A stretch of DNA of 64,000 bases from Thalia democratica (Eukaryota): contig OZ241830.1 of assembly GCA_965202585.1 (NCBI GenBank), positions 52,018,001 through 52,082,000 on the forward strand, written 5' to 3'. Shown here piece after piece: positions 1-64,000 of the stretch. A model generated the notes under the pieces. That model searched no databases. It had not been told where the DNA came from and saw only the letters and a program-made list of their open reading frames with translations. Numbering within the stretch: position 1 is the stretch's first letter; every line of letters begins with the position of its first letter. Both the position numbers and the translations under genes were made by a program.

Positions 1-51
1 AACTCTATAGGTATATTGAAGTTGCCTACTTTTATACGTAAATATTTACAA

Positions 52-609
52 TGTCGCTATCCGGGTCTACTTATACACTTTTATTGGCCTGGTTTATAAC
101 GCAACGTGCGCTCTAACTTGTATAATAGAAGTCCCCAAGATAACGCTTAAATTATAGTTGACTTAAATAAACTAATATGAACTACTTACTATTTACTAAA
201 TGTTTAATAATTCAGTTACTTATACTAATTTAAACTGAGTTCGAATTTGTGATCATGATTATATTTACAATGAATTTGCGAAACGAAAAGATGATAAAAT
301 ACTGCACAACATTACACTAATAAACCAAATTATCAATTCTTTTATAGACGACAATCTCGAATAAAAGAAACTAAACACTAAATGTTTAAACCAAACTCAA
401 AAAGTATTCTAAAATTGAAATCAATTCGACAACAAGATTGAAACCATTAAAACTTAAGTGCAGCGAAAAGCTGCACTGAGTTCAGACCGCTGCAATGCAG
501 TAGAAAACTAAAAGAACTGAACTGTAAATTACTCGCGATTATTGAATTTATACTCGCTTGAGAAAAAAGAAGAAAGTAAAAAAGAGACAATTACCGCGTA
601 AGCGGTACA
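52..609 (-). repeat. 3' LTR of element 52-3378
   Basis: 558-bp copy of 2813-3378 with TG...CA termini. Confidence 0.92.
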
Positions 610-620
610 TTTTCTCCTCT
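610..620 (-). other. Polypurine tract
   Basis: Minus-strand AGAGGAGAAAA directly abuts the 3' LTR. Confidence 0.8.
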
Positions 621-917
621 TACCTTCGTACTTTAAGAATTTATTCTTGGTTTTCCGAAAAAAACAACCATAAATTTTATTCATTAACACTTGTAAGAAT
701 GCTTTAAACTCCCTATATAGAAAAATTAACGAAAAACGACCGCCGACTTTTATCTCCTTAGTTTAAAAAGCATTAATTTAAAATACACAAAATTAATAAA
801 AGTATGATACAGTTTTCAAAATGACAGACAAATGTAAAGAATTTAAAAAATTTCTTCGCTGCTGGAACTCGCTCCGCCCTTGTACATCTCCACGTCGTTT
901 GACCGGTTTATGCTGAT

Positions 918-1304
918 CCGTCTCCTCGCCTCACCTAACGGTCTGTTGGCGCTACGGATTCCGTCTCCTCGCCTCACCTAACGGTCTGTTGGCGCTACGG
1001 ATTCCATCTCCTGGCCTCACCTAAACTGTCTGTTGGCGCTACGGAATCCGTCTCCTTGCCTCACCCAGCGGTCTGTTGGCGCTACGGATTCCGTCTCCTT
1101 GCCTCACCCAGCGGTCTGTTGGCACCACGGAATCCGTCTCCTTGCCTCACCCAGCGGTATGTTGGCGCTACGGAACCGTCTCCTTGCCTCACCCAGCGGT
1201 CTGTTGGCGCCACGGAATCCGTCTCCTTGCCTCACCCAGCGGTCTGTTGGCGCCACGGAATCCGTCTCCTTGCCTCACCCAGCGGTCTTTTGGCGCTACG
1301 GAAT
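918..1304. repeat. GC-rich tandem array, 9 units of about 43 bp
   Basis: Unit CCGTCTCCTTGCCTCACCCAGCGGTCTGTTGGCGCTACGGAAT. Units are 42-44 bp. The overlapping ORFs cycle with a 43-aa period, as expected for 3 x 43 nt. Confidence 0.95.
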
Positions 1305-2797
1305 CCTCTGATCCGTCTCTCAATACATCTCCTCTTTCATCTCCTCGTTCCTCACCTAGTACATAAGTCTCCTCTACCGCTCCTCGCCGATTCGTTTCTC
1401 GAGCCGTTCGTGCGAAAGTGCAATTAGAATGTACGTCACTACTTGATATCAATTTTAAAAACAACTTAAAACATTAAAAGATAAAAAAATTCAATTTACA
1501 AACTTATATGCTACTAGTTAGCAACAACATTACATTAATCAATTAGTCTATTTAATTTTTAACTTTAAAGTTTGTTAAGTTTCAAAGTAATTGAGAAACA
1601 TTTTTGGCTCCAATCAATATACAGTAATTCTCTACAAGATTTAAAATAAAAAGCATTTCACATTTTACACGAATTAGTTGACAAAACAAGCGTTCACATG
1701 CGTCTCAAAAGTTTAAACTTCTTTTCGTAAAAATATAGCCAGTGAACTTGTACTGATTTTGAAAACTTTAATATTCTAACAAATTTTAAACAAAATTGTT
1801 TTTTATTTTCAGATTTTAAATACCGGGTTAGACATTTAATAGCTCGAATGACCTCGTTAAAATTTATTTTTTGTAAGTACGGCTAGCTTTAAAACAACAA
1901 AAAACATGCCAATAAAGTTTGTTACAAGCAATTAACAAGGTCATTGTAAAAAAAAAACTTTAAACATTATAGTTTAAAGTTTGAACATGACATTGTTGCT
2001 AAATATAAAACTAAATTAAGTTTAATAAATTTAAGAAATTTCACTTCAATAACCGATTATGCACTCGAAAACAAGTTTTAATAACCTCATACAAATATTT
2101 TTACAAGGACGAACGAAAAACAACAATGTTTTTACATGCAGTTTAAAAAGTTTATTATCCATTATAGTTCAAATTAAACCGATTGTTTGAAAACAAAGCA
2201 ATTAAACTTTACAGTTGCTAACTTTTATAGACGTTTAAAATTCTTTATGTTGTACGAAAGTTTTATTATTAGAAGCCTTTAGTTTCATTTTAATTTTTAG
2301 CGAACATTTCTCTTTTAACAAAATGTTTAAAACGATTAAACTATATTTAATTAATTTGACGCGACGGCGGAACAACTTGAAAACAAGACTTTTATTTCAA
2401 CTTGCTCGTACAAGATTTAAAATACACTTTAAAAAACGCTTCAACGATGAATTGCGATAATATCATACCCCACAAATACATTTTAGTTCTAACACATGTC
2501 GATTAGCCTTTCCCAAACCACTTTAACATAAAATCAAACACAATAAAACTAATTACCATTAGAAAAAACAACTCAAATCTATCACAAACTCGAACTACTT
2601 AGTTGTTTTTCCAACTAGAAATTTCAAACTCATTTTTATAAATTTTACCAACCTGTTGACTAGGTTAAATAAATGCCATAAAGTTTCTCAAATTTATACT
2701 ATTATTAAATCAGGTTTATTCCACTCTGTCCCCATCTAAAAAAACGTAGAAATTTTAATGAAGGTATCTGTGTTCAACTCCAGCTATAAATAACTGG

Positions 2798-2812
2798 ACG
2801 TCCGGGTCATCA
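2798..2812 (-). other. Primer-binding site, tRNA-Trp type
   Basis: TGATGACCCGGACGT directly follows the 5' LTR. It matches 13/15 nt of the classic tRNA-Trp PBS TGGTGACCCCGACGT. Confidence 0.75.
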
Positions 2813-3378
2813 TGTCGCTATCAACAAAAGGTTTCTACTTATACACTTTTATTGGCCTGGTTTATAACGCAACGTGCGCTCTAACTTGTATAATAGAAGT
2901 CCCCAAGATAACGCTTAAATTATAGTTGACTTAAATAAACTAATATGAACTACTTACTATTTACTAAATGTTTAATAATTCAGTTACTTATACTAATTTA
3001 AACTGAGTTCGAATTTGTGATCATGATTATATTTACAATGAATTTGCGAAACGAAAAGATGATAAAATACTGCACAACATTACACTAATAAACCAAATTA
3101 TCAATTCTTTTAAAATACGACAATCTCGAATAAAAGAAACTAAACACTAAATGTTTAAACCAAACTCAAAAAGTATTCTAAAATCGAAATCAATTCGACA
3201 ACAAGATTGAAACCATTAAAACTTAAGTGCAGCGAAAAGCTGCACTGAGTTCAGACCGCTGCAATGCAGTAGAAAACTAAAAGAACTGAACTGTAAATTA
3301 CTTGCGATTATTGAATTTGTACTCGCTTGAGAAAAAAGAAGAAAGTAAAAAAGAGACAATTACCGCGTAAGCGGTATA
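2813..3378 (-). repeat. 5' LTR of element 52-3378
   Basis: 566-bp copy of 52-609. Confidence 0.92.
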
Positions 3379-3749
3379 ACAATATCTATAAAATAGATTT
3401 TTTTTTAATAAATTTCTTTATAGTATCTTTCGCACGTTGCTTGTGGTTGGTCTGATGGACCAGGTTGGCTACGGTGCGAAGAGTGTGAGTCAACACCCCT
3501 TTTGTTAATCCCTCTGTTTATATTACGTTGGCTACAGCGAGTTTCGGGGTTGTTGACCTTGTCTAAAGTATGATGTATGTTCTCTTTAGAGAACATACTA
3601 TCCTTTTTGGTGGGCTTGGATCTGTTACTCATTGTGCTATACCAAGAGTTAGGTGTGGCCCACTAGTTTATTTCAAAATTAATTAAATTTGGTTTGTAAA
3701 TTTCAGAGATTTATAAGAGTACCAAAAGCTGCTTGCTACTTTAATTAAT

Positions 3750-4025
3750 TATCAACAACAAAGCTTATTTATTCAATTTTATGTAAAACCAAATTACAGA
3801 TAATTTCAATATAATTAAGTATTAACACCAAAGTTTATTTATTCAAATTTATGTAAAACCAAAGTACAAATAACTTCAATTTAATTTTATTAACAGCAAA
3901 GTTTATTTATTCAAATTTATGCAAACCAAAGTAAAATTAACTTCAATTTTATTTTATCAACAGCAAAGTTTATTTATTCAAATTTATGCAAACCAAAGTA
4001 AAATTAACTTCAATTTAACTTTATT
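3750..4025. repeat. AT-rich tandem repeat, about 4 units of 67-70 bp
   Basis: CAAAGTTTATTTATTCAAATTTATG...CTTCAATTT recurs near 3760, 3830, 3898 and 3965. Confidence 0.8.
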
Positions 4026-5049
4026 AGAAATATCAATTTAAGAGACAGAACTAAAAATAAGAGATTAATAACAATACTCACAATTTAGCACATAGAAAAG
4101 TTAAGCTTAAACTGCCACACATCTAATAATCTCAATATAAGGCGGCAATTTAGAAAGTTAACAAATTAAAAAAAACCCTAACTAGAGAAAACTCTTTTGC
4201 TGAACTTAATTTATAGCCAGAGGCGTTACAATAGCATTTAATTAAAGCCCATAAAGGAAAGGAAATTTTATTTTCACTGTGGTGTTCTAAGCATATAGAA
4301 AAAAAAATAACTATATTTCACCTTATTTCTTAAGCAATTTATGTCCTGGACAGGACTTTAAGAGGTATCCAAGTGGTGTACGACTCATAAATTAAAAATT
4401 TCTTTGTGCACTAGGTCTTCGGACCAAATATTTTGAGAGTCTTATTTGTCGTTCAATGAACTATATATTTACCTCAGATTTTTATGAAGTGACCCTTGCA
4501 TTACAAGGAAAAATATATCTATAAAATTTAAATAAAAGTATTTTTTACTTTTATTGATCCCATGAAACTTTTACAATAAAAACTGAGAAGTTAGTTTTCA
4601 AAAGGTCTAATATCAAAAGAAGTGTATGATTCTACCAGACCTTTTGGCTCACAGCGTCATAAGTTGTATGGACTCCCAAAAAGTTCTAGACAATGACGTT
4701 AAACTGTATCCAAGTGGTGTACCGTGTACGTCTCGATAACTGAAAAAGTTCTTTCGTACACCAGGTCCTCAAAAAAGAAATTCCACTAAGACCTATCTTA
4801 TTTATGACTAAATCACCACAGTCAAATTTAGTTACCTTTTTAATTTCCGTTTTATGACAAGTATTAGAAAAATTTCTGAAAAGCTTAAATCCTTCCCAAC
4901 CAAACAACTTTATGTTAAACTTTCGTTTTAAATAAGAAGTTTGTTTACAAACGCTCCACTAGATGATGTATTAATCATTTTTTAGATCATTTGTACAATT
5001 TTGAATTACTTTCACCTCCTTTCCGAAGATCTATTTATAATGATATGTT

Positions 5050-5960
5050 ATGTATGGCCACGAAAAATGTACAATTTAGTTTCAATAATCTCATGTTTCG
5101 TTAAATTGATGGCGTAGTGATGGGAAGCCCTTAAGGCCCTATTCTTGCTAACATTTTTGTCGGTTATTATGAAAATAGTCTTCTTTCATTAGATATCAAT
5201 AAGCCACTTGCTTAGGTATGTCGATGATGGTTTTGCTAATTTTCCTTTTAAAAACAATTTCAATAACTTTTTTACTTTGCTAAATAAGAGACACAAATGC
5301 AGATTTTTTACCGTTGAAAAAGAAATTTCCGGAAAATCTCATTTTTTAGATATAAATGTTACTATAAACAGCAACAAAGTTACTGGAATGGTTTTTGCCC
5401 ATTAAACAAAAATTGAAGATCATACAATGCATAACCAACAGAGCTATTAAAATTTGCATGGCCGAGTGCTTGGATTTAGAACTGGACAGTATTTACAAAA
5501 TTTTATCACATTAGATTACCCCAAAACCGTCATAAGAAGACAATTAAGGTAACTCTATACAAAATGATACCCTCTTTTAACCCATATCCTCGTCCAGTCT
5601 ATCTCCGCCTTCTTTATATGGGTTAAAACTCAATAAAGTTGGCTAAGCAAGCTTCATTAGCTACAAAATTTACCTTTAAAAGCGTATCTTATTGTTGTGT
5701 ACAACACCAATCACCCACTTGACGGAACTGTAAAAGATGCCACACCTACCCATAATTTAAGTAATGTAGGAAACATGATTAAATGTTATTGCGGAAATGA
5801 CTACGTATGTCGAACATCTCAACGTTTCCACTTCAGGCGTGAGCAGCATGTCACAAAAAAGCTAAAAAGGTTGGGTAGTTTTTTTCGAGCAATATTCAGA
5901 ACTTTTCATGTGTATAATTGCAGCTATTTTGCAAAAAAAAAGGCTCCAATATTTCGATGA
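5050..5960 (+). mobile_element. Decayed PLE (Penelope/Poseidon-type RT plus GIY-YIG)
   Basis: Broken motifs QFSFNN..DGVVMGSP..PILANIF, RYVDD, FTVEKE..FLDI, then CYCGNDYVCRTSQRF..R..QHV. Confidence 0.85.
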
Positions 5961-5999
5961 CGTCATAGCATATTTTGGGTAGTTTTGATTTTAAAATTA

Positions 6000-6789
6000 C
6001 AGTAACCTCTCGGATCTTTACGCACTCGTGACGTTACGCACTCTCGTTTAGTTACGCATTTCAGAATTCTATAAAATTCAGAAAATTAAAAATTTAATTT
6101 TTTTTAATATTGCACAAATTAGGTTTAATGTATATTTTTAAATAAAAATATGTTTTTGAATGTTAACACACCTCTCTATATCTTTAGACTTTGTATTTTT
6201 TTTTTCCTTGACTAATTAATAAACATCTAGTTATACCTCAGTATATCAGAAATTTTGTTAACAATAAGAGATTAAATCAAAATTCTGAAATAAACATGAC
6301 TGTGTTTAATAATGAAAGTATAATGAGTATAATGAAATAATGAGAGTTTAAAATACAAAGAAATAAAACAGCAGTCTTGCCCTATATATTAATAAACACC
6401 ATTTAATAATTGTAAAGAAATGCTTAATTATAAATTGAATTTGCTAACTAAAATAGAATATAAATGTCACATATATATAAAGATAAAGATAGTTTCTACT
6501 TATTATTGAAATAGTAAAATTAATTATACTTGTATTATTATTATTTTTTAGAAATTCAAATCCTTTTTTTAATATATGTATAGTTTTATCTGTTGTTTTC
6601 ATATTTATAAATGAAGTAAACAAATAGTTAAAAGTGGAAAGTGCCCAGTCTGCTTTTAACTAGAAGCAATATTAAAAAAACAGCCATTATAGTGAGTATA
6701 TTTGGTACCTCTCGTTTCTTTACGATCTCTCATAACTTTACGCACTTTTTCTGTGGACACAATGTGCGTAAATAAGCGAGAGGTTACTG
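6000..6789. mobile_element. Tc1/mariner (pogo-like) MITE
   Basis: TIR CAGTAACCTCTCG...TTTACGCAC at both ends, flanked by TA (5998-5999 and 6790-6791). Confidence 0.8.
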
Positions 6790-7255
6790 TATACAAAAAA
6801 GTTGTAAAAATACGTCGCGCTGAAAAGTAAATTGAAGAGTTTTACATTTAAAAATTCTATAATAGATGGCTTCATTAAAAGTCGTACTGCTAGTTTTTGG
6901 AGCTTTATTTTTGTAAACACAAGTACAACGTCTCTGTTTATAAAAAATACCAGGGTTCGTGCGCGAAATTTTTTTCATTTAGCCTGACTGAGACAAATTT
7001 AGCCTGACATTTTTTCAAAGTAAGGAAAATCCTCTCAAGAAGTTATTTTAGGTATTAGGGAGTCTTGATTTGTACTATTGTAGTCTCCGAATTCAACCAG
7101 CTTTATCTCAATTATATTTTGAGCTTTAAAAATCTGCAAAATACAATTCATAGCTTAGTTACAACTCAATTGAATAAGGCTAAATTTAAAAAAGGTGATT
7201 GACCCCCCCCCCCTTATAAGATAACAAATTCAGTGATAAGTTTTATGGTATGTGT

Positions 7256-9538
7256 CAGGGGCGTCGCGTGGGGTGTTGCACTGCCGCAACTGCACCACCT
7301 TGAAATTTTGTAAGAAAAAAAAAAGTATCTATAACGTTTTCGTTATTTTTTTGAACGAAATCTCTTTTAAAACTTCAGTTTTGAAAACGACCATTTTGCC
7401 CACTTTACTGCCGCAAACTCTTAGCTGACTGCCGCAAATGAACTCAAAAAAGCAAAATGTCTTCAAGAATTACCGCAAAATCAATATCTTGCGGTAAGTA
7501 AGCTAAGTTGAAAATTCCCTAAAACAGGACTGCTTAAGTATCATCTACAAGCTATTGTAAACATAAAATAAAAACAAAGCTAAGCTACTGCAAAGGATTA
7601 AACTTGAGTTTATGTACCCACATGATTTTTTAAATTTAACAGATCACTTCTATTAAAAGATTTGTCATAAATTGCATATTTTGAAAAAAAGATAAAAACC
7701 CTAAATCACCAAAGTCTTAAAAATTTGATTTTTTATTTTAATCTGCATACATAAACTTAACTATAACTGATTATTGTTATCATAAAGTTAATAAAATAAA
7801 TAATAAAACTTAAGTTCTGAAAAAAAGAATTAAGAAGTTTATTATAAACTTCTAGTTCACTCTTACAGAAAAATATTTTAGGTTTATATTAAATAAAAAA
7901 TAGTATTATTTAAACAATCACATATTTAAATAAAGTAAATAGCCTTAACTTAGAAACTTTGATTACTTAAAGTAGTTTAACATTTTAGGAAAATTTAGTC
8001 TACCTCTACTTTATATGACTTTTGGTTTAGTTTTTTCATAAACAAAGCAAAAAAAATAGATAAAATTGTTGAAACATGGTTGCCTTGCCTCATAATCAGG
8101 ATAACTTAGAAATGTTAAAAACTGAAGATGACCCAATATAAATTAAAACAGACCAAATTAGAAAAATATTCAGGCTGACTAAAGCAGTTTTAATTTTTAC
8201 TCTGAAAATAACAAGCTTATTTAAAATTAAAAATAAGTGTTTTACTCCTATGGCCACATGAAAACTAACTAACCAAATTTTTACTTCTATAATGGTTACA
8301 TATTTATAAGTTATCTTTAAAATTTATGAAAAATTCAACAGCCTCACAACTAAACTTAAAAAAGTTGAGCTCCTGACAAAAATACTGTCATCAAAATGAA
8401 AAAGAAATTAAAATTATGTAAAGAAAAGATACCCTTAAAAACCTATTGAATTTTAAAACTCCAACAAAAAACATTAAAATTAGAAAAAAAGTTTATAAAA
8501 ATTTTAATGTTTGTAAAAAAAAAAGTGCAAATTAGTAAGGGGGGAGGGTGTATAGGCACTTTTTTACATGTTGTTCTTATTTTAACTTTTTCAGAAAGGC
8601 TAATAGTTACTCTTTAATAAACTTGAAATTTCCAATTAAGCTTTTAGTTACAACCAGTCAAAGCCAGAGAGTACAATGATTTATTATACAAGGAGCAAAC
8701 CAAAACAGCAAAAAATACAATTTTACTGAAAACCTATATTCTCCATCATTTTTAAAACAATTTTTAATTAAACTTTTTCATCCTAATTTTGATAAAATTT
8801 TATACTTTTGTTGAAGAGAAGTTTTAAATTTTTAAGTATCAATATATATTTTTATATATACAAAAAAAAAACTTTTGTTATAACTTTTTTTTTTGGTGTT
8901 TTAAATTTCTAATTTAGCAATTTTTTTTTGTTTTATAAAAGAAACATCTAAAGATTTTGAGGCCAACTTATAAAAAAAAGATATGATTTTAGTGATTTGA
9001 TTTATTTGTTGTTTGAGTTTATATTATAAAAATAAGGATTCATTTGTACCTCTGACTGTGAATTATCATATCTCAAAAATTTTAATGAATTTTTAATATT
9101 GATAAAAGATGACTTGTAGTTAAATTAAAACTGTATAAAGTAATTTCAGTAAAATAATTCTAAAGTAGATGTTAAGGGCATAAAGGGGAGGAGGGGGGGG
9201 GGGAGTTAAAACATTTTTTTAAACACTGTTTTAGTTTGTGCCTCCCATTATGAACCTTTTGTTGCCTTTGACTTTGACCGGCTATATCTTAAAACATGTA
9301 CTGAATTTTTAAAATCTGTAAAATGCATCTTGTAGCTTAGTAAAAACTACATAAAATAAGATCAAATTGTGAAAAAAGTGTTTTATCCCCCCTATGCCCT
9401 TAAAAGCAAAGCTTATCTTCAGGTGTAGCAAAAGTTCAGTTGTTTTCAAACTTGACAGTAAAAATATGTTTTTATTAAAATAATTGATTCTTTTTTTAAT
9501 TCTGCACCACCTAAAAAAAATACCACGCGACGCCACTG
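7256..9538. mobile_element. Non-autonomous hAT element, copy 1
   Basis: TIR CAG(G/T)GGCGTCGCGTGG. Almost identical to 20739-23020. The flanks (GTATGTGT / CACAGTAC) do not form a TSD. Confidence 0.9.
9176..9399. mobile_element. Kolobok-like MITE nested in hAT copy 1
   Basis: TTAA-GGGCATA...TATGCCC-TTAA. Purine-rich 5' termini with a TTAA TSD are the Kolobok pattern. Confidence 0.7.
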
Positions 9539-11380
9539 CACAGTACCCAGCCTATTGTTGCCTTTATGCATGAGGACATTTCGTGCTTGGTATTGAAATT
9601 GCTGTGTATCTTTATGAAAGACGGGACAGTTTCGAACCTCGGCCTTCCCAAGTTTGACATGAATGATCAAGCTTCCCTAAAACCTGCCCTTGATCTTGGT
9701 TGCGCAGCAACTAATTTGCTTTAAAATTTGAGGAAAAAATGACCTAGTTGAGGAACAAAAAGTCTTATATTTTAATAAAGAATGTAGAGTACTTGTTATA
9801 AAAGCCGTTGAAAGTCTATTGGCTATTGGAACTACATTTTTTTAAAATATGTCATGCCTAAATCCTCATAACCTAGACAAATTAGGAGTCACAGTTCTGG
9901 TTAAGCGTTTTGTCAATATTGACATTGTGCACTCCTTAACAAAACAAAAATTGTGCTCCAACACTGAAGGTGATGAGAGCCTCGATCAATTTAGAACTTT
10001 GATAAATTGCTCAATGAATGTATTAAAATTTAAAAGCTTCAAGCGAAGTCAAGATCGTTTGGACCAGTTTTATTTTGAAACATTGGGAGTTTGTACCAAG
10101 TCTTTTCTCAGAAAACTGTTGCAATCATTGTTTGTTTTGCACAATGGACAGGCGGAGTTGGAAGGAGGGTTTAGTATTAACAATGCTCTGCTTGAAGATA
10201 ACATGAAAGAAGAAAGTATTAAATCCAGAAGAAGAATTGAAAATTATATGTATGCTTACAAACTAGAACCATATCAAGTAAACGTCTCGCAAGATATGCA
10301 GATTTCGGTAGCCACCGCAAGATCAAGGTATGTTGTATTTTTTAGAGTGTTACGGTTTAGTGTTAAAGTAATATTTTATAATTAAAATTCATTTAAATTA
10401 CTTTTAATTAATTTTTTTTTCTAAATCAGATATCAAGCATTTTTAAAAGAACAAAGACAGGAAGAGATAGAGGATGAGGAGGAATCAGAGGCAGCAAAAT
10501 TGGAGGTAAAAATAAATGAGTGCCAAAAGAAAAGAAATGAAGCCCACAAATTGCGGCTTGATTTAGAGAAAAAAATTTCTTCAACATGTGTAGGGACAGC
10601 AGATGAGAGCGATTTAAATAAAATGAGGCAAATGAAGCGGAACGCAGACCAGATGAAGGAAACCATATCTTCATTAGATTAGATGAAGAGGTTGAAGTGC
10701 TAATAAAAAAAAGGAAAAAATAAATTTTTGTACATACATTTAAAAAAACATTAACTTCTTTATTGTTTTAATATTTTAACAGTAAAAGTTCGTTATTGTT
10801 TTAAGGTTTGAGTTGTGAAAGTTCCTTATTGATTAAAGGTTTTAATTGTAAAAGTTCCTTATATGTCGTTTCGTTTATTTAGATACATTTATGCTAGAAA
10901 ATTCTAAAAAAAATGAATTCTTTGTTGTTTTAAGGTTTCAACTGTAAAAATTTGTTATTGTTTTAAGATTTTAGTTGTGAAAGTTCGTTATAAATTCAAG
11001 GTTTTAATTGTAAAAGTTCCTTATATGTCGTTTGTTTATCTAGATACATTTATGCTAGGAAATGCTAAAAAATGTGTCTTTTTTCAGACAAGCTGTGTTT
11101 ATATAGTAATAATACAAGTATTTTGCTAGTAGAGCTGTTTATTACAAACATCAATCATACCAGATGGTTTAAGTGATGTACTGGAAGTTTGATGATAGAA
11201 TTCAGCAAAAAAAAGTTGTTTATAACCTGTATTAAAATTAGATTGAAAGCTGTATATATTTTCAAGTGTTAGATTATGTATTTTAGAATAAGTTTAATTT
11301 AAGAGTTTGATTTAGAAAAGTCAGGAAAATTTTGGTAAAAATTCAGGAAATTTTTCTCAGCTTGATCAGTGGCAACCATG
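9539..11380 (+). mobile_element. 3' half of a decayed hAT-type transposon (transposase C-terminus plus right TIR)
   Basis: Broken ORF including LFVLHNGQAELEGGFSIN, homologous to HNGQASVERGFS at 45384-45998. It ends GTGGCAACCATG, close to the reverse complement of CAGGGTTGCCAC. Confidence 0.75.
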
Positions 11381-12599
11381 TTTAGTTCAATTGTAAAAAA
11401 AATATCTGAGTTAGTCTATTTTAACTTTTGACTATATAATTAAAAGTAAATCATGGTTACATACTTAACTGTTTATTTTATAAAATTAGAATTGTGTTTT
11501 TTTATGATCTATAACTGTCAGTAAACATTTCAATTAGATTTTCTAGTGCTAATTTTTTGTTTGAATATCAAGTAGTATTAATATTGATAACCGAAAATTG
11601 CTTATTTTAAACAGGATTACGTAGGACTAATGATATTTCAATTTTTTGTTATACTAAAGATTGTATGTTTTAGATTTATATACCTGTTTTTAATTTTTCT
11701 TAATTTTTCAACACATAAAACGGAAGAAATTATTTGTTTTTATATAAAATTTTTTTAAGTTTTAAAAGTATAATAGATAGATGTTTTGTTTTCTGCTTTT
11801 AAAAAAATAAATAAAAAATTTTTTCAAAATATGTTTGGATTATTTTCAATACTTAAGATAACTAGTGAATTTTTTATTGTCTTTTATAATAAAATATGAA
11901 TCTTATACATTTAGGTAAATATAACGTTTTTTGTTAATTTTTGTGTGTTAACATAATTTAAACTAATAATTTTTTAACAAATGCGAAAGTGTTTCATTTC
12001 TTTATTTATTAAAAAAAATTACAGGAGATACTTATTTTTGAATACAACTAAAGTTAACTTTGAATTCGATTTTAAGTTTATAGTATAATAAAATGTTATA
12101 GTTATAATTGAATAAATTTACAGTTTTATCTTAAGCTTTAACTAAAAATAAGAGCAAGTAATAAAATTTGTTAAAGTAAATTTTAGAACCCTTATGGCTT
12201 GTTTGAAGTATTATTTAAATAACTATGATAAACAGCTTACAATAAATTAAAACTTTACTAGCTTTTTGTTTTTAAACAAAATGAGAGTAGTCTCTTTAAA
12301 TTTAATTTAAAACTAAATTGGTTATTTATGCCTTATTTTAGTTTATCTATACACATCACATTATCGGCTTTAATTATTATATTAACTGGTCAAGTATGTT
12401 TAATACAAAAATCATAACATAAAGGAAGTCTTATTGTATCATGTTAAATAAGTTTCAAATGTATAATTTCAAAATTAATAGTAATTAAAGTTTAATTAGT
12501 ATTCTTCTGTAGTTATAACTTCGTAAATAAGTTTATAAAGTACACATGACTCAAAGAAAATTACACATAAATTGAAAACGACCCACTTTATAATTGTAA

Positions 12600-13400
12600 T
12601 TACACTAATTTAGCAGTGCTTTGTAAATGTTTAGGTATTTTGGTATGACCACTATCGGAAACTGAATATCTAAATGAATTTTTTTATAAGATCTTTATAG
12701 TGGTTGTTTTTGGCTGCTTCACTGAATGATAGAAACTGATAATATGAAAAAAAGTTTATAATCTCCTTGGTCATAAATTAAATACTTTAAGATATTATAC
12801 TGGAAATTTACAATTGATTTTAAGTTATCTATTAGTTCTGCAATATTTGTATTTGTCCAATTCACATAATTCTTAATAACATGGTTAATTGATTCTGACT
12901 GGTTTGTTGTCAACGGATTTAATAATTTGTTTTCCCACTTAGGTTGACTTACATACATAAAAATTTCTTCAATGAGCTTTTTTACACAACTTTCTGTTTT
13001 TTTATCCATCACAAAATTCAACATTTTTCCTTTAGTTTCTGCAAAACTGAACATACCTTTAGAATTAATTAATTTTTAAATATTCTTTTCATGTCTGTTT
13101 TCTGTGAATAGTCCATATAAAACTTTCTCAAATTATAAATTATGTTTTTATTAATATGTATATGGCACCTAAACTTTGTGCTGTTAGGAAAACTTTTGTA
13201 GATTGAATTTACAAGTTCTTGTTCACCATCTGAGAGGAAAGATAGTGTTGAAGTATTGAATGTAGGAGAAATAGCCTGTTTAAGTCTGAGAATACAATAG
13301 TTTCCTTATGATAGGGGTAAACTAAAACTACTAAAAATCTTTCTCCTCCTAGGTTTTTGAGATCAATACTATAAACAGATTTTTTGAAAATTTTCTTCAT
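12600..13400 (-). pseudogene. MULE-like transposase remnant
   Basis: ORF 12719-13054 contains TTNQSESINHVIK..W, resembling the TNNxxESxNxxLK motif of Mutator-type transposases. Boundaries are approximate. Confidence 0.55.
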
Positions 13401-13779
13401 GTTTTCAGAACTTCTTTTAAGTTTTTAAGGCAACAAGTATATTGATCTAACTATAGCATAAACTAATAAATATAAGGTAAATAACTATTTAAATAGTATA
13501 ACAACACTAAAAAAATACTGTAAAACTACTTAAAATGTGTTTTTAGTTCAATAAATTTTTTGATAGAAATAAAAACTCATATATATGGTAGATTTATCAT
13601 ATCTTATCAAAACTTTATTAATTTACATGCAGAAATAGTTTAAAAACCACATATATTTTGGTGATTTTTGTTTGAAATACCGTATTTTTCCTTTTTTTTT
13701 TAATTTCACAGACTCAAGGTTTTTCCAGTTTTTGTTTTAACTGTCAAGTTCCTGGATTCCAGGTATTTTGGCAACCCTG
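13400..13779. mobile_element. hAT-type MITE remnant related to 33126-33464
   Basis: Ends TTGGCAACCCTG and shares the internal ATACTGTAAA(A/G)CTACTT and TTCCAGG motifs. The left end is not defined. Confidence 0.5.
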
Positions 13780-16700
13780 TCAAATTTTAAGGAAATATAT
13801 CTTTGAATATTTATAAAAAGAAAGAAAACAAAATAAAAGATGACAATAAAAACCTACAGTACCCTCTAATATAATTTTATATCTCAAAAATTTGTTTTAG
13901 TATCTGTATAAGGCTACTTGTGGTTTACTTAAAAATCTGTAAAATAACATCAAGTTGTAATAAAAGTGATCTACACCCTTCCTGTAACTACACTAAGTTT
14001 TTTTTGAATTTTTTTCAATTTTTTATAAATTTAACATACTTTTTTAATTACAAGACTTATTTATTTTTCTAGAAAAAAAAAGTGATCAGAATATTAAGTT
14101 ATTCTAGGATTTTATACAATATTCCAAGATTCCAATAAACATCTAGATTTGATGACCATCATTTTAGCTTTATTTTAAACTAAAAAAATGCTAGGTTTTA
14201 TTGAATTGCATAACTTATGTATAACTAGTTTAAATTTTTTCTATAACTTAAGGTCATCAATAATAAACTATAAAGGAAAAATTAATAAAATAAGAGCTTA
14301 ATTTGTTTTTGAGTTTGAAATTGTAACTTACACAAAAAATATCAGAGTTAAAAATTATATTTCTATAACTTTAATAACAAAAGGAAATGTTTTGTAATAT
14401 TTCATTATTTTATTCAGATTTAATCATTTTCATACTTAAAAAATATACAATGTGAATTTATCATAGGCTTAGGCAGCAATTTTGCTTTGTTTACAAAGTT
14501 TGAGCTTCACAACTACCAAAGTAAAGTTAATAACGTCATCAAAATATTGGGTACTTTTTTTGAAAAATTGCTGCAATCAAAAGTACCCAATATTTAAAAC
14601 TACCCATAAAAAGTCCCATCGATAAATAAACTTTTTTGAATGAGTGACTTATGTATAAATTTTTTTGTTAAAACCAGAACCAAACTATTCAAAAAAAAAA
14701 AGAGTATAAGACAATTTTTTTCAGCTATAAAATTTCAAATCTAGTTTTAGATCTTACTAATTAGATTGTGAGACTTCCAACATTTTTTTCATCTGCGTTT
14801 GTTTTGTTTTTTAATCAAAGTAGCTTAATAATATTTCTATTAAGTTTAAAAACAATACTTCTAATATAATTTATTATTGCATGTTTATTGTCAATACGAT
14901 TGTCCCAAGCATCAAAACCTGGACTACTTAAAATAAAAGACACATAGCGAAGAGACGAAAAATAAAAACAATTACATAAACGTTCATATTGTTTAAAATC
15001 AAAGTTTTTTTTTTCTTTAAACACTGAACAAATTTTTATTAATGGTATGTTTAACAATATTTTATTCTGTATTAATAATAGTTAAAAAAGAAACATTTTA
15101 AAGCTTGTAAAAACCTAAGTAAAAATATGATACCAAACTAAAAATTATACAGAAGTCTTTAAAGACTTAAAAGTAAGGTATAAAATAAGTTCACATTTAA
15201 GACTACAGATCTTACAACAAGTAGTTTTAGTTAGTAAGTTTAATGATTTTTGACAGGATACATAAACTATAATGATTAAACTTCTTAAGTTTATAAATTG
15301 GCTGATTATCTTTAATAACAAGGAAACGATTTTGCAGTGATTTTTAAAAACTATAAGCTTTAAAATTAATGTCATTTGTTCAAGTTAAATGACAAAATTT
15401 AACATTTGAATTGACTAAATAACAAATTAATCAATATTTGTCAGACATTGTTTCAATAATTCTAACGGGGGTTCGACTACGACTTTTATTAAATTGACCA
15501 ATTTTTCGGAAATTTTATCAAGTAGATAAAGGATTTTTTAACAAACTGTTTTTTAGTTCTTTTAGAAAAGAATATTTTTTTTACCTTTTTTTACAAGCAT
15601 TTATTTAGTACAAATCCTTATCTTTAATAATATAGCTTTATGCCGGTTTTTTCTACAGGCCTTATGTTTTCCACCGTTATTCTGCAATAAAGTTGAGCTA
15701 ACTGAAAGATAATAAACCTAATCAACTTTAAATATTGAAAACAAGTTTTAGATTTTTTTCTAGTTTTTAGTATTCTGCAATATACTAAGTAAAAAGTTTA
15801 CTTCTGAATTTATATCTTTTTTATTTTATTAGTGTTATTTTAGTAGTTTTAGTTAGAATTTAATTGAAAAAAGTATACCATAGAAAATAATTGAGTAAAA
15901 TGATATTTTTAAAAGTTAAACGTTTTTAAATGCATAATACTAAGAATTTTATAAAAAAATTATAAAAATAAATGTTATTATCAAAACTAGTAGTTTCAAT
16001 TAAGTTAAACTTTTAAATTTACTGCGTCTAAAAATTATAGATCCAGTATCCAGATCTCAATTTTATAAAAGTATCCGGGTCTGGTAATTCACTGATAAAT
16101 TGCATTAACAGGATGATATCTGTTTGCTTTCAATAAAAATATGTGTGGAGTCTGTTTGAAACCAGTTCATTTCTGAATTTAAAAAGTACACCAATGGCAT
16201 ATCTTTCTAAGTTAGACGTTTAATTCTGTTTTTGACATCAAAAGTAAATTTACTATTAACATTAACTACAAAACAAAAACCGATTTTTACGCGATGCAAT
16301 TATTACGCTCAACAAAAATAAGAATCATTAAACAGTTTCTATCACTCAATTAAAAGACTGCATTAATAAAAAATGTAATTGTTAACACTTTGACATAATC
16401 ATTAAGACCTCAGAGTTTTTTAAGTGATAAAAATATATATAGCAAAGTTTTTATATTAATTTTTTAAAGTATTTATCTAAAATAGATTTGATCATTTTAA
16501 ACTTGGAAATATAAGAGATTAAAACGGCTATTTTCTTTTCTTTTACTACTTTAGTATGTTCAAGCATTACTTAAGCTGTTTTTGTTCTTAAATAGAAGGA
16601 AACAAATCAAGTGAGTATTAGTTTATTGGCTGTAAGATAAATACAAATCTGACAAGCAAGGAAAAAAAATATTTTTGAAAAACTCTATCTCAAAAATTAA

Positions 16701-19700
16701 GTTGAATATAACCACAGTAAGTTTTATACTGAACAAATAAAAAAACAAAGAAATATTATTTAAAAATTAAGTTAATAGTTTATGAAAATAATAGGTTATA
16801 CATTAGTAAATTATCGTTACTTTTGTTTTGGTTTTAAAGTAACTAACGTTTTACACAAACTAGTTTATAAAATTAAAAATTTGTGAAGTGCTCCAGACCA
16901 ACTGGTGGTAGGCTATACTACTAATTTAATAAGTTAGTTTTTAGAATTTAGTTATTGACTGTTTTTTTTTTTGATTTCCGTAAACACTAAAAGCCCATAA
17001 ACTATTTATTTTTTTTAAGTCTGGCTCACTACTTATATTAGGCTTCTGACACCTGCTTTAAGTGTACTCTTTTTTGTCATTAGTTTTTTCAACAACAATC
17101 TTATCAGTAACAGTTGGTCCTGTAAAAGTATAGTTTTTATGGTCAATAATATAATTCATTCAGCTTAAATTAAGATATAGCTTCAAAAAAATATGAGTAC
17201 TTATAAATGGACAGTATGTGACTAATTGAATTTCTTAACTACTAAAATATTGTTTTTACCTTCAGTGTTATAATTATCGATAGTAACTACAAAGAATTGA
17301 AAACATAAACGCTAACGACGATGGTCAATTGACTGGTATGAAGAAATACCTTTTGGTCATCGAGCTACTCACTATATCCTTTGTAAGCTTTGTTTTAAGC
17401 TTTTCTAACTTTTATAGTAATAAAAAACTACGTATTTAAAACTATAAGTCTAAAAACTAGTTTTTTGCAGGTTTTCGGCACACAAGTTTTAATTCAGTTG
17501 TCATACTGTTGCGCTACTCGAAGTTTAATACTTTTTATTTTTGCATATCACCTAAAAGAATTTAATCATTGAACATTAGTAATCTATAAAAACTGGTTGT
17601 ACTAAAAAATTAACAAATGAAACTTAAAAAATAATCAATATAACTATAATAATCCTAAATAACTTAACAAATTAGTCATTTTTATTTAAGTTCTTATACG
17701 ATTGTCAGTCGCGTTACAACATTGGGTAGGTCGCTTATAAGAAGTATATTCTAGTTACTGATTGTTTACGGAATTTAGTTGTTCAACATATATAATTTAC
17801 TGTTTACAATTTGACAAGTGTTACATATCAACTCTATGATTATTAATTAAACAAATACCGTTTACTGCAAACAAAGCCTGAAATTTTTCGTAGCTTAAAA
17901 CAATATTTAAATAAATAAATGGTTTGGACACTATAAGCATCTTTAAAAGTGTTTGTATGTTTTAAAAATATTTTTATTAACTTTAATAAAAGTTTTATTT
18001 GAAACAACATTTTTATAATTGATGCCATTACTTTAAGTGAGAAAATTTGTAAAAAGTGTTTAGTTTTTAAATTAAAGTCATTAGACCTGGGTAAATATTA
18101 AGTGAAGTAAATAAATTTTACTTTAACTATTTAACTTTTTACATTTATTACTAATCATTTTTAGATTATATTCAGTGATTGTAAACTATATTAATAGCTA
18201 TCAATTGCTAAATTAAAATTACTTTTCATTATTGACTTGCTTTCATAAAGAGGCATTCCATAACTGATTTGCAACTTGTAGGTTTTTTCGGAGGTACTAC
18301 GAAAACTAATTATGTATCCATGCTGTTATAAAACCTTATAGTTAATTTGTTAAAAGTTTATTAGAATCTGGATATGTTACTATTACTGTAGTTATGTAGA
18401 GTTAATTTAGAATTGAAAGTGGTTCATTTCTTTAAATACAAAATAGACTAAACTAAAGTTTGTTTTTTAAAGCCTTAATTCGAAAACACAATTTATAACA
18501 AACTTAACATTTTGAAAAATACTCGAGTTGTATTACATTGTTTTTAAGTATTTTACTTTAAAAAAATAAACAGTTTAAAATGTATATAAACGTATTAAAA
18601 TTAAAAATTACCTTAAAGCATTGACAAATATTCAAGTCTTTTTCTTTCAGTTTTTTTAAAAGTTTTAATAATCGTTTGTGAACTATTAAAATTACTTTTA
18701 ATCTTCCTTCAACCATAAACTTTACTGCCTAGAATTCATAGTCTAATTTAACTAAATAAATAAATGTGTATTGGGTAACAAATTTTAAAATAAGTACTAA
18801 AAACTGCTTATTGCAAAAATTTAGTTTTAAAACTAAAAAAACCTGGAAAACTATTTATATAATTACTGGTTTAACTAGTTGTAACTAATAAACAACTCTG
18901 TTTACTATAACAATTACTGACTATTTCCAATAAAAAAGGTCATAGTGTTTGAATGACTTACTAACAAAATAGTGCTTTTTTATATTTTATATTAAAATTT
19001 GTTGAGTTTCTAGACATGCGTTTTATTGCTATTTAGATTACATTTATAAAACCTTTAAACAACACACAATGTTCTTCTCTTAGAATACTTTTTTATAATA
19101 ATACTTTTTAATAGAGTAATGTTGTTAAGTTTAACGTATACCTCTTCTAAAGCGGGTGCACGACTATTCAAAATCAGAAAATTCAAATTCCGAGAATTCA
19201 AATTCATAAAAAAAAACTGAATGGGTCACAATTAAAAAAGTTATGTTTATTTGTCAAATATAGGAAATTCATATGTAGGTCCAACTAATATCTAAAATCT
19301 GTTTTTTCTTTTTACGAAACATTAAATATTTTTTTGAGATATGGTGTAAATATAGTAAATTTCATAGTTATTTTTTGTAGTTTTGAATTATCTGAAAAAA
19401 TATTTATTATTTTGCAAAATATAAAAAGTGGCTTATTCTGAGGATTGGCTTCGCTCGCATGTTCTGAGGATGGGAGACAAGCGAGTGTAGCGAGTTGTTG
19501 TTGGCAAACGCATCTGCGGTTTGTCTATATTACGTTATAAGAATATCTGCAAGTACAACCTAACCAGCTTGAATTTTTGCCTTGATAATTGGAATGAGCT
19601 TGGTATTGACCGAGACAAATGACTTATCTTAAATCTGCAAAACACTAAAACAACGATTCTTAAACTGGGGAAAATTCATTTATTTTAGAGAGTAAATTTT

Positions 19701-20738
19701 TCTTACCACAATTTATGTGAACTAATGTTTAATAATCATCCTTCACATTTAAAATTTAGTATTTAGCTGTAATTTTTTATATATCATAAGCTTAAAGTTC
19801 AAATATTTTTTTTTGCCTTTAAACTAATTAAAATCTGTATATTGGGGGTAAATTTGGTGATTACTTTCCATAAAAGGCTGAAATTTGAATAAATGTTAAG
19901 AACCGCTGGACTAAAATAGGAGAAAAGCAATACTTAAAGAAACCGAAGCAGAAAAATAACGAGTCCTAATAAACTTTATTTTTATTTATAATTTTAATGC
20001 AGCTCTGTTTTATTTTCTACATGACTAAATTTTCAAGCCTATTACAACTGATAGCATGCCTATTATTTTTATTGTCGTGTAATAAAACTATTTATTTTAA
20101 ATAATTAAAATTTATTAAAAACTTGTCTGTTTTTATAAATTTTAAGAACTATTTGTCACAGTTCACCTAATGAATTTAAAAGTCCCTTTTAAACCTGCGA
20201 ATAATGGTGGGTTTACAATCACCGGATAATAGGAGTAAGGAGTTGAGAAATGAGTCTGAATCTAGTCCTGTCTCTCCTTAATTAAACTACTATTTTGTTT
20301 ACTAGACACTCTAGTGTTTTGCTTGCTTATTATATTAACTTTTTTACTTAACTTACCTTAATCAGATTTAGTTACAACTTAACTAAATGTAGACACAAAC
20401 AAATGGTGGTGCTTTTTTTAGAAAATATAGTTCTGAAAGTCTAATGACATAAAAAGTGTTTATATCAATAAATATAAAAATAACATACTTAGCTTTAGAA
20501 TTCGAGTTTCAACAAAAGTTTTAAACTTATAAAACTATTACAAATAAGAGTTAAAAAACAAAAAAAAAATAAAACTTAGTAGCAACCACTAAACAGATTA
20601 GCAAGAATATAACTTTTAAAAATATGCTTTTTAAATAATATTTTTATAAAACTAGGGGTTTACAGCACTTAAAAAATGTAAAGTAAAACTGATACCAAAA
20701 GCTTATGCCTTATGTGAACTCGAAGTTGTAGTACATAT

Positions 20739-23020
20739 CAGGGGCGTCGCGTGGGGTGTTGCACTGCCGCAACTGCACCACCTTGAAATTTTGTAAGAAA
20801 AAAAAAAGTATCTATAACGTTTTCGTTATTTTTTTGAACGAAATCTCTTTTAAAACTTCAGTCTTGAAAACGACCATTTTGCCCACTTCACTGCCGCAAA
20901 CTCTTAGCTGACTGCCGCAAATGAACTCAAAAAAGCAAAATTTCTTCAAGAATTACCGCAAAATCAATATCTTGCGGTAAGTAAGCTAAGTTGAAAATTC
21001 CCTAAAACAGGACTGCTTAAGTATCATCTACAAGCTATTGTAAACATAAAATAAAAACAAAGCTAAGCTACTGCAAAGGATTAAACTTGAGTTTATGTAC
21101 CCACATGATTTTTTAAATTTAACAGATCACTTCTATTAAAAGATTTGTCATAAATTGCATATTTTGAAAAAAAGATAAAAACCCTAAATCACCAAAGTCT
21201 TAAAAATTTGATTTTTTATTTTAATCTGCATACATAAACTTAACTATAACTGATTATTGTTATCATAAAGTTAATAAAATAAATAATAAAACTTAAGTTC
21301 TGAAAAAAAGAATTAAGAAGTTTATTATAAACTTCTAGTTCACTCTTACAGAAAAATATTTTAGGTTTATATTAAATAAAAAATAGTATTATTTAAACAA
21401 TCACATATTTAAATAAAGTAAATAGCCTTAACTTAGAAACTTTGATTACTTAAAGTAGTTTAACATTTTAGGAAAATTTAGTCTACCTCTACTTTATATG
21501 ACTTTTGGTTTAGTTTTTTCATAAACAAAGCAAAAAAAATAGATAAAATTGTTGAAACATGGTTGCCTTGCCTCATAATCAGGATAACTTAGAAATGTTA
21601 AAAACTGAAGATGACCCAATATAAATTAAAACAGACCAAATTAGAAAAATATTCAGGCTGACTAAAGCAGTTTTAATTTTTACTCTGAAAATAACAAGCT
21701 TATTTAAAATTAAAAATAAGTGTTTTACTCCTATGGCCACATGAAAACTAACTAACCAAATTTTTACTTCTATAATGGTTACATATTTATAAGTTATCTT
21801 TAAAATTTATGAAAAATTCAACAGCCTCACAACTAAACTTAAAAAAGTTGAGCTCCTGACAAAAATACTGTCATCAAAATGAAAAAGAAATTAAAATTAT
21901 GTAAAGAAAAGATACCCTTAAAAACCTATTGAATTTTAAAACTCCAACAAAAAACATTAAAATTAGAAAAAAAGTTTATAAAAATTTTAATGTTTGTAAA
22001 AAAAAAAGTGCAAATTAGTAAGGGGGGAGGGTGTATAGGCACTTTTTTACATGTTGTTCTTATTTTAACTTTTTCAGAAAGGCTAATAGTTACTCTTTAA
22101 TAAACTTGAAATTTCCAATTAAGCTTTTAGTTACAACCAGTCAAAGCCAGAGAGTACAATGATTTATTATACAAGGAGCAAACCAAAACAGCAAAAAATA
22201 CAATTTTACTGAAAACCTATATTCTCCATCATTTTTAAAACAATTTTTAATTAAACTTTTTCATCCTAATTTTGATAAAATTTTATACTTTTGTTGAAGA
22301 GAAGTTTTAAATTTTTAAGTATCAATATATATTTTTATATATACAAAAAAAAAACTTTTGTTATAACTTTTTTTTTTGGTGTTTTAAATTTCTAATTTAG
22401 CAATTTTTTTTTGTTTTATAAAAGAAACATCTAAAGATTTTGAGGCCAACTTATAAAAAAAAGATATGATTTTAGTGATTTGATTTATTTGTTGTTTGAG
22501 TTTATATTATAAAAATAAGGATTCATTTGTACCTCTGACTGTGAATTATCATATCTCAAAAATTTTAATGAATTTTTAATATTGATAAAAGATGACTTGT
22601 AGTTAAATTAAAACTGTATAAAGTAATTTCAGTAAAATAATTCTAAAGTAGATGTTAAGGGCATAAAGGGGAGGAGGGGGGGGGGAGTTAAAACATTTTT
22701 TTAAACACTGTTTTAGTTTGTGCCTCCCATTATGAACCTTTTGTTGCCTTTGACTTTGACCGGCTATATCTTAAAACATGTACTGAATTTTTAAAATCTG
22801 TAAAATGCATCTTGTAGCTTAGTAAAAACTACATAAAATAAGATCAAATTGTGAAAAAAGTGTTTTATCCCCCCTATGCCCTTAAAAGCAAAGCTTATCT
22901 TCAGGTGTAGCAAAAGTTCAGTTGTTTTCAAACTTGACAGTAAAAATATGTTTTTATTAAAATAATTGATTCTTTTTTTAATTCTGCACCACCTAAAAAA
23001 AATACCACGCGACGCCACTG
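20739..23020. mobile_element. Non-autonomous hAT element, copy 2
   Basis: Same TIRs as copy 1. Perfect 8-bp TSD GTACATAT at 20731-20738 and 23021-23028. Confidence 0.95.
22659..22881. mobile_element. Kolobok-like MITE nested in hAT copy 2
   Basis: Same sequence as 9176-9399, with TTAA on both sides. Confidence 0.7.
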
Positions 23021-23739
23021 GTACATATTATAAGACTTATTAGCAAAACAAATAATAAAGTTCTTACGAAAGACTGAACGTTTTAAAATAAAAACTTGTT
23101 AAAGTTTAACTGCTTTAGTTTATACTTATTGGTACACGACAATTCAAATTCTTTAATTATTTTCGTAGTTATTGTGAATTATCTTTTATTATATATAAGT
23201 ATTTCTAAATCTACTTTTACTATTATGATCTTATTAGTTAGACCTAAATGTACATTTTTTCCAAACTTAAAATATCTTTAAAAATAAGTATAACAAAGTT
23301 TTAAAACTTAGTAGAGTATTGCAATTTTTAGTAACTAAAAATTTTCTTCTTAAGGCTATAAAATTTTCAATATTTTTACCATTATGTTCTAATTAATTAG
23401 TCTTACATGAGCATTTTTTAATCCAAATTTAATTGTGTTTGAGACGTGGTTCTCTAAAAATATTTATAAGAACTTTAGCTGTCTTAATATGAGTAGTCAT
23501 GTATACTTTATGTAACTCAGAATAATGCCTTAGCAACTAAATAACAAAATAGCACGAAATCTGATTGCCCTTATGACCATTTTTTGTTTGTTATTTAAAA
23601 AAAAACAGTTTAAATTTTAATTGGATCAAACAAAAACTTGTTAAAATTATACCTTAAAATAAAATTTAACAAGAAACTAATTACTTTAAAATTACTTAAT
23701 ATAAGGATTAAAAAAGTCTAGTTTGGTATACAAACTTTT

Positions 23740-24170
23740 TCTGCTTACATAAACTGATCCTTAAAGATTGAATACTGATCGACCTCTAAGTGGAATTTAC
23801 AAAGATGTTTCTCCCACCCATGAAAAAAGTAACATCATCTATAAATTTAGTTGTCACTGTGGTAGTGACTACGTGGGAAAATATCTCAAAGGTTTCATGT
23901 AAGAATCGATCAGCATGTTTTAAAAGTCTTGAAAAGCTGGTTTGATGGCCGTTGGGAGAAACAAACGAAAAAATACTTCTTGGCGATTGGGCAACATTTG
24001 TTGGACAATCCTGAGTGTGCTAAAAATTATAAAAACGAGAACTTTTAAGTCTTAGTGAGAGCGGAGAACTCTTTTCAACTGCATATTCTGGAAGCCTTAT
24101 GTATCCAATCTTTAAGGCCCAGTGTATGTAAGCAGAAAAAGTTCGTATACCAAACTAGACTTTTAAAACT
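23740..24170 (+). mobile_element. PLE GIY-YIG 3' fragment
   Basis: LNTDRPLSGIYKDVSPTHEKSNIIYKFSCHCGSDYVGK...HVRIDQHV, frameshifted. Confidence 0.8.
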
Positions 24171-24190
24171 TTTATATTAAGTAATTTTAA

Positions 24191-24876
24191 GGGCATAGGG
24201 GGGTCCGAAATTTTTTTCCATAAAAATAACATGAGATCCTACATGAAAGCATAAAGTACAAACTACAAGCAAGTTTTTACAGAATTAATAAATATTATTT
24301 AACTTTTGATATATTGTAATTTTTATAAAAAGTTTCCGATACAAATGTATGTACTGCAAATTTTTCGGGGTCATTTTTCTCGGAAATTTAAAAAATCACT
24401 AAAAACCTATCTTTTCCTTCATTTCTTGAGCTAGAGACCTCAAACTTTCAGAAAATGTTCCTTATATTGTTTGTAAGACTTTCAATGTTGTAATTTTAAA
24501 AATATTAAAAAATAAAAATTTTAGATAAAAAAAACAAAAACAATAGGTGTTTTTTTTTAATGAAAATTTTCTTTTTCGAAATTAAAAAAAATCCTGCATT
24601 CAATCTTTTTAAAATTTAATTTTACATTTTCTGTAAAAAATTGAAGAAGATTGCTTAAAAAATAAAGAAGGAGATAGATTTTTAGTGAAATGGTCTTTTT
24701 TCGCGTTTTTAGTTTGCGCCTTCTATTAGGAACCTGTTGAGATCACCGACTTTGACCTCTCATTCTCAAAAAATACTTTGAGTTTTTTCAAACGGTTAAA
24801 AATGTCTTATAGCTCAGATAAAACTTTATAAAATAAGATCAACTTGTAAAAATCAAGGTGGACCCCCCCTATGCCC
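24191..24876. mobile_element. Kolobok-like non-autonomous element
   Basis: TIR GGGCATAGGGGGGTCC / GGACCCCCCCTATGCCC, with flanks TTAA and TAAA. Confidence 0.7.
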
Positions 24877-25771
24877 TAAAAGTAATTAGTTTCTTGTCAA
24901 ATTTTATTTTAAAGTGTATAAAAACTTATTAATAATGGTTCTGCTTGTGATTGAGCTGCCTGTTATTTTTCTCACAAGGATGATTTTCAATACACTCTAC
25001 ATTGCACTCACTGAATAATGATTGATTGGATCATTTTGCCTACACCTGTTTTAATGTTTTACTAAGCAGCAAAACTTGCCTCTTCAGTTTTAATATAAAA
25101 GTTAGAAGAGTCTTATTACACTCGGAATTAGTTTTAAATCAAATGCTAAATATTAAAAAAAAGTTTGTTTTGGTACTAATCTTTAATACAGTATTTGTTT
25201 GTAATTTACTCATTCAAAAAGTTCGAAAAGTTTATTTATTACTTTCGTTTAGCACTCAACAGATAAAGTTGCTAAAAACTGACATAAGTATAGTATAAAA
25301 TTTATAAGTACATACTCAAAATTTTTTCTTTAAATTTAATTAAAAATACTTACGTCATGAAAAGTAAAATGTAAATAGTAGTTTGTGTAAAGTTTTAAGT
25401 TTTTGACTAAGTAATTATTTCTGATTTTAAATACGTTTGAAATAGAGTTTGTAGAACAAAGTTTGGATATTTACCGAAACATATTTAAAGATATATTAAA
25501 TATTACAAAAACCGGCAACAATATCAATAAAAAAACCTGCCTATGATATAGTTTTAAATTATACACATCGCTTTGTAAAAAATGTTTTGCTAATAAGTTC
25601 AAATTGTCAACGATTCTAAAACTGAGAGGTGCTAAGTGTTTCTCGCTTTAGATATAATTTCGAATATATTATCTACGTAGCTCTCAGCATAAATAGGACT
25701 GTTAAGGAAGTGTTCATGGATGGATAATTGTTATCTTTTGGGTTTTCCGCGGCAGTTAAAAATAAGAATTT

Positions 25772-26140
25772 TTAGACTTTTCGTAACATGTTGCACTCTT
25801 GTATTTTAAAACGTTTAGATGTACGAACTACGTAATCATAACCGCATTGATAATTAAAAATGTATACTACATTATTCAGTTCATAGGTAGGAATGTAATC
25901 TTTGAATATTCCGTTGAGCGGGCGGTTGGTGTTGTACATAATACGTAGCGAAACGCTATTAAAGTTCGATTTAATGATAAGTGAAATTTGCCTAGTTAAA
26001 CTGATTGAGTTTTCACTCATGTAGGGAAGGCGGAGTTAGACTGAGCAAGGATATGGATCGAAGGAGGGTAAGCGATTCTTTTTGGCCTGTATTGTCTCGA
26101 TAGTTTCCTGTTTACTGTTGTAGGGTAACCTAATGAAAGA
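25772..26140 (-). mobile_element. PLE linker/GIY-YIG fragment
   Basis: YNTNRPLNGIFKDYIPTYELNNVVYIFNYQCGYDYVVRTSKRF. Confidence 0.8.
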
Positions 26141-26439
26141 AAAAAAAAATGTGAATATCTTCTAAATTAGAATCCAAACAGACGGCCGTGAAAATCTTAA
26201 TGGTACTATTTGTCTAGCATTGTATGATCTTTAATTTTTGTTTAGTTGGACAGAAAAAATTTAAAGAGATATAACTTGGAGCAAAATTATTTTTTTGTAC
26301 ACGAAAGTAGAAAAAAAAATTGTCTCTGTTTCTAAAAATATTAGTGTCTAAGAAATAGTTATTTCCTAAAATTTATATTTTATAAATAAAAACTATACAT
26401 TTATCCATCTTACCAAGCTTAGCAAATAACTACTATACT

Positions 26440-26572
26440 TGGCTAGGTAAGCTTCAGTATCAACTAAATCGAAATTTATTAGAATTTTGCTACGTAATAT
26501 GTACAACACCAACTGCCCGCAAAACAGATTACTTAAAGGTGCAACACCTATCCACAAATTGTCACTAGTAAC
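26440..26572 (+). mobile_element. PLE fragment, left part, interrupted by the CR1
   Basis: YNTNCPQNRLLKGATPIHKL is homologous to 5697-5760 and continues at 30719. Confidence 0.7.
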
Positions 26573-27080
26573 ACATCAAATAAATGCTGAAACTGAGAGG
26601 AAATTGAAAGAAAAAAAATCTTTAAATGTAATAGTATTTAATATTCCAGAAAACATTAGCAATACATCAGTTTATACGGTAGAAAATGCAAAAAATGACC
26701 TGAATAAAATACAAAGTTCTCTAGGTTCCAACAAGATAGCTGAAACTGAATTAGATACAATATACCGTATCGGTAAATACAACGGCAATAAAACGAGACC
26801 AATAATTTTGAAGCTACTGACACAATCTAGCAGAAAACGACTGTTGAGTCTAAAAAACCTTAAAATACAGCATCTGGGAAAACAAATTAGTATCTACATT
26901 AATATTGATCGAACAAAATCAGAGATGGAACATTTTAGAAAATTGAGAATTGAACTAAAACAAAAACAAGCAGAAGCTGAAAGTAAAAATTTGAACATAA
27001 GATACGTTATAAAACAAAACAAAATAGTTGAAAGTACTCAACTGCCCTTTCGGTTTAACGCCAAGGATCTCTGGGCCTAA
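26573..27080 (+). CDS. CR1 ORF1 protein, C-terminal part (5'-truncated)
   Basis: NVIVFNIPE...RIGK...RPIILKL...IYINIDRT..E...K.LR is the usual ORF1 RRM/CTD pattern. It overlaps ORF2. Confidence 0.8.
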
Positions 27081-30006
27081 TAAGTCTAGCTTAAACACTG
27101 ACATGCATCTTAAGTCATCTAGTTTAATCTTTAATTGTTCTAATACTAAGGCCTCAGGCACTGTTTTTTCTAATAGTTTAACCTCTAGTAGCGATTTATT
27201 TTTAAATGTTTCATATACTAATATAAGATCTATTTTAAACAAAATAAGCTTCATTGAGTGTTATATGTGTACACAAAACTTAGATTTATTTTTTTTTACT
27301 GAAACATGGTTAAATTCAAATGTTGTTGATTCAAATTTTTGTCCTCTAGGGTATAATATAATCCGTAATGACAGAATAGGCAGGGGAGGAGGCGTTGCTG
27401 TTATATTTAAAAACTTTTTAAAATTAATTGAAGTAAAAACTAATTTTGTTTCATCTGATGGTTTTGAATTTTTGTGTTTTGATTTGATTCTTAAAGGACT
27501 CAGATTGAGATTTTTATGTGTCTACATCCCTCCAAATTTCTCTAAATCTCTAGCTGTTGTTTCAAACATGATCGACTTAATCAGAAACCTTATTCCAAAA
27601 CAGTCTCCTTTTTACATTTTAGGTGACTTTAATTTGCCAAATATAGACTGGAATATTCCAAGCACAACCTACAATGACTGTCACAAATGTTTTATTAAAT
27701 TTTGTTCAGATAATCTCCTTACACAACTTATTGACTCACCTACCCATAAGAACGGTAATATCCTCGATTTACTGCTTTGTAATTATATGGCATTAGATAG
27801 AGTTAAGTTTCATTTGGTTGATTCACCTTTAACAAATATAAATGATCACAATGTTATTTTGTTTGGGATAAGTGTTCAAAAAAGTAAAAAACCATCTCCT
27901 AAATCACTCTATCCAGATTTTCGTAGAGCAAATTTTGAGAATATTAATAAATTTTTATCAGATATAAATTGGAAAGTTCTTTTTAACAACTCAAAAAATC
28001 TACAAATGTTTTATGATAAATTTATCAAAACAATAAACTTTTCAATCAAACAATTTGTGCCTTTGATTAAACAAGACAGAAAAATGAAAACATATCCTTC
28101 TGATATAAAAAAGTTGTTAAGAGAAAAACTAAAACTCTACAAACAATGTAAGTTAGATAAGCAGATGATAGAAAAATACAAAACTGTATCAAAAAAATAT
28201 GAAAAAGCAGTGAAAGTGTTCAACATAGAACATGAAAAACGTTTTTGCCAAAACACAAACTCAATAAAATTCTACAGCTATGTAAAATCAAAGCTCAAGT
28301 TAACACCTTCTTTACCTGTATTAATTAATGAAAATCATATTCCAATAGTATCAGAACTTGATAAAGCCTCTTTTTTTAACAGGTCGTTTCAAAAGGTATT
28401 TATTAAAGATTGTGATGACAAAAATTTTACACTTGTTAGTAAAAAGTGTTTGGAAATGAAAAACTTCTTCATAAGCAATGATGAAATAATTAAGTCTGTT
28501 AATCATTTAAAGGATAAAATAATCAGAACGCCTGAAAACATTCCTTCATATTTTATTAAACGTACTATTCATTCCCTAATTCTTCCAATTTCACTAATTT
28601 TTAATTGTTCACTAGCTACATCCTCTGTACCAAACCAGTGGAAAGTCTCATATGTCATACCAGTGCACAAAAAGGGTAGTAAGTACAACCCTTTAAACTA
28701 CAGACCCATTTCTTTAACAAGCAGTTTTTGTAGAATTTTCGAACACATAATTTCTCTAAAAATACTTGATCACCTTTTTTTAAATAAGCTAATTTCACAT
28801 AAACAGTTTGGTTTTCTACCTAATCGATCATCTAGTTATCAACTGTTGAATTGCTTACACTCATGGTTGGTTTCATTTCTAAGCAATAAGTCAACTAAAG
28901 TTATTTACACAGACATTCAAAAGGCTTTTGACTCTGTATCCCATTTTAAACTAATAAAGACTTTAACTCAATACAAAATTCATACAAGTTTAGTTAGCTG
29001 GTTCAAAGAGTTTCTTGAAAACAGAACCCAAAAAGTAGTTATTGGTAACACTTTTTCAGAGTCTTTACCTGTTTTCAGTGGAGTGCCTCAAGGAGGGGTT
29101 ATTGGCCCACTTTTATTTATAATTTATATCAATGATATAGCTTTAGAAGTAGATGACGATAGCAACATAAATCTCTTTGCAGACGATACAAAAATTTTTA
29201 GCCATTCTAACACAATTCTACAAAAATCTTTGGATAAAATTTATCATTGGCTAAAAGAAAGAAAACTAGTTTTAAATCCTAGTAAATGTCAGGTTCTAAA
29301 CATTCAAAAAAATACATCTAGTATCACCTCTGAATTTAGAATAAACAACATAAGCTTACCTTCAACTAAAGTGTTTAAAGATCTGGGAATTTTTATTGCA
29401 GAAAACCTAAAATGGAACCACCATATCAATTACGTTTATCAAATTGCATCAACTATTTCTTTTCAAGTTTTAAAGAGTTTTAAATCTACAGATATAAACA
29501 TTCTCAAAAAAATTTATCTCGTTTACATTCGTCCTAAGTTAGAATACAACACACCAATTTGGTCTCCATACCTGAAGAAAGATATTAACCATCTTGAATC
29601 CATTCAAAGAAAATATACAAGAATAGTCTTCAACCGTTGTAACATCTCATACATATCTTATTTTGATAGACTCTCAAAACTTGGTATTAAGTCTTTAGAG
29701 TATAGAAGGATTGAGTTTGACTTAATTACTTTTTTCAAACTGATTAATAGTGAGACTACAATTAATTTACAGTCTATTTTTGAACCTCATAAATGTACTT
29801 ATTTACTGAGAGGTAACAGCAGAAAATTTACATGCAGACATAATTTCAATAATAATGTTTGGCATAATTCTTTTTTTTATCGTTCAGTTGAATTATGGAA
29901 CAAGCTTCCAAACGAATTAGTTTCTTGTAAAAAAGTTGAGCATTTTCGGTTAAGGTTAAAAAAGTTTGATTTAAATAAATATTTTGTTAGCAAAATTAAT
30001 AAGTGA
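27028..30006 (+). CDS. CR1 ORF2: APE endonuclease plus reverse transcriptase, uninterrupted
   Basis: 992-aa open frame with NIRS, TETWL, GDFNLP and NDH (endonuclease) and QFGF, DIQKAFD, GVPQG and FADD (RT). The first in-frame ATG is near 27103. Confidence 0.95.
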   Translation: MKVLNCPFGLTPRISGPNKSSLNTDMHLKSSSLIFNCSNTKASGTVFSNSLTSSSDLFLNVSYTNIRSILNKISFIECYMCTQNLDLFFFTETWLNSNVVDSNFCPLGYNIIRNDRIGRGGGVAVIFKNFLKLIEVKTNFVSSDGFEFLCFDLILKGLRLRFLCVYIPPNFSKSLAVVSNMIDLIRNLIPKQSPFYILGDFNLPNIDWNIPSTTYNDCHKCFIKFCSDNLLTQLIDSPTHKNGNILDLLLCNYMALDRVKFHLVDSPLTNINDHNVILFGISVQKSKKPSPKSLYPDFRRANFENINKFLSDINWKVLFNNSKNLQMFYDKFIKTINFSIKQFVPLIKQDRKMKTYPSDIKKLLREKLKLYKQCKLDKQMIEKYKTVSKKYEKAVKVFNIEHEKRFCQNTNSIKFYSYVKSKLKLTPSLPVLINENHIPIVSELDKASFFNRSFQKVFIKDCDDKNFTLVSKKCLEMKNFFISNDEIIKSVNHLKDKIIRTPENIPSYFIKRTIHSLILPISLIFNCSLATSSVPNQWKVSYVIPVHKKGSKYNPLNYRPISLTSSFCRIFEHIISLKILDHLFLNKLISHKQFGFLPNRSSSYQLLNCLHSWLVSFLSNKSTKVIYTDIQKAFDSVSHFKLIKTLTQYKIHTSLVSWFKEFLENRTQKVVIGNTFSESLPVFSGVPQGGVIGPLLFIIYINDIALEVDDDSNINLFADDTKIFSHSNTILQKSLDKIYHWLKERKLVLNPSKCQVLNIQKNTSSITSEFRINNISLPSTKVFKDLGIFIAENLKWNHHINYVYQIASTISFQVLKSFKSTDINILKKIYLVYIRPKLEYNTPIWSPYLKKDINHLESIQRKYTRIVFNRCNISYISYFDRLSKLGIKSLEYRRIEFDLITFFKLINSETTINLQSIFEPHKCTYLLRGNSRKFTCRHNFNNNVWHNSFFYRSVELWNKLPNELVSCKKVEHFRLRLKKFDLNKYFVSKINK

Positions 30007-30718
30007 TTTTTTTTTGTTGTTATTTTTTCATTAACCACTGGTTGTATTTGTCTAATTTGGTTTAACCTATAGCTTTATTTTATTAGCGGCGCCTTTCCTC
30101 TGTGTATAACAAAACCTGTTCCTTAATACATAGTTTATTGGGCTGTTAAAGTGCTAGAGGCCTTGGGTTCAAGTTTTGTTTATAGTCAGTGTTCTCAACA
30201 TTTATCAGCTACTACGAAAGTCCAACAAACGCTGAGTTATCTGAGTATTAAAGATTTGAAAGTAAATATGAAGCAGGCTCTCCTAAGAAAAATGAAAAAC
30301 GTTGTTCATAAAAAAGCGGTTCTAGTTATACGAATAAAAGTGAAACAAGTTGTATGGATAAAAGTTAAGCCGGTTACTCAAATGAAAGCTGAACCAGTTG
30401 TTCAAATAATGTGAAGCCAGTCGTTCGAATGAAAGTGAAACCAGTTTTGGAGTGAAGCCATCTGTTCGGGTGAAGTTGAAGTAGGATATTGTTGTTCTCT
30501 TTTCGGAAGCACCGGAATTATAAATTTTGTGTTATAATTTTTGGTGTTTTTATGTTAATTTTTAAACTTTAATTAGTTAAACTCAGTTTTTTTTTCTTTT
30601 TTAATGTACAATCTTGGTTTATTTTTGTCTTTTTGTTGTATGTCTTTCTGTATAAGTGGCCTAGGTTTTGATGCCTGGGTCCTTCATATGACAATAAACT
30701 TACAATAATAATAAATTC

Positions 30719-31080
30719 AGTAACGTATTATACTTTTTAGTTCTTATTGCGGAAATGACTACGTTGGTCGTACATCTCACTATTTTCATATCAGACGAAA
30801 GCAGAGTGTAACAAAAAAGCTTTAAAAATTCATTTTAATAGCCACGTAAATCCCAAAGATGAACAATCATCCATTCATGAACACCACCTCAGCAACCCTA
30901 ATTGGACTGAGAACTACATGGATAGTAGATTGAAAGTCCAATATAGAGCAAAAACACTTACCACATCTCAATTTTAGAATCGTTGTTCACTAGAACTCGC
31001 GGACCGAACATTGTAGATGAGATGTGTATAATTTAAACCATATAAATAGACTAATTACTTTTTCAGAAGCTTATTCTACA
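30719..31080 (+). mobile_element. PLE GIY-YIG fragment, right part
   Basis: SNVLY...YCGNDYVGRTSH.FHIRR.Q.VTKK, homologous to 5760-5870. Confidence 0.75.
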
Positions 31081-32263
31081 AACAATTGTTCGCTTAAAGA
31101 GCTCGTTAAAGCTTATAAAAATATATTTAAAATTCAATAAAAATTCTAAAGGTGAAATTCAATAAATTACATGGCATGTATTATAAAATAAATTATAATG
31201 ATTTATTACGATTTTATCATCTGTTAATAAATAGGATACTTAACCTTTACTTTAAAATAAAAATGTGATTTGTGTGTTTAATTTCTAGGACGTAACTTTT
31301 TTAAACTAAATTTCAGGGAAATTATTTGACTTAACCAAAATTTATACTCTAATAGTGTCCCTTTTTTTAGTTTTTTGTTGACTAAACAAAATAAATAAAT
31401 AAAACCCTTTGGTTTTTCAAAATCATTAATTTATATATAAATTTACTGAATAAATACCATTAAATCACTTTTCTTTTATTTTAGCATTTAGTGTAAATCG
31501 TTGTCTTATAATTTTAAAAAGTATTGTAGTAACTGAATAATAGTTTTTAAGTTTGTCAAAACTTTAATTTTGTTAGTCATCTGAACATTGACGTTTTTAG
31601 AGACATCTTTTCAAAAAGAACTAGACAAAAGATCTGAGTAAACGCTGCGCTCCTCTATAAGTATTTTTAGATAAAAAATAAACTAGAAGTACACCACAAT
31701 GAAAGTACATAAATTAAATTTATTCTTAGTTATAATCATAAACAATTTTAAATTTTTTTTAGTAATTTTCGGAAGTAAGAAAATTAAATATATGCTAAAA
31801 GAGATTTAACAGAGAAATCAATTAAAGATGAAGGTTCTAATATTGTAAAATATATATAACAAGTTATTTAAGTTATTAAGATTCACTGCTGAGCGAGCTG
31901 TAACGTATTTAGCGAAGAAAAACGTATTGAATTTGTAATGTTGTGTTTCAACTTTTGAATTATTCAAATAACTTATTGCCCACCCTGTATTTGCTTGAAC
32001 TTACTTTAGGTTGTTAAATGTTTTTTCACCCAAAATTTATAAACTATACTTTAATGCTTTGAAACTTTACTTTTTACAAAATTCATTTTTAAAGCTTATT
32101 TATTTATGTTCTCTCTTTTTATTTTCTACGCGACAAACTAAAGTAATTTTAAACAAGAAATTAACAAAAAAAATTGTATGATAAGAAAATTACAATAACC
32201 TATTCTAAAAAATGAGATAAACTATTTAAAAAATTAAAAATCATTAAAATCGAACAAACTTAC

Positions 32264-32373
32264 TAGTTGTAAAATGTGCTGACAATTTGTATTAGTAAAG
32301 TGCTTTTCAGAGAAAATGAATATCATTACTCTGTGACTTTTCCACATGTGAGTTTGAATTGAAGATTCTTTTC
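32264..32373 (-). CDS. Exon: TIR domain part 2 of an IL-1R/TRR-like receptor
   Basis: Acceptor TTTTTTTCAAG and donor GTAAGT. 110 nt, phase 1 to 0, encoding (G)KESSIQTHMWKSHRVMIFIFSEKHFTNTNCQHILQL. Confidence 0.85.
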
Positions 32374-32760
32374 CTTGAAAAAAATCGTTTTATTATAAAA
32401 TCTTTTAAGCCGACCAAAGTTTGCTAAAATATTCAGAGAGAATTTAATATAAAAATTTAAGTTAATGTCGACAAATTTAAAGTCAATTCGTCAACTTGTC
32501 AGACTTAATTGAAAACCCCGAGCGTCTAGAAATATTTAAAAATAAAATAAGTATATTTTTTAACTTATTTTCTTTTAATTTTCTTTTAATTTTATTTTAT
32601 AACATTTCAAAAATGATCTTCAATGTAAAACAAAAGATGTTTTTTTCTTAATTCTATATTTTAATACTTCTATACTAAACTCCTTACTTATATGAATTAA
32701 TCGTGCATCAAAACCATAAAAATTGTGAGAATAAAAAAGTATTTTCAAATTTATACTTAC

Positions 32761-32949
32761 CTTCTCCTGGATTAAAATTGTATGAATCAATCAGTCGATC
32801 ATAATTAATACTATTCATAATTTTCTTCGTTTTGAAAATTGTTTCGCAGAGAATTTCCTTTTCACGTGTATTTGTACTTTCTGACACAAAGTATGACAAA
32901 AAGACGTCGTAATCATAACTATCATCTACATCAAAAATAAGTAGTAGCA
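32761..32949 (-). CDS. Exon: TIR domain part 1 (box 1 and BB loop)
   Basis: Acceptor ...TATACCTAG and donor AG|GTAAGT. 189 nt, phase 1 to 1, encoding DDSYDYDVFLSY...LIDSYNFNPGE. Confidence 0.9.
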
Positions 32950-33125
32950 CTAGGTATAACTAACATAAAAAAAAGAAAATCTTCGTTTAGTAGGTTTTCC
33001 AAAAAATATTGTAAATAAAACGCTTTAATATTAAAACAACTAATGTAAACAAAACATGTAAACACGTAATTTTTAAAGAAATGATCGATGTGTAAAACAA
33101 AGCTTTTTTTTTTTGTGACAGGTTA

Positions 33126-33464
33126 CAGGGTTGCCAAATGTTTTTGGAAAATTTTCTTAAGGTTTTAAAACTACACACTTTTGGGTCTATTTTTAGTTTA
33201 AAGTTAAGTTTAAGGTAAAATACTGTTTTATTATTATAAAAACATTAAAAAGATACTGTAAAGCTACTTCAAAGGTGTTTTTTAATAAAAAAACTTTTAG
33301 ATGATGACAATTTTTTTAATATACATAGTAGATTTTTTGTTTCAAGTCAAAATTTTTCTACTAATATGTAAAATTTGTTTAAAATTCCAGGTTTTTTTTA
33401 TAATATCTCAAGTTCCAGGATTTACGATGTTGTTCCAGGTTTTCAAGTTTTTTTGTCAACCCTG
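33126..33464. mobile_element. hAT-type MITE in an intron of the TIR gene
   Basis: TIR CAGGGTTG(C/A)CAAA at both ends. The flanks AGGTTA / ACATTA match only partly. Confidence 0.7.
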
Positions 33465-33540
33465 ACATTATCACATTTATAATCTGTGCAACAAGTTAAT
33501 TTTAAAATTGTAGAAAATTGATTAAAAATTGTTGAATTAC

Positions 33541-33782
33541 CATTAGTATAGGTTCCTAAAATCTTTCTTAAAAATATTTTAATTTGTATTCTAAAGTTCC
33601 AATAGAGTAAATTTAGTACAACGGCAAGGACAATCCCTGTTACTGAGATAACTGTAGGAAGAAAGTAACCATTTTTTTGAATTAATGGAATAATTTTTAT
33701 TTTAAATTTTTTTGTTTGTTTTTTTTCATATCCATTTAGAGTGTCAAGTACAAAGTCTCCAAACTGGTCGATCGAACTAAGT
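33541..33782 (-). CDS. Exon: end of Ig-like domain, transmembrane helix and juxtamembrane region
   Basis: Acceptor CACTACAG and donor G|GTAATT. 242 nt, phase 2 to 1, encoding LSSIDQFGDFVLDTLNGY...YFLPTVISVTGIVLAVVLNLLYWNFRIQIKIFLRKILGTYTN. Confidence 0.88.
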
Positions 33783-33855
33783 CTGTAGTGTGAATAGAAA
33801 TAAATTAAAGTAGCAAGTTACTTTAAGGTTTTATAAATAAGCTGCTTTTCCTCAC

Positions 33856-33954
33856 CTCATTGTAAAACTGGCATAAACTTTTGTATTAGTCTTGTTTGTT
33901 GCATTCAAACTTAATTTGTTATAAATACAATTATCGCGCCCTTCAACAACTTTT
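33856..33954 (-). CDS. Exon: extracellular Ig-like segment
   Basis: Donor GAG|GTGAGG, then a 73-nt intron. 99 nt, phase 2 to 2, encoding KVVEGRDNCIYNKLSLNATNKTNTKVYASFTM(R) with N-glycosylation sequons. The exact acceptor is less certain. Confidence 0.75.
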
Positions 33955-34339
33955 CTGTTTGAATAACACTTTAAATCAAGTTGATGCGTTTAAAGTTTTA
34001 AAGTTGCATTTTATTACAATAATAAGGCTTTATTTATTTTTCAGTTTCATACTTAATAAATACTTTAGTTGTACATAATATGTTTGAGCTAGAAAGCAAA
34101 TATTTTTTAATTACTTAAATAATCATAAAACTAATTCATTAAAACGTATGTTTATAAATCTTAGCAACTATTAAGCCTTCAATATTTGAAACCATAAATA
34201 AAGAGAACTATTAGTAAGAAACAAATTAACTTAGATAAGTATATCTTAAATTACTCTATATTTTTGTATCTAGATCTACACATGTATTTTTTTCTTATTT
34301 TAACTTATATTACTTATTGGTATATAGTATTTTGGATAA

Positions 34340-35781
34340 TTTTATAAGAATTTGAATTTTCGGAGTTTTAGTCGTACGAATTTGAATTGTCATTTAACCC
34401 AACGTTCCATTTACAAATCAGTTGTGTTCGAAGAATCAATTAGACTAAAGAGATTATGCAAACGTTACTGTGATTATCTAGAAGCTCTAAAGGCTTTTAA
34501 AGATAAATGTTTAAAGTCTTGCGTCTGCAAAGCTTTAGTTGACTATATGGTTATCGCAGCAAAATGGAAAGATCGGTTTGGACCTCCATTGAAGAAGGCA
34601 AGAGATTTAGTAGCATATAAACGTCCACAAACAATTGCAACACTAAACCAACTTTAAGTACCAAGCCTATGAAGATAGTGTTGTAATTGGTGGGTCACAC
34701 CCTTGTGGACGATGTTTACTATGCAACCGAGGGGAAGAAGGCGGAATGATAAAAAAAACTTAATAGAATCAAAAGGTGGTAAAATTGTTTAACTCTAAAA
34801 AATTGAATTGCAAAAACTTTAGAATTTGTGTGGCAAAGTGTAAAGTCTGTGATGAGTACTATGTGGGACAGAAAATTACGTTTTTTTCCAAAGATGGTGC
34901 TCTCACAGACATAACTGGAAAAACATGACCACCAGCGAGACAAATTATTAAGCTGCCCTCAAACTTCACTATGCCAACAAACATCCAACATTGAGCAAAA
35001 CCTTTAAAAAAGCATTTTCAATCAATTTTACAGACTCAACAAGCAACCATACCAGATTTTTTAGAGAGTAAAAGGGTCAATTTATTACTAGCATTATAAA
35101 CATAAATAAAACAATACTGCCTTTTTATAGATAATGGTAAATTTATAAAACCTATAATTTTACAACAACCAAATTTTTATTAAGATCGTTTTATAAAAAT
35201 AATTTCTGTTTCAGAAAAGATTTTAATCGTTTGTGTTTTTGATTAAAGTATTACTTTAAAAACAATAGTTTCTGAAAAATAGTTTCCTTTTATAGCATTT
35301 TAATTTTTATTTTAACTTAAGGTTTGCAAAAAAAAAATATTCATCGATAGTATTATTTCTTTAAGATGATATGTTTGTAAGAAACAGTTTCTTATTAAGA
35401 CAGTTTTTTTTACTTACTTTAAGTTTTGTTTTAAGAATGATTTTATCTTTATTTAATCGATAACAGTAACTATTTATTTACAACAATTTACATCAAACAG
35501 TATCTTAATAAGATAGTTTTTAAATTAAGGTTTATGTCGGAAAAGGTTTTGTTTTTACTTTCATTTGATTTGAATTTAATTTTATATACAAAATATCATC
35601 ATAATGTTCTAAAAATGTTTTAGCTTAATCAACAAACTAATTTTATACACAGTCTTGAATTACTACGTCATAATACATTTTTTCACTATAACTTAGTTGC
35701 AAAAATGCTTTTTAGTTTTATCAACTTATTGAAAGCTTAATGAGGACGGGTTACAACCCGTCCTCATTAAGCTTTCAATAA
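34340..35781 (+). mobile_element. Decayed PLE 3' portion (Naiad-like), antisense to the host gene within an intron
   Basis: RT C-terminus (ESIRLKRLC..Y...L), a CGRCLLC linker, GIY-YIG KCKVCDEYYVGQ...RW..HR, and an AT-rich 3' region. The right boundary is approximate. Confidence 0.75.
35726..35781. repeat. Perfect 27-bp inverted repeat with a 2-nt loop
   Basis: TTATTGAAAGCTTAATGAGGACGGGTT-AC-AACCCGTCCTCATTAAGCTTTCAATAA. Confidence 0.95.
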
Positions 35782-36027
35782 ATAAACCTGAAAGCGTTTT
35801 AAACTTGTATGTTGTGGAATAAAAATTTTTAGGTTTTTAAAACAATAGTTTGACTCTTTTAATTATCAAAATCGTCATCTTTAAAAGCTCAGAAAAAGTA
35901 AAAGTTTTAGTATTTAAAAAAATTGATAGATAAAATAAAACTATGTTTACGAGTAACTTTTAATATTAAGTTTCGTTTTATTGGGAGATAGTTTATTTTA
36001 CTTTATGTAAAAAGTATTTAAACTAAC

Positions 36028-36101
36028 AATTTACAATATCCATAAAACGATCGATTCTTTTGAATAACTGGTATTTTGTTTGGACTTGAATGGTCACATA
36101 C
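36028..36101 (-). CDS. Candidate exon: start of the membrane-proximal Ig-like domain
   Basis: Acceptor TTATAG and donor GTTAGT. 74 nt, phase 0 to 2, encoding VCDHSSPNKIPVIQKNRSFYGYCK(L). The phase matches the 33954 exon. Confidence 0.55.
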
Positions 36102-37087
36102 CTATAATTTAGTTTTAAAAATTATTTACGGGTTATATTTCACATGTCTTAATATCTCATACAATCTTTAGTATTATAGTTGTTTTCAATTGTTATACTT
36201 AAAATACTTTAAGAAAATCTCTATAAAAAACTACAAAACTATGTAAATTTTAAGATGAAACGTTCGAAAAGGAAATGATAATTAGAACGAAATTAACTTG
36301 AGAAGCTAGATATCAAAAAGAACAACAAATTTATTTAAACATAAAGCAAATATCTAATTACTGAATAGATAACTTGCTTTTTGAAGTGATACAGTAAACA
36401 GTGCAGTAAGAAACAAAGCATAACAATTTTGGCTGTATCTTAAAACCAAACTAAAAGTTAAAAACAAAATATAATTGAAAAATTAGAAATTGAATTCAGA
36501 TAACAAATAATACTTTTAAAATAAATATAATTTTTTGAATTATCGATTCCTAAACTAAAAACAATACAATGTTCCGCTTTTTAAAAAGTTCCTGCTTGAA
36601 AATCAAACCCCTATGTATATTAAAATTAGTTCTGTTTCAAAGACAAAAGAACATACTTAAAAACAAAACTAAATTTAGAGTTTCAGCTTAAAACTAAGTG
36701 ACTTTTTTGTTTAACTTCGTTTCTGAGTGAAAAAGTTTCGTTTTTATCAAAAACAATAAATTAAGTTTGTTCACTTTAAAGACACATATAAACTAAAATA
36801 AGTTTAATTTTTGTTTATTGGTTTTTAATGTAGTCATTAATGTTTTCAACTAATTAGTAAAATGCTCAACTTTGATTAAAACATATAAAACAAACAATAC
36901 AAACAAAAAAAATCAATATAAACACGGCAACATGCCTTTACATTGCGAAAGGAAACCTTTACTACTTCCCAGTTTTTCTGAATAACATGGAGTGTTCAGA
37001 AGCGTTAAGCACGCTGTAAAGGATATGGTGAATGACGTTAAGTTTCCATTTATTTTCGCGTTCCATTTAAAAAAAAAATTTTTTTTT

Positions 37088-37204
37088 GCCAGTTGTGACG
37101 AATTACTTTGATGGCCTGGTAATATATAAAGGACTTGGTTCAAAATGCTACGTCGTTTTTTAAGGTCGGCCACAAGAAGTTTTTGGCTACTGCGTCAATG
37201 GTCT
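37088..37204 (-). pseudogene. Gypsy A integrase zinc-binding region, continuing from 49247
   Basis: KTIDAVAKNFLWPTLKNDVAF*TKSFIYYQAIKVIRH. It joins in frame to ...AHQNLHLGIE once the two LTR insertions are removed. Confidence 0.85.
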
Positions 37205-37726
37205 TGTAACACTTCAACAGTTTTCTTCTCAGTCGAAAGCAGTTTTCTTTCTTTCTTTTCTCTTAAACTATTCAAACCACTTAAATTCAGTAACGCGCTT
37301 GTTTTAGTGAGTTAGTTTTTAGTGTCTTAGTTGGTAACACGTCTATTGCTTGTAAGTGTTGTGTTCTCGTCGTACACTTGTACGACAGCGACTGTTTTTT
37401 ATATGAACGTTTGAATTAAAGTAGTTATTTGTAAAGTTTGCTATATTTTGTTTAGTCGTTTCTATTCATCGTAATACAGCTTTTTGTTTTTAAGACTCGA
37501 TTTCTTTAATAAGTATTTAAGCATTCTAAAAATCTTACTACTTAATTAGGCTAAGCTTAAATGATAGTCTAAAAATCGTTTCATAAACCAACTTGGCTAA
37601 ATAACTTAGCTAAGTCATTTCTAAGCATTTAAGTAACCGTCACCGATATTGTTATAACGCGTTAAGTCAGTTAGTATCAGGTTCGCGTAAATATAAGAAA
37701 CAATTTTACATCGGTAGATCGGTAAA

Positions 37727-37740
37727 TGGTGACCCTGGAT
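37727..37740 (+). other. Primer-binding site, tRNA-Trp type
   Basis: TGGTGACCCTGGAT directly follows the 5' LTR of element B. Confidence 0.75.
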
Positions 37741-38609
37741 ATTTGAGTACGCACCTTAATTAAGTCCGTAACTTCTTCTTTTTTAATTTCTACTTTTGTA
37801 GATGGTGACCCAAAATTAGTTTAAAATTTTATAAAGACTTTAACAGTAGAACAAAAACAAAGTCTACTAGTATCATGGATATACTTTATTTTAAGCCAAA
37901 TAGCTGCCAACATTTTTAGGGACTGGAGGAAATTTAAAGAATACAAATATAATACATTAATAGCAGAGTTTTCCTCGTCTGATCCCCCGAACCAGTAGCC
38001 TACAGATATCTAAACTGTAAGTACAATCACAATCAAATTAACTGCTTAGAAAAAACCCCATTGCATTGGTTAATGTCATGTATAGATAACAACCTCTACC
38101 AACTTATATTATGGGAAGAGCGCGTAGCTAACCGCTTAATATGTCTTCCGTGGTTCTTGTTAAACCATATAGATTACGAATGGGGTAAGTATAGGAGCAT
38201 CGAAGTAATCGATGAAGCCCGCGAAAATCTCGAAGATAATAACAGCCTGTAACGAAATTATAGATTTTAACCTTGAAATTGATTTGTTAACAGCTGAGAT
38301 TAACAAAAGACAAAGTAGGTGCGATATATTCAAGAAAAAGCAGTTCGAGAAATATGTGTGGTTCGAATACCAAGGTTTTAGCAACAAACGGTACCAAGTT
38401 ATATAACGAGAAACCTTTAAGTAGCTTAATATTATAGAGAGTTTTTTGAAATATCTCCCTTTATTAAACATAGTCCATAAAATATCTGATATTGAGACGG
38501 TAATTGACAAATTCGAAAGTTTTTGTAGGTATAACGACGAACTTGACAATAGTGAAAGAATAAAATTTGTCTTATGGTCCAGTGTTTTACCTCCTGATGA
38601 TATGTTTTT

Positions 38610-39320
38610 TTGATTCAAATACAACTGAACATAGAAATCTTATTTTTACGTAACTCATATAAGAGAAATCATGAGAAACTTATGCGCGAACCTTTGCAAA
38701 AAATACGCGAATTAGAAGCCGAACCCGATCGCAAGCACGCTGTCAGAATAGCTGCTAGAGAAGCAAAACGCAATCGCGCTAACGCCATACCGAATTATGA
38801 CGTCACAAGTACGGCGTCACGTAATACAGCAAAAAAAAAACCTGATAAGAAACAACGTTCTGACCAACCACGGCTAGCATCACCAAGGCCCGCGTCAATG
38901 GTCAGCGCCAACGAAGCTAGCACCTATACGACCAGCACCAACGATTCGAGCCGTCCTAACCAGCACCACAACGGGCAGTCCCAACGGTCAGCGCCACCGA
39001 AGCCAGCACCTATTCAACCAGCGCCAACGATCAGATCCATCTTAGCCAGCAACACAACGGGCAGTCCCAACGGTCAGCACAACCGCAGCCAGCACCAGAA
39101 CAATAAGAGCCAACGGCCATTTCAGAAATGTCTTCCGTCAAACCGAAAAACGCACGGAAATTATCCTCGTCTACGACCGGAAGCACAGCAGCGACTAAAA
39201 ACACTTCTTCCAACATTACTTCGTCCGGCAAACCGAACAAATCACGAAAAATGGCTTTTTTCTAAACAAAAGCACATCAGCGACTACAAACACTTCTTCC
39301 AGCATTACTTCGTCCGATAA
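38610..39320 (+). pseudogene. Low-complexity ORF remnant inside element B, possibly a gag C-terminus
   Basis: 236-aa S/P/Q/R-rich frame containing internal repeats (ACGGGCAGTCCCAACGGTCAGC x2; ACTTCTTCCA(A/G)CATTACTTCGTCCG x2). No domain was recognised. Confidence 0.35.
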
Positions 39321-41044
39321 ACCGACGAACTCGCAAAAGTTACCCTTTTCTCTAAACAAAAGCACAGCAGCGACGTCACAAAACGACGAAACTAAAATAA
39401 ATGTTAAGTACGATCGCGAAATCTTTACAATAAAACACATTTCTTACTTGAAACGAAAACGATTGCAAATAACAAAAAACTTTTTAATATTAGCATATAG
39501 CAAATTTTTAAGACAAACCGCGAATTAGTTTGGTATATATTTCACAAATGGCTATTTAAAACCTAAAAAACTCTAAACGATATTGCACGTATTTTTTAAA
39601 CTAATCATGAATTATTTTGGTACATTTTTCATCGATGGCGCCTTAAAGATTTTGAAATCTAAAAACTTGTTAGTCAGATAATAAACCGTTGTGAAACTTT
39701 GAGAATAACTTCAAACGCGATTTTTCACCGCTGGAAAATCAAATTAAGATGTTATTGAAACTTTACGGTTAATTAACTCTTAAAACGAAAAGTTAAGACC
39801 ACCAAAAGAGTAGTTTGTTTTTATTTAATTGTAGCAGACAACTAGTCTAAGAAGGTTTCTGAACAAAGCTTAGTACGAAATCGAGTCGCAAGAATTTTAA
39901 AGAGTATTTATAGAGTTTAAACTTTAACTTATTTTTATTTTGAGCTTTTACTAATACTAAAAAAGAATTGCCCAAATTTGTTAAACTTAATTTCAATTTG
40001 TTGTTTAGCAACAGTTTTATGTTAAAACTTTGAACTATAATATTCACAGTTGTACTACAATAACATTAGTAATTGCTATTAAAATGGGATGAAGGTAGTC
40101 TTCCTCTTTTGATTTTAAAGACCGGACAGGATTGAATTTTAGATAAATATAAATGGTAAGAACCATTAAAAAAATCAGTCACAGTCTTATACAACCACTT
40201 TGAAGAGATCTTTCGTTTATTAAAAAACAAACATTTTCAATTCTGTAGAAAACAAAAAAATATACTAGCAACTAGAGAAAGTATATTAAATATTTTTAGC
40301 AAAATTTGAAATAAAACTAAAAACTACCATATTATTATAATACTGAATTTCATACTTTTACTTTAAAATTAATGGAACACTTATATTTGAGATTAGTCAG
40401 TAAAGTTTGATATAATTTTTCAATTTGAGAAACTGAGAAAAAGACACTTTGGAAAATTATTTTTGTTTACTGTAACTAAGAAAAACTATTTCTATAAACA
40501 ACAAACAATTAAAAAAATCCCCTAGTATTTTACTTGATAAAAAATTTTTTTTGATGACATTTTCAATTTTTTATTATTAAAACTATTCCTTAAAAACACT
40601 GTTTAAATTAATTTTTGCCTTAGTTTTTTTAATCCACCATTGTTCTGTGTAGTCTAAATTAGTTCTTATAGGGCTTTCTAAAAACTGGACTGTGTAGGCA
40701 TTTTCTATCTTTTCTGGTATATTGTTTTTGTGAAATTTATTATTATGTATAATTAGAGCGAATTGGTCTTTTATTTAATGTTTTAGTTCAGTTTTATTGT
40801 TTTTCCATATGTTTCTGTGGGCATTCCACCTCTTAGTAAAGCTATTCATAGTCTGTCCAATGTATAAATTTTTGCATATGTTGCATGTAGCTGCATAAAT
40901 TCCATAATTTTTGCAATTTAATTGTTGTTTAATTTTCATATTTGTATTGTTTTGTTATTACTTATCATATGTTTATTATAGTTTCCAAAATTTCCACACA
41001 AAGCACACTTTCCATATTCAGCTGTTTTGTTGTTTTCTGTTTTT

Positions 41045-42132
41045 CAGGGTTGCCACACACTCAGGGAATCTCAGGGAATTTTCAAACTGTAGAAAATCTC
41101 AGGGAAACTCAGGGAATTTTGGCATTTTTCTTTTAACTCAGGGAAACTCAGGGAAGTTTTGATTTTTTCTCTAAATTTCAGGGAAGTTTTTGAAAATCTC
41201 AGGGAAATTTTTTTCTAGATCTAGAATGAGGTTTAGTTAATCCAGTTTCAATATTTTGTTCAAAAGTAGTAATTTTTATTATTTAAGTGGTTATTTTGAA
41301 TTTTTTTAGCCTTGCGGCTAGTTCTTCAATATTCTTAGTATTAACATTGTAGTTTTTTTAAGTTTTAAATTTATATTTACTTAAGTAAAATCAAACAGTT
41401 TAGAGAAATGAAAATTGCTGTTAACTATTCATTGAAAAGTTCTAATAAACTTTTTATTTTTAGTTACTTATGTAGTTTAAAAAACACTATGTTGTACTAT
41501 TAGTTCTTATTTTTTAAATAATAAAGTTATTTGTTATTTGTTTACAACTACTTGTTTTCAGTAAAAAAAATTAAAATGAATACAGATTAGTGTTGTATTA
41601 CTTTTGTTAAAAAAATAGAGGTTAAATTTTTGTTTATAAATAATAATTTCAAAAGTAGTAGCAGTTTTCAGAACAGTTGCTAGGAAAGACATACAAGTCA
41701 TAATGAAGTTATTATGTATGCATTTAAGTGAGTTCTTCATGTGAAATTATTATTATAGTATAATTAAATTTTGTCACTTAAAATGTCAAACAAATTAAAC
41801 TTTATTCTTTTATGTAGAAAGTTAACTAACAAGTTTACACAAAGTTGTGCAAAAATTCAGTTTTTAATTTTTAATTGGTTTAAACCTTTTAAGATTGAGT
41901 TTTTGAAAACAGTTTTTTTCATAAATTTAATGCAGAAGCATACACATACAACCTTCCTTTTATTATTAAAGAAGAAAAATGAGAATGAGGTATTAATAAT
42001 TTGTGTTAGAAGAGAAATTTTTTTTTTTAAGATTTGAAAAATACTCAGGGAAACTCAGAGAATTTTAAGGTTACTCAGGGAAATTTTTGGTCACTCAGGG
42101 AAGATTTTTTGGCTCAAAGAGTGGCAACCCTG
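41045..42132. mobile_element. hAT-type non-autonomous element in the left PLE arm
   Basis: TIR CAGGGTTGCCAC, subterminal CTCAGGGAA repeats, and a 6-bp TSD GTTTTT. Confidence 0.9.
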
Positions 42133-43346
42133 GTTTTTGTAAAATTATTTTTGTTTATTAATATATTTCTCAGTGTTTTTGGTCTCTTATAAGTTAATCT
42201 TAATAATTCTGTACTGTAACATTGTTCATTTTTGTTAAAATTTATAAATTATTTAAAGCTGGTTGCCCAAGTCACTTTTTCACTTTGTTCTGATTTTTTT
42301 ATGTTATTTGTACTAGGATCTTTATTACATACTTCATCTAATTCATTAAAGGTATTATTTATTAATTTTTTACTGAAACTTGATCTACTGCATTTAATTT
42401 TTAAGTTAATTAGTGACTTTTCATAATCTTCTGTTTTTTCATTTAATTTTTTAAGTCTATTAGCTTCTGATAAAATTATTTCTCTAAAAACGTGTGTTAG
42501 ATGGTAAGAATTGCCATTTAAAAATTTTGCTAATTTTGCTGTGGGTTTGGTGTGGTTTACTGTTTTGAATCCGTTTATTTCAGAGCTATTTATAGTATGT
42601 AAAATATCTAAAAATTCCAGTTGTTTTCCTTCTTCTGTATTTGAGATTTTTTTTAATTGTAAATTTAGATCATGAGATTGAAATTTTTTGGTGAGTTCAT
42701 CTTGAATAAAAATAGGTTTATCTGCTGGGCACAAAAAATAATGTCGTCTATATATCTTTTATAAATAAAACACAATTTTAAAAAGTTTAATTTTTTAGTT
42801 ATAAAGTGGAGGGCAATATTTGCCAGTGAGACGCTGAAATTTTCTCCTGTAGGTATCCCTTGGTTATTTTTGTATAGACTATTTTTAAAACTAACATAAT
42901 TGTTTTCTAAGCAGAACATTATTGTTTCTACTATTTGTTTATTTTGTTTACAGTTATAATGAGTACAAACTTTCAGGCAATCTTCAAGGGAGTTTTTTAT
43001 CAGAATTCTTTTGAGGGATGGGTATAGGTTTTTAACATCTGCTGTGATTATATTAATTTCTTCTTTAATTTAATTTTTTTTCCAACTAAATAATTCTTCT
43101 AGGTATTGGTCACTATCTTTGCAATATTCATTAATTTCAGTTTTACAATAGTTTATTGCAATATTTTTAATTAGGTTTTGGAGCATGGTGGTAATTCGAG
43201 ACAAAAAACTGTTGCCTATAGCCCAAATCATTCTTGTAGGTATTTCTCTTATATTTTTTGTTTTCACTTGTTCTGGATTTAATTTATGTGTTTTGAATGT
43301 TGGATATATATGTCCTGGGTTGTCATTTTTGAAATATTTTGCTTGC

Positions 43347-44558
43347 AGAACTTAAAGTAGAAAATTTAAACAAAATTAATGTAATAGATGAAAACATATT
43401 ATTCCACACAATAGGAAAAAAAGTTAACAAAAGTGGAATACTGTCGAAAATTACAGGCCCAAAAGCAAAATATTTCAAAAATGACAATCCAGGACATATA
43501 TATCCAACATTCAAAACACATAAATTAAATCCAGAACAAGTGAAAACAAAAAATATAAGAGAAATACCTACAAGAATGATTTGGGCTATAGGCAACAGTT
43601 TTTTGTCTAGAATTACCACCATGCTCCAAAACCTTATTAAAAATATTGCAATAAACTATTGTAAAACTGAAATTAATGAATATTGCAAAGATAGTGACCA
43701 ATACCTAGAAGAATTATTTAGTTGGAAAAAAAATGAAATTAAAGAAGAAATTAATATAATCACAGCAGATGTTAAAAACCTATACCCATCCCTCAAAAGA
43801 ATTCTGATAAAAAACTCCCTTGAAGATTGCCTGAAAGTTTGTACTCATTATAACTGTGAACAAAATAAACAAATAGTAGAAACAATAATGTTCTGCTTAG
43901 AAAACAATTATGTTAGTTTTAAAAATAGTCTATACAAAAATAACCAAGGGATACCTACAGGAGAAAATTTCAGCGTCTCACTGGCAAATATTGCCCTCCA
44001 CTTTATAACTAAAAAATTAAACTTTTCAAAATTGTGTTTTATTTATAAAAGATATATAGACGACATTATTTTTTGTGCCCAGCAGATAAATCTATTTTTA
44101 TTCAAGATGAACTCACCAAAAAATTTCAATCTCATGATCTAAATTTACAATTAAAAAAAATCTCAAATACAGAAGAAGGAAAACAACTGGAATTTTTAGA
44201 TATTTTACATACTATAAATAGCTCTGAAATAAACGGATTCAAAACAGTAAACCACACCAAACCCACAGCAAAATTAGCAAAATTTTTAAATGGCAATTCT
44301 TACCATCCAACACACGTTTTTAGAGAAATAATTTTATCAGAAGCTAATAGACTTAAAAAATTAAATGAAAAAACAGAAGATTATGAAAAGGCACTAATTA
44401 ACTTAAAAATTAAATGCAGTAGATCAAGTTTCAGTAAAAAATTAATAAATAATACCTTTAATGAATTAGATGAAGTATGTAATAAAGATCCTAGTACAAA
44501 TAACATAAAAAAATCAGAACAAAGTGAAAAAGTGACTTGGGCAACCAGCTTTAAATAA
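43347..44558 (+). pseudogene. PLE reverse transcriptase, frameshifted (mirror copy at 42249-43344 on the minus strand)
   Basis: YPTFKTHK, ADVKNLYPS, NQGIPTGENFSVSLANI, RYIDD and EFLDI. The same frameshift after YIDD is present in both arms. Confidence 0.92.
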
Positions 44559-44674
44559 TTTATAAACTTTAGCAAAAATGAACAATGTTACAGTACAGAA
44601 TTATTAAGATTAACTTATAAGAGACCAAAAACACTGAGAAATATATTAATAAACAAAAATAATTTTACAAAAAC

Positions 44675-46406
44675 CAGGGTTGCCACTCTTTGAGCCAAAA
44701 AATCTTCCCTGAGTGACCAAAAATTTCCCTGAGTAACCTTAAAATTCTCTGAGTTTCCCTGAGTATTTTTCAAATCTTAAAAAAAAAAATTTCTCTTCTA
44801 ACACAAATTATTAATACCTCATTCTCATTTTTATTCTTTAATAATAAAAGGAAGGTTGTATGTGTATGCTTCTGCATTAAATTTATGAAAAAAACTGTTT
44901 TCAAAAACTCAATCTTAAAAGGTTTAAACCAATTAAAAATTAAAAACTGAATTTTTGCACAACTTTGTGTAAACTTGTTAGTTAACTTTCTACATAAAAG
45001 AATAAAGTTTAATTTTTTTGACATTTTAATTGACAAAATTTAATTATACTATAATAATAATTTCACATGAAGAACTCACTTAAATGCATACATAATAACT
45101 TCATTATGACTTGTATGTCTTTCCTAGCAACTGTTCTGAATGCAGTAATAAAAACATAAAAGCTTAACATTATTGTAAAAAAACCTGCAAAAAGAAAGTT
45201 TAAAGAAATAGCTAAAGAAATATCTCATATCAAAGTACAACTAAATACCTAACAACTGATACAAAATAATCTAAAATTATTTTTTTTTTTATGTCTTTTA
45301 GATGTTCATACACAATTTATTTTAAATAACTGAAAACATAATTTTGATTTTAAAACAATTTCACATTACCTAATAAAAAAATCTTAATACTGTTTTTTTA
45401 AGTATGCAATTTCTAAATCAATAACTTTAATTTTATTTTCAAGTTTATTTGCGTTGTCCTTAGCAGCTATTCCTCTTGCTAATAATTCTTTCATTGCTTC
45501 TAAATCAGACTGTTTGTTGGCATCTGCAGTATATTTGTCATAGTCTTCATTTAAACATTTGAGTTGCTTTGTAAGTTTACTTTTTTGTTCTCCTAACTTG
45601 CTCAAAGCATCACCTTTATTTGGAACATTTTTAGCAAAGCGCTGTTGCTCAAGATATGCCAAATATTGGGCCCTAGAACATTTTACAAATTTTAACAATT
45701 CAGAACTTAGTTCAACTGTGCTTGGTTCTAGACTGTTTGCATATAGATGATCTTTGATCATTCTTCGGGACCTTATTGTCATCTCTCCCATATTAGTTGA
45801 TATTACTTCCTTATTTAAGCTAAAGCCCCGTTCAACACTTGCCTGGCCATTGTGAAGCACAAAAACAGCCTCAAGGACTCTTGTTAAATCTTTATACTTG
45901 CTTGGGATATCGAGTGTGTCAAAATAAAAGGTGTCTAAACTGTGACTTTTTTTAAGAAAATTTTCAAAAAGTATTTGAGTGTTAGAAGAACTTAACAAAT
46001 CAATGTATTGAAATAGTTAACAAAAACTTTCATTTCTCTAAACTGTTTGATTTTACTTAAGTAAATATAAATTTAAAACTTAAAAACACTACAATGTTAA
46101 TACTAAGAATATTGAAGAACTAGCCGCAAGGCTAAAAAAAATCAAAATAACCACTTAAATAATAAAAATTACTACTTTTGAACAAAGTATTGAAACTGGT
46201 TTAACTAAACCTCATTCTAGATCTAGAAAAAAATTTCCCTGAGATTTTCAAAAACTTCCCTGAAATTTAGAGAAAAAATCAAAACTTCCCTGAGTTTCCC
46301 TGAGTTAAAAGAAAAATGCCAAAACTCCCTGAGATTCCCTGAGTTTCCCTGAGATTTTCTACAGTTTGAAAATTCCCTGAGATTCCCTGAGTGTGTGGCA
46401 ACCCTG
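44675..46406. mobile_element. hAT-type element in the right PLE arm, carrying a transposase fragment
   Basis: TIR CAGGGTTGCCAC and 6-bp TSD AAAAAC. It sits at the same insertion site as 41045-42132. Confidence 0.9.
45384..45998 (-). pseudogene. hAT-like transposase C-terminal (dimerisation) fragment
   Basis: VFVLHNGQASVERGFSLNKE...IRSRRMIKDHL. Confidence 0.75.
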
Positions 46407-46511
46407 AAAAACAGAAAACAACAAAACAGCTGAATGTGGAAAGTGTGCTTTGTGTGGAAATTTTGGAAACTATAATAAACATATGATAAGTAATAACAAA
46501 ACAATACAAAT

Positions 46512-46868
46512 ATGAAAATTAAACAACAATTAAATTGCAAAAATTATGGAATTTATGCAGCTACATGCAACATATGCAAAAATTTATACATTGGACAGAC
46601 TATGAATAGCTTTACTAAGAGGTGGAATGCCCACAGAAACATATGGAAAAACAATAAAACTGAACTAAACCATGAAATAAAAGACCAATTCGCTCTAATT
46701 ATACATAATAATAAATTTCACAAAAACAATATACCAAAAAAGATAGAAAATGCCTACACAGTCCAGTTTTTAGAAAGCCCTATAAGAACTAATTTAGACT
46801 ACACAGAACAATGGTGGATTAAAAAAACTAAGGCAAAAATTAATTTAAACAGTGTTTTTAAGGAATAG
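46512..46868 (+). pseudogene. PLE GIY-YIG endonuclease (mirror copy at about 40590-40945)
   Basis: NCKNYGIYAATCNICKNLYIGQT..F..RW..HR, preceded by a CGKCALC linker. Confidence 0.92.
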
Positions 46869-48754
46869 TTTTAATAATAATAAATTGAAAATGTCATCAA
46901 AAAAATTTTTTTATCAAGTAAAATACTAGGGGATTTTTTTAATTGTTTGTTGTTTATAGAAATAGTTTTTCTTAGTTACAGTAAACAAAAATAATTTTCC
47001 AAAGTGTCTTTTTCTCAGTTTCTCAAATTGAAAAATTATATCAAACTTTACTGACTAATCTCAAATATAAGTGTTCCATTAATTTTAAAGTAAAAGTATG
47101 AAATTCAGTATTATAATAATATGGTAGTTTTTAGTTTTATTTCAAATTTTGCTAAAAATATTTAATTTACTTTCTCTAGTTGCTAGTATATTTTTTTGTT
47201 TTCTACAGAATTGAAAATGTTTGTTTTTTAATAAACGAAAGATCTCTTCAAAGTGGTTGTATAAGACTGTGACTGATTTTTTTAATGGTTCTTACCATTT
47301 TTTTTTATACTTAGTAATTGCTGGTAACAAACTTTATTATCATCTTTTTTTGTTGTTATACACCTCAGCGTACTTATAAAAACACGTTTTTTATAAGGTC
47401 ATTCGAGCTATTTAAATCTTATCTAGTATTTAAACGTTAACAAACAACTTTGTTTTTAACTTTCCTAGAATATTGAAGTTTTAAAATAAATAAGTACAAA
47501 GTTCACCAGCTATATATTTTACGAAAACAAGTTTAAACTTTTGAAATGCATGTGATTGCTTGTTTTGTCAACTAACTCGTGTTAAATGTGAAATGTTTCT
47601 AATACGCTAAAAGTTTGTGGAAAATACTTCGTTTAAACTGAAGCTATAAATGTTTTTAAGTTTGTTATAAACATACTTGGAAGTACTTGAAAATACTTCA
47701 AAAAGTGTCTTCTTTATATTTTTACTTGTAATTAAATTAATTCAAGTAGTTGCTTACACTCTTTTTGCACTTTCGTACGAAAACGGCTCGAGAATTACAA
47801 GACATCAACGAGTCAGCGGAGGAGACGCAGAGATCTGATGTACCATCAGCGTACGGTGGCCGAGGTGGAGAACAGATGAGGAAACCAAGCATGTACGGGA
47901 GCGTGTACGGGAAACAACGGGGAGCGAGTACTATCAGTGAAGAATTTCTAAAAAATATTTCAGTTTTTTTTTGTCATTCTGTAAATTGTTCAAACTTTTT
48001 AATTCTGCACGTCATCAACGGATTTTGTAGCATTTTAAAAGTAAAGTAATACTTTTTTACAAATAATCAGATAAAAGTCGACGACAATCGGCGGTCATTT
48101 TTCATTTATGCTTTTATATTAGAGGTTGCTTAGTGTTTTTTACAAATTCAAAACTAATTAAAGACAATATTTTTCTTAACCCAAGTGCAAATTCTAAAAT
48201 GGCAAATTAAGTGGAGAGAATGTAACACTTCAACAGTTTTCTTCTCAGTCGAAAGCAGTTTTCTTTCTTTTCTCTCAAACTATTTAAAACACTTAAATTC
48301 AGTAACGTGCTTGTTTTGGTGAGTTAGTTTTTAGCTTCTTAGTTGATAACACGTCTATTTCTTGTAAGTGTTGTGTTCCCGTCGTACACTTGTACGACGG
48401 CGACTGTTTTTTATATAAACTTTTGAATTAAAATAGTTTATTTGTACATTTTGCTATATTTTGTTTAGTCGTTTCTATTTATCGTAATACAGCTTTTTGT
48501 TTCTAAGCCTCGATTTCTTTATATAAGTATTTAAGCATTCTAACAATCGTACTACTTAATTAGGCTAAGCTTAAATGTTAGCATAAGTTAAAATTCGCGT
48601 TTTATAAATCGACTTAGCTAAATAACCTACCTAAGTCATTTCTAAACATTTAAGTAACCGTCACCGATTTTGTTATAACGCTTTAAGTCAGTTAGTATCA
48701 GGTTCGCGTAAATATAAGAAACAATTTTACATCGGTAGATCGATTAAGTCTTCT

Positions 48755-49246
48755 TGTAACACTTTAACAGTGTTTTTCGCAGTCGAAAGTGGCTTTCTTT
48801 CTTTTTCTCTCAAATTTATTTACCTTAAATCAGTAAACACGTTTGTTTTTTGAGTTAGTTTTCAGTGTCTTAGTTGATAACGCTTCTATTTCTTGCAAAG
48901 TGTTGTGTTCCCGTCGTACACTTGTACGATGTCGACTGTTTTTTATATGAACTTTTGAATTAAAGTAGGTTTTTTGTAGAGTTTGCTATATTTTGTTTAG
49001 TCGTATTTCTATTCATTAAAATACACCTTTTTGTTCAGAGACTCAATTTCTATATATAAGTATTTAAGCATTCTAACAATCTTACTACTTAATTAGGCTA
49101 AGCTTAAATGATAGTCTAAGTTACTTAGCTAAACCAATTCTAAACATTTAAGTAACTGTCACCGATATTGTTATAACGCGTTAAGTCAGTTAATCGCTAG
49201 GTCGCATAAAGATAAGTAAGAATTAAAACATCGTGTGACAGGCGCA
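48755..49246 (+). mobile_element. Solo LTR related to element B
   Basis: Diverged homologue of the B LTRs with TG...CA termini. TSD TTCT at 48751-48754 and 49247-49250. Confidence 0.88.
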
Positions 49247-52200
49247 TTCTCTATTCCTAAATGCAAATTCTGATGTGCTGCATTGAAAGCTGGTGGTCTC
49301 AATTGTTATGGTAGTTTTATTCAGATGTTGCCAACTTCTATAACTTCAGCAACATTATCTGGTTGGCAAAACTTAACCTTTTTATTTATCCAATCTTTCA
49401 ATTAGGTCTTGTTCACTTTGTTGTAAAAGGGCAACGGAGCTTCGACGAAGCAAAATTTCGATTTGCACTGATATTATTATTCCTTTTCTATCCTCTCTAA
49501 CTCACCCTCTGAATCTTAGTCCTTGGATTCATAGTCCAATATCTCTTCGTAGTCCGGGTCTGTCTAGTAATGACCCATATACATTGTTGCTAGTTGAAGT
49601 GGTTTACTTAGGGCGTCTGCTACGATGTTCTCTAGTCTCTACGCCTTTAAATTAAATGATTTCAGGGTTATATTTTTTATTCTATAAAGGTAACGCTGCA
49701 CTAGAGGGGTTTGGTTCGTCAGAATGTTATTACAACATTACAAAGGACCAAGTTCTCGGATTCTATTATTGTTTGTCGGCAATAGATCCGGCTGTAAAAA
49801 TATACGATACTCATAAACAACCCCTTATGTTAGGTACAACGTACCCGCTTAGCTTCTTTTCGAATACGAATACGGTTTACTTCTCGTATAGAAGGCAAGG
49901 AGTACCATTTTCTCTTGCTCGCCTTCCTTCTCTAACACTGAGTTTCTGACGTATCGGATAACAATACCACGAGCTTCTTTGAATAATGATTCGACAGAGT
50001 TGCTGCATTAGTTAATGCTACTTTTTTATTCTCAAACGCTTTGATATGGTTGTCATCTAGTTTCAATATCGTCTGGCTCAATTTCTTTAAGCCCCCAGAT
50101 ATCTCGCTCAGAGGTGACATAATCTTAGTTAACTTTGGCACAAAGCGATGGTAATAGTTTACCATCCCGAGGAAACGTCTTAGGTTTTTTGTGTGTTAGC
50201 CATAGGGTTAATCTCAGATAGCTCTTTTGAAGATTGGTCGTCAATTCTGTCCACTCTGATGATAAGGTAAAAAAGTTCTAGCCTAAATTTTGCAAAATGT
50301 CTTTTTGGCATTCAGAAAAAGCCTATTTTTGTTAACATCTTTAATACCTTTTCCACATGGTAAATGTGCTGTTGTTCAAATGAAGAATATATGAGTATGT
50401 CATCAGATAGATATAATTAAGCTTTTGAATTCTCTTAACAGACATTCAATCCTTAATTAGAACTTCGTCGGCGCGTTTTTAAAACCAGAAACGCACCGAT
50501 TCGGAAAAAAGACACCACTATGTACATTTTACATTACCAGCGGCTCATCTTTAAGAGTTAGTTGATAGAGGCAGGCTATAGTACGCCTCTTTCAGGTGTA
50601 GGTCTGTAAAAGATCTTGTGACTCTAAAAATAGTTAAGGAGAGTTCATCGATTCTCGGCTGTAGGATAACAAAGTGGGCACGACGTTGCATTCGACCTGG
50701 TAAAATTGACGCAGACCCGCATAGTACCGTCTTTCTTATGCACACAAGTAATCACACAATAAACAGGGGACGCCTTTTGACTTTCCTATCCTCGCACCAC
50801 AATGCCTCGCTGTAGCAAATCGTTGAAATATTCTTTTATAGCTTCTCTGCAACCTCTCGCTCTTCTCGGTTTGATTTTTACGGCTATGTAGTCGTCGAAC
50901 AAAAGATCTAACTCATGGTTGTGCTTGGGCTTAGTATGGTAAGTTGGCTTTTTAGTGATTTCGGGAAAGTTCAATAATAGTATTTAGCATCTCATTCAAG
51001 AGAGAGGTTATTGTCGTTTGCCAGTTTAATTTTGTTAATCAAGGCGTCTGTTGATGTGGTTAAATCAGCTGCTGAAAACATCTTTGCTGATCTCCTAAAC
51101 CCCATTTTGCACTGTTGGGCGGAGGACGGTAAGATGACTAGTTGGTGTGTTACCAGCATGTCCAAGCCAACAATCCCACAACTTCTTGACTCTTGAGTCA
51201 CCCAAAACAAACGTTTCTAGATTGAAAATCACACTCCCGGATAAATTTTCTCATTACCAAAACATTTTGCTTTGCTTCGAAAATACTTATTCATCTCGTT
51301 TGTCAATTTATTTTGTCAGGACGGAGACCTCTGATCTAGAATTGACAAAAAAAAAACGATTACGTTTGAATTTGAAACGAATAAAAGGTTCTGAGGTAAG
51401 TTTTTTTGGTTTAGTACAGGATATTTCGTCAATTTAAAGGCCCATTTCTGTACTCTCTGTGTATCACTGTTGTCAACCGTATTTATCTTTGCTTCTTCTT
51501 TGTTCTTTATAATGCAATCCTCTCTCGTGCATGACTCTGAAGTATCCTCCCCAGCGAGACCTTCGCCTAATAAAATCACTGTTGTCTCCCTCAGTGCAAC
51601 CTTTGGATACGGCTTTCTTTGGCGGCTCTCCCTCCAAAACACTGTCGTCCCTATTAACTGGACTAATAATTTCTCATTCCTTGGCAAAACGTGTGCACTA
51701 AGAATACCTATGTATCTTTTCAATACAGTCCTCAATTTGGTCCTCACCAACGACTCTCTTGCCTTACAAGTGTGATCATAACTTTTTTTGCTCCCTGATT
51801 CCGCTTTAGACGCGTTCACTGGCGTTGAATTTTTCAATAGACAATATCCTATCTGCTTTGCTGTGGGTATGGTAGGTATAGATGGTTCATTGATTCGATT
51901 TATCATGACGCCATTACTAGCTTTTGCGTCGAGATTTAGCTGTCGGGGGATTGTTTTACTTATAGGTTGGACAGCTTCGGTGTGGGATGAAATGCCTTTA
52001 ACCACTCTCCTACTCTTTGCGTGGAGTTTGGATGTTCATTTTTTGGTTGGTACTATATAAAACCATTGTCTGTACTGCATTTCCCACGATCTGAAAAGTA
52101 ATCAGCTCTACTACCAAATTCTCTATGTTCAAGGCAAATGAGTTGCTGTGGAACTTTCTTATTATTGTTGGTAGCCGGCCGAGGTGGTTGTGTTTAAATT

Positions 52201-53794
52201 TTTCTGGTGAGGTTCCAGTTTGTAGCTATTCTCTGGCTTGTGTAATTTAAGTTAAAGGCCTTCGTTTTTTTTTTCCTGGCGAGCAGCGTTGCATATCCCT
52301 CTAACAGCTATGTCAAATTCCCTGCTGTCCGAAAGGAGCTTTTTTCTAATTCTCCCCCTTAAATTAGGAGGTCCTAAGTGGATTGTGACAAACTTTTTTA
52401 CGATGGCCATATCTATAAGCTCTGCCATATACTACTTCAACGTCTAACTCGCGGCTAGGAATCGAATTTTTCTCAGCTCTGTGTAACAATACGTGGCTCA
52501 AGCGTCCCTCTCCACCTATCATGAATTCTTTAAGGGTTTGATAACTCTGGTTAGCTTGATCAAACTTACCTCTTTAATTTTGCTTATTAACTCATGTCAC
52601 CAGTTTCTCAAGCAACTTGTAATGATCCCGGTCCGTCTGAACGTTACGCTAAAAGCATAACTCTTCGAATGATTCTAACTTGAGTGTAATGAGTTTCTCC
52701 TCGCGTTATAAATCCCCCAATCGATGTACTTAAGAAAGGGCTAGATAAAACTTATTTCTTTAACTTCGCTTATCATCCTATGCTACGAGTTTCTCAAGCA
52801 ACTTGTAATGATCCTGGTCTATCTGAACGTTACGCTAACTACATAACTCTTCGAATGATTCTTACTTGAGTGTAGTGTAATTGCGGTTTAGTATGCTGGA
52901 TAAATGACTTAAGATCGTGCGGGGTGTCTCACCGCACCCCTCTATTGTAGTGTAGAATGTGCGTTCCTCAGGCTGAAAATGGCGGTTGTAGTCTGGGCGG
53001 CCTAATTATGATCAAGAGTTTTCTTTTACACTCGAATTGTCCTGACCTAATGGGCGCCTCATTTCGTTTGAATGGACGTGGCTCACCGTTTAGTACAATG
53101 GTGAACTTTATGTTCTTAAAAGTCAGATGAGCTTGACTTTTTGTTTGATGTAGAAGTGTGTTCTGTTGGGGACTTTTATTCTGCTCATCCTTTCTCTTGC
53201 TTTCTGGAGTTCCCGGTCCAACCGAGCTAAACTCTGCAGAGATTCAGTTTTTCTGCCTATCTTCTCATTTAATAATTTCAAGCGTCTTCTAACTTCCAAG
53301 TTTTTGTTTCCAAGCCGCTCTTGTTGTTGCCTCGTTCTCTCAATTTCTAATGTCTTATCTCTAGCTAAATTTTGGCTTTCACGTTGCTACTGTTAGTGCC
53401 TCGTTCTCTCTGGTTTCAGTACCTGTTCTTTAACTAAACACTCATCTCTATTATGGTCGCTTATTTCTATCAGCACGCTAGTTGTCTGCTCCTGACTCAA
53501 CCGTGAGTGTTGCTTACAAGTATCACTATATATCTTTTTTACCACAGTATCTACACTATGACCTATCTCGGCGTTAGTCACCATCTCTTCATTTATATTT
53601 GACTCCATTAAGTTACTCTGATCCACACCGACCTTGCGGCTGGGTGCAGGGTCTGGTTCAACATGTCCGCTCGGAGGGCATGCTGGCGCTAGTTGAAGTG
53701 GTACTGCCTGAGAGTCACCTTCAACTCTAGCAGCTTCAGACCGTCGATTAGCACCCTTTTCAACAAATATTTTACAAAAACGTCTTTCATTCAT
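49247..53794 (-). mobile_element. Gypsy A: decayed gag-pro-RT-RNaseH-integrase N-terminus; LTRs not found
   Basis: Broken motifs LICLEHREFGSRA (gag knuckle), FVNSRSEVSV (protease), DLHLKEAYY, GFKNAP..F, IDDILIF, RRFLGMVNYYHRF (RT), LSDTS (RNase H) and AHQNLHLGI (integrase). Confidence 0.85.
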
Positions 53795-53865
53795 TTTATA
53801 AAAAATTTTAAAACTATATTTTTAAATACTTATTTTTCTAATTAAGTTAGAATATATCTTAATTT

Positions 53866-54097
53866 GTGTACTTCATATTTTAAAGAGAATGATCAATTAT
53901 AAATTTTATTAACAATACAATGTTTCACTCGCTTGAAACTGGTCAAACGAGATCTTCAGTTGTTTAAAATCTTATTCAAATAGAAATATTTTAAATAAGA
54001 TTATTTGAATAAGGTTTTAAAAAACTGAAGATCTCGTTTGACTTATTTCAAGCGAGTGAAAAATTGTATTGTTAATAAAATTTAAAATTTATAATTA
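53866..54097. mobile_element. 232-bp palindromic PLE-end insertion carrying hammerhead motifs
   Basis: Arms at 53895-53982 and about 54002-54096, with a 29-nt tail on the left arm only. TSD ATATCTTAATTT at 53854-53865 and 54098-54109. Confidence 0.82.
53911..53964 (-). ncRNA. Minimal type I hammerhead ribozyme
   Basis: AACAA-CTGAAGA-T-CTCGTTTGA-ccagtt-TCAAGCGAG-T-GAAAC-att-GTA-TTGTT. It has a canonical core, 5-bp stem I, 9-bp stem II, minimal stem III and GUA cleavage triplet. The plus-strand mirror at 54019-54073 is damaged (GAAAA). Confidence 0.8.
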
Positions 54098-54111
54098 ATA
54101 TCTTAATTTTA

Positions 54112-55021
54112 TATCACAGATGTTCTTGTGCTAAAACTTTATTCCGACTAACGGCGTTTCACTGCTCTCAAATAAATTTAAGAACAGATCTACGGAGTCT
54201 ATAAAATGTTAACACACATTAGAAAAAAAGCAGAAAAAAGCATGTATAATTATGTATAGTGTTTATCTAGGTAGTAACTATAAATGGACTTTATGGTTTA
54301 AAAACAAAGTTTGGGATAAAAGCGTAAAATTATAAAATTGTCTACAAAAAAAACAAATTTAATAAAAGTAGGCACCAACCTTAAAAAGCTCTAAGAATAG
54401 GCAAATTTTAAAAATGAAAATTAAATTGAGTTGTGCAGAAATGTTACGTCATAATAATTTTAACAAATTATTCAATAATTTATACAGCTTGAAAACATGA
54501 AGTATTAAACTTGCAAGAATATATAAGTTTTGTAAAATAAATTAGTACATAAATAGACAGAGTTATACTTCATGTTTTCAAGCTGTATAAATTATTGAAT
54601 AATTTGTTAAAATTATTATGACGTAACATTTCTGCACAACTCAATTTAATTTTCATTTTTAAAATTTACCTATTCTTAGAGCTTTTTAAGGTTGGTGCCT
54701 ACTTTTATTAAATTTGTTTTTTTTGTAGACAATTTTATAATTTTACGCTTTTATACCAAACTTTGTTTTTAAACCATAAAGTCCATTTATAGTTACTACC
54801 TAGATAAACACTATACATAATTATACATGCTTTTTTCTGCTTTTTTTCTAATGTGTGTTAACATTTTATAGACTCCGTAGATCTGTTCTTAAATTTATTT
54901 GAGAGCAGTGAAACGCCGTTAGTCGGAATAAAGTTTTAGCACAAGAACATCTGTGATATACATTCCGATAAGCTTAGCTTATCAGGATCTCCAGGATTTA
55001 ACGCCTTATAACGTTACATCT
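54112..55021. mobile_element. 910-bp head-to-head palindromic insertion of PLE 3' UTR
   Basis: Arms at 54112-54505 and 54565-54958, with a tail of about 63 nt on the right arm only. TSD TATCTTAATTTTA at 54099-54111 and 55022-55034. Same family as 56341-62206. Confidence 0.9.
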
Positions 55022-55279
55022 TATCTTAATTTTACAAATATATATGAATGTATCTTAATTCCTGATTACCTTAAATTCACAAGTAATTGTAAATATACCT
55101 TATTATGAGAATATCTGATAATATAAATCAACTTAGTTTAACGATCACTCCGTATTTTTTATTTTTAATGATACTTTAAAAGTATTAGAACTAATTTTTG
55201 CATTTACTTGCTTGTTAATTTTATATTTATTAAGTAATTGACCATCATTTAAATAAAAATTTTTAATTTTAAATTATTT

Positions 55280-55390
55280 CGTGGTAAAATGTCACTAAGT
55301 GCTAAAGTGACACTGTGATAAAATGACACTCCATGCTAAGTGTCACTCCGTACCAAAGTGATGCCGTGCTAAAGTGACGACCCGTGCTAA
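55280..55390. repeat. Degenerate 16-18-bp tandem repeats (GTGCTAAAGTGACAC-like), probably a DNA-transposon subterminal remnant
   Basis: About six imperfect units are visible. No matching opposite end was found. Confidence 0.5.
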
Positions 55391-56340
55391 CAAAAACAGC
55401 TAAATTAACAGCTGTAGTACTTTATTAAAACTTAAACTTTCTTAATTCAAAAAACATTTACATAATCATTATTTTATGGTAAAATTGTCATTATTTTACC
55501 GGCAAAGTTTTAATCTAAACTTTGGTAAACTTATTACAAGCGGTATAACACAAAGCTAAATAAAAAGTTATTTCATTTAAATTAATCCTAAAATAGACAG
55601 ATACAGAAATAACAATACCAACAAAGTTAAAATACAGCTTATACATATAAAAATTAAGCCTAATATTAGTTATCAAGTTTAGTTGTTTTTAGCTAATTTT
55701 TATTAGTTCAATGGTTTTAACTAAGCTACTAACATTAAAATTGAACTAATCTGTCTGTATTAAGGTTTGTATTTTTTATTAAACGTACTAATGTGAAATT
55801 TCTTTTATATTTGACATTGGGATATATGTACTTTTTCAAAACTTTGTACAATTTTCAGGTTATTCTACATCACAGTTGCTCCTTGGCCTTAAAATACTAA
55901 CTAGTTGTGATTTTTTTGAAGCAGAACCATTAACAAAAAGAATTCTATATAATTTGCAGTAAAACTTACCACTTCTATTTTTTAATTTTATTAATAAAAC
56001 AATGTTTTACTTTTTTAACAATATTTTTAAATAAGATTTTTAGTTGATTAATAAAATCTGTAAAATTTAAGGTAAACAAGAAAGAAAAATTTGGGCTAGA
56101 CTCAAAATAAAACTGGCTATTAGGTGTGAAAACAAACAAAGTACGACTAATAATTTGATATAAATTTTAAAACTAGTAGGCGATTTGTTAAAATTGATTC
56201 ATTTTAAGGTTAAAAAAAATAAACTTCTTAAGCTGAATACGACAAAGTTGAACTATTATTAAACAAACATATTTATAATTAGTTGGCTTGTAAACAATCA
56301 AACTCTTGCAAATAGTAAACTAAACTATAATACAGTACAT

Positions 56341-59300
56341 AAGATGTAACGTTAAAAGGCGTTAAATCCTAGAGATCCTGATAAGCTAAGCTTATCGGAA
56401 TATATACCACAGATGTTTTTGTGTTAAAACTTTATTCCGACTAACGGCGTTTCACTGCTCTCAAATAAATTTAAGAATAGATCTACGGTGTCTATAAAGT
56501 ATTAACACACATTAGAAAAAAAGCATGTATAATTATGTATAGTGTTTATGTGGAATAAAAACATAAAATTATAAAATTGTATACAAAAAACACAAATTTA
56601 ATAAAAGCAAACACTAACCTCAAAAAGCTCTAAGAATAGGCAAGTTTTTATAATGAAAATTAAATTGAGTTGTACAGAAATGTTACGTCATAATAAATTT
56701 AACAAATTGATCAATAATTTATGCAGCTTAAAAACGTGAAGTATTTAATTTGCAAGTGTTTGTGATTGTTAATGTGGATGTTGTGAAATAAATAAGTACA
56801 TAAGTAGACAGAGTTATTTAAGGAGAATCGTCGGTTGTGGGGACAAATATTCGATAAACCTTGCCGCTTATTCAGAAGTAGGTCTTTATCTTCTGCTGCA
56901 ATTACTGCTCTTTCTGTATTGCAAGTTGGGCAAATTCTACTTACTCCGTTGGATGCATGTTTGATCTTTGAAACAATACTCCACTCCATATTTGGCCTTT
57001 TACCGTAAATGTGAAATTAGCTCCAGACATAATCCGATAAACGCGTGCTTTGTTTTTTATTTATATTTTAAAAAGTATGTTTATGGTTGGCATATCTATC
57101 ATTGAAACTGCCTGCTGTACTTCCGATATAAGTTTTATCTGGGCCCTTACTTTCAACTTTAACTTTATAAATTACATTTAATTAAACAATTACGTTTTAA
57201 TGGGCAGTTATCTTTATTTATTTTACGGCAATTACATTTTTTAGGCATATTACTTAACTTATAAATATTAGGCTTAGTTGGTTTTGAATATTTATTTATA
57301 GTTTTATTATTATGCATTTTACTTATACTTTTAGCGCTATTATTACTTACTTGTTCTAAGATTTCTTTTATCATTTTAGAAATTCTAGTTATACGTTGAT
57401 TATTATAATCTACACTATTGTTAGTACTATTGATATGAATATTTTCATTTTCATTAATATTTAAATTATTGTTACAGCTTATACCTTTAATATTTAAAGT
57501 TTTAATATGTTTTACATTATTGTTACCATAATTAAAATTACCACTATTAGGATTATCATCATTACTACTGTTATTATCACTACTATTAAAACTATTATTT
57601 TTATTATTACTGTTATTATTAATATGATTAGTTTAATTAGAAATATTATGTATATCTACGTTATTACTAACTTTATTACTAGACTTATTATTTGTATTAG
57701 CTTTGATATGTCTATTTTTAAAGTTTAAAATTACTGTTTTGTTGTGCAATTGTATTAAAGTTTTAACATTACTCATGCAACTAAAAGAAATTTTAACTGT
57801 CTTTCTATAAAGAATTTTATTATAAAAGTTGCTATCGGGGAAGTGTTTATCGACTAGCTTTAAAAACTCTTTACCTAAGTTTATATTAACTGAAGAGCAA
57901 TATGGAGGACTATACCACATTATATGTCGGTTACGCGGTTTTTTTCGTTTTTTATCTACATCTAATTTTTCATACTTTAATTTACATTTAAAACTTCGAT
58001 TTTTTAATTCAGTTTCGTACGGTGCGTTTATTGTGTTAAATATTCTTTCATTCGAAGAGAAGGTACTTAAACGTTTTTGTGTCATTACCGGGAGGCATTT
58101 TTTACATGATAAGGGTGGTCAGAATTAGTATTAATAAAGTTTAATAAAGAATTGGGTTTACGGTACGGACGGTAAGTATTATTAGATAAATCTAAAGTTA
58201 CATCTAAAAAATTCGTTTTTTGCGCTTCTATTTCTAAAGTTATTTTTAAACCGATATCAGACATCAATCTAAACGTTGACTTTTTAATCTTTTCGTAAAC
58301 AAGAGGTTTTGAATGATCAATGACACCGAGTCCATCATCTCTATACAATCCACAATTATCAAAAATACTTTTGAGTTTATCTAGAATGTATAACCCTACA
58401 AGATCGCATACCTCCGCTCCATGAAAACTACCCATTGGTATATCAAAAAACTATCGGTATCATTTTTCTTCCATACATCATCACCCGAAAAAAGTAAAGA
58501 GTCACACGAATGGAATATAATGTCTGTATCTGATTTATTGAAATCAGAAAATTGGGATGCATAATCTAGTGCGTTAATAAGTGCGCTTTTGTAATAGACG
58601 GATAAAATTGGACAATATCAAAGCTAATAAAACGCTTACTACTTTTATTGTTAATGTTGTTAAACTATTGTAATAGTTCACCAGTATTTTTCCATTGGAT
58701 TAGACTAGTGGCTGTTCTTACGTCTTTAATTATACTAGTTAACATTTGTTTAGATATTTTACCAATATGCGTTTTACTTTTACTTGCTTGCTATCTTTAT
58801 AACCTAGGTATACGTTTACCAGTAATATTATTTTCATTTAAAAGTTCTTGTGCACGGGAGTCTATCGTATCAGCCGGATTGTTGGTACATTTTTTATAGT
58901 TTTTTGTGATATTGTCTAAAAGTAACTTTTCATAAATTTTTGTACTGATTTTATATAAATTATTAGTTTTGTCTGCAAAAATAACAAGTTTGTTGACTTA
59001 TTTATAGAATTAATCCTGTTACGTAAATTATATAGAAAGTTATTAGTTTTACCGGGTTTAAGTTCAATTTTATTAATTAAATCAATCAATTCAGATTCAA
59101 ATGGTATTAATTTTACACAGATTGGTGCCGACTTTTTAGTCGGTAAAGGCAAAGATTTACTTATTGTACTTGATTTACTTGTGTTCAAATGAGCATCAGA
59201 ATTATCGGCAACATAGTTTGTTTTTTACACAACTTTTGTTTCGTAATAAAATGCACGCCATCTCATCTTTTGGATGAGGTCGTTAGATTGTTTCATTACG

Positions 59301-62206
59301 CTTTATTACGATGGGGGCGTTTGTGTAATGAAACAATCTAACGCCCTCATCCAAAAGATGAGATGGCGTGCATTTTATTACGAACAAAAGTTGTGTAAAA
59401 AAACAAACTATGTTGCCGATAATTCTGATGCTCATTTGAACACAAGTAAATTAAGTACAATAAGTAAATCTTTGCCTTTCCCGACTAAAAAGTCGGCACC
59501 AATCTGTGTAAAATTAATACCATTTAATCAATAAAATTAAACTTAACCCGGTAAAACTAATAACTTTCAATATAATTTACGTAACAGGATTAATTCTAAA
59601 AAAAAGTTTAATAAACTCGTTATTTTTGCAGACAAAACTAATAATTTATATAAAATCAGTCCAAAAAATTATGAAAAGTTACTTTTAGACAATATCACAA
59701 AAAACTATAAAAAATGTACCAACAATCCGGCTGATACGATAGACTCCCGTGCACAAGAACTTTTAAATGAAAATAATATTACTGGTAAACGTATACCTAA
59801 ATTAGAAAGATCGCAAGCGTATATAACAGTAAAGGATCATAAAGATAATTTTCCTGCAACAGTCAAGTGCAGACTAATAAGTAAAAGTAAAACGCATATT
59901 GGTAAAATATCTAAACAAATGTTAACTAGTATAATTAAAGACGTAAGAACAGCCACTAGTCTAATCCAATGGAAAAATACTGGTGAACTATTACAATAAT
60001 TTAACAATATTAACAATAAAAGTAGTAAGCGTTTTATTAGCTTTGATATTGTCCAATTTTTTCCGTCTATTACAAAAGCGCACTTATTAACGCACTAGAT
60101 TATGCATCCCAATTTTCTGATTTCAATAAATCAGATACAGACATTAAAAATGATACCGATAGTTTTTTGATATACCAATGGGTAGTTTTCATGGAGCGGA
60201 GGTATGCGATCTTGTAGGGTTATACATTCTAGATAAACTCAAAAGTATTTTTGATAATTGTGGATTGTATAGAGATGATGGACTCGGTGTCATTGATCAT
60301 TCAAAACCTCTTGTTTACGAAAAGATTAAAAAGTCAACGTTTAGATTGATGTCTGATATCGGTTTAAAAATAACTTTAGAAATAGAAGCGCAAAAAACGA
60401 ATTTTTTAGATGTAACTTTAGATTTATCTAATAATACTTACCGTCCGTACCGTAAACCCAATTCTTTATTAAACTTTATTAATACTAATTCTGACCACCC
60501 TTATCATGTAAAAAATGCCTCCCGGTAATGACACAAAAACGTTTAAGTACCTTCTCTTCGAATGAAAGGATATTTAACACAATAAAAGCACCGTACGAAA
60601 CTGAATTAAAAAATCGAAGTTTTAAATGTAAATTAAAGTATGAAAAATTAGATGTAGATAAAAAACGAAAAAAAACCGCGTAACCGACATATAATGTGGT
60701 ATAGTCCTCCATATTGCTCTTCAGTTAATATAAACTTAGGTAAAGAGTTTTTAAAGCTAGTCGATAAACACTTCCCCGATAGCAACTTTTATAATAAAAT
60801 TTTTTATAGAAAGACAGTTAAAATTTCTTAGTTGCATGAGTAATGTTAAAACTTTAATACAATTGCACAACAAAACAGTAATTTTAAACTTTAAAAATAG
60901 ACATATCAAAGCTAATACAAATAATAAGTCTAGTAATAAAGTTAGTAATAACGTAGATATACATAATATTTCTAATTAAACTAATCATATTAATAATAAC
61001 AGTAATAATAAAAATAATAGTTTTAATAGTAGTGATAATAACAGTAGTAATGATGATAATCCTAATAGTTGTAATTTTGATTATGGTAACAATAATGTAA
61101 AACATATTAAAACTTTAAATATTAAAGGTATAAGCTGTAACAATAATTTAAATATTAATGAAAATGAAAATATTCATATCAATAGTACTAACAATAGTGT
61201 AGATTATAATAATCAACGTATAACTAGAATTTCTAAAATGATAAAAGAAATCTTAGAACAAGTAAGTGATAATAGCGCTAAAAGTATAAGTAAAATGCAT
61301 AATAATAAAACTATAAATAAATATTCAAAACCAACTAAGCCTAATATTTATAAGTTAAGTAATATGCCTAAAAAATGTAATTGCCGTAAAATAAATAAAG
61401 ATAACTGCCCATTAAAACGTAATTGTTTAATTAAATGTAATTTATAAAGTTAAAGTTGAAAGTAAGGGCCCAGATAAAATTTATATCGGAAGTACAGCAG
61501 GCAGTTTCAATGATAGATATGCCAACCATAAACATACTTTTTAAAATATAAATAAAAAACAAAGCACGCGTTTATCGGATTATGTCTGGAGCTAATTTCA
61601 CATTTACGGTAAAAGGCCAAATATGGAGTGGAGTATTGTTTCAAAGATCAAACATGCATCCAACGGAGTAAGTAGAATTTGCCTAACTTGCAATACAGAA
61701 AGAGCAGTAATTGCAGCAGAAGATAAAGACCTACTTCTGAATAAGCGGCAAGATTTATCGAAGATTTGTCCCCACAACCGACGATTCTACTTTAAATAAT
61801 TTTGTCTACTTTTGTACTTATTTATTTCACAACATCCACATTTACAATCACAAACACTTGCAAATTAAATACTTCACGTTTTTAAGCTGCATAAATTATT
61901 GATCAATTTGTTAAATTTATTATGACGTAACATTTCTGTACAACTCAATTTAATTTTCATTATAAAAACTTGCCTATTCTTAGAGCTTTTTGAGGTTAGT
62001 GTTTGCTTTTATTAAATTTGTGTTTTTTGTATACAATTTTATAATTTTATGTTTTTATTCCACATAAACACTATACATAATTATACATGCTTTTTTTCTA
62101 ATGTGTGTTAATACTTTATAGACACCGTAGATCTATTCTTAAATTTATTTGAGAGTAGTGAAACGCCGACAGTCGGAATAAAGTTTTAACACAAAAACAT
62201 CTGTGG
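56341..62206. mobile_element. 5.9-kb head-to-head palindromic PLE insertion (RT of the MGSFHGAEVC type, decayed)
   Basis: Arms at 56403-59299 and 59325-62210, a 25-bp centre, and a 62-nt tail on the left arm only. TSD (TATA)ATACAGTACAT at 56326-56340 and 62207-62221. RT motifs FDIVQF.PSI, MGSFHGAEVCDLVGLYIL and LYRDDG, plus GIY-YIG remnants (YIGST, CNTER). Confidence 0.92.
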
Positions 62207-62610
62207 TATAATACAGTACATCTTTTTTTAAATCAAATGCTATATTGTGACGTAATTACAAGCTTCCACTAATAAATCTAATGGATTTTTTATTGTCAAA
62301 ATTATTTAGATTCAGAGATAGATATAATTCACTATGTACTCTTTTTTTCACATTACCAACAATTTTTTTTTCTTATTTAAAAAAAACTATTCTTTTTTTC
62401 TTTTAATTTGAAATTTGTCAAGACTTACACGTGACTATTATTAACTAAACAAATACTAATTAAAACGAAAATATAAACAAAATATAATGCAAGAACTGCT
62501 GTTTAGGGTACACCTCAGTTTTAATCTTTAAAAAATTAAACAGCTTAAACAAAAAAAAAAAAGACATTTAAACTACAATATTGTTTAAATTTGCTTTTAG
62601 AAAAACTTAC

Positions 62611-62783
62611 AATAAGTTTCTTAAGGCTTTTTGTTTCTAACTTTGACAGTATAATACTTGGAGTGTAAAATGTTTTAATAAAGTTTCCGCGAACTTGACA
62701 GTTTATTGTAAAATTTTTATTGGTTTCAATTTTGTATTCAGACTTTTCACACATTATAAACGTTTCTTTTTGATGACTTTTTT
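62611..62783 (-). CDS. Exon: start of a second Ig-like domain
   Basis: Acceptor AATTTTCCAG and donor GTAAGT. 173 nt, phase 1 to 0, encoding (E)KSHQKETFIMCEKSEYKIETNKNFTINCQVRGNFIKTFYTPSIILSKLETKSLKKLI. Confidence 0.78.
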
Positions 62784-63260
62784 CTGGAAAATTTTAAAAA
62801 TCTAGTTATGAGTACAAAAAGTAATTTCAATGCAAATTATAAACTAAAAGGAACATTAACAAAACATGAACACTTTTTAAAACTGTTAATTTTTATCTAA
62901 AAGGTGCATACTGCATCTTCCAGCAGATCACTATAAAGATTGATAAAGTGTACTCATAATTTTAAGTTTTAATTTTTGAAAAAAATTAAGTTTAAATAGA
63001 AATTTGTTCAATTTAACTACAATATCAATATTTTTTTTTTGTAATATATGTTTGATGTTAAAAAATAAGCAGAGATCTCTACTCAAAAAGGAGAATCAGT
63101 ACATTATTCTATTTGAATAAGAAGTTAGTTTAAGTACTGATGACCTCATTGGGCAAAAGTTTGTTCACTTAAAAGCTATTAGAAATAATATATTGTAAAT
63201 TTATTGTATTTCAAACTACATTATGTAACAAAAGTGTGTTAAATAATAAAGTTCAGCTAC

Positions 63261-63366
63261 CGTAAACACAAACTCCAAATGAATGAATTGTCCAGCTGGA
63301 TAAGTTATAATAAGCTTTGTAGACATATATGCCAACTTCATCATATGTTATTTTTGGTATGATAAG
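63261..63366 (-). CDS. Exon: E-F-G strands of an Ig-like domain
   Basis: Acceptor TTTTTTTCATTTAG and donor G|GTAGCT. 106 nt, phase 0 to 1, encoding LIIPKITYDEVGIYVYKAYYNLSSWTIHSFGVCVY, which fits the LxIxxVxxxDxGxYxC pattern with Cys replaced by Tyr. Confidence 0.8.
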
Positions 63367-63469
63367 CTAAATGAAAAAAAGTTTAAACACTTTTTAAGTT
63401 TTTTTTAAATTCCATAGAAAGATATAAAAAATAAAGGTTTAAATTTAGTGTCAACTTAAATAATTTTAC

Positions 63470-63573
63470 CTTAAAAGGGTACTTTTTTTTACAGTTGTGA
63501 ATCAATCTTGACTTTATATTGAAGTATATAAAGCTGCACTCTCTTAAAATTGATGCACTGTCACCTATAGGGT
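63470..63573 (-). CDS. Exon: first half of an Ig-like domain
   Basis: Acceptor ATTTAAACAG and donor AAG|GTAAAA. 104 nt, phase 1 to 0, encoding PIGDSASILRECSFIYFNIKSRLIHNCKKKYPFK. Upstream exons were not resolved. Confidence 0.7.
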
Positions 63574-64000
63574 CTGTTTAAATGTGTTTTATAACGTTTT
63601 TTATCATAACTTTTGTGAATTAATAAAGTTATATAGGGTAAGCTAGTTAAATTGTCTACTCATTTTATTTATGTTATTTGCACAACTTATAATAACTAAA
63701 ACTTAAAATGTCTATATCATAAGTAAAACAATACAAATTCTTGTTATGTTAAATGTAAATATAAACTACAAGTAGAATTAATAGTCTGGTAAACCATTTT
63801 TTAACTTTTATTTCTTTTAATTTTGTTTTACACGGTATTTATACAAACTTAAAACTTGTTTATGAAAGATATTTTTTGATGCAAACCTTAATGGGGTAGA
63901 AAATTGTTTTTTTAGTTTGTAAAGTGTTATTCTAAGATGCTTGAAAACATGGTTAAACCTATTTACTGCTAAATAAAGTTAAATTTATTTTTAATTTAAC

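What the first reader, a model, noticed from the sequence alone, without database searches (positions are those of the whole stretch)
32264..63573. Hidden IL-1R-like receptor gene (Ig-like x3, TM, TIR) spread across a TE-filled 31 kb
Seen directly: two blocks of minus-strand exons with canonical splice sites and matching phases. The block 63573-62611 gives one Ig-like domain and the start of a second. The block 36101/33954-32264 gives a further Ig-like domain, one TM helix, an IL-1R-like juxtamembrane segment (YWNFRIQIKIFLR) and a TIR domain (YDVFLSY, NFNPG, SHRVMIFIFS). Two of the Ig-like folds lack the F-strand cysteine. Established: Ig-TM-TIR receptors are known from anthozoans, whereas, as I recall, the Hydra TIR receptors TRR-1/2 were described without LRR or Ig ectodomains. 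Inferred: the two blocks form one gene with an intron of about 26 kb, making this either an unrecognised hydrozoan IL-1R-like receptor or a TRR whose ectodomain was missed.
Basis: partly seen in the sequence, partly recalled or inferred. Interest (0 to 1): 0.82.

Follow-up and report, generated by a model that had tools for sequence, protein, structure and literature searches.

The report
Hydra Ig-like receptor with TIR-like tail
The scattered exons are one real, expressed gene of at least 48 kb for a single-pass membrane receptor with about four Ig-like modules outside the cell and a very divergent TIR-like domain inside, a receptor type that Hydra was reported to have lost.

Summary
Every boundary it named (63573, 62611, 36101, 33954, 32264) is an AG/GT exon edge.

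- **Expression:** a spliced 2108-nt contig in public run X4 joins 33541 directly to 32925. Its depth fits exons D, E and H to about 1 nt.
- **One gene:** a compact paralog on contig C10 (5.3 kb, 12 exons, 546 aa) has the same exon order, similar sizes and identical phases. The upstream block A+B+C aligns to the matching part of the paralog (score 82 against 31.7±5.7 for shuffles, 0/2000).
- **Extent:** the gene is larger than reported. A last coding exon lies at 18728-18558, after a 13.5-kb intron holding a LINE. Three candidate 5' exons lie beyond the window. The 12-exon model gives one open frame of 556 aa: signal peptide candidate, about four Ig-like modules, TM helix, 147-aa cytoplasmic domain.
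- **TIR:** likely but not proven. Box 1, the Pro-Gly loop and the central-strand (βC) motif are present and conserved in the paralog. hhalign against genuine Hydra TIR exons gives P=0.027. Pfam TIR, TIR_2 and SEFIR models and PDB searches see nothing exon by exon, and box 3 is absent.
- **Not HyTRR:** the canonical Hydra TIR exons lie at other loci.

Structure prediction of the spliced protein could not be run.

The parts
63470..63573 (-). Exon A (104 nt, phase 1 in, 0 out): first half of an Ig-like module (B-strand region ..HNC..)
   Evidence: AG/GT edges. It is the best hit of paralog exon 5 among 346 stretches (E=0.14), with the same phases as paralog exon 5.
63261..63366 (-). Exon B (106 nt, 0 in, 1 out): second half of that module, with the F-strand motif YDEVGIYVY (Cys replaced by Tyr)
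   Evidence: AG/GT edges. It is the top hit of paralog exon 6 (E=0.0083) and the reciprocal top hit (E=0.052). Phases are the same.
62611..62783 (-). Exon C (173 nt, 1 in, 0 out): first half of the next Ig-like module (B-strand FTINC)
   Evidence: AG/GT edges. A+B+C against paralog exons 5+6+C' scores 82 (Smith-Waterman), against 31.7±5.7 for shuffles, 0/2000.
36102..62610 (-). Intron C-D, 26.5 kb, filled with repeats and retroelement fragments
   Evidence: A reverse-transcriptase fragment lies at 43339-44139. G+C varies across the stretch. No better candidate exons for paralog profiles lie inside it. That this is an intron is inferred; no junction read was seen.
36028..36101 (-). Exon D (74 nt, 0 in, 2 out): completes the module begun in C, with F-strand YGYC
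   Evidence: X4 depth gives 72 nt in bin 35900-36099 and 2 nt in bin 36100-36299, which matches exactly. The donor sits right after Cys-x plus 'tt', as in the paralog.
33856..33954 (-). Exon E (99 nt, 2 in, 2 out): first half of the membrane-proximal Ig-like module, with NAT and NKT glycosylation sites
   Evidence: X4 depth gives 55 nt in bin 33900-34099. Identity to the orthologous contig L020 is 74% with no gaps and kept splice sites, against 41-51% in the introns.
33541..33782 (-). Exon F (242 nt, 2 in, 1 out): rest of the membrane-proximal module, TM helix and basic juxtamembrane stretch
   Evidence: Laid directly by X4 contig record 19, positions 625-866. P0001 is a 47%-identical exon in another species (E=1.4e-11). 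Identity to L020 is 67% with a single 3-nt indel.
33599..33664 (-). Transmembrane helix (22 hydrophobic residues, FLPTV..LLYW) followed by NFRIQIKIFLRK
   Evidence: Read from the translation. It corresponds to residue 368 onward of the 556-aa model.
32761..32925 (-). Exon G (165 nt, 1 in, 1 out): TIR-like strand A (YDVFLSY), helix A, strand B and the Pro-Gly loop (NFNPGE)
   Evidence: X4 contig record 19 positions 459-624 abut exon F, so the splice 33541|32925 is shown directly. It is the top hit of the paralog profile among 3968 stretches (E=0.0013). AlphaFold2 run on this exon alone gives a helix at residues 19-38.
32264..32373 (-). Exon H (110 nt, 1 in, 0 out): helix B, strand C (KSHRVMIFIFSE) and the start of helix C (..HILQL)
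   Evidence: X4 depth gives 73 nt in bin 32300-32499. The paralog exon has the same size and the same ends (E=0.0033).
18729..32263 (-). Intron H-I, 13.5 kb, holding a plus-strand LINE (27028-30006)
   Evidence: The 992-aa ORF has RVT_1 (E=2.3e-38) and endonuclease domains. X4 depth is zero in 31900-32099, so exon H does not run on. That this is an intron is inferred.
18558..18728 (-). Exon I, coding part (56 codons plus stop): end of helix C, strand D (LKVILIV), helix D, strand E. The 3' UTR probably runs on to about 18380.
   Evidence: The acceptor ttctag|GCA is in phase 0. It is the top hit of the profile of paralog exon I' among 3968 stretches (E=0.0079). Paralog exon I' shows 10 synonymous against 9 conservative changes between species. 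The 349 nt of the RNA contig 3' of exon H would reach about 18380 if they are exon I plus 3' UTR.
18357..18362 (-). AATAAA polyadenylation signal candidate
   Evidence: Read in the sequence. It lies about 20 nt beyond the end expected from the contig length.

Best explanation
The window holds nine of the twelve exons of one minus-strand protein-coding gene. The gene spans at least 48.6 kb, from about 3.2 kb beyond the window's upper end down to 18558.

**Predicted product (556 aa), a type I membrane protein:**
- a candidate signal peptide;
- about four Ig-like modules, each split over two exons, with five N-x-S/T sites inside the window;
- one TM helix and a basic stop-transfer stretch;
- a 147-aa cytoplasmic domain with alternating strand and helix segments, which is a very divergent TIR-type domain.

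**Most likely mechanism.** It works like an IL-1R-type or Toll-type receptor. The Ig-like ectodomain binds an extracellular ligand or partner. Receptor pairing brings two TIR-like domains together, and these recruit a TIR adaptor such as Hydra MyD88.

**What is shown and what is inferred.**
- Shown: transcription and the F-G splice; conservation of exons E and F; the paralog with the same exon plan.
- Inferred: the C-D and H-I junctions, the Ig fold, TIR homology and all signalling steps.
For: **Expression and splicing**
- X4 contig record 19 (2108 nt) lies on 33541-33782 and directly on 32760-32925.
- Its depth (19.7 per base) reproduces exons D, E, G and H to about 1 nt in the 200-nt bins.

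**One gene**
- The C10 paralog has 12 exons in 5.3 kb with the same order and identical phases. Exon sizes are 85/158/157/122/142/167/77/87/233/159/110/144 nt, against 94/161/172/104/106/173/74/99/242/165/110/171 in the window gene. Both models give a single open frame, 546 and 556 aa.
- A+B+C against the matching paralog part scores 82 against 31.7±5.7 (0/2000). Mismatched controls score 24 and 29.

**Constraint**
- L020 against the window: exons 74% and 67% identical, the E-F intron and flanking sequence 22-51%, with an in-frame indel and kept splice sites.
- Paralog exon I' has 10 synonymous against 9 conservative changes.

**TIR-like domain**
- The motifs Y-x-YD-[VA]-F-[LI]-x-Y, D-x-x-x-x-x-PG and KSHR + hydrophobic strand + E-x-x-F are conserved between the paralogs at equal spacing.
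- An HMM of 8 genuine Hydra TIR exons scores the window domain 12.7 bits; 0/1000 shuffles reach that.
- hhalign of the 3-sequence family against those exons gives P=0.027 over 69 columns in the expected register, including C-x-x-[IV]-[LV]-Q-x-A...strand D.

**Family size:** only two members in the genome.
Against: - No Pfam family matches any exon piece: neither TIR nor any Ig family.
- Six-frame searches of the whole genome with TIR, TIR_2 and SEFIR hit other loci, but neither this one nor the paralog.
- PDB sequence and profile searches of exons G and H give no TIR chain.
- The ESM Atlas feature search of exon G gives unrelated clusters at 0.76 or below.
- The paralog's cytoplasmic domain scores only 0.6 bits against the Hydra TIR HMM (221/1000 shuffles reach it).
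- Box 3 (F-W) and the W-C..E motif of helix C are missing.
- No run on record as RNA holds the exons. X4 is taken to be RNA only because its contig is spliced.
- The C-D and H-I junctions and the three 5' exons were not seen in any read.
- The signal-peptide exon is a weak candidate.
Confidence: 0.62

Rival explanations
1. The gene and membrane topology are as above, but the cytoplasmic domain is not a TIR homologue. It would be a lineage-specific alpha/beta domain, and the protein would be an IgSF adhesion or recognition receptor that signals in another way.
For: Every curated model fails: Pfam TIR, TIR_2 and SEFIR, PDB and the Atlas. The paralog scores nothing against the Hydra TIR HMM. Box 3 is absent. 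Hydrozoans do have IgSF receptors with unrelated tails, such as the Alr family.
Against: Box 1, the Pro-Gly loop and the strand-C motif sit in the right order and at the right spacing directly after a TM helix. They are the most conserved positions between paralogs that are 24% identical overall. hhalign gives P=0.027 in the correct register, and the window domain beats all 1000 shuffles. The domain length (136-147 aa) fits a TIR.
Confidence: 0.25
2. There are two separate genes: an upstream Ig-like gene (63.6-62.6 kb) and a TM-TIR-like gene that starts somewhere between 36.3 and 62 kb.
For: No read spanning 62611 to 36101 was seen. The intron would be 26.5 kb, against 118 nt for the same intron in the paralog. 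Paralog profiles for C', D', E' and F' do not find the window exons above noise.
Against: The paralog carries the homologues of A, B and C directly upstream of D' in one open frame, with the same phases. The module begun in C is only completed by D (Cys-Cys 50 residues apart). The RNA contig needs 1069 nt 5' of exon D, and depth is zero just upstream of 36101. The 12-exon model is a single ORF.
Confidence: 0.04
3. It is a transcribed but decaying gene copy (a pseudogene in the making). The compact C10 paralog would be the working gene.
For: Its introns are swollen by transposable elements (26.5 and 13.5 kb). Two of 15 differences from a second strain fall in exon G and both change the protein. 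Ectodomain identity to the paralog is only 21%.
Against: The 556-codon frame over 12 exons is intact with canonical splice sites. The transcript is spliced at depth 19.7. Exons E and F are kept in frame in another species while the introns have diverged.
Confidence: 0.05
4. It is HyTRR-1 or HyTRR-2 with an overlooked ectodomain.
For: It is a TM protein with a TIR-like tail in Hydra. The HyTRRs were described from cDNAs with short ectodomains (PMC1896004).
Against: The HyTRRs were found with TIR HMMs. The Pfam-positive TIR exons of this genome lie at C1:77.48 Mb, C6:55.56 and 55.61 Mb, C2:35.89 Mb and other places, never here. Those exons (for example ..ICFHERDFPAG..WCRYEVQ..) share about 17-20% identity with the window domain.
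Confidence: 0.03

Closest known systems
Anthozoan IL-1R-like receptors (NvIL-1R1-3 of Nematostella; Ig x2-3, TM, TIR)
   Same: Type I membrane protein with several Ig-type modules outside, one TM helix and a C-terminal TIR-type domain. It is a cnidarian protein and, like them, not an orthologue of vertebrate IL-1R (PMC1896004, PMC5094078).
   Different: The anthozoan proteins are recognised by Pfam Ig and TIR models; this one is not. It has about four modules, two of the three inside the window lack the second cysteine, and box 3 is missing. Direct sequence comparison with the anthozoan proteins could not be made here.
Vertebrate IL-1R family, especially divergent members such as SIGIRR/TIR8
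   Same: The Ig-TM-TIR plan. It has a Pro-Gly in the loop after strand B and a basic juxtamembrane stretch.
   Different: There is no detectable sequence homology. The Ig-TIR combination is thought to have arisen independently in cnidarians and vertebrates (PMC5094078). Any comparison to a decoy or regulatory member is from general knowledge and was not tested.
Hydra HyTRR-1 and HyTRR-2
   Same: Hydra membrane proteins with an intracellular TIR-type domain. They are possible partners in the same MyD88 pathway.
   Different: The HyTRRs have short ectodomains without Ig or LRR and a canonical, HMM-detectable TIR. The canonical TIR exons of this genome lie at other loci.
Hydractinia Alr family (unusual IgSF receptors)
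   Same: Hydrozoan type I receptors whose Ig-like domains escape sequence models and needed AlphaFold to be recognised (PMC9546547).
   Different: In Alr genes each Ig-like domain is one exon, and the tails carry ITAM or ITIM motifs and no TIR. Here each module is split over two exons and the tail is a folded TIR-like domain.

Membership tests
TIR domain (Pfam PF01582 / PF13676) | Match to the family HMM above the curated cut-off | tested here: inconclusive
   No hit on any exon piece, and no hit at this locus in six-frame searches of the genome at E<=10. The domain is split over three exons, and the spliced 147-aa sequence could not be submitted because it has no reference.
TIR domain | Box 1 ((F/Y)D(A/V)F(I/L)SY) at the start of strand A | tested here: met
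   YDVFLSY in the window and YDAFICY in the paralog and its orthologues. The positions are invariant in the alignment. A second strain has YDAF.
TIR domain | Box 2 / BB loop (RDxxPG) | tested here: inconclusive
   D-S-Y-N-F-N-P-G in the window and D-P-N-D-C-I-P-G in the paralog. Pro-Gly is kept and the Arg is absent. One orthologue has P-D.
TIR domain | Box 3 (F-W) in the last helix | tested here: not met
   There is no F-W after strand E in the window, the paralog or L034. The C-terminal tails differ in length and sequence.
TIR domain | Significant similarity to undoubted TIR domains | tested here: inconclusive
   An HMM of 8 Pfam-positive Hydra TIR exons scores the window 12.7 bits (0/1000 shuffles) but the paralog 0.6 bits. 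hhalign gives P=0.027 over 69 columns. PDB searches find no TIR chain.
TIR domain | Flavodoxin-like (beta-alpha)5 fold of about 135-150 residues | not testable with these tools
   The length (147 and 136 aa) and the alternation of hydrophobic strands and amphipathic helices fit. Only exon G could be folded by reference, and it gave helix 19-38 at pLDDT 68. The spliced domain has no reference.
IL-1R-like architecture (Ig-TM-TIR) | Signal peptide, two or more Ig domains, a single TM helix and a C-terminal TIR in one polypeptide | tested here: inconclusive
   A single ORF of 556 aa with one TM helix at residue 368. The paralog has a clear signal peptide, while the window's is only a candidate. 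The Ig and TIR parts rest on motifs.
Immunoglobulin superfamily domain | B-strand Cys and F-strand D-x-G-x-Y-x-C about 40-60 residues apart; match to Ig models; beta-sandwich fold | tested here: inconclusive
   Module C+D has FTINC ... FYGYC, 50 residues apart. Modules A+B (DEVGIYVY) and E+F (DQFGDFVL) keep the motif without the Cys. Pfam gives no Ig hit on exon pieces. The fold was not tested.
HyTRR (Hydra TIR-only receptors) | Short ectodomain without Ig or LRR; canonical TIR found by HMM | tested here: not met
   The ectodomain is about 350 aa. The TIR HMMs miss the locus and hit others.
Hydractinia Alr family | One exon per Ig-like domain; ECS fold; ITAM/ITIM tail | tested here: not met
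   Here the modules are split by introns and the tail is a 147-aa domain. The Alr features are taken from PMC9546547.

The most novel reading that the evidence does not exclude
Hydra is textbook-listed as lacking both Toll/TLR and IL-1R-type receptors and is said to sense microbes through split LRR and TIR proteins. On this reading it keeps a two-gene family of four-Ig, TM, TIR receptors whose domains have diverged beyond HMM detection. They would be missing ectodomain-bearing inputs to the MyD88 pathway, or regulators of it.
Probability: 0.45. Interest if true: 0.72.

Novelty: new member of a known kind. Interest (0 to 1): 0.6.

Why it matters
Hydra is a main model for early animal immunity and host-microbiome control. 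Its receptor repertoire is described as two MyD88 genes, two TIR-only TRRs and separate LRR proteins, with the IL-1R type 'apparently absent' (PMC1896004).

If the tail is a TIR, the claimed loss of the IL-1R type in Hydrozoa would partly be an artefact of sequence divergence. That would give two concrete genes to knock down in the MyD88 pathway.

The case also shows how exon-split, fast-evolving Ig and TIR domains escape HMM surveys. Paralog exon-phase comparison can recover a gene spread over 48 kb of transposon-rich sequence.

If the tail is not a TIR, the gene is still an unclassified, conserved, expressed IgSF-like receptor family of Hydra.

Tried and rejected
**Searches that gave nothing**
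- Pfam on 16 exon or stop-free pieces: only noise.
- PDB phmmer and profile searches of exons G and H: hexokinase and M2-1 noise.
- ESM Atlas on exon G: unrelated clusters at 0.76 or below.
- SEFIR model on the genome: three other loci.
- AlphaFold2 on exon G alone (4-row alignment): one helix, pLDDT 68, too little for a fold search.
- Two run searches found no run labelled RNA.
- The search of protein representatives with exon F: no full-length protein. Hits were only a 73-aa exon from a metagenome (P0001) and a repeat protein sharing a short motif.
- The search for homologous proteins with a profile of genuine Hydra TIR exons returned one exon-level hit, so no outside TIR profile could be built.
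- tblastx and phmmer between the window and the paralog found only G and H at first.

**Candidates rejected**
- A candidate strand-D exon at 31794 (frame ..IYLIFLLPKITKK..). Its phase does not fit exon H, and the matching frame of the paralog is broken by a stop and two indels in L034.
- A 22-nt micro-exon at 32221-32200, suggested by 22 nt of excess depth. Its intron would be 42 nt and it is not conserved.
- X4 record 17 at 30423-30708, as a 3' exon. There is no AG at its edge and it lies in a high-copy repeat.
- Exon H as the terminal exon. Depth is zero in 31900-32099.

Pfam, HHpred and structure prediction of the spliced protein or its domains were not run. A spliced sequence has no reference, and long typed strings are not to be sent.
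Full report
**Setting**

The window is C6:52018001-52082000 of an 801.8-Mb, AT-rich assembly. Composition and the cited literature point to Hydra. The finding concerns minus-strand exons between 63573 and 32264.

**Are the exons there?**

Checking the phases turned up two mismatches in the simplest reading.

- *Exon D.* If it ended at 36035 it would leave phase 1, but exon E needs phase 2. A donor seven bases further on (TT|GTTAGT, exon end 36028) resolves this and adds Cys-Lys, giving the F-strand motif YGYC.
- *Exon F.* The TM exon cannot start at 33651 if exon E precedes it. An acceptor at 33783/33782 is phase-compatible and extends the exon to 242 nt.

**RNA evidence**

No run labelled RNA holds the region. 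A small run, X4 (47 Mb), held 94% of the words of the first TIR-like exon but only 30% of the surrounding 1.8 kb. That is the pattern expected of spliced RNA.

Laying its contigs on 30300-36299 gave record 19. This contig is 2108 nt long, has depth 19.7, and lies on 32760-32925 and then immediately on 33541-33782. This shows the F-G splice directly and fixes exon G's start at 32925 and exon F's start at 33782.

Only the two longest pieces of that record are listed. However, the mean depth per 200-nt bin divided by 19.7 gives the covered bases:

| Bin | Covered bases | Interpretation |
|---|---|---|
| 32700-32899 | 140 | exon G |
| 32900-33099 | 26 | exon G |
| 33500-33699 | 159 | exon F |
| 33900-34099 | 55 | exon E, 33900-33954 |
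| 35900-36099 | 72 | exon D, 36028-36099 |
| 36100-36299 | 2 | exon D, 36100-36101 |
| 32300-32499 | 73 | exon H |

These fit exons D, E, G and H to about one base. The fit is indirect but hard to obtain by chance.

Depth is zero just upstream of 36101 and in 31900-32099. The transcript therefore splices away at both places. The contig has 1242 nt 5' of exon F, of which D and E explain 173. It has 458 nt 3' of exon G, of which H explains 109-110.

**A paralog gives the plan of the gene**

Searching the genome with exon G found one weak relative on C10. Local phmmer showed that both exon G and exon H match there, with the same exon ends..PG-x-G| and HILQ[LI]|.

I fetched 60 kb around it. The paralog is compact. 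Twelve exons in 5.3 kb (C10:32,329,917-32,324,617, minus strand) encode a clear signal peptide, Ig-like exons, a TM exon and the TIR-like exons. They form one open frame of 546 aa.

All nine exons that have counterparts in the window have the same phases:

| Exon | Phase in → out |
|---|---|
| A | 1 → 0 |
| B | 0 → 1 |
| C | 1 → 0 |
| D | 0 → 2 |
| E | 2 → 2 |
| F | 2 → 1 |
| G | 1 → 1 |
| H | 1 → 0 |
| I | 0 → stop |

The odd donor of exon D falls at the homologous place, right after Cys-x plus 'tt'.

A Smith-Waterman test supports homology of the upstream block:

- A+B+C against paralog exons 5+6+C' scores 82, against 31.7±5.7 for shuffles (0 of 2000).
- D+E+F against D'E'F' scores 45 (32 of 2000).
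- The two mismatched pairings score 24 and 29.
- One local alignment runs collinearly across the C|D junction.

This is the main evidence that the two blocks are one gene. It is joined by the fact that the module started in C (FTINC) is completed only by D (FYGYC, 50 residues on). No read across the 26.5-kb intron was seen, so the junction remains inferred.

**Related species**

The protein searches returned exon-sized gene calls from contigs filed as marine metagenomes.

- *L020 and L021* align to window 33934-33532 at 70% and are the orthologue of the window gene. Exon E is 74% identical without gaps. Exon F is 67% identical with a single 3-nt indel. The E-F intron is 51% identical and the flanks 22-41%. 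All four splice sites are kept.
- *L034* is the orthologue of the paralog, at 75% DNA identity.

**The 3' end**

Comparing the paralog with L034 ruled out a strand-D-like frame I had favoured just downstream of exon H. That frame has a stop and two frame-shifting indels in L034.

The same comparison revealed a further coding exon 650 nt downstream. It begins AAKYAVDGKLKMIAVV.. in phase 0 and shows 10 synonymous and 9 conservative changes between the species.

A profile of that exon finds its window counterpart at 18728, right after the acceptor ttctag. The counterpart begins AVKFMVEGRLKVILIV.. and is the top hit among 3968 stretches, with E=0.0079. Profiles of G' and H' likewise find G and H as top hits, with E=0.0013 and 0.0033.

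If the 349 nt of the contig 3' of exon H are exon I plus 3' UTR, they would reach about 18380. An AATAAA lies at 18362-18357.

**The 5' end**

The contig has 686 nt 5' of exon A. The paralog has three exons there. Their candidate counterparts lie outside the window in L018:

- An exon at L018:2310-2470 (161 nt, phases 1 → 0, W-P-x-x-x-S-C motif). Smith-Waterman score 37 against 22.4±4.6, reached by 66 of 5000 shuffles.
- An exon at L018:475-646 (172 nt, 0 → 1). It starts C-L-I...VVFNTS, like the paralog's C-T-I...VVFNKT.
- A weak signal-peptide candidate at L018:3093-3186.

With these, the 12 exons form a single 1671-nt frame of 556 codons with canonical sites throughout. These three exons are the least certain part of the model.

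**What the protein looks like**

- *TM helix:* it starts at residue 368 and is followed by NFRIQIKIFLRK.
- *Ectodomain:* about 350 residues, with nine N-x-S/T sites. It divides into about four modules of 80-90 residues. Each ends in a [DE]-x-[VFG]-G-x-[YF]-x-[CYL] motif typical of the Ig F strand. Module C+D has the cysteine pair. Modules A+B and E+F have lost the F-strand cysteine, in the paralog as well.
- *Similarity to the paralog:* 24% identity overall, 21% in the ectodomain and 32% in the tail.
- *Ig assignment:* no Ig model of Pfam matches an exon piece, so it rests on motifs and spacing only.

**Is the tail a TIR?**

For:
- The three conserved islands between the paralogs are box 1 (YD[VA]F[LI]xY), the Pro-Gly loop, and KSHR plus a hydrophobic strand plus E-x-x-F. 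They occur in that order, at equal spacing, directly after the membrane.
- With exon I the domain reaches 136-147 residues and shows five strand-helix alternations.
- An HMM built from eight Pfam-positive TIR exons of this same genome scores the window domain 12.7 bits, which none of 1000 shuffles reaches.
- hhalign of the three-sequence family against those exons gives P=0.027 over 69 columns in the expected register. It pairs NCQHILQLAVKFMVEGRLKVILI with WCRYEVQVALTTMHKRGKPLVPI.

Against:
- The paralog alone scores nothing.
- Pfam TIR, TIR_2 and SEFIR miss both loci.
- PDB and Atlas searches are blank.
- Box 3 is absent.

I put TIR homology at roughly two in three. The decisive test is to fold and profile-search the spliced tail. 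It could not be run because a spliced sequence has no reference.

**Comparison with what is known**

- *Literature:* the Hydra literature held here lists four TIR proteins (two MyD88, HyTRR-1 and HyTRR-2). It states that the Toll/TLR and IL-1R types are apparently absent (PMC1896004; see also PMC8260672 and PMC5094078). No paper in the library pairs Hydra with an Ig-TIR receptor.
- *HyTRRs:* they have canonical TIRs. The canonical TIR exons of this genome lie elsewhere, so this gene is not a TRR.
- *Alr genes:* the Hydractinia Alr genes differ in exon plan and tail.
- *Annotation:* whether the current annotation already holds a model for this locus could not be checked. Records of the window's own genome are withheld.

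**Verdict**

The one-gene reading is well supported. The IL-1R-like label is right as an architecture, with about four modules, but it is unproven at the level of folds. The family has two members in this genome.

Noticed in passing
window 27028-30006 (+): A near full-length non-LTR retrotransposon ORF of 992 aa, with an endonuclease domain and RVT_1 (E=2.3e-38). It lies antisense inside the 13.5-kb H-I intron of the receptor gene.
   Followed up: partly
window 33100-33500: A very high-copy short repeat inside the F-G intron. Contig word depth reaches about 1.1-1.65 million in the genomic runs X1 and X3, and about 4000 in X4. There are many internal deletion joints.
   Followed up: no
L020, L021, L034-L038: Contigs filed as marine metagenome assemblies (Tara Oceans project PRJEB4352 and others) carry orthologues of both Hydra receptor genes at 70-75% DNA identity. 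Either a Hydra-like organism or its DNA is present in marine samples, or these assemblies are contaminated.
   Followed up: partly
L030:620-770 and L030:1030-1110 (paralog intron H'-I', minus strand): Non-coding blocks that are 93-100% identical between the two species. That is higher than the coding exons (80-85%), and the frames are broken by stops. Rfam gives no hit at E<=1, and there is no counterpart in the window.
   Followed up: partly
window 32880 and 32904: The contig of a second strain or species (X3, about 99.3% identical over 2.2 kb) has two differences in exon G, and both change the protein. One (Val to Ala) turns YDVF into the canonical YDAF. The other is Glu to Ala.
   Followed up: partly
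P0002 (926 aa), matched by exon F residues 2-32: A six-fold repeat protein shares the motif S-x-IDQFG-x-x-[IV]-x-D-x-L-x-x-YE-x-K with the membrane-proximal module (E=1.2e-6, six stretches). This is probably chance or a shared small motif.
   Followed up: no
window 1-64000: An Rfam scan at gathering thresholds finds no RNA family anywhere in the window. The hammerhead noted by another first-stage entry at 53866-54097, inside the C-D intron, is therefore not recognised at that threshold.
   Followed up: partly

What the first reader, a model, noticed from the sequence alone, without database searches (positions are those of the whole stretch)
40066..62221. Four independent head-to-head PLE palindromes sharing one architecture: TSD, tail on one arm, fixed short-arm end
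Insertions of 7.2 kb (40078-47310), 232 bp (53866-54097), 910 bp (54112-55021) and 5.9 kb (56341-62206), from at least two PLE lineages, each have their 3' ends pointing outward, an 11-15 bp TSD, and a 29-73 nt tail on one arm only. In the two same-family events the long arm ends at ACGTTACATCT(T) and the short arm at CATCTGTG(A/G)TA, just before a GATAAGC-tta-GCTTATC hairpin. Established: inverted, tail-less pLTR copies are known for Drosophila Penelope. Unlike L1 twin priming, both arms here copy the same RNA segment almost in full. Inferred: both nicked target strands prime reverse transcription, at two defined RNA positions and possibly on two RNAs of a dimeric RNP, which would fit minimal hammerheads acting as dimers. 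The empty site of the 7.2-kb event is confirmed by uninterrupted homology to 1900-2040.
Basis: partly seen in the sequence, partly recalled or inferred. Interest (0 to 1): 0.78.

Follow-up and report, generated by a model that had tools for sequence, protein, structure and literature searches.

The report
Head-to-head Penelope-like retrotransposon insertions
The four inverted-repeat insertions are real, but they have the standard, already published shape of Penelope-like retrotransposon insertions (two arms facing outward, one duplicated target site, a short extra tail on one arm), so this is a clean example of a known pattern, not a new one.

Summary
Window 40078-47310, 53866-54097, 54112-55021 and 56341-62210 are head-to-head inverted repeats. 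Each lies inside an 11-15 bp target-site duplication and has a 22-65 nt tail on one arm only.

Two lineages are endonuclease-positive Penelope-like elements (PLEs). One is a canonical GIY-YIG family. The other is a very young, abundant family of the published "Hydra" clade.

In the Hydra-clade family the pattern holds genome-wide:
- 34 of 38 unbiased head-to-head pairs carry exactly one tail.
- 25 of 26 events have a TSD of at least 9 bp.
- Both arm end points are fixed.

Short-read contigs from two other runs show the empty allele of the 910-bp insertion.

This architecture is a published PLE hallmark (Arkhipova 2013; Craig 2021).

Added here: arm lengths are coupled, and the tail-less arm reaches further 5' in 22 of 25 events. 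That argues against simple snap-back. No hammerhead was detected. The 232-bp and 910-bp events reuse one target site. An earlier follow-up on other DNA of this genome also judged such an insertion a textbook PLE.

The parts
40066..40077 (.). Left TSD copy of the 7.2-kb event (TTAGTAATTGCT). The right copy is at 47311-47322.
   Evidence: the paralogous empty site carries one copy
40078..40142 (-). Family A tail: about 65 nt of 3' extension present only on the left arm
40143..43344 (-). Family A tail-bearing arm. It contains an arm-specific 237-nt segment at 41430-41666.
43345..43462 (+). 118-nt centre of the 7.2-kb event, coding-collinear with the tail-less right arm (ORF 43339-44142 runs through it)
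43463..47310 (+). Family A tail-less arm. It holds broken RT ORFs at 43339-44558 (YIDD), an arm-specific 871-nt segment at 45141-46011, and a GIY-YIG ORF at 46512-46868.
   Evidence: (RVT_1 E 7e-4; GIY-YIG 25.8 bits, above the cutoff)
53854..53865 (.). Left TSD copy of the 232-bp event (ATATCTTAATTT). The right copy, 54098-54109, overlaps the left TSD copy of the 910-bp event.
53866..54097 (.). 232-bp palindrome of an older family (arms 88% complementary, about 22-nt tail at 53866-53887). It carries a CUGAAGA...GAAA hammerhead-core-like string. PLE origin is inferred, not shown.
   Evidence: left junction bridged by contigs of two runs
54099..54111 (.). Left TSD copy of the 910-bp event (TATCTTAATTTTA). 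The right copy is at 55022-55034.
   Evidence: the empty allele has a single copy
54112..54564 (-). Family B (Hydra-clade PLE) tail-less arm of the 910-bp event. It includes the 59-nt centre 54506-54564, which is collinear with this arm.
   Evidence: row L014
54565..55021 (+). Family B tail-bearing arm. The tail is 54961-55021, with stem-loop GATAAGC-TTA-GCTTATC, and ends at ACGTTACATCT.
56330..56340 (.). Left TSD copy of the 5.9-kb event (ATACAGTACAT). The right copy is at 62211-62221.
56341..59299 (-). Tail-bearing arm of the 5.9-kb event (tail 56341-56402). It belongs to a subfamily 92-94% identical to the young family B.
59325..62210 (+). Tail-less arm of the 5.9-kb event, ending at CATCTGTGGTATA. 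Its RT (YRDD) and GIY-YIG reading frames are broken.
1647..2032 (-). Paralogous empty site of the 7.2-kb event

Best explanation
These are four retrotransposition products of endonuclease-positive Penelope-like elements, in the class's usual insertion shape.

Shown:
- Family B encodes a telomerase-like RT plus a C-terminal GIY-YIG nuclease, with the motifs of the published Hydra clade. It is very young: many copies are 100% identical, and the 910-bp insertion is absent from other sequenced individuals.
- Each event sits inside one 10-15 bp TSD at an AT-rich, often (TA)n, target.
- Its two arms are antisense-outward copies of the same 3' part of the element.
- One arm ends at an inner site and the other 61-63 nt further 3', so there is one tail per event.

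Inferred mechanism:
1. The nuclease makes staggered nicks on both strands.
2. Each 3' OH primes reverse transcription of element RNA, one at the inner start site and one at the outer start site. The two sites flank a stem-loop.
3. The two cDNAs grow in parallel, and the inner-site cDNA usually leads.
4. Their 3' ends are joined by microhomology or a short filler (template switch). This makes the arms almost equal in length and leaves a short centre that belongs to the leading arm.

Whether one RNA or two are copied is open.
For: PLE identity:
- Family A ORFs hit RVT_1 and GIY-YIG.
- The family B 837-aa protein has more than 800 homologues.
- 3 of 25 of these homologues hit Pfam GIY-YIG.
- The predicted fold is closest to telomerase RT (3du5, 7lma).

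Architecture genome-wide:
- The 20-mer common to both kinds of arm end occurs 669 times, and 312 of these continue into the tail.
- On contig C1, 38 head-to-head pairs have one tail in 34, both in 1 and none in 3, against 18.9, 8.5 and 10.5 expected under independence (p 1e-6).
- TSD of at least 9 bp in 25 of 26 events.

Mechanism:
- The inner ends of the arms are coupled: median difference 116 nt against 542 under random pairing, permutation p < 5e-5.
- The centre is collinear with the tail-less arm in 22 events, with the tail arm in 3, tied in 2 (p 1.6e-4). The 7.2-kb event follows the same rule.
- Centre junctions show 2-24 nt overlaps (16 events) or 2-31 nt fillers (13 events).

Recency: the empty allele of the 910-bp insertion is seen at unique depth in runs X15 and X16.

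Literature: both strands are cleaved and extended, there are two RT start sites, and the tail lies between them (PMC11167929).
Against: - No hammerhead ribozyme was detected, although Hydra-clade PLEs are reported to have canonical ones.
- Pfam RVT_1 and a PDB sequence search do not recognise the family B RT, so its RT assignment rests on fold and motifs.
- In vitro, PAc showed no strand difference in start-site use, whereas here the two sites are used once each.
- Three events have the tail arm leading.
- The palindrome centres of the 7.2-kb and 5.9-kb events could not be checked with long reads.
- The arms of the 7.2-kb event differ by unrelated internal segments. A simple copy of one RNA does not explain this.
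Confidence: 0.85

Rival explanations
1. Snap-back. A single cDNA primed at one nick folds back on itself and copies itself, which gives the second arm.
For: It would explain the coupled arm lengths and the short centres with microhomology. Self-priming was discussed for PLE palindromes in PMC3846280.
Against: The first cDNA must contain the centre loop, and its copy cannot carry sequence that the first cDNA lacks. Yet the tail sits on the arm that lacks the centre in 22 of 25 informative events. Only 3 events fit this model.
Confidence: 0.06
2. Assembly artefact. The palindromes are chimeric long-read or assembly errors.
For: Long inverted repeats are a known artefact class. The centres of the two large palindromes could not be checked, because only short-read contigs were available.
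Against: Each structure lies inside a TSD. Hundreds of events share fixed end points and the one-tail rule. Independent runs bridge the 232-bp left junction and show a precise empty allele of the 910-bp event. A paralogous empty site exists for the 7.2-kb event.
Confidence: 0.01
3. Two separate insertions in opposite orientation at one site, or a later inverted duplication.
For: PLEs do re-use sites: the 232-bp and 910-bp events share one target.
Against: A single TSD flanks each whole palindrome. Arm lengths are coupled, there is exactly one tail per pair, and the arms are 99-100% identical.
Confidence: 0.02
4. For the 232-bp element only: it is a foldback or MITE-like DNA transposon with long terminal inverted repeats, not a PLE product.
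For: It has no coding sequence and is a near-perfect hairpin. Its family has more than 1100 candidate copies, often as adjacent -/+ pairs. The putative tail (53866-53881) is not shared by the 57 scored matches, none of which extends beyond query position 115 of 127.
Against: Its 12-bp TSD matches the PLE range and the very target later used by family B. Its arm shows the same motif order as the family B 3' region, including a CUGAAGA...GAAA core-like string.
Confidence: 0.2

Closest known systems
Canonical insertion structure of endonuclease-positive Penelope-like elements (Arkhipova et al. 2013, PMC3846280; Craig et al. 2021, PMC8557442)
   Same: An inverted 5'-truncated copy lies head-to-head with the main copy. 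The whole unit is flanked by one TSD, with a short tail on only one end. Tandem variants are also present in this genome (for example C1:11530071/11532907/11536110).
   Different: The tails here are 61-65 nt rather than 30-40 bp. Most events are near-symmetric palindromes without an upstream direct pLTR, and many are only 130-300 bp.
PAc (Poseidon of Anolis carolinensis) in vitro reaction, Frangieh et al. 2024 (PMC11167929)
   Same: Both target strands are used as primers. There are two defined RT start sites next to a stem-loop, and the tail is the stretch between them. The target is AT-rich.
   Different: In vitro there was no strand difference in site use. Here each event uses each site once (34 of 38), and the inner-site arm usually reaches further 5'. 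No hammerhead was detected here.
Hydra clade of C-terminal EN+ PLEs (Craig et al. 2021)
   Same: Family B has the RWK-like, DKT, CxC..C linker and CxxC/CxH motifs, no CCHH, inserts into (TA)n, and is about 3 kb long.
   Different: Canonical hammerheads reported for the clade were not found by Rfam. This copy has a long asparagine-rich insert between RT and EN, as described for rotifer PLEs in PMC3846280.
L1 twin priming
   Same: The second nicked strand also primes reverse transcription, which produces an inversion inside one TSD.
   Different: In L1 the two segments cover different, adjacent parts of one RNA. Here both arms cover the same 3' part almost completely.

Membership tests
Endonuclease-positive Penelope-like elements | Reverse transcriptase of the PLE/telomerase lineage | tested here: met
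   Family B: the predicted fold is closest to TERT (3du5, 7lma), with YRDD and DKT motifs. Family A: weak RVT_1 hit and a YIDD motif. Pfam RVT_1 does not hit family B.
Endonuclease-positive Penelope-like elements | GIY-YIG endonuclease fused C-terminally to the RT | tested here: met
   Family A ORF 46512-46868 scores 25.8 bits for PF01541, above the cutoff. Family B has a C-terminal VIYKV...IYIGST...R..H motif, and 3 of 25 homologues hit PF01541.
Endonuclease-positive Penelope-like elements | Insertions with a TSD, tandem or inverted pseudo-LTR arrangement, and a tail on one end | tested here: met
Endonuclease-positive Penelope-like elements | Hammerhead ribozyme motif in the terminal repeat (typical, not universal) | tested here: inconclusive
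   No Rfam hammerhead match at the gathering score or at E up to 10. Only a core-like CUGAAGA...GAAA string in the 232-bp element, and a version with two core changes in family B.
Hydra clade of PLEs (Craig et al. 2021) | RWK motif, DKT in place of DKG, CxCX5C linker, no CCHH in the EN core, CxxC and CxH around the conserved E and N | tested here: met
   The consensus of 25 homologues shows RMRWKAF, FADKT, CNCRKKxxC, IYK...YIGST without internal cysteines, CxLCNxEK and CxH. The window-family copy has CxCX7C. No tree against reference PLEs was built.
Hydra clade of PLEs (Craig et al. 2021) | Preferred insertion into (TA)n | tested here: met
   Nine of 26 TSDs consist largely of TA repeats, and 22 of 26 begin with TA.
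L1-type twin priming | The two inverted segments copy different, adjoining parts of the RNA | tested here: not met
   Both arms map to the same element coordinates up to the centre.

The most novel reading that the evidence does not exclude
In vivo, a PLE integration complex uses its two reverse-transcription start sites in an obligatory one-each, ordered way. The inner-site cDNA leads, the outer-site cDNA lags by about 100 nt, and the two are joined end to end. This would imply an asymmetric two-polymerase complex, either copying two RNAs in step or following each other on one RNA. The published in vitro work did not resolve this and saw no strand difference in site use.
Probability: 0.4. Interest if true: 0.5.

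Novelty: already known. Interest (0 to 1): 0.3.

Why it matters
For annotation, these structures should be called single PLE insertions, not pairs of elements, foldback transposons or assembly errors.

For the PLE field, this genome holds hundreds of near-identical, very recent events of one family. The 669 exact arm ends correspond to roughly 300 palindromes. That makes it a natural data set for the unresolved later steps of PLE integration. The one-tail rule, the coupled arm lengths and the leading tail-less arm are quantitative constraints that any model has to meet.

Tried and rejected
- Hammerheads: Rfam scans at the gathering score and at E up to 10 gave none, only spurious miRNA-like hits on the hairpins.
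- Family B protein: Pfam on the full protein gave nothing, and a PDB sequence-profile search gave nothing. Fold search was needed.
The family A and 232-bp family censuses therefore could not be done on sequence (searches gave coordinates only).
- Reads: only short-read Logan contigs were on offer, so the palindrome centres were not testable.
- Poly(A) site idea, considered and rejected: the inner end might be a poly(A) cleavage site, since AATAAA lies 26 nt upstream at 54927-54932. No A/T tract is found at tail-less ends.
- Independent choice of start site per arm is rejected by the count.
Full report
**Observation.**
- The 7.2-kb event has arms 40143-43344 and 43463-47308 (98-99% complementary) around a 118-nt centre.
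- The 232-bp event has arms 53888-53991 and 53993-54096 (88%).
- The 910-bp event has arms 54110-54505 and 54565-54960 (99%) around a 59-nt centre.
- The 5.9-kb event has arms 56403-59299 and 59325-62210 (98-100% outside, 81-94% near the centre).

Reading the borders gives the stated TSDs and a tail on one arm only: 40078-40142, 53866-53887, 54961-55021 and 56341-56402. In the two related events the long arm ends at ACGTTACATCT(T). The short arm ends at CATCTGTG(A/G)TA, 8 nt before a 7-bp stem-loop that is predicted to fold in both copies. The flanks of the 7.2-kb event, joined with one TSD copy, align without a break to window 1647-2032 on the minus strand (79% over 395 nt, E 1e-68). The paralogous empty site is therefore real.

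**What the elements are.** The right arm of the 7.2-kb event carries broken ORFs with a YIDD reverse-transcriptase motif (weak RVT_1 hit). [quoted passage not shown] This is a degenerate canonical EN+ PLE.

The 910-bp and 5.9-kb events belong to a second lineage. Other genomic copies of it have open frames of about 840-860 codons. Pfam does not recognise this protein, but several lines identify it:
- It has more than 800 homologues, and 3 of 25 sampled homologues hit GIY-YIG.
- Its predicted structure (mean pLDDT 75, core above 90) is closest to telomerase reverse transcriptases.
- The family consensus shows RMRWKAF, FADKT, CNCRKKxxC, a GIY-YIG core without cysteines, and CxxC/CxH around the conserved E and N.
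- These are the features Craig et al. 2021 list for their Hydra clade, including the preference for (TA)n targets seen here.

The 232-bp element has no coding sequence and belongs to an older family with more than 1100 candidate copies at 86-96% identity, often in adjacent -/+ pairs. Its PLE origin is only inferred.

**Is the pattern a rule?** The 262-nt 3' end with tail has more than 2000 candidate matches in the 802-Mb genome, and all 40 scored matches are 100% identical.
- I examined 34 such loci. One had no inverted partner within 9.4 kb. Of the other 33, 28 have a partner ending within about 2 nt of the same inner site, two have tails on both arms, and three are irregular.
- TSDs of at least 9 bp (median 13) occur in 25 of 26 regular events, against 5.7% of mismatched flank pairs.
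- That sample was ascertained through the tail, so I also counted exact patterns. The 20-mer common to both kinds of end occurs 669 times, and 312 of those continue into the tail.
- On contig C1, 100 ends form 38 head-to-head pairs. Exactly one tail is present in 34, both in 1 and none in 3. Independence predicts 18.9, 8.5 and 10.5 (p about 1e-6).
- Many events are tiny, with 133-300 bp between the two 20-mers.

**Reads.** Only short-read Logan contigs were available.
- In runs X15 and X16, contigs at unique depth join 54072-54098 directly to 55022-55214. This is the empty allele of the 910-bp insertion with a single TSD copy and with the 232-bp element already present. The 910-bp insertion is therefore recent and polymorphic, and it landed at the border of the older element.
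- Contigs bridge the left junction of the 232-bp element in two runs.
- Contigs reach 25 nt into the tail of the 5.9-kb event in three runs, fewer than the 31 nt needed to count as bridging.
- The centres of the large palindromes could not be tested.

**Mechanism.** Each event was mapped to one natural long copy.
- The two arms stop at nearly the same element position: median difference 116 nt for arms of 283-3028 nt, against 542 nt under random pairing (permutation p < 5e-5).
- The short centre is collinear with the tail-less arm in 22 events, with the tail arm in 3, and tied in 2 (p 1.6e-4). The 7.2-kb event follows the same rule, because ORF 43339-44142 runs through the centre into the tail-less arm.
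- Centre junctions show overlaps of 2-24 nt (16 events) or fillers of 2-31 nt (13 events).
- A single cDNA that snaps back cannot give its copy a tail that it lacks itself, so simple snap-back fits only the three exceptions.
- The data fit two RNA-templated cDNAs, one per nicked strand. They start at two sites 61-63 nt apart, the inner-site cDNA is usually ahead, and they are joined at their 3' ends.
- Whether they copy one RNA or two is open. The arms of the 7.2-kb event carry unrelated internal segments (237 versus 871 nt). Each segment is joined to one neighbour in dozens of other copies. This is compatible with two templates but also with later rearrangement.

**Comparison with what is known.** The architecture is described in the PLE literature: an inverted 5'-truncated copy, one TSD and a tail on one end only (PMC3846280; PMC8557442). 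Frangieh et al. 2024 showed in vitro that a PLE protein cleaves and extends both strands, that reverse transcription starts at two internal sites near a stem-loop, and that the tail is the sequence between them. They also predicted that the protein dimerises.

The proposed link to dimeric hammerheads finds no support here. No Rfam hammerhead match appears in any of the four insertions. There is only a core-like string in the 232-bp element. An earlier follow-up in this scan, on other DNA of the same genome, also judged such a structure a textbook PLE insertion.

**Verdict.** What may be new is quantitative: the one-tail rule at about 90%, the coupled arm lengths, and the lead of the tail-less arm.

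Noticed in passing
window 53854-55034: The 232-bp and 910-bp insertions used the same target. The TSD sequence occurs three times, offset by 1 nt between the two events. The empty allele of the younger event still has the older element, so the new PLE landed exactly at the end of an old one. This points to homing to PLE ends or a very narrow target preference.
   Followed up: partly
window 41430-41666 and 45141-46011: The two arms of the 7.2-kb palindrome carry unrelated internal segments (237 versus 871 nt). The 871-nt segment holds an antisense 204-codon ORF (45384-45998) with no Pfam hit that looks like a hAT-transposase C-terminal region. Each segment is joined to only one of its neighbours in dozens of other genomic copies.
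   Followed up: partly
L039 and L043 (G000:C5:82548212-82554205 and C4:23903092-23905987): Two family B palindromes have tails on both arms, and both have the same right-flank sequence. They are probably one event inside a duplicated or repeated segment.
   Followed up: no
L037:3403-5913 and window 60836-61240: The family B protein has a long asparagine-rich, low-confidence insert between RT and endonuclease (residues about 552-692, pLDDT under 50). This resembles the N-rich inserts reported for rotifer PLEs.
   Followed up: no
window 54927-54932: A canonical AATAAA lies 26 nt upstream of the inner (tail-less) end point of family B. No A/T tract is present at tail-less ends, so a poly(A)-site origin of that end seems unlikely, but this was not tested on RNA.
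   Followed up: partly
window 23686-24190: Another small unit with 90-nt inverted ends (89%) encloses a GIY-YIG-like coding fragment (IIYKFSCHCGSDYVGK). It is probably a remnant of a third, canonical PLE lineage.
   Followed up: no
(runs holding window 53600-55300): Fourteen marine, seawater and plastisphere metagenome runs hold about 0.2-0.35 of the words of this stretch. ENA metagenome contigs of about 3 kb encode proteins 98% identical to the family B protein. The host, or a close relative carrying the same element, is therefore common in marine samples.
   Followed up: no
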